IMG/VR virus record: IMGVR_UViG_3300023116_008583
Location: 1 to 64,000 of that record
Length of the DNA: 64,000 bases
Direction: 5' to 3' (one strand)
DNA from: a virus
Part shown: positions 1-64,000 of the stretch, in pieces
Position numbering within the stretch: position 1 is the first letter of the stretch
Layout: each line of letters begins with the position of its first letter
Made by a program: the position numbers and the translations under genes
The notes under the pieces: model-generated
Database searches by the model: none
Told to the model about the DNA's origin: nothing
Seen by the model: only the letters and a program-made list of their open reading frames with translations

Positions 1-2013
1 ATGGCAGATCTTAATAATCTTATTGAAAAGTTAGAAGAACTATCAGGGCAAGGTGCTTCTGATGCCATTGCTGTCACAACAGAAAGATTAAGAAAACTAA
101 GAGATCTCGTTTCTCAGATCGAAGCAGAAGGAACTGGCGGTCTATCAACTGCCCAACAACAAAGGGTCAACACTGCTAAGGCTATAATTAAGCAAGCAGG
201 TGACGCAGCTAAGAGTTACGGAAAATCAGCTGCTTCCGCTGCGATGTCTACTAATGACATGACAAGCGCTCTCGAAACTGCAGCAAAAGCTGCTATAGCC
301 GGAGGCTTAGCAGGCGGCTTAGTCAAGATAGGCAGCGAATTAGATAAAGTGGCTTTTAAAGGGTCTAATTTTAATGAAGTTTTTAAGTCTCTTGGCATAG
401 GAGCAGCTTCAGGTTTTGCAGATGCCTTTCAGGCAATGTATGACAAGGGTGTCCTTCCTACGCTGCAGGCTACTCAAGAGGAATTTGGCACGCTCTTTGG
501 TGAAACCAAAAGAATGGTTGATGGAGCATCACGATCTCTTATAGGTGATCTCGCAAGATCTGCTGATGAAACTGCTGCAATGGCTGATAAGCTCGGAAGA
601 AGCTTAGATGTCAATACCAACTCCCTTAGATTTTTTAAGGGCGGCCTAGAGGGAACAAAGGAAGTAAGAAAAGATTTTGCTGAGTCTCTGAAAAGTCTTT
701 TGCCTGTTCTTTTTATTATGGGCGAAGAAGTAAATAAGCTTTCACTCAGGCAGCTTGCAACATTTAAAAATGCTTTAAATCTCAGTTCTGAAGATCTTGC
801 AGCGCTCGGTAAAAGAGCCACCGGCTTTGGGACATCTGTCCCAAGAGAGCTGATGAAGGTTGAGAGAACTGCAAAGGCTTTGGCTGATGCAACAGGATTA
901 GATCGAAAACAGCTTGGTGCTAACCTTGCGGCAATGCGAGCTGACTTCCAAACATTTGGAAACGTAAGCACTGCTGAGCTTGGTAAGATTGCAGCAAGGG
1001 CTATGTCTCTGGGTGTTGAACTAGATAAGTTAACAGGACTTGCTACAAAGTTTGATGATTTTGATACTGCAGCAGATTCTGTCGCTACGCTATCACAAGC
1101 GCTAGGTGTCAATATCGACGCGTTCCAGCTATTTGAAACAGAAGATCCAACTGAGCGCTTAACAATGATCAGGGATGCTTTCTTAGAAGCAGGTCAAGAT
1201 ATCACTCAAATGAATAGGCGAACAAGAACTTTGTTAGCCAACGTCGGTATTGATCCCTCTGCCTTGCTTCCGGCTCTCGCCCCCGGTGGCGCAGCACAAG
1301 AAAGAGGTGCTGGAATCCGTGAGGCCGCAGCCGGATTAGACATAGCTGCTCTTGAAAGATCTTTTGAACAAATTAGTCTAAAGATTCCTGAGGCATCTGA
1401 AAAATACCTTCAAGAAGTTGCGGTCCTCACAACAAGGCAGCTCGAAGGAATAGGGCAGCAGTTTACGAACGCAGTGCAAAATGCTGTGCTGAGCAGGCAG
1501 AATAGAGATCAGATCGCGCAGTCGTTCTCAAGATTGAGCAAGATTCCAGATTTAGCAAACGATGCTTTCTCCGGAATAGAGACACAAACAGGTGAAGTAA
1601 GCACAGAAGCGATCAAGGCTATTCGAAATACTCAAGCACGCCTTAATAATGCAATATTTGGCATCTTAAACAAAGGGATTGACCTCGCTGAAGATGCAGT
1701 CAAAAAAGGTGCAAACTTTGTGTCAGAAGGCACAATAGTTCCAAAAGCTTCAGCAGTCGAACCTCCAGCTCAAGCAACTATAGTTTCACCTGCAGCGCAA
1801 CAAAGACGAGAAGTTGACACTCAGCAACAAGCACAAGCAACACCGCAAGAAATTACTCTTACAATTCCTATGTCTTTGGAGTTAAATGAAGTTGAATTAG
1901 GAACAGGATTAGCACAAACTAAACTTCCTAACGGTATTACGCTTGGCGGGAACATTGATCAGCTTCGCGCTCTTTCACCAGGTCTAGCCCCGTCAACCCT
2001 TAACTCTCCATAG
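1..2013 (+). CDS. Tail tape-measure-like protein
   Basis: Ala/Leu-rich helical 670 aa; TMP-like segment (LATKFDDFDTAADSVATLSQALG); lies directly upstream of baseplate-type genes. Confidence 0.65.
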   Translation: MADLNNLIEKLEELSGQGASDAIAVTTERLRKLRDLVSQIEAEGTGGLSTAQQQRVNTAKAIIKQAGDAAKSYGKSAASAAMSTNDMTSALETAAKAAIAGGLAGGLVKIGSELDKVAFKGSNFNEVFKSLGIGAASGFADAFQAMYDKGVLPTLQATQEEFGTLFGETKRMVDGASRSLIGDLARSADETAAMADKLGRSLDVNTNSLRFFKGGLEGTKEVRKDFAESLKSLLPVLFIMGEEVNKLSLRQLATFKNALNLSSEDLAALGKRATGFGTSVPRELMKVERTAKALADATGLDRKQLGANLAAMRADFQTFGNVSTAELGKIAARAMSLGVELDKLTGLATKFDDFDTAADSVATLSQALGVNIDAFQLFETEDPTERLTMIRDAFLEAGQDITQMNRRTRTLLANVGIDPSALLPALAPGGAAQERGAGIREAAAGLDIAALERSFEQISLKIPEASEKYLQEVAVLTTRQLEGIGQQFTNAVQNAVLSRQNRDQIAQSFSRLSKIPDLANDAFSGIETQTGEVSTEAIKAIRNTQARLNNAIFGILNKGIDLAEDAVKKGANFVSEGTIVPKASAVEPPAQATIVSPAAQQRREVDTQQQAQATPQEITLTIPMSLELNEVELGTGLAQTKLPNGITLGGNIDQLRALSPGLAPSTLNSP

Positions 2014-2024
2014 CGGATTATAAA

Positions 2025-2207
2025 ATGGCAAATCAAGATAATAAAGCTTTTGATATTGTAAAAAACAATGATCTTTATAAGTCTGTGATAAGTAATGTAA
2101 AAGATCCAAAACAGAGGGCGGTGATTGAGAATCAAGTAAAGTCTTACACGTCGTTTCTGCAAAAGATAATGTCCGAAATTCAAAAGAAAAGCGATGAAAA
2201 CAAATAG
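2025..2207 (+). CDS. Small hypothetical protein (tail module)
   Basis: 60 aa ORF tightly packed between tail genes. Confidence 0.5.
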   Translation: MANQDNKAFDIVKNNDLYKSVISNVKDPKQRAVIENQVKSYTSFLQKIMSEIQKKSDENK

Positions 2208-2216
2208 GTAGATTAG

Positions 2217-5200
2217 ATGGCTGATGAAGATATAAAGAAAGTTATCGTTCCGATCGATAAAGAAGGAGATGGTCTAGATAGACCGTTCCCACCTCCAACC
2301 TTTGATTATAATTCTGTGCCCGACCCAAGCCAAGAGCAAGGGGATGATCTGCCTTACGAGACACAACCCACTGTAGACGGTGTACAACCAGTCAGTATTG
2401 CAGGGGCAAGAAATAGAGTTCTAAGCAATTCTCGACGTCTCAACATGAACTCTCCTGACGATACTCAAAACTTAGAGTCCAGGAACGCTTTTGCACCTGA
2501 TAGAGGAAGATTAAACTTCCCTGATAACTCAACGCAAAACCCAGCAATGAAACTAGGTGACCTGCTTGGCAAAGGTTCACCTGGAAAGAGAATTGATTCT
2601 GGGCTGACTGTTTCTGACGCGTATGCAAGAATAAACGAGCAAACTCAAGGGCAAAGAGATGTACCTCACCAGAGAAGCATCAATGCCTTTGATACACCCA
2701 CGTATGGAGAAGGTAGAAGCACAGACGACGCTGTGTCAAACAGGATCCAAAACAGTGTCCTATCTCAAAACAGATTCTCGGTGCTTGGTGCGAACAATGC
2801 GCCTGATGTCTTTCACGGTTCAGATGGTGCTGAAATAGACAGACAAGAATACACAGTCTTTCAAGAAGATTTAGGCGCTTACGATGGATCAAAAACAGCA
2901 GTAACTCTTGAGAAGATGACACAAGTGGCTGTTGACCTAATGGCTAATGCCCTTCAAAGCACGGGACAGATACCTGATGCCAACTTGACTGAAATCTCTT
3001 CTGAAGAGTTTGTTAAAAAATCTTTCGATGATTTTAGAGCTAAAAACTCACAAGCGGTTCCGAGTTTTGGAAAGGGATCTGCAGGCGCTTTCAATGAGTC
3101 AGGCGCTCAAGAGACGTTCGGAAACATGAGCAGCCCGGATTTGTTCTTTGATAGTTTAGACCCTGAAAATCTTGTAAGACTTGCTCTATCGCAAATTGCA
3201 GCTACTGTTGCTTTGACTGCACAAAATCAAGACGTGATAAGTGTCCTCCAGGGTACAAGCAATGCAGACCCAGATCCTGTAGGAGCGCCATACACACTCG
3301 GAAGTTTCTCCAATAAAAATAGTACAGCCTCAGGTTTAAGCGCCCAGAAGGCAAGGCAAGATTTTGGTTTGGTCAGAACTTCTAATGATTTTCAAGTTGC
3401 AGTAGATAGAGGCATCAAAGTTTTCTTTGGTATTGATCCTGGCTCCTCCTTGAATGATCCAAACGTCTTAGGTAACCAGATTAAGGAGTCTCCTGGTTAT
3501 TACTACGTTTTCTCTAGAGCTATTGCAAGAAGTGCTCAAGATATACTACAGAGATCTATTGATCAAAATACCGGATCTTCACCAAGCGGAAGCGATGGTG
3601 TGCACAGTGTGCTATCTCTGCTTAGAAATTCTAAGCTAATCGGCGCAATTAATGTTTTTGCTTCGATCGGAGATGCATCTTTAAAATTTGAAAAAGGTTC
3701 GTACGATATGGATCGGATTAGGACTGACTCTTCAAATCCGCTTTTCACTGATCTTCCAGTGGCTGCTTCTATTAAGAGTCGACGTGCACCCAATGATCCC
3801 CGCTTGGCGTGGAGAGGTGCATCAACGCCTTCTATGTTCTTGCTTCCCCCGTCTATTGAGTTTGCCAACACGATGACAGGGCAAACAGGAATGATATCAT
3901 CTGCACATGCAGGTCTAGAATCTAGAACGATATCAAAGATCGGCAAGAAGCTTTCCAAACGTCAGGTTTCTCGACATGAAAAACGACTTGATGCAGAATA
4001 TGTGCCTTTCTACTTTCAGGACTTGAGAACAAATGAGCTAGTTTCTTTTCACGCTTTCTTGTCAACGTTAACAGATCAATATGGTGCAAGATATTCAACT
4101 CAAACTTCAATAGGTAGAGCAGATCCAATCAGAATCTATCAAAACACAGATAGATCAATTGGCTTTACTTTTAATTTGGTCGCAACATCTCGAGAAGACT
4201 TTGATGAGATGTGGTTTAAGCTTAATAAGCTCACAACCCTTCTTTATCCTCAATACACAAAGGGCAGAAAAGTCCAGAGTCCTGACGGAAGCACGCAGTT
4301 TATCATGCCTTTTTCTCAGGTTATGTCCGCTTCGCCAATGATTAGGTTGAGAATCGGTGATGTCATTAGATCCAATTACAGCAAGTTTAATTTATCACGA
4401 CTTTTCGGATTAGGAACACCAGACTTTAATCCAAGTACAGGCTTATCTGTCCCACTCACTCAACTTGAGCTTAAAACTCTGCTGAGGCGAAATGACGTAG
4501 TAGTGTCTTTTGGGACCGAAGATTTCAATCAGTCAGTAATTGACTTACCTACAGTCTTGGGTGGAATAGTAAGAAATGCTAAACTAATTCCAAGTTCAAT
4601 TTCAAACGATACAAGAGGTTTAATTCCATTTGATATTGTTCGAATACCGTATCCGGCTGTTAGATCTCTACCTCGCGCTGATGGACAAGGAAATTTTGAA
4701 CTTCCCTTCAAAGATGTCTATGCTCGAATCGTAGAAAGAAAAAACGTTGATGGAACAATTAAATACGTCGGTAGTTTGCAAGGGACACCTGATCTTCTTT
4801 CTGCTGCAGGATTAGGAGAGTTTGGAGGGGTTGATTGCATTATAGAACCTCAACAAACACAGGTTTTTGCCGAGGGGCTTGCACTTGTGAGGGCAGCCAC
4901 GCTTGTTGCTAAGGGGGCAGTTGGTGTTGTAAACGCAGGTGATATCTCTGCAGCTGCCGCAGGATTTATAGTTGGCATGCCAGGGACGATGGGCGGCAGG
5001 TACGCATTTAGTACGAATGAGTTCTTAAAGTCACAAAACAACTCAGTTGTCAAATCTTTCGAAGAAGCAGGTGGCAAGGGCCTCGCTGGCTTTATTGAAT
5101 CTATGACTTTCACGTGGATTGACAGCAATACAAATTGGGAAGTTGAAAAAGATGCTCGTGCGCCAAAAACTGCTCAGATTACGATGCGATTTGCTCCGGT

Positions 5201-5477
5201 TCACGACATTGCACCTGGCTTGGATCACACCGGTTACAACCGAGCCGCGAACTATCCAGTCGGAGATCCTTCTAACAGAATCGCAGGCACAAGGCAAGTC
5301 GGCGGCGCAGCAGAAATAGTTGAAGCATTCCAAGACGCAGGGCCCATGGGCGCTTCTGAGTTACTTCGATTCGCAGGAGATTCTAATTACATTAGCGACA
5401 CCGTCGAAGTCGCAGCAAAAAGAAACCAGATTGATTCTGGTGCAGTTGTTGATGTCCTGTTAAGAAACTTGCTGTAA
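2217..5477 (+). CDS. Baseplate/tail-tube initiator-like protein (gp48/gp54/CIS-tube-like domain in C-terminal half)
   Basis: PFYFQDLR..FHAFLSTLTD..GRADPIRIYQNTDRSIGFTF..LYPQY..SPMIRLRIGD..GFIESMTFTW..WE..APK pattern typical of tube-initiator folds; context. Confidence 0.6.
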   Translation: MADEDIKKVIVPIDKEGDGLDRPFPPPTFDYNSVPDPSQEQGDDLPYETQPTVDGVQPVSIAGARNRVLSNSRRLNMNSPDDTQNLESRNAFAPDRGRLNFPDNSTQNPAMKLGDLLGKGSPGKRIDSGLTVSDAYARINEQTQGQRDVPHQRSINAFDTPTYGEGRSTDDAVSNRIQNSVLSQNRFSVLGANNAPDVFHGSDGAEIDRQEYTVFQEDLGAYDGSKTAVTLEKMTQVAVDLMANALQSTGQIPDANLTEISSEEFVKKSFDDFRAKNSQAVPSFGKGSAGAFNESGAQETFGNMSSPDLFFDSLDPENLVRLALSQIAATVALTAQNQDVISVLQGTSNADPDPVGAPYTLGSFSNKNSTASGLSAQKARQDFGLVRTSNDFQVAVDRGIKVFFGIDPGSSLNDPNVLGNQIKESPGYYYVFSRAIARSAQDILQRSIDQNTGSSPSGSDGVHSVLSLLRNSKLIGAINVFASIGDASLKFEKGSYDMDRIRTDSSNPLFTDLPVAASIKSRRAPNDPRLAWRGASTPSMFLLPPSIEFANTMTGQTGMISSAHAGLESRTISKIGKKLSKRQVSRHEKRLDAEYVPFYFQDLRTNELVSFHAFLSTLTDQYGARYSTQTSIGRADPIRIYQNTDRSIGFTFNLVATSREDFDEMWFKLNKLTTLLYPQYTKGRKVQSPDGSTQFIMPFSQVMSASPMIRLRIGDVIRSNYSKFNLSRLFGLGTPDFNPSTGLSVPLTQLELKTLLRRNDVVVSFGTEDFNQSVIDLPTVLGGIVRNAKLIPSSISNDTRGLIPFDIVRIPYPAVRSLPRADGQGNFELPFKDVYARIVERKNVDGTIKYVGSLQGTPDLLSAAGLGEFGGVDCIIEPQQTQVFAEGLALVRAATLVAKGAVGVVNAGDISAAAAGFIVGMPGTMGGRYAFSTNEFLKSQNNSVVKSFEEAGGKGLAGFIESMTFTWIDSNTNWEVEKDARAPKTAQITMRFAPVHDIAPGLDHTGYNRAANYPVGDPSNRIAGTRQVGGAAEIVEAFQDAGPMGASELLRFAGDSNYISDTVEVAAKRNQIDSGAVVDVLLRNLL

Positions 5478-5487
5478 AGGAAGACCG

Positions 5488-5784
5488 ATGGCAATTAGTA
5501 GATACAATAGAGATGGTACAATTCTGGCAGGTCGTGCTTTTGGAACAGGAACTGCAGTAAATGCGATTAGGCAAGCTGTAAGACGAGGTGAGATAAGTCT
5601 CCAGACAAGAATACTGACAGAAGGCCAAAGGTTAGACACAGTCGCAGGTCAAGCTTATGGTGATTCTAGGTTGTGGTGGGTAATCGCCGCGGCAAGCAAC
5701 ATCGGGTGGGGGCTTCAAGTTCCTGCTGGAACCGAGCTAAGCATACCAACTGATTTATCTCAGATCGGAGATCTGGTAGGATGA
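5488..5784 (+). CDS. LysM/gp53/tail-X-like baseplate protein
   Basis: GQRLDTVAGQAYGDSRLWWVIAAAS..VPAGTELSIP signature. Confidence 0.8.
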   Translation: MAISRYNRDGTILAGRAFGTGTAVNAIRQAVRRGEISLQTRILTEGQRLDTVAGQAYGDSRLWWVIAAASNIGWGLQVPAGTELSIPTDLSQIGDLVG

Positions 5785-8700
5785 GCAATAAAGTAGGCGT
5801 CATAGGCGGGTCCAATCATCGAAAGATGAAAGAGGCTGCCAAGAAGATAAAGGCGTCTACAGGATACGGCGGAATACTAGGCCAGTCCGGCGGGATTCAG
5901 CTTAAGCCTGGAGTTGCTATAACAAATGATGAGAAAGACGGAACTTCAAAGCTAAAGCAAGTCCAAGATTTGTTGACTTATGACACCGACGGCGCAAGAT
6001 CTATGAGAGATATTGCAAATTCGCTGACTTCGCTAGGAAGCAATGACAAAGACTTTTTAAGAGATTTAAAAAATGATTTTGAATTTGTTTTCGGATTTGA
6101 CGAAAAATTAAATCCAGAAAAGTTTCAAGCTCAGATCAAAGTTCCTGAAGTCGCTGATCCAAACAATGTTTTTATAACTAGAGACGCCATTCCAAGAATA
6201 AAATTTAGAAAAGAGAAAAGACCTGCTCACTTACCTGAAAGATTTATACCTGAGTCTGACTGGAGTAACGATAGAAGCAGACAAATGCATTTTGTAAACG
6301 TTCTCAATGGGAACTATACACCTGTCGTTTCGAATATTGATGAGATCGCTATTTTCATGAATAGTATTCCCACTCTGGAATTCTCCAGGTGCATGCCTTT
6401 TCTTGATGTCGTTTTTGAGACAGGAGAAAAAGCTTTAGATCGAGAAGGAAGCGCACTGTCTCTTAGCCTGTATAAGTCTCTTGAAGGAGCATCCAAGCCA
6501 GACGCCAAGTCAGCAAATGCAACCCTTGCGCAGAGCGTGCCTTCTAATCTCAAAGAAACTGGCTTTATCGACCAAGGAAATTCTACTTTCGGCATGGAGA
6601 TGTTCACGACACCCCAGACTTTAATTCCGTCAACCGATGGTGCAGGAGGATCGCGGGTTGAGCCAATCTTAGACCAGTTCAGGCCCTTTATGTCTATTAA
6701 AAGCTTTACTGTGAATTTGCAACCAGTTGCAGGTGGCTATTATCAGAAAGCAACAGGAAATCTTTCTATCGTTCTTCATGATCGTTCTCGTCTTCATGAG
6801 ATTTCAGCTTTAATTAGGCCTGACAACTATGGGTCAAATCATATTTTTATTGAGTATGGCTGGATACATCCCGATGCAGATTCTGGAAAGAACGATTATG
6901 CAGACTTTTTAAATAGTCTTAGAAGAAAGAGTAAATGGAAGCTTTACAATAGTGACTTAAGATTTACTCAAAACGGAGAGGTCGAGATTGACTTATCAAT
7001 AATAGATCTCGGTGATCGAAATGCTGAACTGACTTCAATTGACAATAATGAATACTTTAAGAATGAGTCTAGGCTTCTTTCTAAGATAGAAAAAACTGTT
7101 TTAAAAATTGCTGGCCGAAAAGGAGTGGGCAAAGAGATCTCACCTGATCTTGTCGATGTTTCTGCTCTAGGCAAGTCAATATTGGCGTTTAATCCAAAAG
7201 GATTGCAAAAGGTTATTGACAAACTTGAGGAAGCGTCTAAGAAGAAAAATGAAAACTATAACGCTAGCGCAAAAGAACTTCAAGAAGAGCTGGTTAATTT
7301 TCAAAGACAAAGAGATAAGCTAGCAGACGCAACTAATGATGTTGTAAAGCTTCTATTTAATAATTTTGAAACAAGCAATCCACAATTAACAGATCCTTTC
7401 TTAGGAGGAGCATTATCAAAAGCTCCTGATTTAGGAGTCAAAAAGGGTTTCACAAAAGTCTATAAAGCTACCACACTGTCAGGAGAAGAGGAAGAACGCC
7501 TTAGTATAGAATTTAATGAAGTCCCTTATGTTTCACTTGGAAAGGTTTTAGGATTGTTAGTAGGAAATCCTCTTCTTGAGACTGGAAACTATTCCGAGGT
7601 ACAGTTTTATTTCTATCCATTCTCATCACGTCCAAGTAGTCAAGTTTTCAACGCAGCAGGTAACTTAACAACTGCAGAGTTTCTTATGGATAGAAACGAC
7701 CTTAGAGAAGGTGTAAACTATCTTATGCAGGCACACAGAACTGCAGACATACCCGTAGAGGCGCTTATTAAGTTCATTATGTCAAATTTTGTTAATTTTG
7801 TCGGAGCTCCTCAATATGATTTAATCGATAGTTCTGATGAAGGTTATCAAAAGATCGTAAATGGAAAACGACAGTCAGTTGTTGAAGCCGTAGGCAAAGG
7901 TGAGACAAACGTAAAGAAGCTAAATGATGCGCAAAAAGAAAAGATCAAAACTATCAATGAAAAGACATCAGATTTTATGTTTCCTAAAATTGCTTTGGAG
8001 TTTGAAGCAATCCCAAGAATTCCAACTGCTAACGAGTCTAGAAAATCTGCAGAAAAAGATACGATTTTAAGAATACACGTTTATGACACACAAGCTGGTC
8101 GTCAAGAGCCATATGAGAATCTATTGAATGCTTCTTTGGAAGGTCTCAACACTTTAGCAGCCATAAAAAATACTATGGCAGGAAGAAATAAAGATGCACC
8201 CGCGTCTAAGCCAGACGCTCGAGCTAAGACTCTCAATCGGCTCATAGATGAGCTTATAAAATCAAATCCCAAAGGCTTGAAGGTAGTTAGAGAAGCAGGT
8301 GTTGACGGAAATATTCAAGATTTTATCATCGACCTTCCCTATGAGACGATAAAAAAGAAAATTGCAGGTGAGTATCCCTTCATCGAGTACGGCACCGAAG
8401 CGTCAGCCATAATTGATGCATCATTCAGAACTAATCAAAATAAAGATTTTGTGAATGTTGTTTTGTCGCAAGCTGGCAGAAATCCCGAAAGATCAGCTAG
8501 CGGCCTAGGTTCAAACGGTTTACCAATTTTTACAAAGCCTAACTCATTAAGCATGACAACTATGGGATGTCCTCTCCTACGATACAGAACTAACATGTTC
8601 ATAGATTTTAAAACAGGAACGTCCGTTGATAACCTGTATTACGCCAGGGGTGTCACACACAACATCTCGCCAGGTAGGTTTACGACAAGCTTGAATATGT

Positions 8701-8798
8701 CGTCCCTTCTTGCCGACGGGAAGTATAGAAGCACATACAAGACTCTCAAGAACGCAATCGATTACATTGACAAGAACAAGGATGATGACACAAAATAA
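5781..8798 (+). CDS. Baseplate hub-like protein (gp27/VgrG-N-like)
   Basis: IEYGW motif; C-terminal TMGCPLL..FIDFKTGTSVDNLYY..VTHNISPGRFTTSL; follows the LysM gene. Confidence 0.6.
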   Translation: MSNKVGVIGGSNHRKMKEAAKKIKASTGYGGILGQSGGIQLKPGVAITNDEKDGTSKLKQVQDLLTYDTDGARSMRDIANSLTSLGSNDKDFLRDLKNDFEFVFGFDEKLNPEKFQAQIKVPEVADPNNVFITRDAIPRIKFRKEKRPAHLPERFIPESDWSNDRSRQMHFVNVLNGNYTPVVSNIDEIAIFMNSIPTLEFSRCMPFLDVVFETGEKALDREGSALSLSLYKSLEGASKPDAKSANATLAQSVPSNLKETGFIDQGNSTFGMEMFTTPQTLIPSTDGAGGSRVEPILDQFRPFMSIKSFTVNLQPVAGGYYQKATGNLSIVLHDRSRLHEISALIRPDNYGSNHIFIEYGWIHPDADSGKNDYADFLNSLRRKSKWKLYNSDLRFTQNGEVEIDLSIIDLGDRNAELTSIDNNEYFKNESRLLSKIEKTVLKIAGRKGVGKEISPDLVDVSALGKSILAFNPKGLQKVIDKLEEASKKKNENYNASAKELQEELVNFQRQRDKLADATNDVVKLLFNNFETSNPQLTDPFLGGALSKAPDLGVKKGFTKVYKATTLSGEEEERLSIEFNEVPYVSLGKVLGLLVGNPLLETGNYSEVQFYFYPFSSRPSSQVFNAAGNLTTAEFLMDRNDLREGVNYLMQAHRTADIPVEALIKFIMSNFVNFVGAPQYDLIDSSDEGYQKIVNGKRQSVVEAVGKGETNVKKLNDAQKEKIKTINEKTSDFMFPKIALEFEAIPRIPTANESRKSAEKDTILRIHVYDTQAGRQEPYENLLNASLEGLNTLAAIKNTMAGRNKDAPASKPDARAKTLNRLIDELIKSNPKGLKVVREAGVDGNIQDFIIDLPYETIKKKIAGEYPFIEYGTEASAIIDASFRTNQNKDFVNVVLSQAGRNPERSASGLGSNGLPIFTKPNSLSMTTMGCPLLRYRTNMFIDFKTGTSVDNLYYARGVTHNISPGRFTTSLNMSSLLADGKYRSTYKTLKNAIDYIDKNKDDDTK

Positions 8799-8799
8799 A

Positions 8800-8828
8800 G
8801 TGTAAACCCTGATTCTTGACAATATAAT
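8800..8828 (+). promoter_or_regulatory. Sigma70-like promoter GTGTAA-N17-TATAAT
   Basis: Same motif recurs at 35696 and 57354, each before a non-structural gene block. Confidence 0.6.
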
Positions 8829-8834
8829 ACATGC

Positions 8835-10031
8835 ATGGATGTCTGCATCAGTAAAAAAGTCCTCGGTACAAACTTGCACATGCTTTCAAAAGAGAGCGGC
8901 GAGATAGTGTGGACCGCGGCCTTGCCCGGAAGTTGCTTCCCAGTAGGATTCTCAGAGCATGATCCTTTTGTCACAGTTAGTGAGCTAATGGGAAGCGAGC
9001 TGGTTCTGTCTCCAGGAAAACAATATGTTGACGCATTAAAAGTAGCAGGAATTGAAGAGAATATTCCGTGGCATCAAGCTGTTCCTGCTAAGGTTTTTAA
9101 AAGGTTTATCCAGAGGATCGTAGATGGCTCCAGATCAATTTCATCTAGCGACCAGTATGAATACTATCAAAACTATCTAATTAAAGCACAGAGAGCATCC
9201 CAGAAACTCTCACCTGTTAAGATTGATGGCATCTCATATCAAAGTCTTATGGCAGATCCTTTAACACCTAATAAAAATGTTATTCAAAGCTTTTCTCCGA
9301 CGGACGGATTTTCAAAAAGGCCTGTTTATGGATTTACTTCTACCAATACAGGACGATTGACTATTCGAAAAGGCCCGCAAATCCTAACTCTTAAAAAAGA
9401 GCATCGTGCTATCTTGACCTCTAGGTTCGATAAAGGACGAATAGTTCAGCTTGACTACACGAGCCTTGAGCCAAGAGTTGCTCTTTCAATGATCGGGCAT
9501 AATCCACCCAAAGATATCTACAACAATGTTGCCAATAACATTCTCGATAACAGGGTTGGCAGAGAATCCGCTAAGCTTCTCACGATCGCATTGCTATATG
9601 GTATGGGACAAAAGAGAGTGAAAGATATCTTATCAGGAACCATGCTAGATCCCGCAGAGACAATGAACAGTCTCGATAGTTTCTTTGGGGCGAAAATAAT
9701 AAGAGAAGAACTATCAAAGCAAGCAACGTCAGGATTTATTCAAAATTATTACGGTAGAAATATTCGGGTTCGAAACGACTCAGAGCACGTCTTATACAAC
9801 AATCTTATCCAGTCAACTGCCGTCGACGTTGCCTTGCAAGGGTTCCGAAGAATGATTCAAGCTATTGAGGACCACGGCAAGAGCATGAGACCTGTTTTCA
9901 TTCTTCATGATGCGCTTCTTATAGATTGTCCTCCCGATGAAGTAAAGTTTTTAGACACCTTGTGCGAAGTGGGTAGCAAGGCAGATAATTTGGACGCACA
10001 CTTTTACATTAAGAAAGAGTTGGTAAATTGA
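8835..10031 (+). CDS. Minimal family A DNA polymerase (polymerase domain, no recognisable exonuclease)
   Basis: TGRL, motif A QLDYTSLEPR, motif B RESAKLLTIALLYG, NNLIQSTA, motif C LHDALL. Confidence 0.8.
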   Translation: MDVCISKKVLGTNLHMLSKESGEIVWTAALPGSCFPVGFSEHDPFVTVSELMGSELVLSPGKQYVDALKVAGIEENIPWHQAVPAKVFKRFIQRIVDGSRSISSSDQYEYYQNYLIKAQRASQKLSPVKIDGISYQSLMADPLTPNKNVIQSFSPTDGFSKRPVYGFTSTNTGRLTIRKGPQILTLKKEHRAILTSRFDKGRIVQLDYTSLEPRVALSMIGHNPPKDIYNNVANNILDNRVGRESAKLLTIALLYGMGQKRVKDILSGTMLDPAETMNSLDSFFGAKIIREELSKQATSGFIQNYYGRNIRVRNDSEHVLYNNLIQSTAVDVALQGFRRMIQAIEDHGKSMRPVFILHDALLIDCPPDEVKFLDTLCEVGSKADNLDAHFYIKKELVN

Positions 10032-10618
10032 CTATTGAAATGAATATTGAGAAGATGCAGCGAGATTATGAGATGTTTAAGTCTCTTTGCGAGAAGCTAG
10101 GTGACAGATCACAAGCTGTTATCAATCTTTTGACGCACATAGAAGAGAGACTAGTAACTTGCCCATCCTCAGAGAGAACAGAATATTTCAATTCTTTTCC
10201 CGGTGGACTTTTAGATCATGCATTAAAGATTCTTGACGCTTCTTACAAATTAGTAAAAGCACACGATGCTAAACTCCCGAAGGAGTCCATCATCCTGTGC
10301 TCTCTGTTTTGCCTCATTGGAAAAGTCGGTGACGAGAATCAAGACCTCTACTTACCCCAGGATAACGACTGGCGACGTGATAAGCTCGGTGAGAACTACA
10401 AGTTTAATCCAGAACTTCGACACATGCGCGCTACACACAGATCTCTCTACCTCTTACAAAAGTTTGGGGTTGACTTGACTCAAGAGGAGTGGCTGGCTAT
10501 TCTTCTGGCCGACGGACTCACAGACGACACACGACTCTACTCCATGCGGGAACCGACCCTCGCCCTGGTGATCTCTTCTGCTAACAAACTGGTCATGGCA
10601 GCAGATCGAGAGAGATGA
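10028..10618 (+). CDS. HD-fold protein with degenerate metal site
   Basis: FPGGLLDHAL..LFCLIGK..H.RSLYLLQ..EEWLAI matches phage HD/YhaM-like proteins, but HD is replaced by CL. Confidence 0.65.
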   Translation: MTIEMNIEKMQRDYEMFKSLCEKLGDRSQAVINLLTHIEERLVTCPSSERTEYFNSFPGGLLDHALKILDASYKLVKAHDAKLPKESIILCSLFCLIGKVGDENQDLYLPQDNDWRRDKLGENYKFNPELRHMRATHRSLYLLQKFGVDLTQEEWLAILLADGLTDDTRLYSMREPTLALVISSANKLVMAADRER

Positions 10619-10638
10619 ACCCTTTCTCTACTTGAAGC

Positions 10639-10647
10639 ATACTTATA
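10639..10647 (+). promoter_or_regulatory. Putative late-promoter motif ATAnTTA (ATACTTATA)
   Basis: Recurs just upstream of genes at 18748, 20699, 25704, 34405, 42164, 49293, 53589, 60373. Confidence 0.45.
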
Positions 10648-10654
10648 CAACGTT

Positions 10655-11347
10655 ATGAAGAAGCGCTTTCAACCAAAGTACATCAAGAGGGGTCACGAGA
10701 GACGATCCGGTCTAGCACAGACAGGAGCTCACGGAACTTCTCACCGGATCGCCCCACCCGACGCGCACAGGTTAGGAAACTTACCCCAAGCGTGGCCGCG
10801 AACGGGCCAGACGGGCCAGTACACAGCTTCCATCATGGGACGTATGGGTGACGGATCTCTAGTCCACTACACCGACGAAGACAAGGAAGACTTCAAGAAG
10901 ATGGATGGCCCGCCCGGCAAAGCCGGAAACTACAAGACCTCCATGAAGCGCATATACATCAAGAAAGGCGGGGGCAAAGGCATGATCGGAGCTACCGGTA
11001 TACATGAGTCTAAGGAGCAAAGCATGGAAGAGCAAGCATTGAGAGAACTGATCCGAGAGATGATCCAGCATGAGATCACAGAGGCCCGCAAGAGAAAGAT
11101 GCCTGCAGATGTCGCTGCTTACTCAGTTGAGCTCATGGATGAGGACGAGGAAGAGAACGAGGAAGATCGCCAGGACATGGATGAGTTTTCCGGTTCCGCT
11201 GCCGTTGCTGGATACTCCCTGCCTTTGGGTGCGTCTAACCATCCCTCCACGCTGAAGTCTCGCGGGGAGTTCACAGCTAAGATGTATGGTGGCCGTCCCG
11301 TGAAGTTGAACGCCCGCATCTTGGCCCGCCAAAGAAACGAAAAATAA
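10655..11347 (+). CDS. Hypothetical, probable virion/internal protein
   Basis: ALRELIREMIQHEITE motif, acidic tract, DEFSGSAAVAGYSLPLG tail. Confidence 0.55.
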   Translation: MKKRFQPKYIKRGHERRSGLAQTGAHGTSHRIAPPDAHRLGNLPQAWPRTGQTGQYTASIMGRMGDGSLVHYTDEDKEDFKKMDGPPGKAGNYKTSMKRIYIKKGGGKGMIGATGIHESKEQSMEEQALRELIREMIQHEITEARKRKMPADVAAYSVELMDEDEEENEEDRQDMDEFSGSAAVAGYSLPLGASNHPSTLKSRGEFTAKMYGGRPVKLNARILARQRNEK

Positions 11348-11359
11348 TTACAGTCTCCC

Positions 11360-11388
11360 TTGAACATCTGCGATTTTGTGTGTAAATT
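11360..11388 (+). promoter_or_regulatory. Possible sigma70-like promoter TTGAAC-N17-TAAATT
   Basis: Intergenic, upstream of the AGGAG RBS of the SSB gene; same -35 at 26948. Confidence 0.4.
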
Positions 11389-11424
11389 TACTACATACAA
11401 ACTGCCAGAAATAAGGAGACAAAA

Positions 11425-12228
11425 ATGGCACTTGATTTTGATGCAATTCGACGTAAGGTCGCACAGCTCTCTGGGAACGGTCCTAAGAGAAGCTCGATCT
11501 TTTGGCGTCCCGATGAGGGCGAATACACCATTCGCTTGCTGCCGTGGAAAGATTCCGACGGCCAACCTTTCAAGGAGCGCTGGTTCTACTACAACATCGG
11601 TGAGAATCGCGGTATCCTCGCACCCAAGCAGTTCGGTAAGCCTGATCCCATCCAGGAGCTGATCAACAAGCTGCGTGACGACGGTACCCCTGAGTCTGCT
11701 GAGCTGTGTAAGCGCCTGTATCCCAAGATGCGTGCTTATGCCCCTGTTGTGGTTCGAGGTGAAGAAGACAAGGGTACTCAACTCTGGTCCTTCGGTAAGC
11801 GTGTCTACCAGGATCTGCTTTCTATCATGCTTGATCCCGATTATGGAGACATCACCGATCCTTTGGAGGGTCGTGATGTAAAAGTTACCATCACCAAGCA
11901 GCCAGGTCAAAATTGGGCCACCACTACAGTTATGCCTCGCGGGAAGCAAACGCAACTGACTAATGATGACACACAAACCCAGAATTTGCTGGACAGTCTT
12001 CCGGACCTCGATGAGCTGTATAGTCTCGAGTCCTACGAAGAGATTGAGAAGAAGGTGAATGACTGGCTCAATGGATCCTCCTCAGACGGAACCGAGCAGA
12101 CCACGACGACCACCACAACCAATACTACGACGACTGATACCACAACCACCAGTCAGAAGAGTACGCAAGAAGAGGGTAAGCAATACACTTCTCTTGATGA
12201 AGCATTTGCCGATCTTCTAGAAGGTTGA
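11425..12228 (+). CDS. Single-stranded DNA-binding protein (T4 gp32-like)
   Basis: FWRP..IRLLP..PFKERWFYY..DYGDITDP..GRDVKV; Thr-rich linker; acidic C-tail LDEAFADLLEG; next to recA. Confidence 0.8.
   Translation: MALDFDAIRRKVAQLSGNGPKRSSIFWRPDEGEYTIRLLPWKDSDGQPFKERWFYYNIGENRGILAPKQFGKPDPIQELINKLRDDGTPESAELCKRLYPKMRAYAPVVVRGEEDKGTQLWSFGKRVYQDLLSIMLDPDYGDITDPLEGRDVKVTITKQPGQNWATTTVMPRGKQTQLTNDDTQTQNLLDSLPDLDELYSLESYEEIEKKVNDWLNGSSSDGTEQTTTTTTTNTTTTDTTTTSQKSTQEEGKQYTSLDEAFADLLEG
12098..12150 (+). repeat. Low-complexity ACN codon run (poly-Thr linker in SSB)
   Basis: TTTTTTTNTTTTDTTTT encoded with mixed codons. Confidence 0.7.
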
Positions 12229-12236
12229 GGTGACGT

Positions 12237-13421
12237 ATGGCGAGAAAAAAGACTGCAAAGAGCCCAGAGACTGATGACTTCACCTCTGACTTGATTAAAT
12301 CTCTTAACAAGGATCACGGTAGTCGTATCGCCTACAATCTCAGCGTTGATGAGTCTCCAACACACGTAAAGGCTTGGGTCTCTACTGGAATTCGCCAACT
12401 TGATTACATTGTTGCTAATCGAAAAAGGGGTGGTCTTCCTTGCGGAAGAATTGTAGAGATCTTTGGTCCACCTTCGATCGGTAAGTCCCACATTGCCCTC
12501 CAAATCGCCCGCAATACGCAGGCGATGGGGGGTATTGTGGTTTACATCGACACCGAGAACGGGACGTCTGTTGAGAACTTAGGGCTGCTTGGAATTGATG
12601 TTTCTAAGCGTTTCGTCTTTATTGAGACTGCGTGCACCGAAGAAGTATTTGAGGTCGCTGAGTCAACGATTACAAAAGCGCGTGGATTGAACAAGGATGT
12701 TCCTATCACTATTGTTTGGGACTCCGTTGCAGCCTCCTCACCAAAAGCTGAGTTGACAGGTGACTATGACAAAGATACGATCGGGCTTCAGGCACGCTCT
12801 ATTTCCAGGGGCATGAGAAAGATTACTCAAGTTATTGGAAATACTAATACTCTTTTCATATGCCTTAACCAAACACGCACCAAGATCGGTGTCATGTACG
12901 GAGATCCTACTACGACTCCAGGTGGCATGGCAATTCCTTTTCACTCTTCTACCCGAATTAAGTTGGGTGCTGGTTCTCCAATCAAGAACAAGAAGGGTGA
13001 TGTCGTAGGAATCAATGTATCTGCAAAGACGATCAAGAATAAGGTTGCACCTCCATTTAGGTCTTGCCAGTTCGAGATTCACTTCGGCGTAGGTGTCAAA
13101 GAGCATGAGCAGATAACTGACTTGCTTAGATCTTCAGCTGATGTTACCACAAAAGGAAACACATATTCTGTTGAAGGTGCCGGTGCCTGGAAGACTCTTA
13201 CTGTGTCTGACGCCAAAACAGGTGAAGTCAAGGTTGAGAAAAAATTCACAAAGAGCGGCATGGAAGACCTTTTGAATGACCCTGAGTATGCTAAGCACAT
13301 TGAAGTAATGCTTGAAGAGATTCTTGTAAAGCGTTTTAAAGACAATCAAGAAGTTGATACAAATTCTTATGAAGAAGTAAGATCTATCGCAATGGATCTT
13401 GCTGAGGATGAGTTAAATTGA
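12237..13421 (+). CDS. recA: RecA/UvsX recombinase
   Basis: GLPCGRIVEIFGPPSIGKS Walker A; YIDTE; WDSVAA; IGLQAR; TTPGG; KNKVAPPF. Confidence 0.95.
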   Translation: MARKKTAKSPETDDFTSDLIKSLNKDHGSRIAYNLSVDESPTHVKAWVSTGIRQLDYIVANRKRGGLPCGRIVEIFGPPSIGKSHIALQIARNTQAMGGIVVYIDTENGTSVENLGLLGIDVSKRFVFIETACTEEVFEVAESTITKARGLNKDVPITIVWDSVAASSPKAELTGDYDKDTIGLQARSISRGMRKITQVIGNTNTLFICLNQTRTKIGVMYGDPTTTPGGMAIPFHSSTRIKLGAGSPIKNKKGDVVGINVSAKTIKNKVAPPFRSCQFEIHFGVGVKEHEQITDLLRSSADVTTKGNTYSVEGAGAWKTLTVSDAKTGEVKVEKKFTKSGMEDLLNDPEYAKHIEVMLEEILVKRFKDNQEVDTNSYEEVRSIAMDLAEDELN

Positions 13422-13882
13422 GTCTGAATATTAAAGTTAAGAAAGCACACCCGTCGGCGGTTATTCCAACTCAAAATTACGGTGATGTGGGCTGGGACCT
13501 TTATGCAGTGGAAAATTGCATTATTCCTCCAGGAGAGTCTCGTCAAATTAAGACAGGCTTGGTTCTTGCCGAAACTCCCTATGACAATGATATCCATAAA
13601 GTGATCCTGCTAAAGATTGAGGGAAGATCAGGACTAGCACTTAAGCATTCTGTATTTCCTGTGGGTGGAATTGTTGATCCATACTACAGGGGTGAGATCT
13701 GCCCAATTCTTTACAATGGCGGAAAAGAAGATTATAGCGTAAGCACGGGTGATCGCGTCGCTCAGATCGTTGTTTACGCTGTGCATGCTAAAACGCTGTC
13801 ATCTACCACATCATTTATGGAAGCTGATATCGTAAGGCCGACAAAAAGATCTGACAAGGGATTCGGTTCTTCAGGCAAATAA
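13418..13882 (+). CDS. dut: Trimeric dUTPase
   Basis: GWDLYA, GRSGLA, GIVDPYYRGE, GDRVAQ, RSDKGFGSSG (motifs 1-5). Confidence 0.92.
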   Translation: MSLNIKVKKAHPSAVIPTQNYGDVGWDLYAVENCIIPPGESRQIKTGLVLAETPYDNDIHKVILLKIEGRSGLALKHSVFPVGGIVDPYYRGEICPILYNGGKEDYSVSTGDRVAQIVVYAVHAKTLSSTTSFMEADIVRPTKRSDKGFGSSGK

Positions 13883-13883
13883 A

Positions 13884-14828
13884 ATGAATGACACTGTTCT
13901 TGTACTAGACTGCATGAACATCTTCATTAGATGTTATGCGGCAAATCCTAAAATGTCTTCGCATGGCCATCATATAGGTGGGACTGTAGGGTTTCTTAAG
14001 ACTTTGCGAGGAGTTTGTAATAAGTTTTCCCCGACTAAGATTATTGCTGTTTGGGAAGGGGGAGGATCTTCTAGAAGAAGATCAATTCATCCCGCGTATA
14101 AAAAAGGTAAAAAGCCCAAAAGAATGAACAGGTTCTATGGGGATGATATACCTGATTCTGAAAAGAATAAAAATTACCAGATTGCATCTCTAATCTCCCT
14201 GCTTAAGAAACTACCTATATGTCAAGTATATGTTGGCGACTGTGAGTGCGATGATGTCATCGGCTATCTTTGTAAGTACGCTTTACGAGATGAAAACAAA
14301 GTCATCATATCATCGGATCAAGATTACTACCAGTTGCTAAATGATAAAACTAAAATATACAGACTCGGCAAAAAAGAGATTGTTGAAGCTGAAGATGTCG
14401 TTGACTTAACAGGTGTATCTTGCGAGAATTACTGCCTAGCAAAGTGCCTGGTGGGAGATAGCTCTGATAACATTGACGGGATTAAGGGTGCAGGGTTTAA
14501 GTCAGTCGCTAAGAGATTTCCTATTTTAGCAACAAGCGAAGAAGCAACTTTGATGGAAATTTTTGATGCTGCTTCTGCGAACACAGATAAGAAAATTAAG
14601 CTGTACAGAGAGATAGTTGATAATTTTGATATCGTGAAAAGAAATTGGCGTCTGATATATTTAGATACGAATAATCTATCGGCAGGCCAAATGGATCAAA
14701 TCAATCACATAATAGATACATTTGAGCCTTCTAGAAATAAGATTACATTGATGAGAGAGCTGATCAAAATGGGCATTCAAAATTTGGATGTCGAAGGCCT
14801 CTTATTAAGCATGATTTACGTAAAGTAA
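13884..14828 (+). CDS. 5'-3' exonuclease/flap endonuclease (PolI-N / T4 RNase H-like)
   Basis: LDCMN, YKKGK, ECDDVIG, SSDQDYYQL, GDSSDNIDGIKGAG. Confidence 0.9.
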   Translation: MNDTVLVLDCMNIFIRCYAANPKMSSHGHHIGGTVGFLKTLRGVCNKFSPTKIIAVWEGGGSSRRRSIHPAYKKGKKPKRMNRFYGDDIPDSEKNKNYQIASLISLLKKLPICQVYVGDCECDDVIGYLCKYALRDENKVIISSDQDYYQLLNDKTKIYRLGKKEIVEAEDVVDLTGVSCENYCLAKCLVGDSSDNIDGIKGAGFKSVAKRFPILATSEEATLMEIFDAASANTDKKIKLYREIVDNFDIVKRNWRLIYLDTNNLSAGQMDQINHIIDTFEPSRNKITLMRELIKMGIQNLDVEGLLLSMIYVK

Positions 14829-14842
14829 AAGGAGTAAGATAC

Positions 14843-16252
14843 GTGTCTTACGATGATTCGAGTGTCTCTTTTGGAAGTTACGGCAAGGCCTTCCAAGAAA
14901 AAATCGTTCAAGGATTGTTAACAGATAGGCTTTGGGCAGAACAGATGTCTGAAGTTATTAATGTTGATTTCTTTGACTTGAAATATCTTAAGTTTTTGGC
15001 CGATAGATACTTTAAGTACCACACAAAATACAAAGATTTTCCTACACTCCAATTGCTTGTGTCGATTATACGAGACGATTTGAAAACAGGAAATGATACA
15101 GTTCTTCGTGACCAAATAATTGAGTACTTACAAAGAATCAGGCACAACCCAGACATGGGTGATCTTGAATACGTCAAGGACAAAGCTCTCGATTTTTGCA
15201 GGAAGCAAGCTTTTAGAGGTGCACTTGAGCAAGCTGTAGATCTCATTCAGACAGATAAGTTTGACTCTGTTATGGATCTCATGCGAAGTGCCCTCGCTGT
15301 TGGAACTACCCCTTCAATTGGTCACGATCTTTTTGAAGATATGGATGCACGCTTTGTAAGAGTTAGTCGACATCCTGTCCCCACAGGACTTGAAGCGCTG
15401 GATCAAAAAGGTATCTTAAATGGGGGCTTAGGCCGAGGAGAGATTGGTGTGATTACCGCTCCAACAGGTGTAGGTAAGTCACATATGCTTGTTAATCTTG
15501 GCGCAGCCGCTGTTAAAAAAGGTAAGAATGTTATTCACTACACTTTTGAACTTACCGAAAACGCAACAGGCTTAAGGTATGATTCAAACATCTGCATGAT
15601 TCCATCGAACGAAGTTCCAGAGAGATCTGAAGAAGTAAGAGAAGCATACTCAGAAATGGAAGGTTTGGGCAGAATCATAATCAAGGAATATCCAACAGGT
15701 ACTGCTACAGTCCAAACTCTTAGGTCGCACATTGAAAAGCTTTCCTTAAAAGGATTTATTCCTGATCTTCTCGTGATCGATTATGCAGATATTATGAGAT
15801 CATCACGGCAATATGAATCTATGCGGCATGAGCTTAAAAAAGTCTATGAAGATCTTCGTAACTTGGCGATGGAGAAAAACATCCCGATCTGGACTGCTTC
15901 TCAAAGCAATAGAGATAGCGCATCTTCTGATATTGTAGGTCTCGAAAACATGTCAGAATCATACGGAAAAGCTCAAGTCGCTGATGTTGTTGTTTCGATC
16001 TCAAGAAAGCCTGCTGAAAAAGCTTCCGGCTTAGGCAGGCTTTATATCGCGAAGAACAGAGCTGGTCGAGACGGAATACTGTTTCCCATCAAGCTAAACA
16101 CTGCTATGTCTATGTTCTCTGTTATTGAAAATGCTGATGAGATGACTCTTGAAGAAGCAAAAGATAAGAATGAAACTGACATAAAAAAGGTTTTGCAACA
16201 AAAGTGGAAACAAGTCAGTAAAAGAGAAAACAAAACCAGCGAAAAGCAATAA
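14843..16252 (+). CDS. Replicative DnaB/gp41-like helicase
   Basis: APTGVGKS Walker A; IDYAD; WTASQSNR; KNRAGRDG. Confidence 0.9.
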   Translation: MSYDDSSVSFGSYGKAFQEKIVQGLLTDRLWAEQMSEVINVDFFDLKYLKFLADRYFKYHTKYKDFPTLQLLVSIIRDDLKTGNDTVLRDQIIEYLQRIRHNPDMGDLEYVKDKALDFCRKQAFRGALEQAVDLIQTDKFDSVMDLMRSALAVGTTPSIGHDLFEDMDARFVRVSRHPVPTGLEALDQKGILNGGLGRGEIGVITAPTGVGKSHMLVNLGAAAVKKGKNVIHYTFELTENATGLRYDSNICMIPSNEVPERSEEVREAYSEMEGLGRIIIKEYPTGTATVQTLRSHIEKLSLKGFIPDLLVIDYADIMRSSRQYESMRHELKKVYEDLRNLAMEKNIPIWTASQSNRDSASSDIVGLENMSESYGKAQVADVVVSISRKPAEKASGLGRLYIAKNRAGRDGILFPIKLNTAMSMFSVIENADEMTLEEAKDKNETDIKKVLQQKWKQVSKRENKTSEKQ

Positions 16253-16282
16253 TGTAAAAAATAATTATAACCAGGAAGAAAA

Positions 16283-18751
16283 ATGGCAAATTATAATGAA
16301 GTTTTTGAGAAGTCTTTAGAGTATTTTAGTGGCGACGAGCTTGCTGCTTCCGTCTTTGCTACGAAGTATGCATTGCAGGACAATCAAGGAAATTACCTTG
16401 AGTCCACGCCTGATGAGATGCACAAGAGGATTGCGAAGGAATTTGCTAGAATAGAAGCAAAGTATCCTAATCCAATGAGCGAAGATGAGATTTATGATCT
16501 TCTCAAGAATTTTAAGTATGTTGTTCCGCAAGGCTCACCCATGTCAGGTATCGGTAACACACACCAGATCCAGTCTTTGTCTAATTGCTTTGTTGTAGAC
16601 TCACCCCAAGACTCTTATGGTGGAATCTTAAAGACAGATCAAGAGCAGGTTCAGATCATGAAGCGCCGCGGAGGTGTTGGATTTGATATCTCGTCCATCC
16701 GACCGCACGGTTTGCGTACCTCTAACGCTGCAAAGACAACTGATGGCATCGGTGTTTTCATGGAGCGTTTCTCTAACTCTTGCCGAGAGGTGGCGCAGGG
16801 AGGTCGTAGAGGCGCTCTCATGCTCACTATCTCAATTCATCACCCAGACATCGAGACCTTTATTAATATCAAGCGTGATCTATCGAAGGTGACAGGTGCG
16901 AATATCTCCGTCAGGCTATCTGATGAGTTTATGACCGCAGTTGAGAACAATGAAGATTATGAGCTTCGTTTCCCTGTTGATGCTACCGGAGATGATAAGG
17001 TTGTCACCAGAACAGCTTCAGCTGCAGATATCTGGAATCAGATCATTGAGTCTGCACACGGATCTGCTGAGCCAGGCCTTCTTTTCTGGGATAATGTTCT
17101 AAACTATACACCTGCTCAAATTTATAAGGATGATGGTTTTCACACAATCAGCACAAATCCTTGTAGCGAAATTACTCTTTCAGCTTACGATAGCTGCCGC
17201 TTACTTCTTTTGAATACGACTTCTTTTGTCAATAATGCTTTTACAAAGAAAGCAGAATTTGATTACGACCTTTTCCGAGAGGTCGCAGGAAAAGCCCAGC
17301 GTCTCATGGACGATCTGATTGATCTTGAGATTGAGTGTGTTGATAAGATAATCAATAAGATTGAAGCTGATCCCGAAGGAGATGAAGTCAAAAGAAATGA
17401 ACTCCTTTTGTGGCGAAAGATTAAAGAGGTTGCTCAAGCCGGTCGAAGAACAGGTTTGGGTGTGACAGGAATCGGAGACACCTTGGCTATGCTTGGTGCA
17501 AAGTATGGCTCTAAGAAGTCTATCAAGCTGACTGAGAAAATTTATAGCACTTTGGCTATCGGATCCTACGAGTCTTCTTGTCATATGGCTACAGAAAGAG
17601 GCGCATTCCCTGTTTACGACTTTGACAAGGAAGAAGGTCACCCATTTATGGAGAGGCTTTTTGAAGCTGCGCCAGAGCTTCGAGAATTGCACAGAGATCA
17701 CGGTAGGAGAAATATTGCATTAACTACCACCGCTCCTTGCGGAAGCGTTTCTGTGCTTACCCAGACAACATCGGGTATTGAGCCTGCTTTCATGCTAAAA
17801 TACACACGCAGAAAGAAGATAAACTCAAACGATCCAGATGCTACTCCTGATTTTGTAGATGATCTCGGAGATAAGTGGCAAGAATTTGATGTGTATCATC
17901 ATGGGTTCAAGCAGTGGATGGATGCGACAGGGCTGACTGAGATTGAAGATAGTCCATACGCAGAAGCAACTGCAAATGAAATTAATTGGGAGTCTGCTGT
18001 AGACTTACAAGCCGCCGCCCAGCGATGGGTGTGTCACGCAATTAGCAAGACTATTAATCTTCCGAACGATGTGTCAGTTGATGATGTGAAAAAAGTTTAC
18101 TGGCGTGGCTGGAAGAAAGGCTTGAAGGGTGTGACAGTTTACAGAGATGGTTCTCGATCTGGCGTTCTTGTTTCAAGCGATACCAAGCCAAATGATGATG
18201 CTTTCTCTGAGACTCCAGCACCTAAGCGTCCTGATCTTCTAGACTGTGATATTCATCAGACTTCCATCAAAGGTGAAAAGTGGACAATTCTTGTTGGCCT
18301 CATGGATGGCAAGCCCTACGAGGTTTTTGGTGGCTTAGCCAATAAGATTGAGATTCCCAGGTACTATAAAGATGGAACTCTGACAAAGAGAGTTCGAAAG
18401 ACAAAGAACTCTAAGTACGACCTTAGGTTTGGGCACGCGACAGATGAGTTTTGCATCAAGGATGTCGTGGAAGTGTTTGACAACCCAACACACTCAGCTT
18501 TTACAAGAACTATCTCTCTTGCTCTTCGTCACGGCGCGCCAGTCTCCTTTATGGTTGAACAACTTCAGAAGGATAGAGATACTGATTTCTCATCTTTCTC
18601 TCGAGTAATTGCAAGAGTTCTTAAGAATTATATTGCGGATGGTACAGCAGCAAGCGAAGAAGTTTGTGAAAACTGTGGCGCGGAAGGATCTTTGATCTAT
18701 CAAGAAGGATGCGTCACATGTAAATCCTGCGGACATGGAAAGTGCGGATAG
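16283..18751 (+). CDS. nrdJ: Class II (B12-dependent) ribonucleotide reductase
   Basis: SNCFV, RRGALM, TNPCSEI, APCGS, ISKTIN, YRDGSR; C-terminal TSCPD-like domain and Cys4 ribbon; no beta subunit nearby. Confidence 0.92.
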   Translation: MANYNEVFEKSLEYFSGDELAASVFATKYALQDNQGNYLESTPDEMHKRIAKEFARIEAKYPNPMSEDEIYDLLKNFKYVVPQGSPMSGIGNTHQIQSLSNCFVVDSPQDSYGGILKTDQEQVQIMKRRGGVGFDISSIRPHGLRTSNAAKTTDGIGVFMERFSNSCREVAQGGRRGALMLTISIHHPDIETFINIKRDLSKVTGANISVRLSDEFMTAVENNEDYELRFPVDATGDDKVVTRTASAADIWNQIIESAHGSAEPGLLFWDNVLNYTPAQIYKDDGFHTISTNPCSEITLSAYDSCRLLLLNTTSFVNNAFTKKAEFDYDLFREVAGKAQRLMDDLIDLEIECVDKIINKIEADPEGDEVKRNELLLWRKIKEVAQAGRRTGLGVTGIGDTLAMLGAKYGSKKSIKLTEKIYSTLAIGSYESSCHMATERGAFPVYDFDKEEGHPFMERLFEAAPELRELHRDHGRRNIALTTTAPCGSVSVLTQTTSGIEPAFMLKYTRRKKINSNDPDATPDFVDDLGDKWQEFDVYHHGFKQWMDATGLTEIEDSPYAEATANEINWESAVDLQAAAQRWVCHAISKTINLPNDVSVDDVKKVYWRGWKKGLKGVTVYRDGSRSGVLVSSDTKPNDDAFSETPAPKRPDLLDCDIHQTSIKGEKWTILVGLMDGKPYEVFGGLANKIEIPRYYKDGTLTKRVRKTKNSKYDLRFGHATDEFCIKDVVEVFDNPTHSAFTRTISLALRHGAPVSFMVEQLQKDRDTDFSSFSRVIARVLKNYIADGTAASEEVCENCGAEGSLIYQEGCVTCKSCGHGKCG

Positions 18752-18775
18752 TTATATCTGAGGAGATTTTTCAAA

Positions 18776-19381
18776 ATGAGAAAAACTATACAAATAGATG
18801 AAAAGATTAGCGAAGTCAAGCTAAGATACAATCCGATCATTATTACTGTCAATAATTTTGATGAGGATGCTGCTAGAAAATTTAGAGATGAAGTCAATGC
18901 TGCTCACAATACTGGGCAGCCTGTGATTCCTGTAGTTATTGCCTCATACGGTGGTGCAGTATACTCTCTTTTAAACATGATTGATACGATTGAAAGTGCA
19001 ACACTTCCAATTATGACGATCGCAGAAGGCAAGGCTATGTCATGCGGAGCTGTTCTTCTTTCTTGTGGCACCAAGGGATATCGATATGCTGCGCCCAACT
19101 CAACTATTATGATTCATGATGTTAGTTCTATGAGCAGTCGCCAAAAAGTGGAAGAGCTAAAAGCAGATGTTAATGAGTCGGATCGCTTGAATAACAAGAT
19201 TATGCGTCTTATGTCATCCAACTGCGGGAAAAGACCAGATTACTTCCTCAAAGAGATTCACAAGCGCGGAAGAGCAGACTGGTTTCTCGAAGCTGATGAG
19301 TGCCTAGAAATCGGCCTAGTTGATCACGTTGGCATGCCCGAAATGAAAATCTCAGTCGAAGTAGGTGTCGAAATAGAATAG
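18776..19381 (+). CDS. clpP: ClpP-family protease subunit
   Basis: SYGG, AMSCG (Ser), MIHD (His), DWFL (Asp), GLVD. Confidence 0.85.
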   Translation: MRKTIQIDEKISEVKLRYNPIIITVNNFDEDAARKFRDEVNAAHNTGQPVIPVVIASYGGAVYSLLNMIDTIESATLPIMTIAEGKAMSCGAVLLSCGTKGYRYAAPNSTIMIHDVSSMSSRQKVEELKADVNESDRLNNKIMRLMSSNCGKRPDYFLKEIHKRGRADWFLEADECLEIGLVDHVGMPEMKISVEVGVEIE

Positions 19382-19412
19382 TTAATAGATGTGCCTTTAA
19401 CGGAGAGTATCT

Positions 19413-20660
19413 ATGACAAAATCTGTGTTTCGTCAGGTTCCAAAAACTGGTGTTATTTTTACAACATCGTCGGCTATGAAGCTAGGCTTCTATCGCGGTC
19501 ATCCTGATTGGTGTAATTTCGGTCAAGGGCAGCCTGAGACTGGGTACTTAGAGGGTGGATTAGAGCGCATTAGCCACATTGATATCGATGAAGGTGATCA
19601 TGAGTATGCACCTGTCGGTGGGCTTCTTGAACTCCGCGAAGCCATCGCGAACATGTACAATGTTCTTTACCGAAAAAATAAGAAATCTAAATACACAGCA
19701 GAAAATGTCTCAATTGCCGGTGGAGGTAGAGCTATTTTAACCCGAGTGGTTGCCGCTCTTGACGCTATTAATTTAGGGCACTTTTTACCTGATTACACAG
19801 CCTATGAAGAGCTTTTGTCAACCTTTAAAGGTTTTAACACTATTCCAATCATGCTTGACCCTGATAACGGATACACGTTTTCTCACCAAGATTTAAGAAA
19901 AGAGATCCAGGGAAGAGGATTGGGCGCAGTACTTGTTTCAAATCCTTGCAACCCTACAGGTAAGACAATATCTGGAAGACACCTCAGAGAATGGATTAAA
20001 ACAGGAAGAGAGACAGGATGCTCTCTGATTATGGATGAGTTTTATAGCTCTTATGTTTGGGAAGGTGTCCCATCAGGAGAGACACTAAGTTGCTGCAAAT
20101 ACATCAATGATGTCAACAAAGACAATGTATTGATAGTTAACGGTCTCGGAAAAAACCAAAGATATCCAGGGTGGAGAATCGGGTGGGTAGTTGGTCCCAA
20201 AGATGTTATTAAGTCCATCAATAGCGCTGGTAGCTTCTTGGACGGTGGAGCTCCTCGCCCAATTCAAAGAGCAGCAGTATCTCTCGTAACGCCTGAAGCT
20301 GTGACTCAAGAGACACAGTCTATTCAGAAAGAGTTTAGACAGAAACGTCAAGTCATGATGGATGGACTCAGAAAAATAGGTGTAACATTTGACTGTGAGC
20401 CAGGTGGATCATTCTACTTATGGGGAAATGTATCAGCACTACCTGAGGGCTTAAACACTGGCATGGATTTCTTTCACGCTTGCTTAGAAAAGAAAGTGAT
20501 TGCTGTCCCAGGAGAGTTCTTTGATGTCAATCCAGGGAAAAGAATGAAGAATGCGGGATCAAGATTTAAAAATTATTTGAGATTCTCGTACGGCCCTGAC
20601 ATGGAGACTATTAATAAAGGCTTGGCGCGTCTCGAAGAGATGGTCCAGGAGAGAATTTAG
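19413..20660 (+). CDS. PLP-dependent aminotransferase class I/II
   Basis: GQGQPET, SNPCNPTG, MDEFY, GLGKNQRYPGWRIGW (PLP Lys), YLRFSY. Confidence 0.9.
   Translation: MTKSVFRQVPKTGVIFTTSSAMKLGFYRGHPDWCNFGQGQPETGYLEGGLERISHIDIDEGDHEYAPVGGLLELREAIANMYNVLYRKNKKSKYTAENVSIAGGGRAILTRVVAALDAINLGHFLPDYTAYEELLSTFKGFNTIPIMLDPDNGYTFSHQDLRKEIQGRGLGAVLVSNPCNPTGKTISGRHLREWIKTGRETGCSLIMDEFYSSYVWEGVPSGETLSCCKYINDVNKDNVLIVNGLGKNQRYPGWRIGWVVGPKDVIKSINSAGSFLDGGAPRPIQRAAVSLVTPEAVTQETQSIQKEFRQKRQVMMDGLRKIGVTFDCEPGGSFYLWGNVSALPEGLNTGMDFFHACLEKKVIAVPGEFFDVNPGKRMKNAGSRFKNYLRFSYGPDMETINKGLARLEEMVQERI
20564..20660 (+). repeat. Direct repeat copy 1 (aminotransferase 3' end)
   Basis: 97 nt, 83/97 identical to 21656-21752 by hand alignment. 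Confidence 0.9.
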
Positions 20661-20747
20661 TTTACGATTATTTTTCATTTTTATTCTCCCGCTCGGCAAT
20701 AATTAGAATGTGTTATTTCCAAAAACAACAAAAAAGGAGGATCAAAA

Positions 20748-21566
20748 ATGACACCAACTACGCTCGCGTCAGGAGTGAATCGTCTAACACTTGGAGTTGC
20801 AGTGCCCGCCAACAACACGTCTGGTGTGGCAAATGATGCCAGCCTCGCGGGCATATTCATCTTTACAAGGGTTCCAATCCGCATCTGGCAGATGAATAAT
20901 GCTGATGTCTGGTCTGAGCTAGACATTCTTACAGGAGAAGCAGGGTCTAGAATCTCGACAGTCTATTTTGATGACACTGAGATTACTAGAATCTTCCTGC
21001 AGTCGACAGGGGAAGATAATGTTGTTGTTAGAGCTGTTCGTAGAGAGACAGCAGATTCAAATGTTGCACAAGATGGTGTGAATAATCAAGTTCATATTGC
21101 CTCAAGTTCATTCTTAGATCTAACAGATACTCCGTCATCATTTGCCGCTCAAGCCGGAAAATATCCAAGAGTTAATAACGCAGGGACAATGCTTGAATTC
21201 GTCTCAGGTACAGGCGGTTATACAAACACAGATGTTGCTGCTTACCTAAATGGCAACTTAGACTCTCATATCATACCTGATACTAACGCTACATATGATA
21301 TTGGCACGGCAGAAAAGAAAATAAGACACTTATACTTAAGCCCTAACTCGATGTACATCGGTGACACTTGGATTAAAGCAGAGGGTGACCAAGTTAAGAC
21401 GCCAAATCTTTTAGTGGGAGATATTAATCTGAACAATGAAGGAAGAGCCAATGAAGTCGATGGAACAAACGGTCACTGGTCCATTCAAGAAGGCTCAGAT
21501 GATCTCTTCCTTATCAATCGAAAGACAGGTAAGAAATATCGATTTAATATCACAGAAATAGTATAG
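20748..21566 (+). CDS. Short fibre/decoration-like protein; N-terminal domain paralogous to 21828 gene
   Basis: First 115 aa about two-thirds identical to the next gene; C-terminus (IIPDTNATYDIG..NEVDGTNGHWSIQEG..LFLINRKTGKKYRF) resembles marine phage fibre tips. Confidence 0.65.
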   Translation: MTPTTLASGVNRLTLGVAVPANNTSGVANDASLAGIFIFTRVPIRIWQMNNADVWSELDILTGEAGSRISTVYFDDTEITRIFLQSTGEDNVVVRAVRRETADSNVAQDGVNNQVHIASSSFLDLTDTPSSFAAQAGKYPRVNNAGTMLEFVSGTGGYTNTDVAAYLNGNLDSHIIPDTNATYDIGTAEKKIRHLYLSPNSMYIGDTWIKAEGDQVKTPNLLVGDINLNNEGRANEVDGTNGHWSIQEGSDDLFLINRKTGKKYRFNITEIV

Positions 21567-21596
21567 TATTAACAAATTTTTCTTACTGTTTATATC

Positions 21597-21647
21597 CAGC
21601 CCGCTCACGTTCCATAAGGCGATCGTGAGCGGGTTGAATGTTTTTCG
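21597..21647 (+). terminator. Stem-loop, probable intrinsic terminator
   Basis: CAGCCCGCTCACG / CGTGAGCGGGTTG 13-bp stem (one G-U), 14-nt loop, followed by aatgttttt. Confidence 0.7.
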
Positions 21648-21655
21648 TAGAATAA

Positions 21656-21752
21656 ATTTAAAAATTATTTAAGATTTTCGTACGGCCCTGACATTGACAC
21701 GATTAATAAAGGCTTAGAGCGTCCCGAAGAGATGGTCCGAGAGAGGATCTGA
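21656..21752 (+). pseudogene. Orphan 3' fragment of the aminotransferase (repeat copy 2)
   Basis: Translates FKNYLRFSYGPDIDTINKGLERPEEMVRERI* versus FKNYLRFSYGPDMETINKGLARLEEMVQERI*. Confidence 0.85.
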
Positions 21753-21827
21753 TTTAAAATTAATTGCTTCATATGTAGTTTATGTTGCCCTTGCAGTAAC
21801 AGTCAGTAAACACACAGGAGCATTTGA

Positions 21828-24089
21828 ATGAATCCAACAAATCTAGTCGCAGGCGTTAATAGAGTAACCTTGGGTCTCACAGGCCCATCCTTAGCTACTG
21901 ACGGTGTAGCAGATGATGCTAATATCGCAGGTATGTTTATCTACTCACGGGTGCCAATTCGCATCTGGCAGATGAATAACGCCAATGTCTGGTCTCACAT
22001 GGATGAGCTCACAGGTGCTTCAGGCTCAAGAATTGTTACAGTTTACTTTGATACTACTAACACCACCAGAATCTTTCTGCAATCGACAGGAGATGATGGT
22101 GCCATTGTTCGCGTGGTTCGTCGAGAAGAAGCTGCGTCTGTGGTGCAGCAGGATGGTGTTAATAATAGAGTCGTGGGTGGCGGCGGAGTCGGCCCGCAAG
22201 GCCCAGCAGGCCCGCAAGGCCCAGCAGGCCCACAAGGTCCAGCAGGCCCACAAGGTCCAGCAGGACCACAAGGCCCAGCAGGAGCAGATGGCTCAGGAGA
22301 CTCCGGATGGTCAAATCTTGAAAATCCGCATACTCATACAGGAAGTTTAATAATTGATGTTCCTGGGGATGCAACTACTTGGTCTGTTGCCCCCACGCAG
22401 TACTTTAGATACAATGGTTCAGTTATAGGGGGCAGCAACACCCACAATCCTGAAGGAACTGGGCTCGTAGCATCTATAATAAGCAGTATGCCCAATGACA
22501 CACAGATTCCAAAAATTGAAATAGGCGGTTTTTACCAGACAGAGCCAGGAATTTCTGCCGGCTTCCACCCCACTTATTCATTAATGAGTGGCGGCTGGGC
22601 GCCCACTGATCATATTAACCCCAACCTTGACCCTCGTTTTACTGATCGAGTTAGCTTAGCGTCTGGGCGGGACCAATGGCTCCCAGATCTTGAATTTGGG
22701 CAGCCATCAAACCCAAGATTTTATACTTATGGTCCCATGGGTGGCGGCCCTGACGGTCCTAAGCTCCAGATAACGGGTTCTATTGTCATGGACCCGCAGT
22801 CTAATATCTTTATTGGAAATCCTGAAGGACCAGGTATGTCAAAATACCCTGAAGAGTGGACTTTGGGTGATGACGATGGCCTCTTAATAACACGAAATTT
22901 GTTTGTGAATAACAGCAATGATACTTATTATAGATTCGGCGACCATCGCTCTTACGTTAAGTTTGCGAATAGATCATACCTAGATTTAGGTCGATTCTCT
23001 ACTGTTGGGTATAAAGACGTCGATAATGATGATGTTGTGCTCTTCTCATCCAACGGAGCTCTTCATATACGCGACGGCTCAAGAATATACGGCAATCTTA
23101 GAACTGATGGGGTGCTTTTTGAACAAGACCACGATAGTTCAATGTCCATACAACGGCTTAATATTGTTAACGGCAGCAGTCACCCATGGTATCCAAACCA
23201 CCCAGGTTCTCTTAGCTGTGCTGGAGATGCTTCTTTTACAGGCGAGGCTTCTTTTACAGCCGACACAAGAATTGATAAGCTTTACGTTAACAGGGTAACA
23301 GATCAGCCGTCTGGCTGTGTTTCTCCTCTTATGATTCGCCAAGCGGGGACTAATTTCGGGCATAGAATTATGATTGATAGGCTCTATCAAGACGGCTCAT
23401 CGGGTGGTTGGAACATAGGTCTTGATTCTGACAATAAGCTTACCTTTCAATATTTCGTCCTGGACACTGACGGAGAACTTGTGAATGGATATTGGAACAA
23501 TGCAGATGCAGGTAGAGGCTATATAGCCAAACAAACTGATGTCGGCCAGCTCACCTTCACAGGTCAACACAGATCTATCCCGCAGGAGGGAACAGTTGCG
23601 GACTTTGAAGATAAGGTCGGTCTTATTGTTGTCTCAACAGGTAAATACAGTTCAATGGGAGAAGATGATATTACTATCAATGATGCCATGCCTAAAGTTG
23701 AGCTTTCTTCAGTGGCGAACGACAAGAGGGTCTTTGGTGTTGTCTCTAATGTGGAGGATACAGACAGTGACGAGCGAAGCTTTACACAAGGTATTTGGGG
23801 AACAAGTGTTGATAAGCCTGCAGGCGACGACCGCGTCATCATTAACTCTGTAGGCGAAGGTGCAATGTGGGTAACAGATATCAACGGCAACCTTGAGAAC
23901 GGTGACTATATCACATCCTCAGACCTCGCAGGGTATGGTATGAGGCAAGACGACGATCTACTTCACAACTACACAGTCGCTAAGATCACGATGGACTGCG
24001 ACTTCGATCTCAACTCCACCGAGTATCGTTGCGAACAGATCGGTCCTTACAAGCGTGCTTTCGTCGGAGTTACATACCACTGCGGATAA
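21828..24089 (+). CDS. Collagen-containing fibre protein with C-terminal chaperone/autocleavage-like domain
   Basis: Shared N-domain; (GPQGPA)5; beta-rich body; FTGQH..VNSVGEG-type..[23 protein letters not shown] terminus. Confidence 0.7.
22191..22280 (+). repeat. 18-bp tandem repeat x5 encoding collagen GPQGPA
   Basis: ggcccgcaaggcccagca and variants, five units. Confidence 0.95.
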
Positions 24090-24150
24090 AGTTTATAAAC
24101 ATTTTGGCTCGGATTCAATACAATTAGTCATAAATGCCAAGGAGGTATAA

Positions 24151-24384
24151 ATGGCTAAGAAAGTTTATAAATTGCATGATGAAGTGATCGGTGAAGTTGC
24201 TCGCTCTTTGCAGCGTGCTCTGCTGACTGGAACTGATATCGTAGATCATCTACGTCAGATCGAACTCAATGTTCAGCGAGGAGATAGTTCCGTGACGCTG
24301 TCTGAGGAATTCGTTCGACGCCAGACTAAGAATGATCAGCGCATGGTCGATGAAGCTGAAGCGCTAAATCTCGAGACTGAGTAA
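24151..24384 (+). CDS. Hypothetical protein
   Basis: Strong AGGAGG RBS; heads the NTP-PPase operon. Confidence 0.6.
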   Translation: MAKKVYKLHDEVIGEVARSLQRALLTGTDIVDHLRQIELNVQRGDSSVTLSEEFVRRQTKNDQRMVDEAEALNLETE

Positions 24385-24385
24385 G

Positions 24386-24769
24386 ATGTCAGAAACATCT
24401 TCTGATAGATTAGATGCCATTTTCTTTCTGCAGGAAAGATTTATGGAACAGCTTTCCCAGAACAAAGAGCCTCTACCTGAGTGGCCTGTGGACCCTTCTG
24501 ATAAGAAGGCACAGCAGTTCATTCGTGATATCATTCACAGAGGTACTGAAGAAGCATTTGAAGCACTTCTTCATCTTAAGAACTGGAAGCCTCACAAGCA
24601 CACTGAGAACAAAGAATTTGATCGAGATGCGTTTCTCGAGGAGATGATTGACGATTTCACATATAAGCTGGAAGCGTTGATTTTGATGGGTTATGAGCCA
24701 AAAGAATTTTTTAACGCATTTTGCGAAAAGAATAGAAGAAATCTGGACAGGGTCAGAGGAGAATACTAA
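24386..24769 (+). CDS. All-alpha NTP pyrophosphatase (dimeric dUTPase / T4 gp56 dCTPase-like)
   Basis: EEAFE..WKPHK..LEEMIDD..EKNRRNLDR..Y acidic helix pattern. Confidence 0.75.
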   Translation: MSETSSDRLDAIFFLQERFMEQLSQNKEPLPEWPVDPSDKKAQQFIRDIIHRGTEEAFEALLHLKNWKPHKHTENKEFDRDAFLEEMIDDFTYKLEALILMGYEPKEFFNAFCEKNRRNLDRVRGEY

Positions 24770-24770
24770 C

Positions 24771-25700
24771 CTGCTCGAGTATCTGTTCAGAACTCAGAAA
24801 AGCTTTTCTTCTAAATTTATTGATCAAGAGAATCTCTCCCTTGAAGAAAAAGAGCGCCTTACACAAGAGTTTGCGCTCGCTCTTCATAATGAAGTTTCTT
24901 CCCTTGTCAGAGAGATTAACTTTAAACATCACGCAAGTGAAAGAAAAGATATTGTAAAGAATTCGATCTTGTTCGAAGGGATTGACTGTTTTCGTTATCT
25001 TTTGGCGATTATGAACTTGTGGGGCTTTACAGCCGATGAGTTTTTAGAAGCTTTTGATGACAAGGCTGCGTACTTAGATATCAAATACAATAATGACAAA
25101 GAGTGGGCAGGTCAGCCTGTAGTACTTGTTGATGTCGACGATGTAGTAGCAAATTTTAGAGAAGGGTATGCTGATTATTTGAATTCTCTAGACGGAGTCA
25201 ATGTTGATGTAAACTCTAGCGAATACTATTTCACAGAAGGCATACCAAGAGAAAAGTATAATCCTGAGCTGATCTTTCAAGACTTTATTGAAGCAAGAAT
25301 GCTAAGAACTCTAACAGTAGATCAAAGCATGATCAGTGCTGTAAATGATTTATATGATAAAGGGTACTGGATTCATGTTCTGACTGCAAGACCTGACTGG
25401 AACCAGACATGCAAGTATGATACTTACACGTGGCTTTCAAATTCAGGATTGAAGTTTCATCGGATATCTTTTTCTCCTGAGAAGATGATTTGGGCAGCAA
25501 AATCAAAGTATTATGACGGAAATGCAATATTCTGTGCGATAGATGATTCTCCCAAGCACTCCAGAGAATATGCGAAGCATGGTGTGAAGGTAATTTCACC
25601 GAAAAAACCGTACAATTCAGAGCTTGAAAGTGTTGACAATGTCTTTGTGGTAAAAAGCGGAGATGAGGTAGAAGCGGTAATACAAAACTTTAACGGATAG
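24771..25700 (+). CDS. All-alpha NTP-PPase domain fused to HAD 5'(3')-deoxyribonucleotidase
   Basis: N: HNEVSS..FKHH..FEGIDCFRY..DK; C: VDVDDVV, LTAR, K, IDDSP. ORF track starts at 24693; the CTG at 24771 is the inferred start. Confidence 0.7.
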   Translation: MLEYLFRTQKSFSSKFIDQENLSLEEKERLTQEFALALHNEVSSLVREINFKHHASERKDIVKNSILFEGIDCFRYLLAIMNLWGFTADEFLEAFDDKAAYLDIKYNNDKEWAGQPVVLVDVDDVVANFREGYADYLNSLDGVNVDVNSSEYYFTEGIPREKYNPELIFQDFIEARMLRTLTVDQSMISAVNDLYDKGYWIHVLTARPDWNQTCKYDTYTWLSNSGLKFHRISFSPEKMIWAAKSKYYDGNAIFCAIDDSPKHSREYAKHGVKVISPKKPYNSELESVDNVFVVKSGDEVEAVIQNFNG

Positions 25701-25729
25701 GGCATATTTAATTCTGCAGAGGATTTTTT

Positions 25730-26011
25730 ATGTATAGCCTTCCCTATCTCTCTGATATCAGAGAAAAAATTGACAAAAAGATCGAAGAAGATCCTGACTT
25801 CTACGATAACGTAAGAGTCAATGGGTTAAGAAAGGACATTGTAGATCTGCTCAAAGACATGAGAAAATGGGTCGACAAAAAAGATCAAAACCAGATTTTA
25901 GGAAAGAATAGAACATATTTACCCGTGAGAGATTCAAACGCACAAGTTAATGATCTCATACAGCGCCATTCTGATATTGTTGACACAGCCAAGCGTCTAG
26001 GAATTATATAA
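25730..26011 (+). CDS. Hypothetical protein
   Basis: RBS GAGG; coupled to the next gene. Confidence 0.5.
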   Translation: MYSLPYLSDIREKIDKKIEEDPDFYDNVRVNGLRKDIVDLLKDMRKWVDKKDQNQILGKNRTYLPVRDSNAQVNDLIQRHSDIVDTAKRLGII

Positions 26012-26946
26012 TGAGAAAAATCAAGATCAAAAGAGTCATGACCGAAGCTTTTCCGGACGCTTCTAAGGGTGATTGCGATGTTTTCGCAGTTTTTGATTTT
26101 GATGAGACGGTAGCTATAACAGATTCAGTAATTCATGTCGTAGACAAAGAATCAGGTGAGAGAAAAAGGTCTTTTACTCCCGACGAGTACGCTGTTAAGT
26201 TTGGTACGGGAGAAGAATCCTTATCAAGCACAGAAGAGTTTGACTACTCAGAATTTGATGATGTAGACCCAGGATCAACCAAGACAACTGAAGTTTTTGA
26301 GATTCTGAAGAATGTTGTTGAGTGTGGAGTTACCGCGGCTGCGATTCTTACTGCCAGGGGTCCCGAGGCTAGGCAGGGTATTAAAGATTTCCTCTCAAAA
26401 CTAAACGTGAACTTACAAGTCATCGATACTGTAAACACTTCTTCTCCGGCGGCCAAAGCTGCTAAATTTAGAGGCTATGCAAAACAGTTCAATCCTTCGA
26501 CAATGCACTTCTATGAAGATTCAGACCCTAACAGAGCAGCTGTTGAAAACATGGTTAGAAGCTCGAAAGATTTTGAAGGTATTGACGTATTCATTCACAA
26601 CGTCAAGAAAGGTGAGAAGCAAGACTCGGGTCATGTCTTGGCTACGTATGAAGCTCCTCCTGAACCGAAAAATCCAATGGTGAAGGAAGCAAGAGAGAAA
26701 ACAGTTAATCTCATGCTTGAAGCGCTCACAGACACAGACGTTCGTCGTATTGAGGGCATAGCAAGAAGAGAGATTAGAGACTTTTTAAGGCAAAACCTCG
26801 AGAAAAAAGTAATGAGTTTTGTGCAAAAAGAACTCAAGGGAAGAGACAACGAAAAGATAATCAGAGATATCGCAGCTAAAGTAATTGTTGATCTCTATCG
26901 TGCGCTCTGGGTCAAACGATCTTTTTGGGAACAAGATCTAAAATAG
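26011..26946 (+). CDS. HAD-superfamily phosphatase with C-terminal helical extension
   Basis: FDFDET, ILTAR, K, FYEDS..N; resembles RNA-repair-type phage HADs. Confidence 0.75.
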   Translation: MRKIKIKRVMTEAFPDASKGDCDVFAVFDFDETVAITDSVIHVVDKESGERKRSFTPDEYAVKFGTGEESLSSTEEFDYSEFDDVDPGSTKTTEVFEILKNVVECGVTAAAILTARGPEARQGIKDFLSKLNVNLQVIDTVNTSSPAAKAAKFRGYAKQFNPSTMHFYEDSDPNRAAVENMVRSSKDFEGIDVFIHNVKKGEKQDSGHVLATYEAPPEPKNPMVKEAREKTVNLMLEALTDTDVRRIEGIARREIRDFLRQNLEKKVMSFVQKELKGRDNEKIIRDIAAKVIVDLYRALWVKRSFWEQDLK

Positions 26947-26947
26947 T

Positions 26948-26976
26948 TTGAACAATCTGATAACATGATGTAGTAT
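26948..26976 (+). promoter_or_regulatory. Possible sigma70-like promoter TTGAAC-N17-TAGTAT
   Basis: Intergenic, before the AGGAG RBS of the ThyX-like gene. Confidence 0.45.
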
Positions 26977-27005
26977 TTCTTATGCTTTCATAGGAGATAA
27001 ACAGC

Positions 27006-27989
27006 ATGCCTCAAAACCCCAATCTTGAACCTGTTACTTTGCCCATGCCTCTTCGGTTTGAAGAGAAGCCGGAAACTGAATTTGTTAACGATCTTGATGC
27101 ACTGCGTGTTGAGCTTGTTGACAGTCCTACTGGCGAGCAAATCCGCAATGTCGCATACCGTTATGTAAAAGCTACCTGGGCTGATTCCCCCGAAGAAACT
27201 GACCCCTTGAATGCCACTCAGCGCGAGCTTTCTGAGACTCTTGAAGATGTCATGCAGTTTCGCGCTCTTCCTGCTGGAATGGAAGCAATGTCCTTCACAT
27301 TCCTCATTGGTGGAATCGATCTCCAGACCGTTACTCACTTGATCCGACATCGAGCCGGCACTTTTGCTGCTCAATGCACCGGTGATCGCTGGCAATCACA
27401 TAGTCGTGCTTTGGTCCCAGCTGCTGTTCAAAACAGTCCTGAAATCTATGATCGCTGGAAGGACCACGTTGAAGCAGGTAAGCAGCTTTACGCAGATATG
27501 ATCGATACCAGGGAGATTAGTATTATGGATGCCCGGACCATTCTGCCACGTGCCATCGAAACCTTTTACTATGCTCGATTTAATCTGAAAGACCTGATCG
27601 GTTTCATTCGGCAGCGATGTGATAAGCAAATTCAGCCCGCAGCAGATAATCTGATGGCTGCTAAGATGGCACTTGAGGTTTGCAAGGTTATCCCAGAGGC
27701 AGCAACTGTTATCGGAACTAAGACTCTGACAGGTCCCGCCATGCACTACGTGCGTAATCTTCGAGCCGGAACCGGAACGAACCTTTATTGGCCCGACGCT
27801 GATACTGACGCTAAGATTGAATACCATCCGAATGATACGATCTATCAGGCTGAAAGAGATGATGTTAACGGTACTAACCCGCCTGAAGATGAAACAGGTG
27901 AAAATAGCAAATTCCGCCAACATTGGAACTCACTGCTAGCACAGATCAATGACATTGAAGTGGAATATCGAGATCGAATGGGTCGATAA
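27006..27989 (+). CDS. Divergent ThyX-like flavin-dependent enzyme
   Basis: E..SFTF.I.GI, THLIRHR-X7-C, DARTILP..T, NLKDL..FIRQR..IQ. Confidence 0.75.
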   Translation: MPQNPNLEPVTLPMPLRFEEKPETEFVNDLDALRVELVDSPTGEQIRNVAYRYVKATWADSPEETDPLNATQRELSETLEDVMQFRALPAGMEAMSFTFLIGGIDLQTVTHLIRHRAGTFAAQCTGDRWQSHSRALVPAAVQNSPEIYDRWKDHVEAGKQLYADMIDTREISIMDARTILPRAIETFYYARFNLKDLIGFIRQRCDKQIQPAADNLMAAKMALEVCKVIPEAATVIGTKTLTGPAMHYVRNLRAGTGTNLYWPDADTDAKIEYHPNDTIYQAERDDVNGTNPPEDETGENSKFRQHWNSLLAQINDIEVEYRDRMGR

Positions 27990-27990
27990 A

Positions 27991-28263
27991 GTGCCGTTTT
28001 CAAATAAAAACACGTCAAGAAGGCGAGAGCTGATTTATAGTTCAATCGATCTACAGCTAAGCTTTTACCAAGCAAATGCAGTTCTGTTGTCAAACAAAGA
28101 AAAAGAAATGAGCGAACAAGAATTTCTTATTTGGGAACAGTACTTACACCCAATTGCAAAATCAGACGAGTTTTTATATCGCGATATAGTTGAATTCGGT
28201 GCTCAGCTACCTGATGTTGGACATGCTTTAAGAGAAAGACTTAAGAAAACATCTTTGTCGTAG
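27991..28263 (+). CDS. Hypothetical protein
   Basis: GTG directly after the ThyX-like stop, same frame as the track ORF at 27949. Confidence 0.45.
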   Translation: MPFSNKNTSRRRELIYSSIDLQLSFYQANAVLLSNKEKEMSEQEFLIWEQYLHPIAKSDEFLYRDIVEFGAQLPDVGHALRERLKKTSLS

Positions 28264-28273
28264 GAAATTAAAT

Positions 28274-28489
28274 TTGAGACTTCGAGAACTAGATCTTCAC
28301 GGTTTTGATCATGACTGGGCTAGAAAAATGGTTATTTCTTGGTCGAATCAAAACTTTCCGCCCTACAAGATAATCACAGGAAACTCAGCACAGATGCAAA
28401 AAATAGTGAGAGAAGTCCTCGGAAAAAAATACAATATTGAATATGAAAGCTATCATAATTTAGGAGCGCTCATTGTTACCCCCAGATAA
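28274..28489 (+). CDS. Stand-alone Smr-domain protein
   Basis: ELDLHG..KIITG.S..M..IV..L..NLGAL. Confidence 0.7.
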   Translation: MRLRELDLHGFDHDWARKMVISWSNQNFPPYKIITGNSAQMQKIVREVLGKKYNIEYESYHNLGALIVTPR

Positions 28490-28637
28490 TCTAAATCCAG
28501 AAATCTTAAGAGTTATGTTAATGGCTGCTATTATAGAGCTAGAGGAAACTAAAAGAAAGAATTCTTTATACTCTGTGCTTATACCCTTTATGTTTACAGT
28601 AGGCCTAGGCGTAGGCTTCTACATTGGAATTTCATAA
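28473..28637 (+). CDS. Small membrane protein (54 aa, below the track cutoff)
   Basis: AGGAG then TTG; MLPPDNLNPEILRVMLMAAIIELEETKRKNSLYSVLIPFMFTVGLGVGFYIGIS*; C-terminal TM helix; fills the gap. Confidence 0.55.
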   Translation: MLPPDNLNPEILRVMLMAAIIELEETKRKNSLYSVLIPFMFTVGLGVGFYIGIS

Positions 28638-28650
28638 TTTTGGAGAAAAA

Positions 28651-29088
28651 ATGAAAGTTTATATCGCATCACCTTTTTTCAATCCTAAGCAAGTTGATCA
28701 AGTCGAGTTTATGAAGAATGCTTTGACTGCAACTGGTCATGAGTATTTTAGTCCAAAGGATTTTTTCGTTCTCAAACCAAATGCAACTCAAGAAGATCGT
28801 CAACGCATCTTTGATGTGAACTGCGAAAAGATTCAGTGGGCTGATTTTGTTCTTTGCAATACTGAGGCAAAAGATCTCGGTACTATTTGGGAAGCAGGAT
28901 ATGCTTATGGCATCAATAAGCCTGTTGTTTTCTTTGCAGAAGGTCTCCCGGATGGAAAGTTCAATGTGATGCTTAGTGAAGCAGGACAATCTGTTAATAC
29001 GACCAGAGATCAGCTTGTCGATTATCTAGACCGTGTAAATGAATCTGGAGAGCTTATAATTGAACAGTACACGGGGTTCACGCAGTAA
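28651..29088 (+). CDS. Nucleoside 2-deoxyribosyltransferase / nucleotide N-glycosidase family
   Basis: KVYIASPFF, FSP, IF..N..I..AD, DLGTIWEAGYA, NVML; ATG at 28651 after GGAG. Confidence 0.85.
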   Translation: MKVYIASPFFNPKQVDQVEFMKNALTATGHEYFSPKDFFVLKPNATQEDRQRIFDVNCEKIQWADFVLCNTEAKDLGTIWEAGYAYGINKPVVFFAEGLPDGKFNVMLSEAGQSVNTTRDQLVDYLDRVNESGELIIEQYTGFTQ

Positions 29089-29090
29089 GC

Positions 29091-29414
29091 ATGAAACACG
29101 ACATCATTACTGAAGAAAATGCGGATAGATTTAAAGGACAGACTCAAATGCCTAATTTGATCCTGTACCCTATTAAGAAAATTGATGACAATATTTTTGA
29201 AGTAGTGAAAAAGGAAACAATGGTTTTTTGGGGAAACAAAGAAGGCAATAGTATCAAGTCTTCTAATGTGTCTCTGAAATCCATTGGAAAGTTTGACGGC
29301 GAGTTGAGTGAGGCTTTACAAGTTTTAAAATCAACGCTTCCACCGTCTCAGGCCTTCCTAATACACGTGGAAGGAAATAATATTAGCAGGGCAATGATTC
29401 CCCTGAGAAAGTAA
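29091..29414 (+). CDS. Hypothetical protein
   Basis: Tightly packed ORF. Confidence 0.5.
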   Translation: MKHDIITEENADRFKGQTQMPNLILYPIKKIDDNIFEVVKKETMVFWGNKEGNSIKSSNVSLKSIGKFDGELSEALQVLKSTLPPSQAFLIHVEGNNISRAMIPLRK

Positions 29415-29422
29415 GAAATTTT

Positions 29423-29776
29423 ATGAATGTCAGCGAAACAAAAAGCGCTTTAATTGAAGCACATGAACAACTTTGTTCGTTTGCGAAGTCTCTTCATGTC
29501 TTAGGTTTTAAAGATGATGATTATTTTGATTTCGAATTTGAGTGGATCCAGATGTGTGTAGGTTTGTGCGAAATCTATTCCACCAGCACAGACGAGTTTG
29601 TAAAAAATCGAGCACTAAAGAAGATCAATTCGATCATCGGCAATGAAGATTCAGATAATCAACTTTCTTTTGATTTCGCTACATCTGCTAAGTCTAATCC
29701 GATTAAAGCAGTTCGTGCAACTAAAGAAAACACCATGCCTTTTGATTTTGAGAGCGTAAATTTCATTGACGACTAA
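29423..29776 (+). CDS. Hypothetical protein
   Basis: Tightly packed ORF. Confidence 0.5.
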   Translation: MNVSETKSALIEAHEQLCSFAKSLHVLGFKDDDYFDFEFEWIQMCVGLCEIYSTSTDEFVKNRALKKINSIIGNEDSDNQLSFDFATSAKSNPIKAVRATKENTMPFDFESVNFIDD

Positions 29777-29966
29777 CGAAAGAAAGCCTATTTTGGAAGA
29801 TGAGAGCATTCTTTGGCCCGGAACAAAGATCGTGGTTAAAGAAACCAAGGAGCAAGGAATAATCTTGCACTCTCTCAGATACGGTGAAACTTATTCCGTT
29901 CAAACACCCTCAGGTAACGTTTTAACTCTTAAGAAAACAGATATGGAGATCATGTCATGCGAGTAA
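29766..29966 (+). CDS. Small SH3/KOW-like hypothetical protein
   Basis: PGTKIVVK..GII..Y.V pattern; overlaps neighbours. Confidence 0.4.
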   Translation: MTTNERKPILEDESILWPGTKIVVKETKEQGIILHSLRYGETYSVQTPSGNVLTLKKTDMEIMSCE

Positions 29967-30928
29967 TGATTACAGGTGAAGAAGGATTTATCGCAAAGAA
30001 TCTACCTGCCTCTTTTGATGCTCTTGGGCACGAGTTTGTTCCGTTTTTGAACAACAAGAATTTGGTGTGCCTTGATACGGGCGAACCTTGTGTGTATAGA
30101 AACACAGAAGATGACTGGGCTAGAGAGTTATCTGCCAACGAAATTGATTTAGTAGTGCACAATGCTGCGGTTGTGGGAACTGATGTTGTTGCCCTTAACA
30201 GTTCTGAGTCTACGCAATCTAATGTGACAGGAACATACAATATTTGTAGAGCTGCAAAAAAATTGAATATTCCAGTTTGCTATATCGGAACTACAGTGAT
30301 TTACGATACAGCTGCATATCAAAGAAACGTCATTCACGAAACGTCAGCGAGATTTCCAAGAACTCTTTATGGAATTCAAAAAAGAGCATCTGAAGATATC
30401 GTGATGTCAGTTTGCAAGGACTATAATATCGTGAGGCCTCTGTTTGCTTACGGAGGTGTCGGCGACATGAACAGCCTAATATCGAAGACTTTTTATGCTG
30501 CTACTAAGGGTGTAGAACAAATAGATATGTTTCTTGACCCAGCTAAAGTCAAGGATTACATGCATGTTGAAGATTTCTGCGATGGAGTTGCACTAGCGTG
30601 TCACAACCAGGCATGGGGCACTAGTTTTAATATCGCTGCAGAAAACCCCTATGATACTCGAGAAATCGTAAGGGTGATGGAAAGAGTTTCAAAATTAGAT
30701 TTGATGCATAAGATAAAATGGCATCCCGAAACTGACTATCTTGGGAATCACAGACTGTCTTCAGAAAAGTTTAAGTTAGCGTTTAACTGGAAACCTAAGT
30801 ATACCCTCAAGTCAGGAATTCAAGCAGCTTGGAATTCAATCTCAGCTTCTGAAGATACAAGCTATGATCCTCTTAAATACCTGAACGAAGCAAAAGAAAA
30901 AGGTGTAGATCTAACTCAATTTTACTAG
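29957..30928 (+). CDS. NAD-dependent epimerase/dehydratase (extended SDR)
   Basis: ITGEEGFIA, HNAA, YGIQK (YxxxK), KDYMHVED, FNIA. Confidence 0.85.
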   Translation: MRVMITGEEGFIAKNLPASFDALGHEFVPFLNNKNLVCLDTGEPCVYRNTEDDWARELSANEIDLVVHNAAVVGTDVVALNSSESTQSNVTGTYNICRAAKKLNIPVCYIGTTVIYDTAAYQRNVIHETSARFPRTLYGIQKRASEDIVMSVCKDYNIVRPLFAYGGVGDMNSLISKTFYAATKGVEQIDMFLDPAKVKDYMHVEDFCDGVALACHNQAWGTSFNIAAENPYDTREIVRVMERVSKLDLMHKIKWHPETDYLGNHRLSSEKFKLAFNWKPKYTLKSGIQAAWNSISASEDTSYDPLKYLNEAKEKGVDLTQFY

Positions 30929-30940
30929 AGTAGAAATAAA

Positions 30941-32101
30941 TTGTCAAAAGAGCTTCCCGATAATGTAATTCCTTTTCCTTTGGAAAAAGTAAATCCTCCA
31001 AAAAAGGAAATGTTTTATCATGACATCATTAAGACAAAAACTGCGTCGGAAATGTCTGATGAAGAGCTAGTTTTTTGTCTTCTCAACACTCCAATTTCTT
31101 CTCTTGGCGACGCATACGATGAAAAATTTTGGTCTAGAAGAATTTCCTTGCTGATCAAAGTAGGTGTTTCGCTAGATCACCCAGATATCGTTGATGTTTT
31201 TGATAACGTAGAGCCTGAAGATGAAGTTCAAGCAGAAAAGCATCGCTTTGATATCTGTGTTTCTAGAGGGAATAAAATAGTAACGATCTGTGAGCTCAAA
31301 TGTCTCTCAGAAATCTCTGAAAACCAGCTTGAAAAATATAGCAAAAAGCTTGAGACCAGGAAGTCCAGTTCAGCCCCTAGATATTTGATCTCTTTGTTTG
31401 ACCCGAACTATGATCAAGTACCTAATCAATGGAAAGATATATCACTCTGTTATTTTGCAGAAGCGTTTAGAGAGATCTCGGAAGTCTTAGTTCGAAATCC
31501 TGCTATCGCGAATGACTTTTTAAACTGTCATGATTTTTTAATTCTTGTTGATGAGCTTGCATATAGATTTGACACAGACATGGATCCTTTTGACAACGAC
31601 TCTGCAGATTTGACCAGAATGAAAGACATAGCGCTTAGGACTGACTTTTTTAAGCCCTTAGACAGGATCGTCCAGCAAGTATGCGCATCTGCAGCTTGCA
31701 AACTGCTTGATAAAAACAACCAAGATTTCTTTCTCCAAACAGGAAATACTCGGGGTAACAATTACTTCAATATCTTTACAAACGTGGAGGGAGTTGAAGT
31801 GGGAGTGCAGTTTCAAAATGGTGCATTAAAACTGTATAGAAACAGTCAAAAAGATACCCCAGAATTAAATGAAGTCCTGAGCAGAATTGCAAATTTCATA
31901 TCGAAGTCAGAAAGATCATTCTCGTCAGATAAAGGTAAAGGTTTTAGATCTATCCGGCTAAACGATCTAAAGAACAAGTGTGATGCCTGGACAGTCAATG
32001 GGAAAAAGCAGATAATAAAAACTTGCTTTGAAGGAATTGTTTTACTCAATTCTATCACATGTAAAAACAAGATCTTTAAGGTAGAATCATTACATGATTA
32101 A
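30941..32101 (+). CDS. PD-(D/E)XK nuclease-family protein
   Basis: E..RFDICV..ICELK..ENQLEKY..W..IS. Confidence 0.65.
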   Translation: MSKELPDNVIPFPLEKVNPPKKEMFYHDIIKTKTASEMSDEELVFCLLNTPISSLGDAYDEKFWSRRISLLIKVGVSLDHPDIVDVFDNVEPEDEVQAEKHRFDICVSRGNKIVTICELKCLSEISENQLEKYSKKLETRKSSSAPRYLISLFDPNYDQVPNQWKDISLCYFAEAFREISEVLVRNPAIANDFLNCHDFLILVDELAYRFDTDMDPFDNDSADLTRMKDIALRTDFFKPLDRIVQQVCASAACKLLDKNNQDFFLQTGNTRGNNYFNIFTNVEGVEVGVQFQNGALKLYRNSQKDTPELNEVLSRIANFISKSERSFSSDKGKGFRSIRLNDLKNKCDAWTVNGKKQIIKTCFEGIVLLNSITCKNKIFKVESLHD

Positions 32102-33734
32102 AACAGAAGACTGGATCGATTACTTTCCTCACGAAAAACCCAGGCCTGTGCAAGAAGATGCCATCAACAGGATCTTGAATTCGTTTTTATCCTCTGATAA
32201 AAAGTTTTTCATAGCTGAAATGGGTACGGGCTGCGGAAAGTCGGCAATTGGCGTCACAGTTGCTAGATATCTTAACTATGTTGTCAACGAAGACATTGAA
32301 GGATTTGGAAGAGGAGCGTATTTTGTTACTACCCAAAAGATTCTCCAGGACCAGTACGTAAAAGATTTCGGGGGCTATGGCCCTATGAGAAGCATAAAAT
32401 CTGCGTCAAATTACCAGTGCGTCTTTCACAAGAACAATAGTTGTGCAGAATCTCAGGCGATGCTAAGGTCTGTTGAGAAAGATACACCTTTCTTTAAGAC
32501 CTGCTCAGGACACTGCACTTATAGGAAAAATAAAGATGACTTCTTGAAGTCCCCAGAGTCAGTCGTTAACTTTCCGTATTTTTTAACTGAAGCAACTTAT
32601 AATGGAAAAATTACTCCTCGAAATTTTCTTGTACTTGATGAGTCTCATAATGCTGAGCAGGAGCTCTCAAGATTTATTGAGATTGCAATTTCTGAGAGAT
32701 TTGTAAAAAGCACTCTAAAGATGAACTGGCTGGGAGAAAAGAGTCAGCTTAACTCTTTCTTGTGGGTTAGAGATAAATACTTTCCAAAAGTCAAAGATCG
32801 CTTAAGTCACGTTGAAGGAATACTTAAAAAGTTTGAAGGGCTTAAAGAGAAGCTTGAAGAATTTGCTGGTTTTGCCAGACAACATGATATGCTAAAATCT
32901 CATGTTGATAGACTGACTACTTTTATTAGACACTACGATAAAGAGAACTGGGTCTGTGAATATGACTCAGGGTATGGTCGAAAGCTAGCAAAGGTTGTGT
33001 TCAAGCCTGTAGATGTGTCAGATTTTGCCAAGGACTATTTGCTTAGGCTTGGGCACAGAACTCTTTTGATGTCTGCTACTATCGTCAATCACAAGTCTTT
33101 TTGTAGGTCTTTGGGAATCTCCTTGAGTGAAACTGAGTTTATCTCAACTCCTTCTCCTTTTCCCAAAGAAGGCCGGCCAATAGTTGAGCTTCTCGTTGGC
33201 AAGATGAATGCTAAAGAGATAGACAATACCCTTCCGGTGCTAGCACAAACCGTAGAAGAGATCTTGAAAATGCATCCTGATGAAAAGGGTATCATTCACT
33301 GCCACACTTTTAAGATTGCAAAATATCTTTGGGAAAATGTAGGTGAAGGAAATGATAGGCTCCTTTTGCACGATACAGACACGAGAGATGAAGTTCTTCA
33401 GCAGCACATGAGAGCAGAAGAACCCACAGTCCTACTCAGTCCTTCAATGCAGGAAGGTGTAGATCTTAGGGGTGATTATTCGAGATTCCAGATTATTTGT
33501 AAAGTACCTTTTCCGTATCTCGGAGACAAGGTGGTAAAAAAGCGGATGTCCAAGTGGCCTGAGTGGTATTCGACTCAGACAGCAAAAACTGTGATACAGG
33601 CAGTGGGACGCAGTGTAAGATCTGAGGACGATCATGCAGTTACATATATCTTAGACGAAGGCTGGCGATACTTTTACAATCGTCACAAGGAATACTTCCC
33701 GCAAGACTTCAGAGAGTGTTTGCAAAGGTACTAA
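32094..33734 (+). CDS. DinG/XPD-family SF2 helicase
   Basis: RPVQ, MGTGCGKS, Cys cluster, LDESH, MSAT, SPF, EGVDL, KVPFP, QAVGRSVR. Confidence 0.9.
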   Translation: MIKTEDWIDYFPHEKPRPVQEDAINRILNSFLSSDKKFFIAEMGTGCGKSAIGVTVARYLNYVVNEDIEGFGRGAYFVTTQKILQDQYVKDFGGYGPMRSIKSASNYQCVFHKNNSCAESQAMLRSVEKDTPFFKTCSGHCTYRKNKDDFLKSPESVVNFPYFLTEATYNGKITPRNFLVLDESHNAEQELSRFIEIAISERFVKSTLKMNWLGEKSQLNSFLWVRDKYFPKVKDRLSHVEGILKKFEGLKEKLEEFAGFARQHDMLKSHVDRLTTFIRHYDKENWVCEYDSGYGRKLAKVVFKPVDVSDFAKDYLLRLGHRTLLMSATIVNHKSFCRSLGISLSETEFISTPSPFPKEGRPIVELLVGKMNAKEIDNTLPVLAQTVEEILKMHPDEKGIIHCHTFKIAKYLWENVGEGNDRLLLHDTDTRDEVLQQHMRAEEPTVLLSPSMQEGVDLRGDYSRFQIICKVPFPYLGDKVVKKRMSKWPEWYSTQTAKTVIQAVGRSVRSEDDHAVTYILDEGWRYFYNRHKEYFPQDFRECLQRY

Positions 33735-33737
33735 TCA

Positions 33738-34055
33738 ATGGATCAGGCTGAATGCAATAGACAGAAACTAGTCAGCATAAGCCTCGGGGATCTAATCAAG
33801 CTTGAACCTAAGAAAGTTAGAGTAGATAGAATATCAAAGCCCTGTCTTTGGAAGCCGATAAAGGTTGTTACCTGGAACGAAGATCTAAGCTTTTTTTATA
33901 GCGGCTTATACACAGAGATCACGTCAGGAATAGTAGTTAAGAAGCACATGTACACTATGTGGCACGGAAAGCTGTTCCAAGGCGTGGAGATAATGACGTC
34001 TGAAGGATCTGCGATGCTTAACATCAATGATTTTAAAAACGTAAAAATTGTCTAA
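33738..34055 (+). CDS. Hypothetical protein
   Basis: Tightly packed ORF. Confidence 0.45.
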   Translation: MDQAECNRQKLVSISLGDLIKLEPKKVRVDRISKPCLWKPIKVVTWNEDLSFFYSGLYTEITSGIVVKKHMYTMWHGKLFQGVEIMTSEGSAMLNINDFKNVKIV

Positions 34056-34401
34056 AAAGCTCGCTGTTTTTGGTAGGCTTTTTTATTTTAAAAAGAAGCC
34101 AATATTTACAATTGATATGCTTCCATCCTTTCCCTACTTCGATTTTGACGTGTTCAAAAAAACCTCCTATAGGGACTTGTATTTCGGCAATATTATCAAA
34201 AATGTTCAGAAAGAGAGTCTTAAAGATCCAGGATTCATGAACCCAAGAGTCAAGAATCTTTTGCAAGACATAGACGCAGTCAGCGCCGAACTAGAATCCT
34301 ACGCTTTGCAAAATCCACTTGCAGCACCACCGCCTGAGACCAAGAAGAAGGTAGATGAAATATACGCAACAGCAAAGCGCTTAAGAGTTTATCCTGATTA
34401 A
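34048..34401 (+). CDS. Hypothetical protein
   Basis: Tightly packed ORF. Confidence 0.45.
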   Translation: MSKKLAVFGRLFYFKKKPIFTIDMLPSFPYFDFDVFKKTSYRDLYFGNIIKNVQKESLKDPGFMNPRVKNLLQDIDAVSAELESYALQNPLAAPPPETKKKVDEIYATAKRLRVYPD

Positions 34402-34418
34402 GACATACTTATTCACGT

Positions 34419-35225
34419 ATGATTACTTTTATTTTAATACTTCTTGTACTTATTGGGATTCATGAGCTTGGCCATCTGGTTGCCGGGCATCTGCTTAAAG
34501 TGCAGCCTAAAGTTTTCTCTATCGGGTTCGGTCCTGCGCTTCTAAAATGGAAGTGGAAGGGCACGATTTGGAAACTCAGCCTGTTCCCCTTGGGCGGATA
34601 CGTTAGGTTTAAAGGTGATCAAGATTTAGATTCAACAGACCCGACTACTTTTTGGGGATGTGCTCCGTGGCGCAGAGCTGCAATCGCTTTCGCAGGCCCA
34701 GCAGTCAATCTGATCTTTCCGTTCTTTCTGTACTTTTTCTACGCGTGGGGTCATGAGGTCCCTCGAGGTCCAAATGATATTCCTCCTCCGCCCGGAGCGC
34801 AAGTCGCAACGATAGATGCTCCTTGGGCTGCTAATATCTCGTGGAGAATCACGACAAACATGTACGGCGCAATGCACGAGGGTGTGAAAGAGATGGTAAC
34901 AAAGGCACCCACACAAGACACCTTGGGTGGCCCAGTGATGATCTACGAGATGTCAAAGGCGGCAGAAGAAACGACTGTAAAACAAAAAGATATGGGACAC
35001 GTGATCGATCTTTTAGCAATGCTTAGTATCAATCTCGGTTTCTTAAATTTACTTCCTATACCCGCGCTTGATGGAAGCCACATCGTGCTATCTGGTGTAG
35101 AAACTGTGACCAGAAAAAAGATATCATATAAAACTCGCATGAGACTTACAATGGTGGGCGTTGTTATGCTGCTCTCAATCATGGCCTTCGCGATCTACTC
35201 AGATATCGCTAGATACTTTCTGTAG
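34419..35225 (+). CDS. Site-2 (M50, RseP-like) intramembrane metalloprotease lacking PDZ domains
   Basis: IHELGH, FSIGFGP, PLGGYV, AGPAVN, GGPV.I, NLLPIPALDG. Confidence 0.92.
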   Translation: MITFILILLVLIGIHELGHLVAGHLLKVQPKVFSIGFGPALLKWKWKGTIWKLSLFPLGGYVRFKGDQDLDSTDPTTFWGCAPWRRAAIAFAGPAVNLIFPFFLYFFYAWGHEVPRGPNDIPPPPGAQVATIDAPWAANISWRITTNMYGAMHEGVKEMVTKAPTQDTLGGPVMIYEMSKAAEETTVKQKDMGHVIDLLAMLSINLGFLNLLPIPALDGSHIVLSGVETVTRKKISYKTRMRLTMVGVVMLLSIMAFAIYSDIARYFL

Positions 35226-35231
35226 ACTGTC

Positions 35232-35645
35232 GTGAGAAATCTTTTAATAATAGTAGCTTCTTTCGCCCTGATAAGCCTAGGTTGGTTTGCACCGTCCAAC
35301 CCTTCTGCTAAGCTTGTTGTTCAAGGGCATGATCACACTTGGGTTGGAAGCTACGCCAAGGTTAGTTTGAAAATTATACCTCCAAAAAGTCTCCAACTTA
35401 AGGAAGACGCGCCACTAAGATTAAAAATTGCTGTGACGCCTAATCTAACAACTTCTCCGGATATATTGCGCGCAAAACAAGAAAATTTTGTACAGGGAGT
35501 CGCGATGTTCAACTTCCTTGTCAGAGGTGCAAAACCAGGTCTTGGCAAGGTAACAGTTGATGTCTCATACTTTCTGTGCTCAGACACAATCTGCAAGAGA
35601 TACACTGACACAATCAGCCATCCGGTTTACGTCAAAAAAGACTAA
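35232..35645 (+). CDS. Exported beta-sandwich protein (DsbD-N-like, C-X4-C)
   Basis: Signal peptide; APLRL; YFLCSDTICKR. Confidence 0.5.
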   Translation: MRNLLIIVASFALISLGWFAPSNPSAKLVVQGHDHTWVGSYAKVSLKIIPPKSLQLKEDAPLRLKIAVTPNLTTSPDILRAKQENFVQGVAMFNFLVRGAKPGLGKVTVDVSYFLCSDTICKRYTDTISHPVYVKKD

Positions 35646-35695
35646 TTTTTAAAATTTGGCTTCATGGAAACCCGTCCTTTGAGGCAGGCTTTCTT

Positions 35696-35724
35696 GTGTA
35701 AATCTCATTTCTTCTGCGTATAAT
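35696..35724 (+). promoter_or_regulatory. Sigma70-like promoter GTGTAA-N17-TATAAT
   Basis: Upstream of the AGGAG RBS and dnaE. Confidence 0.65.
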
Positions 35725-35741
35725 AACTGCAGGAGAAACAA

Positions 35742-38700
35742 GTGTCATTTAAGAATTTCAAAGTACCAAACCGATTCGTAGGCTTACACGGTCATTCAGG
35801 ATTCTCAACATACGATGGTTTAGGTTATCCAGCCGATCATATTGATTTTGTTCTTGAGAATCAAATGGACGCCTGGGGTCTCACAGATCACGGTCACGGA
35901 TCAGGTTTGGCTCACGCTCATAAGCACTTTGAGAAGATGAAAAAATCAGGTAGAAAATATCGACAAGTTTATGGTGTCGAGTTTTATTTTGTCGAAGATT
36001 TAGACGAGTGGAAGCGCCAATACGAGAACCACAAAGCTCGCATTAAAGCAGAGCGAGATGCAAAAAAAATCGAAGCCCTTGCTACCACAGACGTTAATGT
36101 TGACAATGAAGACGAACTTATGTCTGAAGGTCATACTATTGAGAACGAGGATGAGTCTAAGCAGGGTTCAAAGGGCAAGCCAGAATGGATGCGTCGATAC
36201 CACTTGGTTGTAACAGCTCGAGACCCAAAAGGATTAGCTAATCTATTCACGCTCGTCAAGCGAGGATATAAGGACGGTTTCTATCGTTTTCCTCGCATCG
36301 ACTTCAAGATGCTCAAGGAGTTTGGAGAAGGTCTCAACGTCTCTACGGCATGTGTAGGCGGAATATTCAGCGGCAGAACTTTTCAAGAGTTTCCTGACCT
36401 AACATTTGATGAGCTCGGCCCCGAATTGCTCGATGATCCAGTCAAGAAAGCACGCCTGATGAAAACACTTGGCAACCTTACTGACAGGTTTGTTGACGCT
36501 GTAGGTGAGGACAACTTCTTCTATGAGTTGCAATTCAACAAGCTTTCAGCTCAACATATGGTCAACAGAGCTTTGATCGAATTGCACGATCAGACTGGAA
36601 TCAACCTTATTACAACTTGTGACTCTCACTATCCCACTCCTAACAAATGGGAAGCTAGAGAGCTTTATAAGAAGCTCGGATGGATGGGTAAGGAGATGAC
36701 TCCTCTTCCTGAGTTTGATGACCTTAAGTGTGAGCTGTATCCCAAGAATGCCTCACAGGTCTGGGATGAGTTTGAGCTCGGCTGGAACAAGTATGATTTC
36801 TATAAAGGGCGTGAGGACATAGTCAAGGATAGTATCGAGAGGACCCACGACCAAGTCTGGGATCGCTATCAAGACATGTGGGTGGATTCAAAGGCTAAGC
36901 TGCCGAATTACGCTGTGCCTCAAAAGAGTCATCCCTGCTATCCTTCTGCTCCTGAAGAGACGCCCTTCCAGCAGTTGGCGCTCAAGGTAAAGAACGCAAT
37001 GATCAGTACGGGTCTTGCTTCTAAGCCTGAGTATGTTGCTCGAGTCAAGGAAGAACTGGACGATATCAAGTTTCTTGGCTTTGAGAATTACTTTTTGACT
37101 ATGCATGACGTGTTCCACCTCGCAGCTGAAAAGACGCTGTTCGGCCCCGCTCGAGGTTCAGGTGGCGGATCCCTTGTCAATTACTTGTTAGGCATTACTC
37201 AGGTTGATCCCATTCCATACGGATTGCTCTGGTCTCGATTCCTCGGCCGCCATCGTACTTCTTGGCCTGATATTGACTCTGATGCTGGCGACCGCGATGC
37301 GCTCATCGACGCAGCTAGAGAGCTTTTTGGTGAAGATGCAGTGATTCCTGTCTCTAACTTCAACACTCTTAAACTCAAGTCCATCGTTAAGGATGTTGCC
37401 AAGTTTTATGATGTTCCATTCCAAGAGGTGAATGCGCTTACAGGACCACTCCAATCTGAGGTTGAGCCTCATGCTCGAGATGCTAACACTGAGAAGTCTG
37501 TGTTCGTCCTCACCCATGAGGATTGCATGAAGTACTCCAAGAAGTACAAGGATTTCATGGAGAAGTACCCTGACGTTGAAAAGCACGTGAGTACACTATT
37601 CATGGAGCAGAGATCTATTGGTCGACACGCAGGTGGTGTCCTAATTGCCGATGAGCGTGAGCTTGAGCAGACAATGCCGTTAATCTCAGTGCGTGGTGAC
37701 TTACAGACTCCTTGGACTGAAGGCATGAACTTCCGTAACCTGGAAGATAACGGCTTTATTAAGTTTGACTTTCTTGGATTGACGCTGATGAAGGATGTGG
37801 AAAACTGCATTCGCAGAATCTTGATCAAGAACGGCAATCCCTCACCAACCTTTTTACAGATCAGAGATTTCTTTGATGAGCATCTTAACTGTCGCTACAT
37901 AGGGCAGGATGACCAAAAGGTTTGGGAAAACACATATCATAATGCATCATTTGCACCCGGCATCTTCCAATTTACTGCTCAAGGTGCCAGAAACTTCTGC
38001 CACCAAGCTAAGCCTCGAAACATTGAGGAGCTTGCTGCAATTACTGCTATTTACCGGCCTGGACCACTCAAGGCAAATGTTCACGTTAAATACGTGGAAG
38101 CCGGAAAAGATATCGAGAATATCCAGTATGCACATCCGATCATCGAGGAGGTCTTAGGGCCAACAAGAGGCTTCATTACTTTCCAAGAACAGTTTATGAC
38201 GCTTGCTGTTAAGCTTGCCGGATTCTCTCCAGGTGAATCAGATAAGATGCGCAAGACTCTTGTGAAGAAGTCTTTGGATACGATCGGTAAAAAAGGCTCT
38301 GAGCGTGACCAGCTTCGCAAGCAGTTCGTTGAAGGTGCAGAAAGGCTCCACGGCCTAGATCCAAAGGATATGAACGATCTCTTTGACAAGATCGAGTTCT
38401 TCTCTCTCTACGGATTTAATAAGTCACATGCTGTTGCTTACGCAATCGACAGCTACTACGCTGCGTGGCTATATACTTATCATCCCAGAGAGTGGATCGC
38501 TACTGTTCTCGAGTCTGAGAATAATTCGCCACAAGGGCTAGCAAAAGCTATTCGAGAATCCAAAGCGTTAGGCTATAAGTTTGCTCCAGCAGATGTAAAC
38601 TATTCAGGAGACGAGTGGACCTATAATAAAGAGTTGCAAGCTCTCATGCCTCCCCTTTCATCAATTAAAGGGCTTGGCGATAAAGCGATGGATGAAATAC

Positions 38701-39671
38701 TTTCTGCTCGTCCATTTAAGAACTTGAATGATCTTTTCTATGACAGTGAAGGTGAGTGGCGGCATTCTAAAGTGAACAAGACTTGCTTTGAAGCGCTATG
38801 TCAGATTGAAGCGCTCTCTTCTCTCGAGGAGTTCAAGGAAGGAAAACTCGATAATCATAGACAGCTCCTTCACATCATCTCAGAAAACTATGAAAAGATC
38901 AGGAAAGGTCGAACAGGAGAAGACAAGCTCCGTGAACGCCTAGTTCGAATCGGCGAGCAAATCAAAGATGAGTTCGACAAGATCTTGCGCGTTTACGAGA
39001 AGACTAAGATGTCCGATTTGCAAGAACAAGCGTATCAACATATCTTTAATTGCAGTATCGTTGACTGGTGCTACAGTGAGCATGCAGCAGATTTAGTCAA
39101 AGACATAGGGCATCCGAACCATAAGCGACAAGCTCAACTCGATAAATGCTTCGAAAGGCTTGCAAACTACTATGCCAGAAGAGATAAACTCGCAGACAGA
39201 ATAGAGTCACTATTCAATATTGACACTTCTATTCTAGGTGTCTCTCACATCAAGGATTGGTCAAGAGATGAAAAGATAGTCTTGTACCAACAAATAACGT
39301 CAGCTATTAATAACGCGCTGGTCTTTCCTGTAGAAGTTATGCGTAGAATTGAGAAAGCTGATGTTAAGTCTATATGTGAAATGGTGGGCGGAGATAAAGG
39401 TGTTGCCTGGGGTTGTGCAACTGAGATCATTAAAAAGAAGACCAAAAACGGCAAGGAATTTTACCGAATCAGAATGATGGACGACCAGAACAGGACAGCA
39501 TGGCTTCGTGTTTGGGGCAAGTTCTTTGATTGGGGTGAAGAGCGAGGTCAAAAGATCTATTATGAACCGCAACCCTTTTCCTACTGGCTTGTGGAAACCG
39601 AAGTAGATCCAAACTGGGGTGCATCTTCAGCCGCCTGGAAAATGAGAAAGATACCGCTTTATGATGATTAA
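35742..39671 (+). CDS. dnaE: DNA polymerase III alpha subunit (family C)
   Basis: PHP HGHS..DG..TDHG, DSHY, RGSGGGS, PDIDSD, GRHAGG, KFDFLGL, FNKSHA, C-terminal OB. Confidence 0.95.
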   Translation: MSFKNFKVPNRFVGLHGHSGFSTYDGLGYPADHIDFVLENQMDAWGLTDHGHGSGLAHAHKHFEKMKKSGRKYRQVYGVEFYFVEDLDEWKRQYENHKARIKAERDAKKIEALATTDVNVDNEDELMSEGHTIENEDESKQGSKGKPEWMRRYHLVVTARDPKGLANLFTLVKRGYKDGFYRFPRIDFKMLKEFGEGLNVSTACVGGIFSGRTFQEFPDLTFDELGPELLDDPVKKARLMKTLGNLTDRFVDAVGEDNFFYELQFNKLSAQHMVNRALIELHDQTGINLITTCDSHYPTPNKWEARELYKKLGWMGKEMTPLPEFDDLKCELYPKNASQVWDEFELGWNKYDFYKGREDIVKDSIERTHDQVWDRYQDMWVDSKAKLPNYAVPQKSHPCYPSAPEETPFQQLALKVKNAMISTGLASKPEYVARVKEELDDIKFLGFENYFLTMHDVFHLAAEKTLFGPARGSGGGSLVNYLLGITQVDPIPYGLLWSRFLGRHRTSWPDIDSDAGDRDALIDAARELFGEDAVIPVSNFNTLKLKSIVKDVAKFYDVPFQEVNALTGPLQSEVEPHARDANTEKSVFVLTHEDCMKYSKKYKDFMEKYPDVEKHVSTLFMEQRSIGRHAGGVLIADERELEQTMPLISVRGDLQTPWTEGMNFRNLEDNGFIKFDFLGLTLMKDVENCIRRILIKNGNPSPTFLQIRDFFDEHLNCRYIGQDDQKVWENTYHNASFAPGIFQFTAQGARNFCHQAKPRNIEELAAITAIYRPGPLKANVHVKYVEAGKDIENIQYAHPIIEEVLGPTRGFITFQEQFMTLAVKLAGFSPGESDKMRKTLVKKSLDTIGKKGSERDQLRKQFVEGAERLHGLDPKDMNDLFDKIEFFSLYGFNKSHAVAYAIDSYYAAWLYTYHPREWIATVLESENNSPQGLAKAIRESKALGYKFAPADVNYSGDEWTYNKELQALMPPLSSIKGLGDKAMDEILSARPFKNLNDLFYDSEGEWRHSKVNKTCFEALCQIEALSSLEEFKEGKLDNHRQLLHIISENYEKIRKGRTGEDKLRERLVRIGEQIKDEFDKILRVYEKTKMSDLQEQAYQHIFNCSIVDWCYSEHAADLVKDIGHPNHKRQAQLDKCFERLANYYARRDKLADRIESLFNIDTSILGVSHIKDWSRDEKIVLYQQITSAINNALVFPVEVMRRIEKADVKSICEMVGGDKGVAWGCATEIIKKKTKNGKEFYRIRMMDDQNRTAWLRVWGKFFDWGEERGQKIYYEPQPFSYWLVETEVDPNWGASSAAWKMRKIPLYDD

Positions 39672-39855
39672 GCCAGGTGAACTAGTTCGAATAACAAAAA
39701 CCGCTGTACAAGATAGTAGGTTTTTGAACAAGGTTGGAGTGTTAATACGTGACGACGGAGTGGATGATTGTGGAATTCCAGAAGTATTCATTCTTGTTGA
39801 AAGTGATATAATATGCGTATATCCTGATGGATATGAGATTGTGGAGAAAAATTGA
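39661..39855 (+). CDS. Small SH3/KOW-like hypothetical protein
   Basis: IKPGELVRI..VGVLI. Confidence 0.45.
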   Translation: MMIKPGELVRITKTAVQDSRFLNKVGVLIRDDGVDDCGIPEVFILVESDIICVYPDGYEIVEKN

Positions 39856-40763
39856 TAACCTTTCCCGTCAATAAAATCGTTTTAGAGGGTTGCGACCTCT
39901 CAGGAAAGACAACGCTTTACAACGAGATACACAAAAGGTCAGGGTTTAGGTGGAACATGGATGATAGATCCGGTGTTTCAATGTGTGTTTACGCTAACCT
40001 TTATAATCGGGATGATTTTTATCACCGAAATAATCTCCATTTGGAGATGTCGAACTTAAACAACCAGTTTGTTCTTCTGTACCCAGACATTCATACCATT
40101 CATGAAAGATTTTTAAGCAGAGGTGATGAAGCACAAGATATCTCTTCTTTGAGCGACCTTCACGTTCTTTTTGGAAAAGAGCTTGAAAGATATTGCATGC
40201 TACCTAATTTTCATATTTTCCAGACCGGAAAACCAGAAGAACAAGCACAAGAAGTTGTAAGAAGATGTCGGAGGCTTGAAAATATCTCCATAGACACAAT
40301 CGGAAATTATGTCAGAGAGTTTGCCAAATTTCAGCCTAACAGAGAATCCACTACAGTTCAATTTCACTTTTATGATGACGGGACCTTTGGCACAGTTAAC
40401 GAAGCAATTCTTTCAACTCCTGGTGAAGAAGAATACTACCAAAAGATCAGGCAGAACTTCCTTCAAAAGATTGAAAATGAGCTTAAGGGAAACAATCACT
40501 ACGGTAGAAAAGAGACGCCTGAATCTAGGCGGTTTGTGTTTGCAGGCGAAGAATGCATATCGTTCATTCAGGCAGTATTTAGAGATGATCTACTTGATGT
40601 GCACGCTGTGTTTAGATCTTCCGATACCGAGCACAAGACAGGAACAGACGTTCAGCTGATACACATGCTTGGAAGAGATGTATTTAGAATTCTTAATCTA
40701 GACCCGGCCCAACACAAGGCTAGATTTCGATTTAATGTTAATAGTGCACACGTGCTAATCTAG
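39852..40763 (+). CDS. dNMP-kinase (P-loop) fused to a minimal thymidylate-synthase / dCMP-hydroxymethylase-fold domain
   Basis: N: LEGCDLSGKTT, DR, RF..RGDE; C: PESRR, C, FIQ, FRSSD-X7-D, NSAH. Confidence 0.7.
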   Translation: MITFPVNKIVLEGCDLSGKTTLYNEIHKRSGFRWNMDDRSGVSMCVYANLYNRDDFYHRNNLHLEMSNLNNQFVLLYPDIHTIHERFLSRGDEAQDISSLSDLHVLFGKELERYCMLPNFHIFQTGKPEEQAQEVVRRCRRLENISIDTIGNYVREFAKFQPNRESTTVQFHFYDDGTFGTVNEAILSTPGEEEYYQKIRQNFLQKIENELKGNNHYGRKETPESRRFVFAGEECISFIQAVFRDDLLDVHAVFRSSDTEHKTGTDVQLIHMLGRDVFRILNLDPAQHKARFRFNVNSAHVLI

Positions 40764-40773
40764 GAAAAAAACA

Positions 40774-41214
40774 GTGTCAGACCCAAACCACCGAAGCTCA
40801 AAATATCCTCTCAGCACAATGTCTGCGCCTATAAAACCTACAGATATCACAAGACACAAAGCTGAAACGCTTAAGGTTACAAATCACTATGTAAAAAAAG
40901 AATACGATCGCCTTTATGAGCAAGCTGAGGTTCTCATGAAGCAGTTTAATGATCTAGACCGACGCGTTAAAATAACGACTATGATCGAATCGGTTCGTAG
41001 AAAATTTAAACCCGTCCCTGGGAACACGTATTGGCTTTATATGAGAGACCGCGGAGATTTATTTTTAAGCCTAATAGGAAAAGATGATTGGGCAGCAGGA
41101 ATACCGGGGCAGTACGTTGCGCAAGTCGAAAGACTGGGTGATAGTACTTGGGAAGTAATTGATACACATGAAGACTTTAAGTCATTTTGGGAAAAAATCA
41201 AGGGAGACGAGTAA
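40774..41214 (+). CDS. Hypothetical protein (DUF2452-like)
   Basis: YP..SAP, coiled coil, FKPVPGNTYWLY..FLSLI..W..DSTW. Confidence 0.55.
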   Translation: MSDPNHRSSKYPLSTMSAPIKPTDITRHKAETLKVTNHYVKKEYDRLYEQAEVLMKQFNDLDRRVKITTMIESVRRKFKPVPGNTYWLYMRDRGDLFLSLIGKDDWAAGIPGQYVAQVERLGDSTWEVIDTHEDFKSFWEKIKGDE

Positions 41215-42141
41215 ATGAGAAGAGCACTAGTTACAGGTGCAGCAGGATTTATAGGATCAAATCTGGTCAAAAGGCTCTTGGCAGAAGGCTGGGATGTTGT
41301 AGGCGTAGATGACCTTAGCTCGGGACACCTTGAGCTACTTGACGGTGTTAGAGGACTGCGGCTTGTTATAAACGATTTCGCCTGCAAATCGATAATCGAA
41401 TCCATTGAGTGTCAAGAATTTGATGTCGTCTTTCACTTGGCGGCAATTCCAAGAGTAAGTTTCTCAGTTGAGAATCCTGCGCTTACCACTGACGTCAATG
41501 TCGCGAGAACAGTCTGTCTTATGGAGGCATGCCGCGGAAACGTAGAGAGGTTTGTGTATTCATCTTCTTCGTCGGTTTATGGAGGAGCGGATACTCTTCC
41601 TACACCAGTGACATATCCCAGAGATCCTAAGTCTCCATACGCATGGCAGAAATCTTGCATAGAAGATCTTCTTAGAACTTTTGGAAACTTGTACGATTTT
41701 GACTCCGTGTGCCTAAGATATTTTAATGTCTTTGGTCCCAGTCAATATGGTGACTCTCCTTACTCGACTGCAATCTCTGCGTGGTGTCATGCTGTTAAAA
41801 ACGGAACGCCTCTTCGCAAAGATGGATCAGGAGAGCAAAGTAGAGATATGTGTTATGTCGATAATGTTGTAGATGTAAACATTCGTGCAGCAAATCACGA
41901 AGGAACATTTAGAGGTGAAGCTTTCAATGTGGCATGCGGCGATCGAACAAGCAATAACGAAATCCTCGATGCCTTTAAAGAGAGGTTCGGAGATTTACAA
42001 ATAGATGAGGCACCGTTTAGGCCTGGAGATGTTATGCACACTCAGGCAGACATTTCAGAAACTGAACGTGTATTTGGTTATAAACCACTTGTTCGTTTTT
42101 GGGAAGGCCTTGAGAAAACTTTTGACTGGTGGGACATTTAA
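41215..42141 (+). CDS. NDP-sugar 4-epimerase (GalE/WbpP-like SDR)
   Basis: TGAAGFIG, HLAA, SSSSVYG, SPYAWQK, LRYFNVFGP, GEQSRD, RPGDV. Confidence 0.92.
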   Translation: MRRALVTGAAGFIGSNLVKRLLAEGWDVVGVDDLSSGHLELLDGVRGLRLVINDFACKSIIESIECQEFDVVFHLAAIPRVSFSVENPALTTDVNVARTVCLMEACRGNVERFVYSSSSSVYGGADTLPTPVTYPRDPKSPYAWQKSCIEDLLRTFGNLYDFDSVCLRYFNVFGPSQYGDSPYSTAISAWCHAVKNGTPLRKDGSGEQSRDMCYVDNVVDVNIRAANHEGTFRGEAFNVACGDRTSNNEILDAFKERFGDLQIDEAPFRPGDVMHTQADISETERVFGYKPLVRFWEGLEKTFDWWDI

Positions 42142-42189
42142 TAACGCAGGTGTAACAAGATACATATTTACAGCGTCTGGAGTAGTTTA

Positions 42190-44070
42190 ATGGGTGGTAT
42201 TGCATTTAAAGATAGTCAAGGAAGCTCATTAGCAAGCGGAGTTGAAAGACAATATGTGAAAGACACACTCGATGATCTCTTCACAAACCACTTAAAAGAT
42301 GCAGGAATTTCAGGATACGAGCCGGTTGGCTCTACGGGAAAGAAATCTATCGCTGGGGATCTTGATATCGCAGTTCAACCTGAACAGGAAGATGTCAAAC
42401 TAGCAAAAACTCAGATCTATAGAAATCTTGTTGGTTCGTTAGGCGCTGATAGAGTAAAGGTGATCGGTCCCAACCTCACAGTTTTATATCCAATAAAAGG
42501 TGATCCAGAAGAGCGAGATGCTCAGGTCGACTTAATGATTGCGCCAGATCTTGAGAGCGCAGGGTGGTTGATGGCAGGTGTCGGGGACGAAGGCATCAAA
42601 GGCATTTTTAGAAACGTGATGCTTGGGCATATTGCTGCAGAGAGAAGCAAAGAGCTTGGAACTCATGAGAAGTTAACTGTCGCCACCCCCGGCGGACTAG
42701 GCAGACTTTCTCTTGATCCTGCTCTTGATCCTGAGTTACCAAAAAACAAGCGAAAGTTTAAGCTAGTAGGCCCGAGAATCACTAGCCCGCAAGCAATATT
42801 GGACGGTTTAGGCATTCCAAGCAATCCATCAGAGACTGCAAGTTTTGAAGGACTGGTAAATGTTATGACTAAAGATCCTGAGTTAAAACAAATGCTTTCG
42901 ACGTTTAAAGATTATTTATCACAAAGAGTGACTAATGCACAACACCCACAATTTCAAAGAGTGCTAAGTCACGTGGAGTCAGTTATGAGTGAAGCTATGA
43001 TTAGAAGTGCAGTGAGAAAGATGCTAGAAATGAAGCAGAATCAACTGCAGGAAAAGATTGTAAAGATAGGTGAGGATGAGCTTTACGATCTCACAGATGA
43101 TAACCTCGAAGCTCTGAGATCATTTATACGATCCGAGCTCGGTGTAAGCGAATACGATCCTGACGCATCACGTCAGTCTTACATTGATTCGATTGACGCA
43201 GTGAGAGGTGACACTCAATTTTCTGATGCTATGGCAGGCTACCCTGATGAGTACAAAAAACTTGTTTTGGATTATCTCATGTCTGCTGAAGAAGGACCAG
43301 ATGAGATTGGTCCAATGCTATTTTCTCTCTCTGCAGGCAATTCATCCCTAGTAGATATCCCAGATCAGCTTTTAGATATTCTTCACTATAATGAAGGGCA
43401 AGGGCTTGGGCGAGGAGAGCTTTTAACTCCACTTCTTTACGACAAGTCTTCTTGGGTTGGCGGTGCATCCGCTACACACGACGTAGATATCGGAGATCAA
43501 GCCTGGGAAATTAAGCATCACAGGTCTTTCAACGAACCTTTCGTTTTCGGTGGCGGTGCAAAGTCTTTCTTTAGATCGCCTAATAATCTCGCTTCAGCAA
43601 TTAAAGCTGCTGGGTACGATATAGACCAGTTGCAAACAATGGGTAGAGACGAAAGCTTAAAGGCGATTGAGGACATTGTCACTAACTACAAGCCAGAGAT
43701 TGACGGTAAGGTTATAGACTCTTCTGCAAAGATGCTTCACTTGCTTGATCAAATTGCTAGAGAGCACGTTCTACCCAAGGGAGAGGCAGGCGTTCTTTTA
43801 TATCAGTCTAAGTCCGCTGCTGGATCACCTGCAAAAACTAGATTTGTTGACAAGGATGATCTTTACTTCTACGCTTTCGGTGGAAGAAAGACCGGTAGAT
43901 ATCTTCTATACGCACCTGAATCACCATCCCCCAGTCGAGAATCTATGGCACCTCCCGTTGTTGACGAAGAAGAACCAGCACAACCTGAAGAGGCTGAGCA
44001 GTCAGAAGAAAATCTGAATGAGTCAGCGCAAAATCGATGGCAGCTAATAGCGGGTATCAAAGATGTCTAA
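42190..44070 (+). CDS. Two-domain protein: Pol-beta-type nucleotidyltransferase + PD-(D/E)XK nuclease-like domain
   Basis: VGSTGKK..GDLDIAV..QVDLM; linker EAMIRSAVRKMLE; GRGELL..DVDIG..WEIK; tail LNESAQNRWQLIAGIK. Confidence 0.65.
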   Translation: MGGIAFKDSQGSSLASGVERQYVKDTLDDLFTNHLKDAGISGYEPVGSTGKKSIAGDLDIAVQPEQEDVKLAKTQIYRNLVGSLGADRVKVIGPNLTVLYPIKGDPEERDAQVDLMIAPDLESAGWLMAGVGDEGIKGIFRNVMLGHIAAERSKELGTHEKLTVATPGGLGRLSLDPALDPELPKNKRKFKLVGPRITSPQAILDGLGIPSNPSETASFEGLVNVMTKDPELKQMLSTFKDYLSQRVTNAQHPQFQRVLSHVESVMSEAMIRSAVRKMLEMKQNQLQEKIVKIGEDELYDLTDDNLEALRSFIRSELGVSEYDPDASRQSYIDSIDAVRGDTQFSDAMAGYPDEYKKLVLDYLMSAEEGPDEIGPMLFSLSAGNSSLVDIPDQLLDILHYNEGQGLGRGELLTPLLYDKSSWVGGASATHDVDIGDQAWEIKHHRSFNEPFVFGGGAKSFFRSPNNLASAIKAAGYDIDQLQTMGRDESLKAIEDIVTNYKPEIDGKVIDSSAKMLHLLDQIAREHVLPKGEAGVLLYQSKSAAGSPAKTRFVDKDDLYFYAFGGRKTGRYLLYAPESPSPSRESMAPPVVDEEEPAQPEEAEQSEENLNESAQNRWQLIAGIKDV

Positions 44071-44659
44071 TATGAAGGTCTTGATGGAAGGGTGGAGAAC
44101 CTTTCTAAATGAGCAAGACGACGATCAGGGGCATTATTATCATTTATCACCTGTGAAATTTGAACAGTTCGCCCAGCAACTCAAACCTGCCCACATAGCG
44201 TCAGAGCCTGGATTTCACTTTGGAACCAAAAAGACTGCGCTAATAGTCGCAGACAAGCTCAAGAAAGAGGGCAGAGTAAAACCAGGTGACGTGGTTTATC
44301 TTTATAAAGTAAGCCTTAACATGACTAGCCCACTAAAGATGCTTGAGAATAGAATGGGATCTTGGGGTGTTGCATCTATTGTTAACGAGATGTTTGAGGG
44401 AGAAACTTCATTTTCACCGTCTGATGAACAAATTGATGATTTCTATGAAGATGTAGTCACAACACCTTCAGGCGAGAACTTAAAAGATTTAATGTTCGAA
44501 CCCGCTATAGAAGTAAAAGAATTCATTAGCTGGTTTAACGATCAAGGCTATGATTCAATCGAATATGATAACACATTTGAAGGTGGAGGAACATCTTACA
44601 TTGTGTTTAAGCCTGAACAAATCTCCATCGTTGATGTTGAAGAGTACGAAGTTTCTTAA
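44063..44659 (+). CDS. ADP-ribosyltransferase-like protein (ART-PolyVal type)
   Basis: YYH.S..FEQF, GFHFG..A, YKVSLNM..PL, GYDSIEY.N..E..SYIVFKPEQI. Confidence 0.7.
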   Translation: MSNMKVLMEGWRTFLNEQDDDQGHYYHLSPVKFEQFAQQLKPAHIASEPGFHFGTKKTALIVADKLKKEGRVKPGDVVYLYKVSLNMTSPLKMLENRMGSWGVASIVNEMFEGETSFSPSDEQIDDFYEDVVTTPSGENLKDLMFEPAIEVKEFISWFNDQGYDSIEYDNTFEGGGTSYIVFKPEQISIVDVEEYEVS

Positions 44660-44727
44660 TTTAAACATAATAAAAGAATAAAAAAACCTCGAATGTGTTA
44701 TAATCATTTATATCACATGGAGAAATA

Positions 44728-45756
44728 GTGAAGATCCTTGAAACTCTGTCTTACGACGACGTCCTGCTAGTTCCGCAATACAGCGATATTCGATCCCGAA
44801 CAGAATGCGATACTTCAGTAAAGCTAGGCCCAGGAGTTGAACTATCGATTCCTGTTATCTCTTCTTGTATGGACACAGTAACAGAAGATGTGATGGCTGC
44901 TGCAATGAGCCTGATGGGCGGGTTAGGTGTTATTCACAGGTATAATTCACCTCAAGAACAGTCTGAGTTGGTCCAGATCGCTGTCAAATTAGTAGAGCAT
45001 GCCGCCCCGATAGGCGCTGCAATTGGAGTCACGGATGATTTTATGGAAAGGGCTGAACTTTTGGTCCATGCTGGAGTCTCTGCTCTCTGTGTTGATGTAG
45101 CGCATGGTCATCATATTCTGGTTAAGGAAGCACTGGAAAATCTTAGAAGTAAATTTGGAAATAATCTGTGTATCATCGCAGGAAATGTTGCGACACTACA
45201 AGGAATAAACGACCTCGCAGACTGGGGTGCAAACGCTGTAAGGTGCAATATTGGGGGAGGATCAATTTGCAGTACAAGAATTCAGACTGGGCATGGTGTG
45301 CCAGGTCTCCAGACAATCTTTGACTGTGCCCAAACTGATCGAGACGTTAAAATTATCGCTGACGGCGGTATTAAGAACAGCGGTGATGCTACAAAGGCAC
45401 TAGCAGCAGGATCAGACTGTATTATGCTAGGTTCTATGCTTTCTGGGACTGATGAATCTCCCGGCGATATCATTTATAGCAACGGTCAAAAGAGGAAAGC
45501 TTATAGGGGCATGGCAAGCCCTGAAGCACAGTTTGACTGGAGGGGCAGAGCCAGCTCTCTAGAAGGTATTTCAACAACTGTTCCTTATAAAGGCAGCGTA
45601 AAAGATATAATTAATACGTTGATGCAGGGCATAAGAAGTGGCTTTTCCTATTCAGGAAGTCGAACTTTAAGTGAGCTGCATGCAAAAGCAAAGTTTGTGA
45701 AACAAACAGGAGCAGGAGCTGTAGAAAGTGGGACTCATATTCTCTCAAGTAACTAA
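44728..45756 (+). CDS. IMP dehydrogenase / GMP reductase (no CBS domains)
   Basis: LSYDDVLLVP, MDTVTE, DVAHGH, AGNVAT, GSICSTR, ADGGI, YRGMAS, EG. Confidence 0.92.
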   Translation: MKILETLSYDDVLLVPQYSDIRSRTECDTSVKLGPGVELSIPVISSCMDTVTEDVMAAAMSLMGGLGVIHRYNSPQEQSELVQIAVKLVEHAAPIGAAIGVTDDFMERAELLVHAGVSALCVDVAHGHHILVKEALENLRSKFGNNLCIIAGNVATLQGINDLADWGANAVRCNIGGGSICSTRIQTGHGVPGLQTIFDCAQTDRDVKIIADGGIKNSGDATKALAAGSDCIMLGSMLSGTDESPGDIIYSNGQKRKAYRGMASPEAQFDWRGRASSLEGISTTVPYKGSVKDIINTLMQGIRSGFSYSGSRTLSELHAKAKFVKQTGAGAVESGTHILSSN

Positions 45757-46426
45757 GATCTTACAGGGCTTAATAAACTCCTTTGTTTCGAATGAAATGA
45801 AAAAGACTGCTTGTCAAATCAAGGAGGCAGAAGGTATGCCATGTGAGAATAGATACATGTGGATTATTGATAATGGGCACGGAGAGTCTACCCCTGGAAA
45901 AAGATCTCCTGAATTTAAAGATGGATCACAGTTAAGAGAATATCTTTTCAATAGAAGAGTTTCCGCTCACTTAATGGAGCTCCTTGATGACGCCAGAATT
46001 TGCTATCGTAATCTTGTCCCAGAATTAGAAAATGATATCGCACTATCAGAAAGAGTTAAAAGAGCAAACGAGATTGAAACAGAATTACCAAAAATTTTAA
46101 TTTCAATTCATGGAAATGCTTTTGGTTCTGATTGGACATCACCCTCAGGCATTGAGACGTACCACTTTACTGGAAGCAAAACAGGAAAAACTCTCGCTCA
46201 AATATTTCAAGATAAACTAACGATGGAAACAGGATGGAAAGACAGAGGTGTAAAAAACTCTGGCTTTTATATTTTGCGCCATACAAGCATGCCTGCAATT
46301 TTGACTGAGAATGGTTTCTTTACAAACAAAGAAGAATGCAAAAAAATGATGTCGGATGAATGGTGTCAAAAAATTGCAAAAGCACATTTTAATGCAATCC
46401 AGGAGATTGAAAGAGAGGGAATATGA
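45728..46426 (+). CDS. N-acetylmuramoyl-L-alanine amidase (Amidase_3, endolysin candidate)
   Basis: DNGHG, RE..FN, LSERVKRAN, SIHGNA, PAILTENGF. Confidence 0.9.
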   Translation: MGLIFSQVTKILQGLINSFVSNEMKKTACQIKEAEGMPCENRYMWIIDNGHGESTPGKRSPEFKDGSQLREYLFNRRVSAHLMELLDDARICYRNLVPELENDIALSERVKRANEIETELPKILISIHGNAFGSDWTSPSGIETYHFTGSKTGKTLAQIFQDKLTMETGWKDRGVKNSGFYILRHTSMPAILTENGFFTNKEECKKMMSDEWCQKIAKAHFNAIQEIEREGI

Positions 46427-46626
46427 TAAAAACTGGTGATCTAAAAAAGTTTAAAAAGGCAATTGAGGAAGCAATCAGAGATTTGCCTAGCGACATTAAT
46501 ATGGGCTCTCATTCTGCCAGAAGCTACGCCAGAGACAAGATCTATGACAGACTGATGGATGAGTTTCAGGTTCGACCACCTCAGCCCAGTGATATTCCCC
46601 CGCTTGAGATTGAAATGGAAATTTAA
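46423..46626 (+). CDS. Hypothetical protein
   Basis: Coupled ORF. Confidence 0.45.
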   Translation: MIKTGDLKKFKKAIEEAIRDLPSDINMGSHSARSYARDKIYDRLMDEFQVRPPQPSDIPPLEIEMEI

Positions 46627-46812
46627 ATGAGCCGGCGTCATAGGCGCATCTTACTAAACAACGACATTTATAAGATTATAATGAAGGTGTTCAACCGAAA
46701 GGGTAGATTCTGGTTAGTGCGTGTCCCGTGTTTAAAAAGATTTTTAGCGCATGAGATTGCCAATGAAGTTTCTAAGAGAGTTGAAGAGGAAATAGAGCGT
46801 GAGACATCCTGA
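46627..46812 (+). CDS. Hypothetical protein
   Basis: Coupled ORF. Confidence 0.4.
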   Translation: MSRRHRRILLNNDIYKIIMKVFNRKGRFWLVRVPCLKRFLAHEIANEVSKRVEEEIERETS

Positions 46813-47371
46813 GTTCATCATATTTACGGGACCTATGTTTGGATCTAAGACTACTCGGCTCATGGCAGTAGTTGATAGATTTAAGTACCAGAATAGAAAG
46901 GTGCTTGCATTTAAGCCGAAAATGGATGACAGATATGATCAAGCTGATATCGTAACTCACAACGGAGGAAAGATAACAGCAAGCACGATACACGATGCCG
47001 CAGAGATATTCATGCACTTGGCAGAATCAGATGACAACTATGATGTTGTAGCCGTAGATGAAGCGTTTATGATCAGTGGTATTGCAGATGTTCTCATATG
47101 GCTTTACCAGCGAGGAATAACAGTTGTAGTTTCTTCTTTGGATATGTCAGCCACATGTAAGCCGTTTGATGAGCTGCAGAAGATGATGCCTTGGGCTACA
47201 AAAATCGAGAAGTGTCCAGCTGTTTGTCCCGTTTGTAGTAGAGATGCCTACTATACTTATAAAAAGAATAATGATGGCATTGAGATCGCTGTGGGTGGTG
47301 CTGAGCTTTACGAGCCGAGATGCTTTGATCACCACCCCCTTATGAATAAGAGAGAGTACAATGATACCTAA
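46799..47371 (+). CDS. tdk: Thymidine kinase (type II)
   Basis: GPMFGSKTT, FKP..DDRY, VDEA, C..C..YEPRC..H. Confidence 0.92.
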   Translation: MRHPEFIIFTGPMFGSKTTRLMAVVDRFKYQNRKVLAFKPKMDDRYDQADIVTHNGGKITASTIHDAAEIFMHLAESDDNYDVVAVDEAFMISGIADVLIWLYQRGITVVVSSLDMSATCKPFDELQKMMPWATKIEKCPAVCPVCSRDAYYTYKKNNDGIEIAVGGAELYEPRCFDHHPLMNKREYNDT

Positions 47372-48236
47372 CCCCAGGGACGTAGATCTTGTCATTTATC
47401 ACAAGAACTGCACAGACGGTTTTGGAGCAGCATACTCTGCCTGGAGGCTTCTGGGCAATAGAGCTGAGTACGTTGCTTGTGCTCATGGAGAAGATCCGCC
47501 AGATGTAAAAGGAAAGAAAGTTGCCATTTGTGACTTTTCTTTTAAGAATTCTGTTACAAAGAAAATGATCGAAGATGCGGACGCGCTGGTTGTGCTCGAT
47601 CATCACAAATCAGCAATGGTTGAACTGCATGATATTCCTGACGCAATTTTCAACATGGAAAAATCAGGTGCTGTGATCACTTGGGAATTCTTTCATCCCG
47701 GCAAAGATGTGCCAAAATTCATCCAGTATATCGAGGATAGAGATTTGTGGAAGTGGGATCTTCCTTATTCAAAGGAGTTCGCAGCCGCTTTTGATATGGT
47801 GCCTTTTGCATTTGAAGAGTTTGAGAAGTTTGAAGATGACTCTGTGTTTGACGACGCAGTTAAAAGAGGTAGTTACATTCTTGCCTACTCAAAAACAGTT
47901 GTTAAAAAGATTGCAGATAAAGCGATTCCAAGAAAACTTGCAGGACACGAAGCACTTGTTGTTAACGCCTCACACTGGATGTCGGAGATAGGAAACGCTC
48001 TCTCACCTCACTGTGACCTTGCTCTCATTTGGTTTCACGATCACGAAGACAAGAAAATTCGAGTAAGCTTAAGAGCATTCCATGACAACATAGATGCGTC
48101 AGAGATCGCTAAGCAGTTCGGTGGAGGCGGTCATAAGTCTGCTGCAGGCTTTACATGGGAAAAGAATATTGAAGAGCTTTTTGACAAGCCAAAGAGAAGA
48201 ACAAAAAAGTCAGCACAAAAAAGCAAAGATGATTGA
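47361..48236 (+). CDS. DHH/DHHA1 phosphoesterase
   Basis: YHKNCTDG, DFS, LDHH, EDRDLW, SLR, GGGGHKSAAGF. Confidence 0.88.
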   Translation: MIPNPRDVDLVIYHKNCTDGFGAAYSAWRLLGNRAEYVACAHGEDPPDVKGKKVAICDFSFKNSVTKKMIEDADALVVLDHHKSAMVELHDIPDAIFNMEKSGAVITWEFFHPGKDVPKFIQYIEDRDLWKWDLPYSKEFAAAFDMVPFAFEEFEKFEDDSVFDDAVKRGSYILAYSKTVVKKIADKAIPRKLAGHEALVVNASHWMSEIGNALSPHCDLALIWFHDHEDKKIRVSLRAFHDNIDASEIAKQFGGGGHKSAAGFTWEKNIEELFDKPKRRTKKSAQKSKDD

Positions 48237-48778
48237 AAGGAATCTCTATGAAGTACTTATTGATGCTTAGTCTAATGTTATTGCCTGCTGTATCGCAGGC
48301 CGAAGAGCAACGAATCGGTTTCGTTGCAGGTTCAACTTATGGTGTAGGGTTAGGCTACAGTAAGCAACATAAGGATGGCACTGGGTGGCAAGTCTCAGCC
48401 CTACCTATTGTTGAGGACGACTTTGACGCCACAGTCTTTCTTGGTGGAACTTACTTCAAGACGCTCAACGCCACATCTTGGGGTCGAGCTTACTGGTCAT
48501 TCGGCGCCGCTGCGTTCTACAGCCGGAACACCGATGAACGGTTTGAGTGGATTTGTGACGATGCTCGTGAAAACTGTCGAGATGTTAGCCTGGGATCAAC
48601 ACTGGACGAAGGTGTTGTACTTTCTTTCGGTCCGGGTGTAGGCTTGGAGCGCCGCTGGAAGCAGTTTGCGCTGTCTCTGGAGCTTCCTCTTGCCATTCAG
48701 GTTGGTTATGCTGCGCACAAGCCACGCTTCTTCGGCGTGCATCCCATTCCTAACTTTTCCCTGATGTATTTCTGGTAA
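48233..48778 (+). CDS. Exported outer-membrane beta-barrel-like protein
   Basis: Signal peptide ending SQA; alternating amphipathic Gly/aromatic strands; terminal aromatic (SLMYFW). Confidence 0.55.
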   Translation: MKGISMKYLLMLSLMLLPAVSQAEEQRIGFVAGSTYGVGLGYSKQHKDGTGWQVSALPIVEDDFDATVFLGGTYFKTLNATSWGRAYWSFGAAAFYSRNTDERFEWICDDARENCRDVSLGSTLDEGVVLSFGPGVGLERRWKQFALSLELPLAIQVGYAAHKPRFFGVHPIPNFSLMYFW

Positions 48779-48779
48779 G

Positions 48780-49271
48780 ATGCCAAAGTTTCCTGATGAT
48801 CCAAATTGCTATGACTGCGGGTGCGATAGTAAGCCAGCGTGTCCGGGCTATCAGGAAGATGGGCGTCCTGAATGGGATAATGTGTGGATGAAAGTTACTC
48901 ACAATGTAGCTGAACGCTCTTATGACCCTAGGCATAAAGTAGGTACCATTATCGTTACTGAGGATAACACGCAGTTGCTTTCCTTGGGATATAACGGTAA
49001 CTATAAAGGCGGCCCAAACAGAGCTGAATCAGATCAACCTGGTGAATCTGGATTTATACACGCAGAGCAGAATGCACTTATTAAACTAGATTTTAACAAC
49101 CCAAAAGTAAAAAAGATGTACATTACGCTAAGTCCTTGTTCACATTGTGCCAAAATGATTGTTAACTCGAACATTGACGAAGTGATATACGATCAAGAGT
49201 ATAGAGACTCTCGAGGACTAGGCATTCTTCGAGAAGCAGGAGTTAAGGTAAGACAGTACAGTGCTTCGTAA
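48780..49271 (+). CDS. dCMP deaminase
   Basis: RS.D..KVG, GYNG, HAEQNA, SPCSHC. Confidence 0.9.
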   Translation: MPKFPDDPNCYDCGCDSKPACPGYQEDGRPEWDNVWMKVTHNVAERSYDPRHKVGTIIVTEDNTQLLSLGYNGNYKGGPNRAESDQPGESGFIHAEQNALIKLDFNNPKVKKMYITLSPCSHCAKMIVNSNIDEVIYDQEYRDSRGLGILREAGVKVRQYSAS

Positions 49272-49320
49272 TGTAAATGCTGGTTTTGCTGAATATTTAT
49301 ATCCGGATTGGAGCGTTAAT

Positions 49321-49626
49321 GTGAATAATCTGCTTACCAAAGAAAGACTTTTCCAGATCGTTGAAGAAGAGCGAGCTAAGCTAGCACACGAAGATGAATG
49401 CAAAGCTAATAAAATGCCACTAACCATCGATCTAAATTCAGTGTCCCCAGGATTAAAAGTATGTGATAAGAAGTCCGGTTTGGTGTACACGGTCAGCGCA
49501 GTAAATGCTGACGATGTTTCTGAGGCAGACAACGCGGTTGAAAAAGGTGTATCTTTGAAGACGCCAACAGGACAAATATTTCACGTTAGCGAAAAAGAAT
49601 TTAAGAAGAATTATAAGGTAGAGTAG
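49321..49626 (+). CDS. Hypothetical, probable virion protein
   Basis: GTG at 49321 after GGAG, in frame with the track ORF at 49261; LTKERLFQIVEEE leader. Confidence 0.5.
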   Translation: MNNLLTKERLFQIVEEERAKLAHEDECKANKMPLTIDLNSVSPGLKVCDKKSGLVYTVSAVNADDVSEADNAVEKGVSLKTPTGQIFHVSEKEFKKNYKVE

Positions 49627-49630
49627 TGAT

Positions 49631-50323
49631 ATGAAAAAGAATGAAGTCGCCGAACTTATTAAAAACACGCTTGAGATTGAATCTACTGAAGAAAATGAGT
49701 CTTTAAATGAGGCACTAGTTGCTCAAACCAAGACTTATTCGATTCCAACAGAGGCTCTTTCGCAGGCAAATAAAAAGAATCATTACGAGCTTTATGAGCA
49801 ATATGTTAAAGATTTCAATAGAATTAGCGCCGAGCTCGATGCGGTTTCTCGTACAAACGCAAGCGGAAATCACTCGCTTTTCAGATCACTAAAGATTGAC
49901 GAAGTTTATAACTTGAACGCTGTTTACTTGCACGAGCTTTACTTTGCTAACATTGGTGATCTTCAAAGTGAGATTACAATGAACACGCTTGTTTACATGC
50001 GACTTGAGAGAGACTTCGGGTCTTTTGATGATTGGCAAAGAGATTTCCTCGCCTGCGCTTCAGCATCTCGATGTGGTTGGGTCGTGACAGGTTACAACAT
50101 ATTCACCCAAACATATATGAACTATGTCGTAGACCTTCATAGTTTGAATGTTCCAGTCGGTGTGATTCCTGTCGTCGTGATGGATGTTTGGCAGCACGCT
50201 TATTACAAAGATTATCTCAAGGATGTTTCTGAATACACGCAGAACATGATGAGAGAATTGAATTGGAATGTTATTGAAAGCCGATTTGAACGTGCTGAAA
50301 AAGCTGCACAGGCTCTCAAGTAA
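49631..50323 (+). CDS. Fe/Mn superoxide dismutase-like protein with N-terminal leader
   Basis: H.ELY..YV, LHELYF, RDFGSFDDW, GW, MDVWQHAYYKDY, LNW. Confidence 0.85.
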   Translation: MKKNEVAELIKNTLEIESTEENESLNEALVAQTKTYSIPTEALSQANKKNHYELYEQYVKDFNRISAELDAVSRTNASGNHSLFRSLKIDEVYNLNAVYLHELYFANIGDLQSEITMNTLVYMRLERDFGSFDDWQRDFLACASASRCGWVVTGYNIFTQTYMNYVVDLHSLNVPVGVIPVVVMDVWQHAYYKDYLKDVSEYTQNMMRELNWNVIESRFERAEKAAQALK

Positions 50324-50331
50324 GGAGACTA

Positions 50332-50931
50332 ATGATGGAAGAAACAATTAGAAAGATTATTCTTGAGATGGCACAGACAATCAATGAGCAAGATGAGAAT
50401 GATGAGAAAGATATGCCCGATTCTCTTGATGCTCAAATCGACGCTCTCTTGATCAAATACGATACTGTTGCGGCTGATAGTGCAGATCAAGGCGATCTGA
50501 GCGAAAATAGTTTTCCACAATCTCTTTCTTATTTGCTCGAGCAGCTCGGTGAGCCTGAGGCAGAACCAGAACCTGATCAAGTCCTGGACCAGGAGGATGA
50601 GCCTGAAGCCGAAGAAGCACCAGAAGAAGCCGCAGAAGAAGATCTTCCTGAAGCTAAGCCCTCTCTGGATGTTCAAATGTTCACAGAGAGAGTTGCTAGA
50701 TTAGCTTCGATGCCAGATAGAATCTTAGATATCGTGACCGTAATTCTTGTGCGTGCTGAAAACTACGTTAGAGAAAATTATGATGATGCGACTGCAGATG
50801 AAATGAAAGAACTTCTCTACACTGAGCATAGACTTGAATTACCTGAAGATGCAGTTGAGAGAGTTCTTGACACAGATGTTCCACCCCCGCCCGCAAAAGG
50901 TGCAGGACCCGGTGGAGGATCGGCGGCCTGA
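50332..50931 (+). CDS. Acidic hypothetical, probable virion protein
   Basis: EETIRKIILE..INEQ leader; DSLDAQID; acidic/Pro tract. Confidence 0.55.
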   Translation: MMEETIRKIILEMAQTINEQDENDEKDMPDSLDAQIDALLIKYDTVAADSADQGDLSENSFPQSLSYLLEQLGEPEAEPEPDQVLDQEDEPEAEEAPEEAAEEDLPEAKPSLDVQMFTERVARLASMPDRILDIVTVILVRAENYVRENYDDATADEMKELLYTEHRLELPEDAVERVLDTDVPPPPAKGAGPGGGSAA

Positions 50932-51219
50932 TTGAGCAAATATAAAGATTTCGATCATAGAAAATCTATACACGTCAAGCTTCTAACTGAGACTCACGCA
51001 GCGTTCAGAATTGAACTTATCAAAAAGAAACTGTCGATGCAGGAAGTTTTTGAAGACTTCGCCCAAAGAGTCGTTAGGGGAGATGGTTTTGCGCACAGAG
51101 TGCTAGACACCATAGCTAGAAAGAAACGTGAGCGTCACATCGAAAGACTTTCAGAGACAGACGCTGAGTCAATATTCGATGCTATCGAGGACCAATCACT
51201 CGATCCGGATGATATCTAA
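50932..51219 (+). CDS. Small putative DNA-binding protein (ribbon-helix-helix-like)
   Basis: KSIHVKL..ETH..FR...LSMQEVFE. Confidence 0.5.
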   Translation: MSKYKDFDHRKSIHVKLLTETHAAFRIELIKKKLSMQEVFEDFAQRVVRGDGFAHRVLDTIARKKRERHIERLSETDAESIFDAIEDQSLDPDDI

Positions 51220-51492
51220 ATGTTTTGGAGAAAAAACAGCACACAAAAGCTAAAAATTGAAGAGCTGCAGCAAAAAGTTGATACTCTTGAACAGACAGTT
51301 GTATCAATTCTTGGTACTATCGAGATAATTAATAATCGACTAGACAAGCACGTGGAGTTCATTTCATCAATAAGTAAAACTAATAGCACAGTCTTAAGAA
51401 TGTTGGATTTTCAAAATTCTCCTGAAGGCAAAAACAATGATGATGTGAAATTTCTCGGTTTTGTTTATGACGAAGATGAGGAGGAAGAATGA
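51220..51492 (+). CDS. Coiled-coil hypothetical protein
   Basis: Heptad pattern, acidic tail. Confidence 0.45.
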   Translation: MFWRKNSTQKLKIEELQQKVDTLEQTVVSILGTIEIINNRLDKHVEFISSISKTNSTVLRMLDFQNSPEGKNNDDVKFLGFVYDEDEEEE

Positions 51493-51674
51493 TGCCAGCA
51501 TTTGTTGACAAGCACGTTTCCAAGTTTATATCAAGAAAGTTTTTAGTATGGCTTTGCTCGTGTGGTTTTCTTTATGGAGAGCTTCTTACAGGGGAGCAAT
51601 GGACATTCCTGTCAGTTGTTTATATCGGCGGCCAGGCTGCTATTGATGCGTTTTTGAAGTGGAAAGGCAAATGA
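51489..51674 (+). CDS. Small two-TM membrane protein (holin-like)
   Basis: SRKFLVW..W....VYIGGQAAID..KWK; 61 aa. Confidence 0.55.
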   Translation: MMPAFVDKHVSKFISRKFLVWLCSCGFLYGELLTGEQWTFLSVVYIGGQAAIDAFLKWKGK

Positions 51675-52069
51675 CTTCTCTGCTTAAATCAATAAAGAAG
51701 CTTTGGGTTTCTTCAAAAGCTACTGTTTTAATCTTCGGCGCTTTTATGATCGGCCTCGGTCTTTTATTTTTACTTAGAGGCAAAGATGTTGATCCTTGGG
51801 AGATCTTAAGCGAGCAAAAGAAAGCTCGTGATAAAGAACTTGAAGCTATTGAAGATGCGCATCAAGAGTTAGCTAAGCAAAACGCTGAGATCGATGAGAA
51901 TCTAAAAAAGATTCTAAAAGAGATTGATGAAAAGTACGCAGAAGAAAACAAAAAGCTTGATCGAAAAACAAAGAAAGAAATAGAAAAGATTGTTAAAGAC
52001 ACAAATCTCAGCCCAGAAGAATTAGCTAAAAAACTAGCTGAAGCAACGGGTTTATCTTTAGACGAGTAA
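51659..52069 (+). CDS. N-terminally anchored coiled-coil protein (i-spanin-like)
   Basis: One TM helix followed by a long charged coiled coil. Confidence 0.5.
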   Translation: MERQMTSLLKSIKKLWVSSKATVLIFGAFMIGLGLLFLLRGKDVDPWEILSEQKKARDKELEAIEDAHQELAKQNAEIDENLKKILKEIDEKYAEENKKLDRKTKKEIEKIVKDTNLSPEELAKKLAEATGLSLDE

Positions 52070-52107
52070 GAGTTATAATAGAAAAGTAAATTGGACGGAG
52101 TATACCA

Positions 52108-53139
52108 ATGAGTGAATTTGATTTTGTTGACCATTACGAAGACCAGGAGGAGTCTGCAAATCTTCTTCCTGAAAATGAAGCTGAGTCTGCAATTAATTGT
52201 GCTTTTGTAGGAGTTGGCGGCGGCGGCTGTAAGATTGCCAAAGCGTTCCTAGACTTGGGTTTTACAAAGACACTTTTGATCAACACTACGGATAAGGATT
52301 TCCAATCAGGAATCGATAAGGATCATCTGCTGGCACTTCCGGGTGCAGATGGTGTTGCAAAGAATATTGAACTTGGTCGCAAGGTTCTCAATGAAAACAG
52401 TGCATTGGTTGAAGATGCTCTGCGCACCAGGCTTGGCAAGGTCGACTGGCTTTTCGTTTGCGCCGGCGGCGGAGGTGGAACTGGTTCTTCTGCAGCAATC
52501 TTGGATCCTGTTTTTAAGAGATTCCTTGAGATTAATGAAGCATCTGGCAAGGTTGTTTATGTTGTCACATCACCTACATCTCAAGAGAAGCTAAACGCAA
52601 CGATCAAGAGCAATGCTAAGTCTTTGGAATCAGATGTCACAGATAATCCTCACATCGTACTTGACAACGAACGTCAGCTGAACTCTTTCAGAGGTAAAGT
52701 TGGTGTCCTCGGTTTGTATCCGGCAGCGAACAAGGCGTTTGCTAAGATGTTCTGGCAGCTTTTGCGCCTTGCGTGCGAGCAATCTCCAATCCAAGCTTTT
52801 GACGGCAAGGATCTTGAGAGGTTCCTTAGTGCAACCGGCAGGATTGTTCTGGGGTCTGCAATCGTCCAGCCAAGTACAAATCTTGGTGTCGAACTTTATC
52901 AGAGTTGCATTAATAACTCTCCATGCCCAAAACCAACAGGCCATGCTGAGACAGGTGTTCTTTTGCAGGTGATCACCGAAGATCACGCTAATGATGTTGA
53001 TATTAGTGGGCACTTGGAAGCTGCTACTGCATATGTTGGCGGAAGAACAAATACACTGTTCTCAGGGATCTATGTTCGTGACGCACTACCAGGACTTGTA
53101 AGTGTTATGGCTCTTGCAGGATTGCCGTGCAACGATTAA
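52108..53139 (+). CDS. FtsZ/tubulin-family GTPase
   Basis: VGVGGGGCKIA, INT..D, AGGGGGTGS signature, LDN, N, T7-like FDGKD. Confidence 0.88.
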   Translation: MSEFDFVDHYEDQEESANLLPENEAESAINCAFVGVGGGGCKIAKAFLDLGFTKTLLINTTDKDFQSGIDKDHLLALPGADGVAKNIELGRKVLNENSALVEDALRTRLGKVDWLFVCAGGGGGTGSSAAILDPVFKRFLEINEASGKVVYVVTSPTSQEKLNATIKSNAKSLESDVTDNPHIVLDNERQLNSFRGKVGVLGLYPAANKAFAKMFWQLLRLACEQSPIQAFDGKDLERFLSATGRIVLGSAIVQPSTNLGVELYQSCINNSPCPKPTGHAETGVLLQVITEDHANDVDISGHLEAATAYVGGRTNTLFSGIYVRDALPGLVSVMALAGLPCND

Positions 53140-53567
53140 TTTCTTTTATCTGTTTGGTATCTTTGCTCTCACCTGGTATTGCACAGGCTGAGTGTGCTCA
53201 GATCACTCCGATAAAAAAAGATGAAGTTGCCGCATGCGACGGAGTCTTGATTAGGTCTGATGCAGTTCCAAGCGTTATAGTTAACTTGACTTCTGCTGAA
53301 GAAAAATGCAAACTTAGGCTAAAAGAACAGCAGGAAAAATCAGATGCATGGTGCACTGCAGAAAAAGATAAGCTAAAAGCTCAAATCGAAGTGCAAAAAG
53401 AACTATCTGATAAAAGATTAAAGATAAGACAAGAACAGATTGACTTTCTGACAGAAGAGATTAAAAGATTAAAGCAGCCTCGAACAGGAATGTGGTTAAC
53501 TATAGGCGTCGTTTCAGGGGTTGCGATAACAATGGCAGCAGCTTGGTCACTTAATCAAGTTAAGTAG
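53127..53567 (+). CDS. Exported coiled-coil protein with C-terminal TM helix (spanin-like?)
   Basis: Signal peptide ending AQA; A.CDGVLI; coiled coil; C-terminal GVVSGVAIT helix. Confidence 0.5.
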   Translation: MQRLISFICLVSLLSPGIAQAECAQITPIKKDEVAACDGVLIRSDAVPSVIVNLTSAEEKCKLRLKEQQEKSDAWCTAEKDKLKAQIEVQKELSDKRLKIRQEQIDFLTEEIKRLKQPRTGMWLTIGVVSGVAITMAAAWSLNQVK

Positions 53568-53621
53568 CTATTATTTCTGCCAGAAACGATATTTATAACT
53601 GGATTGTCTCCGGAGATTTAA

Positions 53622-55208
53622 ATGTCTATTAAGGTAACAGAAAGAGCCGTTCGAGAGCTTGTTAAGAGTTTGCTCGAGCAAGATGTAAGCGCACCAGTCA
53701 TTGATGGAGATGCTACTGCGCACCTCCCAATTGAAGCAGATCCTGTTGTAGGTCAGGAAGACTTGGGTCCGCCCGTCCAGGATGTGAATTATGAACCCAC
53801 AGATCACGATGAGCTAATGGTAGCATCAGAGAAGCTACTTGCTGACGTTCCTGATGATCTAATTCCCGCTGTTTTTAAAGCAATTAGAAAACTAGTAGAT
53901 AAAGCTCTTAGAATAGCGAAAGAGCGTGCCGAGATGAATCCGCAAGATATCGTTTCTGAGCAGACAAATATCTTGCCTCTTCTTGAAGCCATAGTTGAGC
54001 AGATGATGCCTTATACGGTTGATATCGACGCTGCAAAAGGCGTGGGATATGAAGACCCAGATCTTGAGAAAATCAAGATGAGAGGTGAAGAAGAGGACGA
54101 AGAGGAAGAAGAGGAAGTTGACGAGCCTGTACAAAAACAAGCACCTCAGCCTCCCGGTAGAAAAATTTACGCTGTTGTCCCTCCCAAAGATAAAGTGACC
54201 GCATACACTGGTCAAGTCGAGGACGAGGAAGAAGAAGAGGAACCTGAAGCTGATCTTGCTGCTATGCTTGGAGATCAACCTAGAGTTTCAAAGGCACAAA
54301 GAGAAAAGCAGCGCAAGGAAAGAGAAGCTCAAGCTAAGCACAGTGCTGAGCAGTCCCGAGTTGCAGTTGAGTTAACTACCAAGTCAGATGAAGAAAAAGT
54401 TAAGATCGCTAAAAAGATGTTTTCAGATGATAAAGAGTTAGTTGCTAAGATTGACGCTCTTGAAGATGATCGCATGCTTGATACTCTTCTTACTCCAGAT
54501 CAAGTAATCGATGTTGAAGAAGAGTTTATAAAGTCGGACCTCGGGCAAGAGCTTGAATCTCTGCCGACTATGACTTACAAAGATATGCCTGAGGCACTTA
54601 GAGGCAAATACGCGCCGATCATGCTTGATGTAGGAAAATCAATCTCCAATAGCGCGTTTAGAAATATTCGAGATGCAGGATTTATGAAATTCTTGGCAGG
54701 CTTGGCAATGGGCCCAGATAAATTCCAAGAAGAACTGATATCAATAACTCAAGACGCACCAGAAGACGCAAAGCCGATTCAAAAATTCTTGCTTGCCTCT
54801 CTCCCGTGGTCTGCAGAATTTAAGAAAGAAGTAAAGAAGGCTGGTAAGATGCCTGAGCTTGATCCTGATGCTGCAGCAGACGTTTTAAATTATTTGCGGC
54901 AAAGCGAAGAAGGTGCGAAAGAAGGCGGAAACCTGCTTGATGATTACACGTCGCTCGTTCATTATTACCTTGCAGTTAGAGACAATTTTCCAGGTGCTGA
55001 AAAGAGTATGAGGAAATTCCATTTCAATAAAGATAATGGCAAGGCTGCTTTAGAACTAGCTGTAAAAGGTCTTTCTGATCGCGGAGACAAGGAAGGCTAC
55101 GATGAACTAGTCAGGATCCTAGGTGGCGACGCGAACAGAAAAGAAGTTGCAAAGCAGCTTGGCAAGGATTTTGTAGTACCTAAATATCAAGAGCCTCAGG
55201 AGGGTTAA
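53622..55208 (+). CDS. Acidic hypothetical, probable virion/internal protein
   Basis: VTERAVRELVKSLLEQ leader; poly-Glu tracts; preceded by ATATTTATA. Confidence 0.55.
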   Translation: MSIKVTERAVRELVKSLLEQDVSAPVIDGDATAHLPIEADPVVGQEDLGPPVQDVNYEPTDHDELMVASEKLLADVPDDLIPAVFKAIRKLVDKALRIAKERAEMNPQDIVSEQTNILPLLEAIVEQMMPYTVDIDAAKGVGYEDPDLEKIKMRGEEEDEEEEEEVDEPVQKQAPQPPGRKIYAVVPPKDKVTAYTGQVEDEEEEEEPEADLAAMLGDQPRVSKAQREKQRKEREAQAKHSAEQSRVAVELTTKSDEEKVKIAKKMFSDDKELVAKIDALEDDRMLDTLLTPDQVIDVEEEFIKSDLGQELESLPTMTYKDMPEALRGKYAPIMLDVGKSISNSAFRNIRDAGFMKFLAGLAMGPDKFQEELISITQDAPEDAKPIQKFLLASLPWSAEFKKEVKKAGKMPELDPDAAADVLNYLRQSEEGAKEGGNLLDDYTSLVHYYLAVRDNFPGAEKSMRKFHFNKDNGKAALELAVKGLSDRGDKEGYDELVRILGGDANRKEVAKQLGKDFVVPKYQEPQEG

Positions 55209-55210
55209 CC

Positions 55211-55594
55211 TTGAAACGTTCTCTTCTCAAAGAGATTAGCGATAATTTAAGGTCTTCTGCGCCTGAGAGGAAGGTCCCTGATTTTTTACAGGGTATGACA
55301 ACAATGCCACAGACATTGCCAGTACACGCAATTCCCGGTCGAGTAGATTGGGAAATTGTTGAATCGCCACGTCGTTTGATGAAAACGTATAGTTTTATGA
55401 CTCCTGAACATAGAAAAGCTTTCTTGATAGAGTTTATGGAGGAGCAAGATCAAATGCAGCATCATGCTAGAATGACTATCGATGAGAATGAGATTCACGT
55501 TGAGATCTACACTCGAGATCTTAATTCTATCACAGAAGTCGATCACCATTTGGCGCGCCTCGCAGACCTAATTTTTAGAGATACAGCTAGGTGA
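55211..55594 (+). CDS. Pterin-4-alpha-carbinolamine dehydratase-like protein
   Basis: W....RLMKTYSF..F..E..QHHA.M......YT.D...ITE.D..LA..D.IF. Confidence 0.8.
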   Translation: MKRSLLKEISDNLRSSAPERKVPDFLQGMTTMPQTLPVHAIPGRVDWEIVESPRRLMKTYSFMTPEHRKAFLIEFMEEQDQMQHHARMTIDENEIHVEIYTRDLNSITEVDHHLARLADLIFRDTAR

Positions 55595-55598
55595 TCTT

Positions 55599-55982
55599 GT
55601 GGAAATGCTAAACGAAGATAGACTCTTTATCTCAAAGAGCTTGCAGGGAAAAATAGGGCCTGAGCAACTGGCCGATCCCGTTGCTGATGATAATGGCAAT
55701 CTTGTTGTTGAGCTAGCGGGATCTAAAATCTATGTGAAGTCTCTTGAAGAGACGTCAGAAGTGATTAGCATAGAAGGATCATGCTTCTCACAAGACATAG
55801 CCGGGATATTCTCTGATGAAAAACCTGATGTATTAAGCATTATGGCAGGTGAAAACACTGTTCTAGAAAAAAATGTTAAGGGTGGACAGTGGTCTTGCAA
55901 GGCAAACACTTTTTCAGAAGATAATTATGATGTGTCTATCTTGATAACAAAGGCCCAAAAAAGGAATAAGAAAAATGACTAA
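55599..55982 (+). CDS. Hypothetical protein
   Basis: Tightly packed ORF. Confidence 0.5.
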   Translation: MEMLNEDRLFISKSLQGKIGPEQLADPVADDNGNLVVELAGSKIYVKSLEETSEVISIEGSCFSQDIAGIFSDEKPDVLSIMAGENTVLEKNVKGGQWSCKANTFSEDNYDVSILITKAQKRNKKND

Positions 55983-56181
55983 AGACAACAAAACTCCTGA
56001 GCCTCCCAAGACTCAAAAAACTCAATTTGACAAATTCATTGATGATCAAATTCGCCGCCAAGAAGAAATCAAGAAGAGAAAGCAGGAAATCGTCGGGACA
56101 GGAAAAGATACACCACAGCAAACTTATAACAAGCTTTATAGAGAGCGCCCTCAAAATCGCACTGTGTGGAGAAAGAAATGA
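55975..56181 (+). CDS. Small basic hypothetical protein
   Basis: Coupled ORF. Confidence 0.5.
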   Translation: MTKDNKTPEPPKTQKTQFDKFIDDQIRRQEEIKKRKQEIVGTGKDTPQQTYNKLYRERPQNRTVWRKK

Positions 56182-56804
56182 AACAAGTATTGAAGACAGG
56201 GGCTGAGCTCCGATCTTTCTTGGAAAGAATAGTTGAAACAAGCGTTCAGAGCGCACAAGACGTTGTTGCAGAAGAAGAGCGTCAGCGACAACTAGAACTC
56301 TACAAGAAGATGCAAGAGCAAGAAGAAGAGGAAGAAGTAGAGGAAGAACCCGCTGATGAAAAACCCAAAGCTGCAGCAAAGCCCGAAGAGGATGCAGAAA
56401 AAGATCCCATGCAAAGACCTTCTGCTGCCGATCGTGCACCTGAAAAGCCCAAGACGCCAGACGATGTCGACTTGAAGAACATTCTTTACTCTATCAACCA
56501 GATTAGAAGCGGAAGATCTTTAAAAGACAGAGATGTGAGAGATAATCTTGATGATTATTTTAACAAGCTTTCACCCGTTGAACGCTTGGCACTTTCTGAG
56601 TTTTTGGAAGGTCTTTCTGACGTGATCGTTGACGGAGTTCCTGCAGCCGATGCAGAATCTCCCGATGAAGAGATTGTGATGCAGGCATCTGATAAGACTG
56701 CAAAGGCTGTTGCTAGCAAAGAAAAGAAAGCAGAGCCACAGCAAAAAGCTAAGCCATCATCTTCCCCCGAAGAAATCGCGCCACCGATTAAAGTGGCACA
56801 GTAA
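56178..56804 (+). CDS. Acidic hypothetical, probable virion protein
   Basis: GAELRSFLERIVE leader; INQIRSGRSLKD core; ATG at 56178 after GGAG. Confidence 0.55.
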   Translation: MKQVLKTGAELRSFLERIVETSVQSAQDVVAEEERQRQLELYKKMQEQEEEEEVEEEPADEKPKAAAKPEEDAEKDPMQRPSAADRAPEKPKTPDDVDLKNILYSINQIRSGRSLKDRDVRDNLDDYFNKLSPVERLALSEFLEGLSDVIVDGVPAADAESPDEEIVMQASDKTAKAVASKEKKAEPQQKAKPSSSPEEIAPPIKVAQ

Positions 56805-56815
56805 GAGAGGTAAAC

Positions 56816-57013
56816 TTGGAAAAGACTACAATTTATCTGCCGAATGGCGGAACTTTAGAGGTCGAACATACGCAGCAATTTATTAATAGAGTTTGCGAGC
56901 GGTACAACAAGCAAGAAAGCGAAGTACAGTTAGCTGATATTAAGAATTATATTTACGAGTCATTTAAGATAGCACTTGATAACGGAACGTTAGAGAAAGT
57001 AGAAGAAGCATAG
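56816..57013 (+). CDS. Hypothetical protein
   Basis: GAGG RBS. Confidence 0.5.
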   Translation: MEKTTIYLPNGGTLEVEHTQQFINRVCERYNKQESEVQLADIKNYIYESFKIALDNGTLEKVEEA

Positions 57014-57024
57014 CGAGAGGTACA

Positions 57025-57348
57025 ATGTCTGATTCGATTGATAATCTAAGAGAGATCATTCGTCAAGAGGCGAAATCACTTGTCGAGACAAAACTTAGAA
57101 AAACACGCGAAGGAAACAAAGTAGAGTTCGCGTCGGAAGAATATATCGAAGAAGTCGAGAAAGACCTCGAGGAGCTTGTCTCAATTCGAGATCGCCGTGG
57201 AATGAGAGAGCGCGAAAGATATGTTCTTTCTCAAGCTGTGAGACACCTCAGAGCCAGCCTTAAGCGTGCTAGAAAAACTCGTGACAGATTAGAAAAAGAA
57301 AAAGCTGCCCAAGAAGAAAAGCAAAAAGTAATAATCTCAGAAGAATAG
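57025..57348 (+). CDS. Helical hypothetical, probable virion protein
   Basis: NLREIIRQEAKSLVE leader. Confidence 0.5.
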   Translation: MSDSIDNLREIIRQEAKSLVETKLRKTREGNKVEFASEEYIEEVEKDLEELVSIRDRRGMRERERYVLSQAVRHLRASLKRARKTRDRLEKEKAAQEEKQKVIISEE

Positions 57349-57353
57349 TTTTT

Positions 57354-57381
57354 GTGTAAATCAAATCTCCTAGTGTATAAT
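57354..57381 (+). promoter_or_regulatory. Sigma70-like promoter GTGTAA-N16-TATAAT
   Basis: Upstream of the AGGAG RBS and the ligase-like gene. Confidence 0.6.
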
Positions 57382-57401
57382 AGCACCAAAGGAGATACAA
57401 C

Positions 57402-58598
57402 ATGGGCGCAGTTCACGGTCATCTGATGCATCCTTATGATAACCTCGACTTGAGGTTTAGGGATCTAAAAGCAATGTTTGCTCGAATTGCAAACGGTGAG
57501 ATTGATTCTGCTTGCGAGAAGTTTGACGGACAAAATATCTTTCTCCATGTTGATTCAAGCGGAACACCTTGGTTTGCTCGCAACTTGTCTGATATCAAAG
57601 ACGGTAAGGTTTCCGCCAAAGATATTGATGATCGTTTTGCAGGAAGAGGTCCAGTTCACATCGCTTTTCGTGATGCTGCGCTCGTGGCTACTGAGCTGTT
57701 TTCCAGATGGCCCGCTGATAAAATTGATCGAGTCTTTGGCGACAATACCTGGTATTCTGCAGAGATCATTCACACTGCGAATCCTAATGTGATCAAATAT
57801 GACACTTGTGCACTAATCTTTCACTGGGATGGTACTGGTTCTCGAGATTCTGTGACTGGGCATGCTATCTCAACAAAAGCGCATGAGCAGGCATTTAAAG
57901 TCTTGACAGACTCACTTCCAAGAGCTGTTGATGTCCAAGGTTTGACCTGGAAGATCGGAACTTCTTTTAGCGCGAATGTGAATAAATTGTCGTATGCACA
58001 GTTCACATCAGCGGTGACTGTTTTGGATGAGGCTTGTGTATCTTCTGGTCTGCATCACAATGCATCCCTCAAGGATTTTGTTGCAAAAAAGATCGATGAA
58101 GATCTTTTGGCTCATCTTAATCTGGGCAATGATTACACACAACTTGTAATGGAAAGAATGTTTGATGAGGAAGGAGCTCTTGCAGCACCCTCTATTACGA
58201 AAGGCATGAATACTGCTCTCAAGGCAACGCTGCGCGATATCATGAAACGCAGAAAAGAAATCAGAGAAGATTATTTGTCACCTATCGTTAGGGTGGTTCG
58301 CAAAGTTGCTTTTCATGCACTGGATAATACTGCATCAAATCTGGTTTCCGATCATAATTCGGAAGTCAAGAGGTTGCAAAGAGAATACGAGAAAGCTCTT
58401 CTTGTGGCAACTAATCGAGGCACAGATCGGGATGTTAAGATCTTGCAAAAGTGCGCAGATCAATTAACTAAAAGCTCACAAATCACGTCATCTCAGGAAG
58501 GCATAGTTTTTAAGTTTAACGGCGAGTCATACAAGCTTACAGGAATTTTCGCACCGCTAAATCAAGTTTTAGGGTTAAACAAAGATTGGAGCAAGTAA
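57402..58598 (+). CDS. ATP-grasp nucleotidyltransferase, RNA-ligase-like (DUF6267-like)
   Basis: GHLMHPYD, motif I EKFDG, ARN, E(III), EGIVF (IV), YKLTG (V). Confidence 0.7.
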   Translation: MGAVHGHLMHPYDNLDLRFRDLKAMFARIANGEIDSACEKFDGQNIFLHVDSSGTPWFARNLSDIKDGKVSAKDIDDRFAGRGPVHIAFRDAALVATELFSRWPADKIDRVFGDNTWYSAEIIHTANPNVIKYDTCALIFHWDGTGSRDSVTGHAISTKAHEQAFKVLTDSLPRAVDVQGLTWKIGTSFSANVNKLSYAQFTSAVTVLDEACVSSGLHHNASLKDFVAKKIDEDLLAHLNLGNDYTQLVMERMFDEEGALAAPSITKGMNTALKATLRDIMKRRKEIREDYLSPIVRVVRKVAFHALDNTASNLVSDHNSEVKRLQREYEKALLVATNRGTDRDVKILQKCADQLTKSSQITSSQEGIVFKFNGESYKLTGIFAPLNQVLGLNKDWSK

Positions 58599-59179
58599 TG
58601 AGAGTTGGAATCGTAGCAGGCGCATTTAAGCCTTATCACAAGGGTCATCACCGAATGGTAGAGATCGCTTGCAAGGAAAATGATGTTGTTCACGTGATAG
58701 TTTCTCTTACAGATCGAAAGAGGTCGAAACAAGTACCCGTTTCCGGCGTTCAGATGGAAAAGGTCTGGAATGATCACTTGGTTCATATTTTACCGGAAAA
58801 TGCCAAAGATAACCTAGAACTGTTACCTTCAGGCTACGCTCCAGTTAGAAAGGTTTACGAGATGCTGGAGAATGCTGCAGAATGCAATTCCTCGGATGTG
58901 TTTAATATCTACTCGGATCCTAAAGACATCGAACGCTACAATGAAAAATCCTTATCCAAGGCTTTGCCCGATAGCTTTGTCGACACCAACGTCTTTAGAA
59001 GACCAGTCAATATGAGCGAAACTGCTAACGTTAGAGGTGAAGACATGCGTAAGTGGATGGGAAGCAGAGATAAAGAGAGTTTCATCACTGGTCTTCCCGA
59101 TGGACTACCCCATGAGTCTAAGGAGAGTATCTGGTTTACTCTTGTTGGCCCCGATGTAGTTTCGTTTGGTGGATGTTAA
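58598..59179 (+). CDS. HxGH cytidylyltransferase-like nucleotidyltransferase
   Basis: AGAFKPYHKGH; RGEDMR (SxTxxR-like); ATG overlaps the upstream stop. Confidence 0.8.
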   Translation: MRVGIVAGAFKPYHKGHHRMVEIACKENDVVHVIVSLTDRKRSKQVPVSGVQMEKVWNDHLVHILPENAKDNLELLPSGYAPVRKVYEMLENAAECNSSDVFNIYSDPKDIERYNEKSLSKALPDSFVDTNVFRRPVNMSETANVRGEDMRKWMGSRDKESFITGLPDGLPHESKESIWFTLVGPDVVSFGGC

Positions 59180-59244
59180 CCATTCTTAAATTTGTGCGTA
59201 TAATGTTTTCATAATTGACATTTAACTTTATGAGGAGATCTAAA

Positions 59245-59595
59245 ATGTCTAACAAGAGAAATAACTGGGTGCCAGAGATCATGTATGAGGAATCTGCAGA
59301 AGGAGTTGCCAGCAACTTTCCTTTTATTCAAGTTCCCAAAGATGAGACGATGCCATCCCTTCTTTACATCTTTGAATCCCAAGATACGGGAGAAGTTGAA
59401 CCGGGTGCCGATGGTGAAGAACTCCCTGTTTTTGAGTGGGACATGCACCAGTACGCAGACATGGCTGTTCTTAAGTCCAATCTTCGCCCAGAGCTTTACG
59501 ATGAAGTTCGAGTTTCCCTAGGTTTGCAACCCATGGCAGAGGCCATCGCAGCAGGCCAGCAAATTACCCAGAACGTAAAAACTAACTTGGAGTAA
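59245..59595 (+). CDS. Conserved-looking hypothetical protein
   Basis: GAGGAG RBS then MSNKRNNWVPEIMYEE; approximate start. Confidence 0.5.
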   Translation: MSNKRNNWVPEIMYEESAEGVASNFPFIQVPKDETMPSLLYIFESQDTGEVEPGADGEELPVFEWDMHQYADMAVLKSNLRPELYDEVRVSLGLQPMAEAIAAGQQITQNVKTNLE

Positions 59596-59598
59596 ACC

Positions 59599-60357
59599 TT
59601 GTACATCACCAGAGACGACATTAAAAAGACGCTTACCTCTATGGTCAATTTTTACGGAGACTTAAAGGGAAGCTTTGATAAGTTTGGTATGGATCTTGAG
59701 TCTAACTTAGGCAGAAGAAACATCTTCATGTCGATGGCTCAAGAGGAGTTTCTTGCGAGGACATTGCAAGAGAAGTACGTTAATGTCGTTTCAGACGGTG
59801 CTCCTGGAATGCCCGATGTTTATATTGGTGACATTGACAAGGAGATCGAGTGCAAGCTGACAACAGTAAACAAGTCAGGAGCAATCAGCTTTCAGTCGGA
59901 TTATGAGACTCTTTTGCAAAAGGAATCTCTCGACTATTTGTACTTTATTGCTTCTCCCAGTTTTGATAAGTTCACTGTTCTGCTTTTCGAGGGATTGACA
60001 GTTGATGACTTCAGGCCCCTTTCCCCGGGGTCCCGCGGAAAGGTTGCCATGAAGAAACATGAAGGCATGAAGAAGTGCACGGTTCTCTGGGGCGGGGTGA
60101 TCAACAAGAACGAGCTCGAGATTCAAAAGATCGACAGTCTCACACAAGCCGCCCGAGACAAGTTCGACACGATCACGGAAGAAGTCACAACCAGGGCCAA
60201 GACCACCACTGCCCCGGCTCAACTTGATAAACTTAACAAACGGATCGAACAGGAGCACGGGATCTTACGTCGAAAGCTGGACCGCCTCTTGAAGAGGAAG
60301 CAGTACTGGCTCACCGACCCAGGAAAGTACTCGTTCGATCTGCACAGCGTGGTATAA
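59599..60357 (+). CDS. PD-(D/E)XK restriction-endonuclease-like protein with coiled-coil insert
   Basis: QEEF..PDVYIG..EIECKLT..DYLY. Confidence 0.6.
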   Translation: MYITRDDIKKTLTSMVNFYGDLKGSFDKFGMDLESNLGRRNIFMSMAQEEFLARTLQEKYVNVVSDGAPGMPDVYIGDIDKEIECKLTTVNKSGAISFQSDYETLLQKESLDYLYFIASPSFDKFTVLLFEGLTVDDFRPLSPGSRGKVAMKKHEGMKKCTVLWGGVINKNELEIQKIDSLTQAARDKFDTITEEVTTRAKTTTAPAQLDKLNKRIEQEHGILRRKLDRLLKRKQYWLTDPGKYSFDLHSVV

Positions 60358-60425
60358 ATCATTTGCTGTGTCATACTTAATAACGTTTGACAACACATCT
60401 TTTGTGTACACAAGGAGATTTTAAG

Positions 60426-60929
60426 ATGGATTTTAGCGCAAACAGATTAGCAGCTCTCGCTGGATTGGCTTCCTCCGAAGTTCGTCACGAGATCGTCCGT
60501 GAGCAAGCAGAGGCACTCAATGAGTCCGCTCAAGCTCGCCAAGCAGACCAGAACGAGTCCGAGGTTCGCCAGGCAGTTCGTCGCACCATTCGCAAGATGA
60601 TCGCAGAAGGTGCTTTGGACCTGGATGAGTTCACAGGTGGTTCCGTTCGTCTGATGGAAGAAGAAGAAGACATGGACGAGGGTGCAGACACCCACATGTC
60701 CTCACCGCTTCCTGAAGAAGAAGAGCAGCCAGGTGATGTTCTCGAAGAAGAGGACATGGAAGAATCTAGCTGCGGGACAATGGAAGAAGAAGAGATGATG
60801 GAAGAGGGCGACTACGACATGGAAGAAGGCATGCACGGCGACATGGAAGAGGGAACTCTCTATGAGATGGACGGCGAGCTTCACATGAAGATGGGTGACA
60901 AGACCTTTAAGCTTGTTCCTGCTGAGTAA
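60426..60929 (+). CDS. Highly acidic protein with MEE repeats (scaffold/internal-protein-like)
   Basis: ATG at 60426 after GGAG; NRLAALAGL; ESEVRQAVRRTIRKMIAE; repeated (D)MEE. Confidence 0.6.
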   Translation: MDFSANRLAALAGLASSEVRHEIVREQAEALNESAQARQADQNESEVRQAVRRTIRKMIAEGALDLDEFTGGSVRLMEEEEDMDEGADTHMSSPLPEEEEQPGDVLEEEDMEESSCGTMEEEEMMEEGDYDMEEGMHGDMEEGTLYEMDGELHMKMGDKTFKLVPAE

Positions 60930-60975
60930 ACATCTGATTCTTTACTGATTATAGTATTGGGTAAGGAGTCGCCAA

Positions 60976-61167
60976 ATGCGTCTACACCCAACTACTGTAA
61001 AAAGACTGCTAAAAATCTACGAAACCTACGGAGGTCATCGCGAGGAGACCAAGCTCTTGGAGGAGCTCTCCCGCCTTGATCTTTCCGTGTATCAGCAGAC
61101 TCAAGGTCGCCAGGACAACGTCCTGGTGTGCACTGATGAGCTGAACGAGGCGCTTCGTGGAAGGTAG
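60976..61167 (+). CDS. Hypothetical protein
   Basis: AGGAG RBS. Confidence 0.5.
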   Translation: MRLHPTTVKRLLKIYETYGGHREETKLLEELSRLDLSVYQQTQGRQDNVLVCTDELNEALRGR

Positions 61168-61576
61168 AAGATACGAGGTCGGCCAAGCCCTTTACGTGGT
61201 GATGGTCGATAAACTCAAGATCGTTCCTGTTCTCGTTGCCGAAGAAGTCGTGAGAAAGACTTTGCAAGGCGAGGAAGTGACTTATCTTGTGTGCCACAAG
61301 GAAGCCTCTGATCCGATCGATCTGAGGCGCCTGAAAGGTGACGTCTACGAGGATCTCGAAGAAGTGAAAACACTTCTGGTGGACAACGTGACACGAAACA
61401 TCACGAACATGTGTGATCAAGTTGACTCTCGCTCGAAGGAACTGAAACAGAACCTGTTCGGCGGCTCCCTCGATCGAGTTGTCACTCGAGACGTTTCCGT
61501 CGATCAACCTGAAGTGATCGAAGAAGATAACGTGTTCGTCTTGGAAGATGGCACTCGCGCTCGAGTAAAATTTTAA
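61157..61576 (+). CDS. Hypothetical protein
   Basis: YEVGQ.LYV N-terminus; LEDGTRARV terminus. Confidence 0.55.
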   Translation: MEGRRYEVGQALYVVMVDKLKIVPVLVAEEVVRKTLQGEEVTYLVCHKEASDPIDLRRLKGDVYEDLEEVKTLLVDNVTRNITNMCDQVDSRSKELKQNLFGGSLDRVVTRDVSVDQPEVIEEDNVFVLEDGTRARVKF

Positions 61577-61612
61577 TTCGTACCATACGTAGTCATGTAA
61601 TCGGAGATTTAC

Positions 61613-64000
61613 ATGCTCATTGAAGATTTTACTGATCTTGCCGCATCAGCTTTGCAAGCTGCTTCGAAGTTATCGAAAAAATTAGATCATCCACAGCCCT
61701 ATCCGGAGCACCTGCTAGTCTGCATGCTCCAGCAGGAAGACAGTCCAGTCAGGTCTATTCTCGCAAAGCTATCAATCGATCGGGAAGACCTAAGAAGAAA
61801 ACTTAATGAACATCTGACAAAGATGAAGAAGATGCCTAGCCAAAATGCGCATGAGGACACTCTCACAGTTTCTCCCCGCTTGCTTCGTGTTCTCGATCGA
61901 GCTCAACTCGAAGCGAAGGCGAAGGGCGATGCGTTCGCTAGCTCCTCCATCTTGTTTCTCCAGATGTTCTCTGAGCCCGCAGATTCTCAGCCTGCTCACA
62001 GGTACTTGCTTGAAGCCGGTGTCACGAAGGAAGCAGTTGAGAAAGAGATAGAGATCCAGCGCCAAGGCAAGAAAGTTGAGAATCGCCGAGAAGGAAGATC
62101 TTTAAAGCTTCTCTTTCAGTCAGGTAGAGAGCTGGTCTCTGAAGTTGCTTTGGGCAAGATCCCGCCTGTCATCGGGCGCGAAGATGAGATTAGAAGTGTT
62201 ATTCGAATCTTATGCCGCCGAACGAAGAACAATCCTGTCATCATCGGCAAGCCTGGTGTTGGTAAGACAGCCATCGCTCACCTCTTAGCGCACAGGATTC
62301 ATCGTGGTGACGTTCCTTCCCATCTTGAAGGGGCTAAGTTACTGCAACTGGACGTGTCATCACTCCTGTCAGGAGCATCTCATCGAGGTGATCTGGAAGA
62401 GAAGATGGCTTCTATCTTAGATCAAGTTGAGGAAGCTGCGATTCCCATCATCTTGTTTATAGATGAAATTCACATGATCTGCCCCTCTGATAACTCAAGC
62501 TCTTCGATCGCTTCCGTGCTTAGACCCTACTTGGATCGAGGCGGTGTTAGAGTGTTAGGAGCAACAACAGAAGATGAGTTTAGAAACTCCATTGAGAAAG
62601 ACACAGCTCTCGAACGCCGATTCCAGACAGTCTATGTTGAGCCTCCCACAACACGTCAAACAATGGCAGTTCTCAGAGGACTTAGAGATTCTTATGAGGC
62701 GTATCACGGCTTACAAATCAGAGACGCAGCTCTAATCTCTGCTGTAGAACTAAGCGAGAGGTACGTTCCATCCAGAAACTTGCCTGACAAAGCGATTGAC
62801 CTTGTCGATGAAGCGACAGCAAAAGTTCGTGCAGACAATACATCAGCACCGCCTGAGCTGGAATCTCTAAATCAAAAAGTAATGATCTTAGAGGTTGAGA
62901 TCGAAAGCTTAGAGAAAGAAGTAGGTGTAGATCAGCAATTATCTGAGATGAGAAAAGAGCTTGCGGGAGCCAGAGAAAAAAGAAACGCCTTGCAAGGACA
63001 GTTCGATGCTGAAAAGGCTGCAATGGATAAATTCAAGGATGCGAAATCTAAGCTGATTGATATCGAAGCCAAGATCCAAGATGCACAAGCTGTCGGAGAT
63101 GCTGTGGGCCTACAGAGATTGACAACAGTCGACAAGGTGCTAGCAACTTCAGCATTGTCTACTGCTGAGTTTGCCGTGAAATCAGCAAGGCAAAACTCTC
63201 AGATGATGAAAGATGAGATCACTCCGATGGAGATCGCTGAAGTTGTCGCCGCTTGGACTGGTATTCCTGCAGCAGATTTGAGCATGTCTGAGAAAGAGAA
63301 GCTTGCTGGCCTTGAAGGTCATCTGAATGGCACAGTGCTAGGACAGGAAAGAGCAGTCAAGGCTGTTGCTGATGCGATCGTTAGATCTCGAGCCGGCCTA
63401 TCGGATGAGACCAAGCCAATCGGATCATTCTTATTCTTAGGCCCGTCAGGTGTAGGTAAGACGTGGTTGGCAAAATGCTTGGCAAAGATTATGTTTGATG
63501 ACTACGATCACGTGGTTCGAGTTGATATGTCTGAGTACGGTGATAAGCATACAGTTTCTCGAATGGTCGGTGCTCCTCCAGGATATGTCGGTTATGAGCA
63601 AGGTGGTCAGCTCACAGAAGCAGTTCGACGCAGACCTTACTCGATTGTTCTTCTAGATGAGATTGAGAAAGCACACACAGAAGTCTTTGATGTTCTACTC
63701 CAACTCTTGGATGACGGCCGTCTTACCGACGGTCAAGGTCGTCTAATTGATTTTAAGAACACTGTCGTGATTATGACATCAAATATCGGTTCTCACATGC
63801 TTCTCGAGGCTCTTGAGAGAGACGGTGATATCACAGAAGAGACACGTGAAAAAGTTATGGATCTTCTCAAGTCCAAATACCGACCTGAGCTTCTAAACAG
63901 AATTGATGACATTGCTGTTTTTAATCCTCTGGCAGAAAACAACCTGTCAGGAATCGCGAAGAACGTTCTTGATGACATCGCCCGCCGCCTTAAGAAGAAA
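61613..64000 (+). CDS. clpB: ClpB-type AAA+ chaperone (runs off window; absent from ORF track)
   Basis: Hand translation: MLIEDFT..EHLL N-domain; [10 protein letters not shown]; [15 protein letters not shown]; LFIDEIH; ALERRFQ; [12 protein letters not shown]; coiled-coil M domain; [10 protein letters not shown]; LDEIEKAH; DDGRLTD. Confidence 0.93.

What the first reader, a model, noticed from the sequence alone, without database searches (positions are those of the whole stretch)
24386..49271. Candidate undescribed pyrimidine DNA-modification pathway dispersed across the window
The window holds every step of the T4 logic (destroy dCTP, modify dCMP, phosphorylate it, shunt the excess to dTMP) built from non-orthologous parts. 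Seen: two all-alpha NTP-PPases (24386, 24771) despite an intact trimeric dUTPase, a deoxyribonucleotidase, an atypical ThyX, a nucleotide N-glycosidase/NDT, the kinase-TS(Asp) fusion, dCMP deaminase, thymidine kinase, two NDP-sugar epimerases, a PLP aminotransferase, its own DnaE, and PD-(D/E)XK nucleases (30941, 59599) that could cut unmodified DNA. Inference: a modified and possibly glycosylated cytosine. Limit: no glycosyltransferase is visible here, and the epimerases could serve virion or surface glycosylation instead.
Basis: inference. Interest (0 to 1): 0.78.

Follow-up and report, generated by a model that had tools for sequence, protein, structure and literature searches.

The report
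Phage kinase-mini-thymidylate-synthase pyrimidine module
A fragment of a giant uncultured marine phage carries a conserved set of pyrimidine-nucleotide enzymes around its DNA polymerase gene, centred on a kinase fused to a stripped-down, cytosine-type thymidylate-synthase-like enzyme; this probably (unproven) puts an altered cytosine into the phage's DNA, and a cultured Geobacillus phage has the same parts and could be used to test it.

Summary
The listed genes are real. The key gene is 39852-40763. It joins a YorR/TMK-like kinase to a 160-residue thymidylate-synthase (TS) fold domain (AF2 pLDDT 94; Z 12.7 to MilA, 11.9 to the dCMP hydroxylase AfhB). That domain keeps the catalytic Cys and the Tyr94, Arg126/127, Arg166/Ser167 and His207 equivalents. 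It has an invariant Asp at the cytosine-selecting Asn177 position, but lacks TS's folate-binding segments.

The family is large (329 clusters at E<=1e-10) and unannotated. It sits next to the phage replicative polymerase gene in every locus fetched here.

In more than 100 viral contigs the "dispersed" genes form one syntenic block: MazG-like, MazG-HAD, Cys-type ThyX, NDT, DnaE, kinase-TS, epimerase, TK, DHH, dCMP deaminase. The core recurs with non-orthologous parts in a PolB phage. It also recurs, split into separate kinase and mini-TS genes, in cultured Geobacillus phage GR1.

A conserved, polymerase-linked pyrimidine pathway is therefore well supported. A C5-modified cytosine in DNA is the best reading but is unproven (~0.5), and the chemistry is unknown. 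Glycosylation, the aminotransferase and the PD-(D/E)XK nucleases are not supported as pathway parts.

The scan found this family before on other genomes and read it the same way. As far as the earlier notes show, the GR1 split form and the D169-marker test are new here.

The parts
13418..13882 (+). Trimeric dUTPase. It gives context for the pool-control argument and is not part of the syntenic block in this window.
   Evidence: Pfam dUTPase E 5.8e-20.
24386..24769 (+). MazG1: small all-alpha NTP pyrophosphohydrolase (candidate dCTPase; specificity unknown).
   Evidence: phrog_12184 E 3.2e-10 and phrog_173 E 6e-8. EExxE...EExxD is conserved in 26 homologues. Found in 25 of 80 loci, always upstream of ThyX.
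24771..25700 (+). MazG2-HAD: all-alpha NTP-PPase-like N-half fused to a HAD 5'(3')-deoxyribonucleotidase-like C-half, which could take a dNTP through dNMP to dN in one protein.
   Evidence: dUTPase_2 E 1.4e-4; phrog_173, phrog_420/415 and phrog_2643. DxDD and other HAD motifs are conserved in 25 homologues, but the first acidic motif of the N-half is degenerate. Present in 4 of 5 near-complete relatives.
27006..27989 (+). Cys-type ThyX: flavin-dependent thymidylate-synthase homologue with RHRx7C..GDR in place of RHRx7S.
   Evidence: Pfam Thy1 E 6.9e-19; TIGR02170 scores 52.6 bits, below its 87.9 cut-off. No PDB sequence hit. The motif is invariant in 36 loci, L101 and phage GR1. Present in 5 of 5 near-complete relatives.
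28624..29088 (+). Nucleoside 2-deoxyribosyltransferase (NDT).
   Evidence: PF05014 E 2e-16. PDB 6evs NDT E 7.7e-14. The catalytic-Glu motif is conserved. It sits next to ThyX in 53 of 53 loci with full flanks.
29957..30928 (+). Epi1: SDR NDP-sugar epimerase/dehydratase-like protein. It is a variable member, often directly upstream of DnaE.
   Evidence: PF01370 E 2e-25; all NCBIfam hits are far below their cut-offs. Found in 31 of 80 loci.
35742..39671 (+). Phage DnaE (Pol III alpha-type replicative polymerase).
   Evidence: PHP, DNA_pol3_alpha, finger and HHH_6 domains. Upstream of the fusion gene in 80 of 80 loci; in about half the gap is under 100 nt.
39852..40763 (+). KIN-TS: YorR/TMK-like P-loop kinase (residues ~4-145) fused to a minimal TS-fold domain (residues ~146-303). 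The TS domain carries Cys235, Arg226/227, Arg255/Ser256, Asp258, Asp266 (the Asn177 position), Tyr217 (the Tyr94 motif) and His300.
   Evidence: AF2 pLDDT 94.6 for the whole protein and 94.4 for the C-domain. VIA Z 14.3 to YorR 3kb2. Z 12.7 to MilA, 11.9 to AfhB and ~11 to TSs. The residues are invariant in 76 homologues. No Pfam hit.
41215..42141 (+). Epi2: SDR NDP-sugar 4-epimerase/dehydratase-like protein, directly downstream of KIN-TS in most relatives. Its role is unknown.
   Evidence: PF01370 E 2e-51. TviC and GalE models score 164 and 148 bits, below their cut-offs. Found in 63 of 80 loci.
46799..47371 (+). Thymidine kinase.
   Evidence: PF00265 E 1.9e-38. Found in 65 of 80 loci.
47361..48236 (+). 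DHH/DHHA1 phosphoesterase (RecJ/NrnA-like).
   Evidence: DHHA1 E 2e-9 and DHH E 1.8e-4. Found in 52 of 80 loci at 66-70% identity.
48780..49271 (+). dCMP deaminase.
   Evidence: PF00383 E 8e-20. Found in 63 of 80 loci.
49631..50323 (+). Fe/Mn superoxide-dismutase-like protein. It is a conserved downstream neighbour; whether it belongs to the pathway is uncertain.
   Evidence: Sod_Fe_C E 9e-17. Found in 58 of 80 loci.

Best explanation
The window is part of a ~300-kb marine (salt-marsh and seawater) jumbo phage. Around its replicative polymerase gene it carries a conserved pyrimidine deoxynucleotide module.

Shown:
- The protein at 39852-40763 is a P-loop nucleoside/nucleotide kinase of the YorR/TMK class fused to a minimal TS-fold domain.
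- That domain keeps the Michael-addition machinery of the TS family (Cys146, Tyr94, Glu58-like Glu192, Arg126/127, Arg166/Ser167 and His207 equivalents). It has an invariant Asp where TS has Asn177.
- The gene lies next to the phage polymerase gene in all loci fetched.
- MazG-like NTP-PPases, a 5'-deoxynucleotidase, NDT, a Cys-type ThyX, TK and dCMP deaminase travel with it.

From established knowledge: Asn177->Asp switches TS-family enzymes from dUMP to dCMP (T4 gp42, MilA, 5hodCMP synthases; PMC13326640).

Inferred:
- The TS-like domain attacks C6 of dCMP and adds a substituent at C5. Hydroxymethyl, hydroxyl or methyl cannot be told apart.
- The fused kinase either makes the dCMP from deoxycytidine or phosphorylates the product towards the triphosphate.
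- The phage DnaE incorporates the product.
- The MazG-like enzymes and the nucleotidase drain the canonical dCTP pool or unwanted by-products.
- dCMP deaminase, ThyX and TK keep dTTP supplied.
- NDT and the nucleotidase recycle deoxyribose.

The epimerases may or may not feed a later glycosylation.
For: Structure:
- The N-domain matches YorR 3kb2 at Z 14.3 over 138 residues, and the family profile hits YorR at E 2.7e-7.
- The C-domain matches MilA 5b6e at Z 12.7, AfhB 9iqu at Z 11.9 and TSs at Z ~11, each over ~143 of 160 residues. AfhB is also Foldseek's top hit for the whole model.
- The register is exact: Cys to Arg is 20 residues and Arg to Asp is 11, as in E. coli TS. hhalign against RB69 gp48 lines up SRR / C / RS / D / SAH. 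A three-way alignment with T4 gp42 shares SRR, C, (I/F)RD, RS, D and SxHV.

Conservation:
- The P-loop, DR, the LID Arg/Gly/Asp, E192, R226, C235, R255, S256, D266 and H300 are invariant in 76 sequences that go down to 28% identity. G213/N215/Y217 are kept in 68-74 of 76.
- The six TS residues are still invariant in members at 19-25% identity.
- The family is large: 1451 clusters at E<=1e-3 and 329 at E<=1e-10.

Synteny:
- DnaE precedes KIN-TS in 80 of 80 loci.
- The conserved order is Fpg, u77, MazG1, MazG2-HAD, ThyX, NDT, DnaE, KIN-TS, Epi2, TK, DHH, dCMP deaminase, within ~14 kb in compact relatives.
- Distant subfamilies keep MazG2-HAD and RNR followed by DnaE and KIN-TS.

Non-orthologous displacement:
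- In L101 the genes run NDT, HD (YfbR-type) deoxynucleotidase, Cys-ThyX, KIN-TS, PolB, each with a 4-nt overlap.

Domain fission:
- Cultured Geobacillus phage GR1 has NDT, HD nucleotidase, a separate kinase (hhalign 97.9%, E 6e-13), a nitroreductase flavoprotein, Cys-ThyX, then a separate mini-TS (96.6%, E 5e-10), DnaE and a dUTPase_2 enzyme.

Precedent:
- Three unrelated 5hoC phages keep a YorR/TMK-like kinase gene next to the TS homologue (PMC13326640).

Other:
- One relative has a canonical TMK as well as the fusion.
- ThyX plus a TS-like gene in the same genome argues that the latter is not the dTMP synthase (for the usual anticorrelation).
Against: - There is no direct evidence that virion DNA is modified. 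Only assembled contigs of short-read runs were available.
- The TS-like domain lacks the W80/W83 segment and the C-terminal tail that bind folate in TS, so no cofactor can be assigned.
- Pfam TS does not detect the domain.
- The D169N marker of 5hodCMP synthases is D here. It flips D/N/E at least 11 times on the family tree.
- Every accessory enzyme (MazG, nucleotidase, NDT, TK, deaminase, ThyX, DHH, GMP reductase) also fits plain dNTP salvage and pool rebalancing.
- Much of the co-occurrence is lineage-wide inheritance.
- The phage encodes Fpg/Nei, HhH-GPD and UvdE repair enzymes. Nei/Fpg-type enzymes are known to remove 5-hydroxycytosine, which is awkward for an unglycosylated 5hoC genome.
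- No glycosyltransferase lies near the module.
- KIN-TS evolves faster than its neighbours. That could mean an arms race or weaker constraint.
Confidence: 0.5

Rival explanations
1. This is ordinary dNTP salvage and pool rebalancing with no base modification in DNA. Host nucleic acid is broken down by DHH and nucleases. dNMPs are dephosphorylated by the HAD or HD nucleotidase, bases are swapped by NDT, and nucleosides are re-phosphorylated by TK and the fused kinase, which JGI annotates as 'deoxyadenosine/deoxycytidine kinase'. C is converted to T by dCMP deaminase and ThyX, and G to A by GMP reductase, to suit a 43% GC genome. The TS-like domain would be a dCMP-binding regulatory or channelling module.
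For: - The nucleotidase, NDT and kinase recur together even when the nucleotidase type changes between HAD and HD.
- The best PDB match of the NDT is a true nucleoside deoxyribosyltransferase.
- The kinase fold matches deoxynucleoside kinases nearly as well as TMKs, and JGI names it as one.
- GMP reductase is inserted between DnaE and KIN-TS in some relatives.
- The DNA is readily recovered by standard shotgun sequencing in 18 studies.
Against: - A merely regulatory domain would not keep Cys146, Tyr94, Arg126/127, Arg166/Ser167, His207 and Asp177 equivalents invariant down to 17-25% identity.
- The mini-TS persists as a free-standing gene right after ThyX in GR1.
- No canonical pathway needs C5 chemistry on a cytosine nucleotide.
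Confidence: 0.28
2. The mini-TS and the Cys-type ThyX work as a pair, either as a complex or in consecutive steps, to make canonical dTMP by an unusual route. One such route is dCMP to 5-methyl-dCMP followed by deamination. So the product is ordinary thymidylate, not a new base.
For: - ThyX(Cys) and the mini-TS or KIN-TS gene overlap by 1-4 nt in L101 and GR1.
- The two families share contigs in nearly every long contig and in 5 of 5 near-complete genomes.
- dCMP deaminase is a constant partner.
- No DHFR is found in 5 relatives.
- The mini-TS lacks its own folate site.
Against: - This is a roundabout route when dCMP deaminase plus any ThyX already gives dTMP.
- It does not explain why a kinase is fused, or why two extra NTP-PPases are kept beside a trimeric dUTPase.
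- No biochemical precedent exists.
Confidence: 0.1
3. The C5-modified cytosine is further glycosylated on DNA, using NDP-sugars made by the two epimerases (and the phosphomannomutase at 68280-69062 of the record).
For: - Epi2 sits directly after KIN-TS in 63 of 80 loci.
- A PMM-family gene lies in the same record.
- GT1/GT2 islands occur in 4 of 5 near-complete relatives.
- GR1 has a GenBank-annotated glycosyltransferase inside its cluster.
- In the RB69 and DLP3 clusters, sugar-activation and GT genes sit next to the TS homologue.
Against: - No GT is found in the 90-kb record.
- The GT islands lie more than 80 kb from the module and hold 5-10 GT genes each, which looks like glycan or polysaccharide synthesis.
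- The 87%-complete relative G002 has Epi1 and Epi2 but no GT1 or GT2.
- GR1's 'glycosyltransferase' has no Pfam or PDB support and no homologue in the marine loci.
- The aminotransferase is an amino-acid type.
Confidence: 0.12
4. Thymine rather than cytosine is replaced, as in SPO1 or phi-e (5hmU). The NTP-PPase and nucleotidase would destroy dTTP and dTMP, the deaminase would supply dUMP, and the TS-like domain would hydroxymethylate dUMP.
For: The set of NTP-PPase, 5'-nucleotidase, dCMP deaminase, TS homologue and kinase is also the classical 5hmU set (established knowledge of SPO1/phi-e).
Against: - Asp is invariant, never Asn, at the Asn177 position in all 76 plus the distant members.
- ThyX and TK, both of which make dTMP, are constant partners.
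Confidence: 0.04

Closest known systems
5-hydroxy-dCMP pathway of phages RB69 (gp48), DLP3 (gp80), RL38J1 (gp216) and HY126 (AfhB; PDB 9iqu, 9iqc); PMC13326640
   Same: - A TS-fold enzyme with the catalytic Cys and Asp at the Asn177 position, ending just after the SAH(V/I) strand.
- It is the best Foldseek hit and tied for best by VIA.
- A YorR/TMK-like kinase is genetically coupled to it: adjacent in those phages, fused here.
- A MazG-type dCTPase is present elsewhere in the genome.
   Different: - The domain here is ~60-80 residues smaller.
- The diagnostic D169N is not met in this protein and is unstable across the family.
- Sequence similarity is marginal (hhalign E 6e-4).
- No arabinose or sugar-activation genes or GTs lie in the cluster.
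- Flavin use is untested.
- The partners Cys-type ThyX and NDT have no counterpart there.
T4 5-hydroxymethylcytosine pathway (gp56 dCTPase, gp42 dCMP hydroxymethylase, gp1 dNMP kinase, cd, td, tk)
   Same: - The overall logic is the same, step by step.
- gp42 shares the SRR, C, IRD, RSxD, D and SxHV motifs, and Asp at both the 169 and 177 positions.
   Different: - gp42 is a 246-residue folate enzyme with the W80-region helices. Here these are replaced by a 16-residue loop.
- The kinase is of the TMK/YorR class rather than gp1, and it is fused.
- dTMP comes from a ThyX rather than td/frd.
- No alpha- or beta-glucosyltransferase is present.
MilA, CMP 5-hydroxymethylase of mildiomycin biosynthesis (PDB 5b6e, 5jnh)
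   Same: - Highest structural Z (12.7, 143 residues, 20% identity).
- It has Asp at the Asn177 position.
- It works with an NDT-fold nucleotide hydrolase (MilB), and an NDT-fold gene also travels with KIN-TS.
   Different: - MilA is a 318-residue ribonucleotide enzyme of an antibiotic pathway.
- It is not linked to a polymerase or to deoxynucleotide enzymes.
YorR of Bacillus prophage SPbeta (PDB 3kb2, 2axp) and thymidylate/deoxynucleoside kinases
   Same: - It is the best structural and sequence match of the N-domain (Z 14.3; E 2.7e-7).
- The P-loop, DRS and LID RxxxRGD motifs are shared.
   Different: - YorR's own substrate is unknown.
- The domain here is shorter than TMKs and below the Pfam TMK threshold.
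- Whether it acts on a nucleoside or a nucleotide is undecided.
Geobacillus phage GR1 (OK896991.1) replication-module genes UDY80701-UDY80713. This is a cultured phage, but the genes are uncharacterised.
   Same: It has the same component set in one cluster: NDT, 5'-deoxynucleotidase, kinase, Cys-type ThyX (49% identical), mini-TS, DnaE and an all-alpha dUTPase_2 enzyme.
   Different: - The kinase and mini-TS are separate genes.
- The nucleotidase is HD-type.
- It has an extra nitroreductase flavoprotein and an annotated glycosyltransferase. Elsewhere it has amidoligase and gamma-glutamylcyclotransferase genes.
- It is a 79-kb siphovirus of a thermophilic Firmicute.

Membership tests
Thymidylate synthase / dCMP hydroxymethylase superfamily (TS fold) | TS alpha/beta fold | tested here: met
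   The C-domain model (pLDDT 94.4) aligns to MilA at Z 12.7, AfhB at Z 11.9 and many TSs at Z ~11, rmsd ~3 A, over ~143 of 160 residues. 396 chains score Z>=8.
Thymidylate synthase / dCMP hydroxymethylase superfamily (TS fold) | Catalytic Cys146 nucleophile plus phosphate clamp (Arg126', Arg127', Arg166, Ser167) and His207 | tested here: met
   C235, R226, R227, R255, S256 and H300 are invariant or nearly so in 76 homologues and in distant members. Spacing is identical to E. coli TS. No Arg21 equivalent was identified.
Thymidylate synthase / dCMP hydroxymethylase superfamily (TS fold) | Match to the family's sequence model (Pfam PF00303) | tested here: not met
   hmmscan finds no Pfam family. 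PF00303 finds nothing in the 90-kb record at E<=10. The PDB profile search finds no TS.
Thymidylate synthase / dCMP hydroxymethylase superfamily (TS fold) | Folate-binding elements (Trp80/Trp83 segment, C-terminal tail closing on the cofactor) | tested here: not met
   The model spans TS residues 1-210 only and the protein ends 3 residues after the His207 equivalent. TS residues ~66-125 are replaced by a 16-residue loop that keeps only the G-x-N-x-Y (Tyr94) motif.
5-hydroxy-dCMP synthases (AfhB / RB69 gp48 type) | Asp at the Asn177 position (dCMP substrate) | tested here: met
   D266 is invariant in 76 of 76 and aligns with the gp48 Asp.
5-hydroxy-dCMP synthases (AfhB / RB69 gp48 type) | Asn at the Asp169 position (the D169N diagnostic of PMC13326640) | tested here: not met
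   This protein has Asp258. Across the family the position is D in 40, N in 28 and E in 8, with at least 11 changes on the tree.
5-hydroxy-dCMP synthases (AfhB / RB69 gp48 type) | Flavin cofactor and O2-dependent hydroxylation | not testable with these tools
   This needs biochemistry. The only indirect hint is a nitroreductase-family flavoprotein next to ThyX and the mini-TS in phage GR1.
5-hydroxy-dCMP synthases (AfhB / RB69 gp48 type) | DNA glycosyltransferases and sugar-activation genes in the same cluster | tested here: not met
   None lies within the module in the window or in the 80 loci. Only an SDR epimerase (Epi2) is adjacent.
T4-type dCMP hydroxymethylase (gp42) | Asp at both the 169 and 177 positions, plus a folate site | tested here: inconclusive
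   Both Asp residues are present in this protein. The gp42 region between the long helix and SRR is largely missing, and position 169 is not conserved in the family.
TMK / deoxynucleoside-kinase class P-loop kinases (YorR-like) | P-loop, DR(S/Y) motif, Arg-rich LID, kinase fold | tested here: met
   GxDxSGKT, D38-R39-S and R86..R90-G-D are invariant. Z 14.3 to YorR and 11-12 to dAK and TMK. Profile E 2.7e-7 to YorR. Pfam TMK is below threshold.
T4-like canonical-dCTP exclusion (dCTPase) | NTP-PPase specific for dCTP | not testable with these tools
   Two all-alpha NTP-PPase homologues are present. Their substrate cannot be read from sequence, and there are no PDB sequence hits.
Canonical ThyX | RHRx7S ThyX motif and a score above the equivalog threshold | tested here: not met
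   The motif reads RHRx7C-TGDR. TIGR02170 scores 52.6 bits against a cut-off of 87.9. Only the Pfam Thy1 domain passes.

The most novel reading that the evidence does not exclude
The mini-TS domain has lost its own cofactor site, and the Cys-type ThyX always travels with it. Together they may form a two-component enzyme. The ThyX-like flavoprotein would generate the electrophile (a flavin-bound one-carbon unit or flavin hydroperoxide). The mini-TS would hold dCMP as a covalent Cys adduct. The result would be a cytosine derivative, possibly one not yet described. The fused kinase would channel it to the phage's own polymerase, across a very large clade of marine jumbo phages and some Firmicute phages.
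Probability: 0.15. Interest if true: 0.9.

Novelty: new variant of a known kind. Interest (0 to 1): 0.66.

Why it matters
If the reading is right, several things follow.
- A very abundant, uncultured clade of marine and salt-marsh giant phages (hundreds of sequence clusters) would replace or decorate cytosine in its DNA. The enzyme architecture responsible is one that no annotation pipeline currently recognises.
- That would affect how such phages evade restriction and CRISPR defences, and how well they are recovered and base-called in viromes.
- It would add a compact kinase-plus-modifying enzyme to the toolbox for making modified DNA.
- It would extend the TS superfamily to a 160-residue catalytic core that works without the classical folate site.

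Because the same parts occur, unfused, in the cultured Geobacillus phage GR1, the question is directly testable at the bench.

Tried and rejected
Gene neighbourhoods were obtained from IMG/VR loci instead.
- Megablast and tblastn of DnaE and of the fusion against 50,697 phage records gave no close relative and no isolate with the fused gene.
- Sequence searches of the PDB gave nothing usable for the fusion's TS half, either MazG-like protein or ThyX.
- I tried the D169N rule to predict hydroxylase versus hydroxymethylase and rejected it, because the position flips at least 11 times among orthologues.
- I looked for DHFR (0 of 5 relatives) and a separate TMK (1 of 5) as indirect clues. These are weak.
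- Restriction-site avoidance showed only mild depletion of CGCG (O/E 0.68) and GGCC (O/E 0.80), which is uninformative.
- Sequencing runs are all held as assembled contigs of DNA libraries, so no raw-signal or error-profile test of modification was possible.
- Several related-loci queries failed. A6 and A3 failed on viral contigs and A5 on metagenome contigs (no conserved stretch), and P0192 and P0148 returned no relatives.
- A second homologue search with a diverse profile found no Pfam-TS-labelled bridge proteins.
- The ESM Atlas pointed to a 437-aa viral 'thymidylate kinase/thymidylate synthase' cluster with a full PF00303 domain. I could not fetch it, so it remains a lead only.
- GR1's annotated glycosyltransferase could not be confirmed by Pfam or PDB.
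- The paper on GR1 says nothing about DNA modification.

Full report
**What is there**

The record holding the window is a single 90,191-bp IMG/VR contig. CheckV rates it 29% complete, so it is a fragment of a ~300-kb phage. All genes lie on the + strand.

- Two all-alpha NTP-PPase homologues lie at 24386 and 24771. The second is fused to a HAD 5'-nucleotidase-like half.
- ThyX is at 27006, NDT at 28624, and SDR epimerases at 29957 and 41215.
- A PDDEXK_4 protein is at 30941 and DnaE at 35742.
- TK, DHH and dCMP deaminase lie at 46799-49271.

Three items lie outside the stated range.
- The trimeric dUTPase is at 13418.
- The aminotransferase at 19413 is a class I/II amino-acid enzyme, not a sugar aminotransferase.
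- The second 'PD-(D/E)XK' at 59599 shows only the motif.

The rest of the record adds phosphomannomutase, a PLP enzyme, NUDIX, Fpg/Nei, HhH-GPD, UvdE, GroEL, DnaJ and ligase, but no glycosyltransferase.

**The key enzyme**

The 303-aa product of 39852-40763 has no Pfam family. It has full-length homologues only in marine metagenomes.

AlphaFold2 with a 27-sequence alignment gives pLDDT 94.6 and pTM 0.90.
- Residues 4-150 match the SPbeta protein YorR (Z 14.3), then deoxyadenosine kinase and thymidylate kinases. The family profile hits YorR at E 2.7e-7.
- Residues 144-303, modelled alone (pLDDT 94.4), align over ~143 residues to the CMP hydroxymethylase MilA (Z 12.7), the phage HY126 dCMP hydroxylase AfhB (Z 11.9) and some 390 thymidylate synthase chains (Z 8-11).
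- AfhB is also Foldseek's first hit for the whole model.

The motif register is exact. SRR, then Cys235, then Arg255-Ser256 20 residues later, then Asp266 11 residues later, then His300. These match E. coli TS R126/R127, C146, R166/S167, N177 and H207.

hhalign against RB69 gp48 and a three-way alignment with T4 gp42 put Asp266 on the Asp that makes those enzymes dCMP-specific. The three proteins also share an (I/F)RD hairpin, a G-x-N-x-Y motif (the TS Tyr94 motif) and SxHV.

Across 76 homologues (down to 28% identity) the kinase P-loop, DR and LID residues are invariant. So are Glu192, Arg226, Cys235, Arg255, Ser256, Asp266 and His300. The six TS residues stay invariant in members at 17-25% identity. 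Both halves are therefore under catalytic-type constraint.

What is missing is the TS segment around Trp80/Trp83 and helix G, which is replaced by a 16-residue loop, and everything after His207. These are the classical folate site.

**What the literature adds**

PMC13326640 (NAR 2026) shows that TS homologues of RB69, DLP3 and RL38J1 make 5-hydroxy-dCMP using flavin and O2.
- It proposes N177D plus D169N as the signature.
- In all three clusters a YorR/TMK-like 'nucleotide kinase' gene sits beside the TS homologue.

The fusion here is a Rosetta-stone version of that pairing. However, the D169 position is Asp in this protein. Across the family it is D in 40, N in 28 and E in 8, with at least 11 changes on the tree, some between close relatives. 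The marker therefore does not transfer, and the chemistry cannot be called.

**Gene neighbourhood**

An IMG/VR scan returned 80 loci.
- DnaE lies upstream of the fusion in all 80. In about half, the gap is under 100 nt.
- Within +/-10 kb, homologues are found of Epi2 (63 loci), TK (65), dCMP deaminase (63), the SOD-like protein (58), DHH (52), NDT (44), ThyX (36), Epi1 (31), MazG2-HAD (30), MazG1 (25) and GMP reductase (23). These are lower bounds, because many flanks are cut.
- The PD-(D/E)XK, helicase, M50, DUF2452, 626-aa and ART genes occur only in 2-6 close relatives. The aminotransferase occurs in none.
- In compact relatives the order Fpg, u77, MazG1, MazG2-HAD, ThyX, NDT, DnaE, KIN-TS, Epi2, TK, DHH, dCMP deaminase spans about 14 kb. 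The 'dispersed' set of the window is thus a stretched copy of one block.
- All five near-complete relatives (200-284 kb) have the Cys-type ThyX, and four have MazG2-HAD.
- A reciprocal scan with ThyX found NDT beside it in 53 of 53 full-flank loci. KIN-TS was within 10 kb in 28 of them. A further 20 lie on contigs already known to carry KIN-TS.

**Beyond shared ancestry**

Three observations lift this above lineage inertia.
- Distant subfamilies (19-25% identity) keep RNR, MazG2-HAD, DnaE and KIN-TS together.
- In L101 the polymerase is family B and the nucleotidase is an HD (YfbR-type) enzyme. Yet the genes run NDT, nucleotidase, Cys-ThyX, KIN-TS, polymerase, each overlapping the next by 4 nt.
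- The cultured Geobacillus phage GR1 (79 kb) has a 49%-identical Cys-type ThyX. Its cluster holds NDT, an HD nucleotidase, an annotated glycosyltransferase, a 145-aa kinase (hhalign 97.9%, E 6e-13 to the N-domain), a nitroreductase flavoprotein and the ThyX. Starting on the ThyX gene's last base is a 151-aa protein homologous to the mini-TS domain (96.6%, E 5e-10; it keeps Cys, Arg-Ser, Asn, Asp and His). DnaE and a dUTPase_2 enzyme follow.

Fusion in one lineage and fission in another, together with non-orthologous replacement of two partners, is good evidence that the kinase, mini-TS, Cys-ThyX, NDT, nucleotidase and NTP-PPase work together and serve the polymerase.

**What it most likely does**

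The conserved Michael-addition set plus Asp at the Asn177 position points to C5 chemistry on a cytosine nucleotide. Adjacency to the polymerase and to deoxynucleotide enzymes points to dCMP.

The simplest reading is the T4/RB69 scheme.
- Canonical dCTP is drained by the NTP-PPases.
- dCMP is modified at C5.
- The product is phosphorylated and incorporated by the phage's own DnaE.
- dTTP is supplied through the deaminase, ThyX and TK.

I put this at about 0.5.

Several things remain unknown.
- The substituent.
- The cofactor, since there is no folate site. One possibility is that the Cys-type ThyX supplies it.
- Whether the kinase acts before the TS step (on dC) or after it (on modified dCMP). 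Its fold is equally close to deoxynucleoside kinases, and JGI labels it dAK/dCK.

The main rival (about 0.28) is plain salvage and pool rebalancing. That explains every accessory gene but not the conserved catalytic core of the mini-TS.

**The sugar arm**

- Epi2's constant place after KIN-TS is unexplained.
- GT1/GT2 genes occur in 4 of 5 near-complete relatives, but as large islands more than 80 kb from the module. They are absent from an 87%-complete relative that has both epimerases.
- GR1's cluster glycosyltransferase rests on its GenBank label alone.

Glycosylation is therefore possible but not supported.

**Other checks**

- DHFR was not found in five relatives, and a separate canonical TMK was found in one.
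- Palindrome statistics show no strong restriction avoidance.
- The phage occurs in 13 salt-marsh and several seawater metagenome runs. All are kept as contigs, so no modification signal could be read.
- The family has 1451 clusters at E<=1e-3 and 329 at E<=1e-10, and none carries a functional name.

**Relation to earlier scan notes**

After I had formed this reading, one search showed that follow-up agents had described the same fusion family on at least seven other genomes and reached the same cautious conclusion. That is not independent evidence. One note suggested a ThyX/mini-TS enzyme pair. My L101 and GR1 overlaps bear on that idea, and I carry it as the novel case.

As far as I can tell from those notes, three things are new here: GR1 as a cultured, split-gene model; the test of the D169N marker on a tree; and the HAD/HD and DnaE/PolB displacements.

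Noticed in passing
L256 (Geobacillus phage GR1, OK896991.1 19752-38660) and L258:1458-2690: Cultured phage GR1 carries the split module. It also carries an amidoligase-family gene and a gamma-glutamylcyclotransferase next to its TK, a second NDT, a flavodoxin and two thioredoxins. To my recollection, amidoligase/GGCT genes accompany known base hypermodification clusters, so GR1 DNA may be hypermodified.
   Followed up: partly
window 52108-53139: Tubulin/FtsZ-family GTPase homologue (Pfam Tubulin E 3.9e-7, just under the cut-off) among small conserved ORFs downstream of the nucleotide block.
   Followed up: no
window 61613-64000 (runs to 64210 of the record), L001:2716-4314, L001:7816-8850, window 18776-19381: The phage carries a heavy proteostasis load: a Lon-like ATP-dependent protease (phrog_4871 E 4e-211), GroEL, DnaJ and ClpP. 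IMG/VR flags the record as a provirus, perhaps because of these host-like genes.
   Followed up: no
L001:1466-2269, L001:8816-9268, L001:10531-11541; Fpg also heads the conserved block in relatives (e.g. L041:1106-1906): The phage encodes Fpg/Nei, an HhH-GPD glycosylase and a UvdE UV endonuclease. Fpg sits at the upstream end of the nucleotide block in 13 loci. This is an unusual investment in base-excision repair, and it constrains which modified base the DNA could tolerate.
   Followed up: partly
window 39852-40763 versus its neighbours, e.g. L041: KIN-TS is the fastest-evolving gene of the block. It is 28-39% identical where DnaE, DHH, TK, the deaminase and Epi2 are 50-70% identical.
   Followed up: partly
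G001:C1:37000-63800, G003:C1:203600-213100, G004:C1:124000-150000, G005:C1:154000-172400: Near-complete relatives carry islands of 5-10 GT1/GT2 glycosyltransferase genes far from the nucleotide module. These look like glycan or polysaccharide synthesis islands.
   Followed up: partly
window 8835-10031: A short family-A DNA polymerase-like ORF (398 aa, PF00476 E 5e-12) sits alongside the DnaE replicase, next to gp32-like, RecA, FEN and DnaB genes.
   Followed up: no
protein P0177 (254 aa, metagenomic): This is a mini-TS domain preceded by an LpxB-like N-terminus (GEASGDLHG) instead of the kinase. It is either a different fusion or a chimeric assembly.
   Followed up: no
ESM Atlas cluster: A 62-member viral cluster of 437-aa proteins is auto-named 'thymidylate kinase/thymidylate synthase', with a full PF00303 domain. 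This may be a full-size version of the same kinase-TS fusion. The sequences could not be fetched.
   Followed up: no
window 58586-59179 and 44728-45756: An NMN adenylyltransferase-like protein (TIGR01526 E 2e-10, below the cut-off) and a GMP reductase/IMPDH-family enzyme add further nucleotide and NAD metabolism. In some relatives GMP reductase is inserted between DnaE and KIN-TS.
   Followed up: partly
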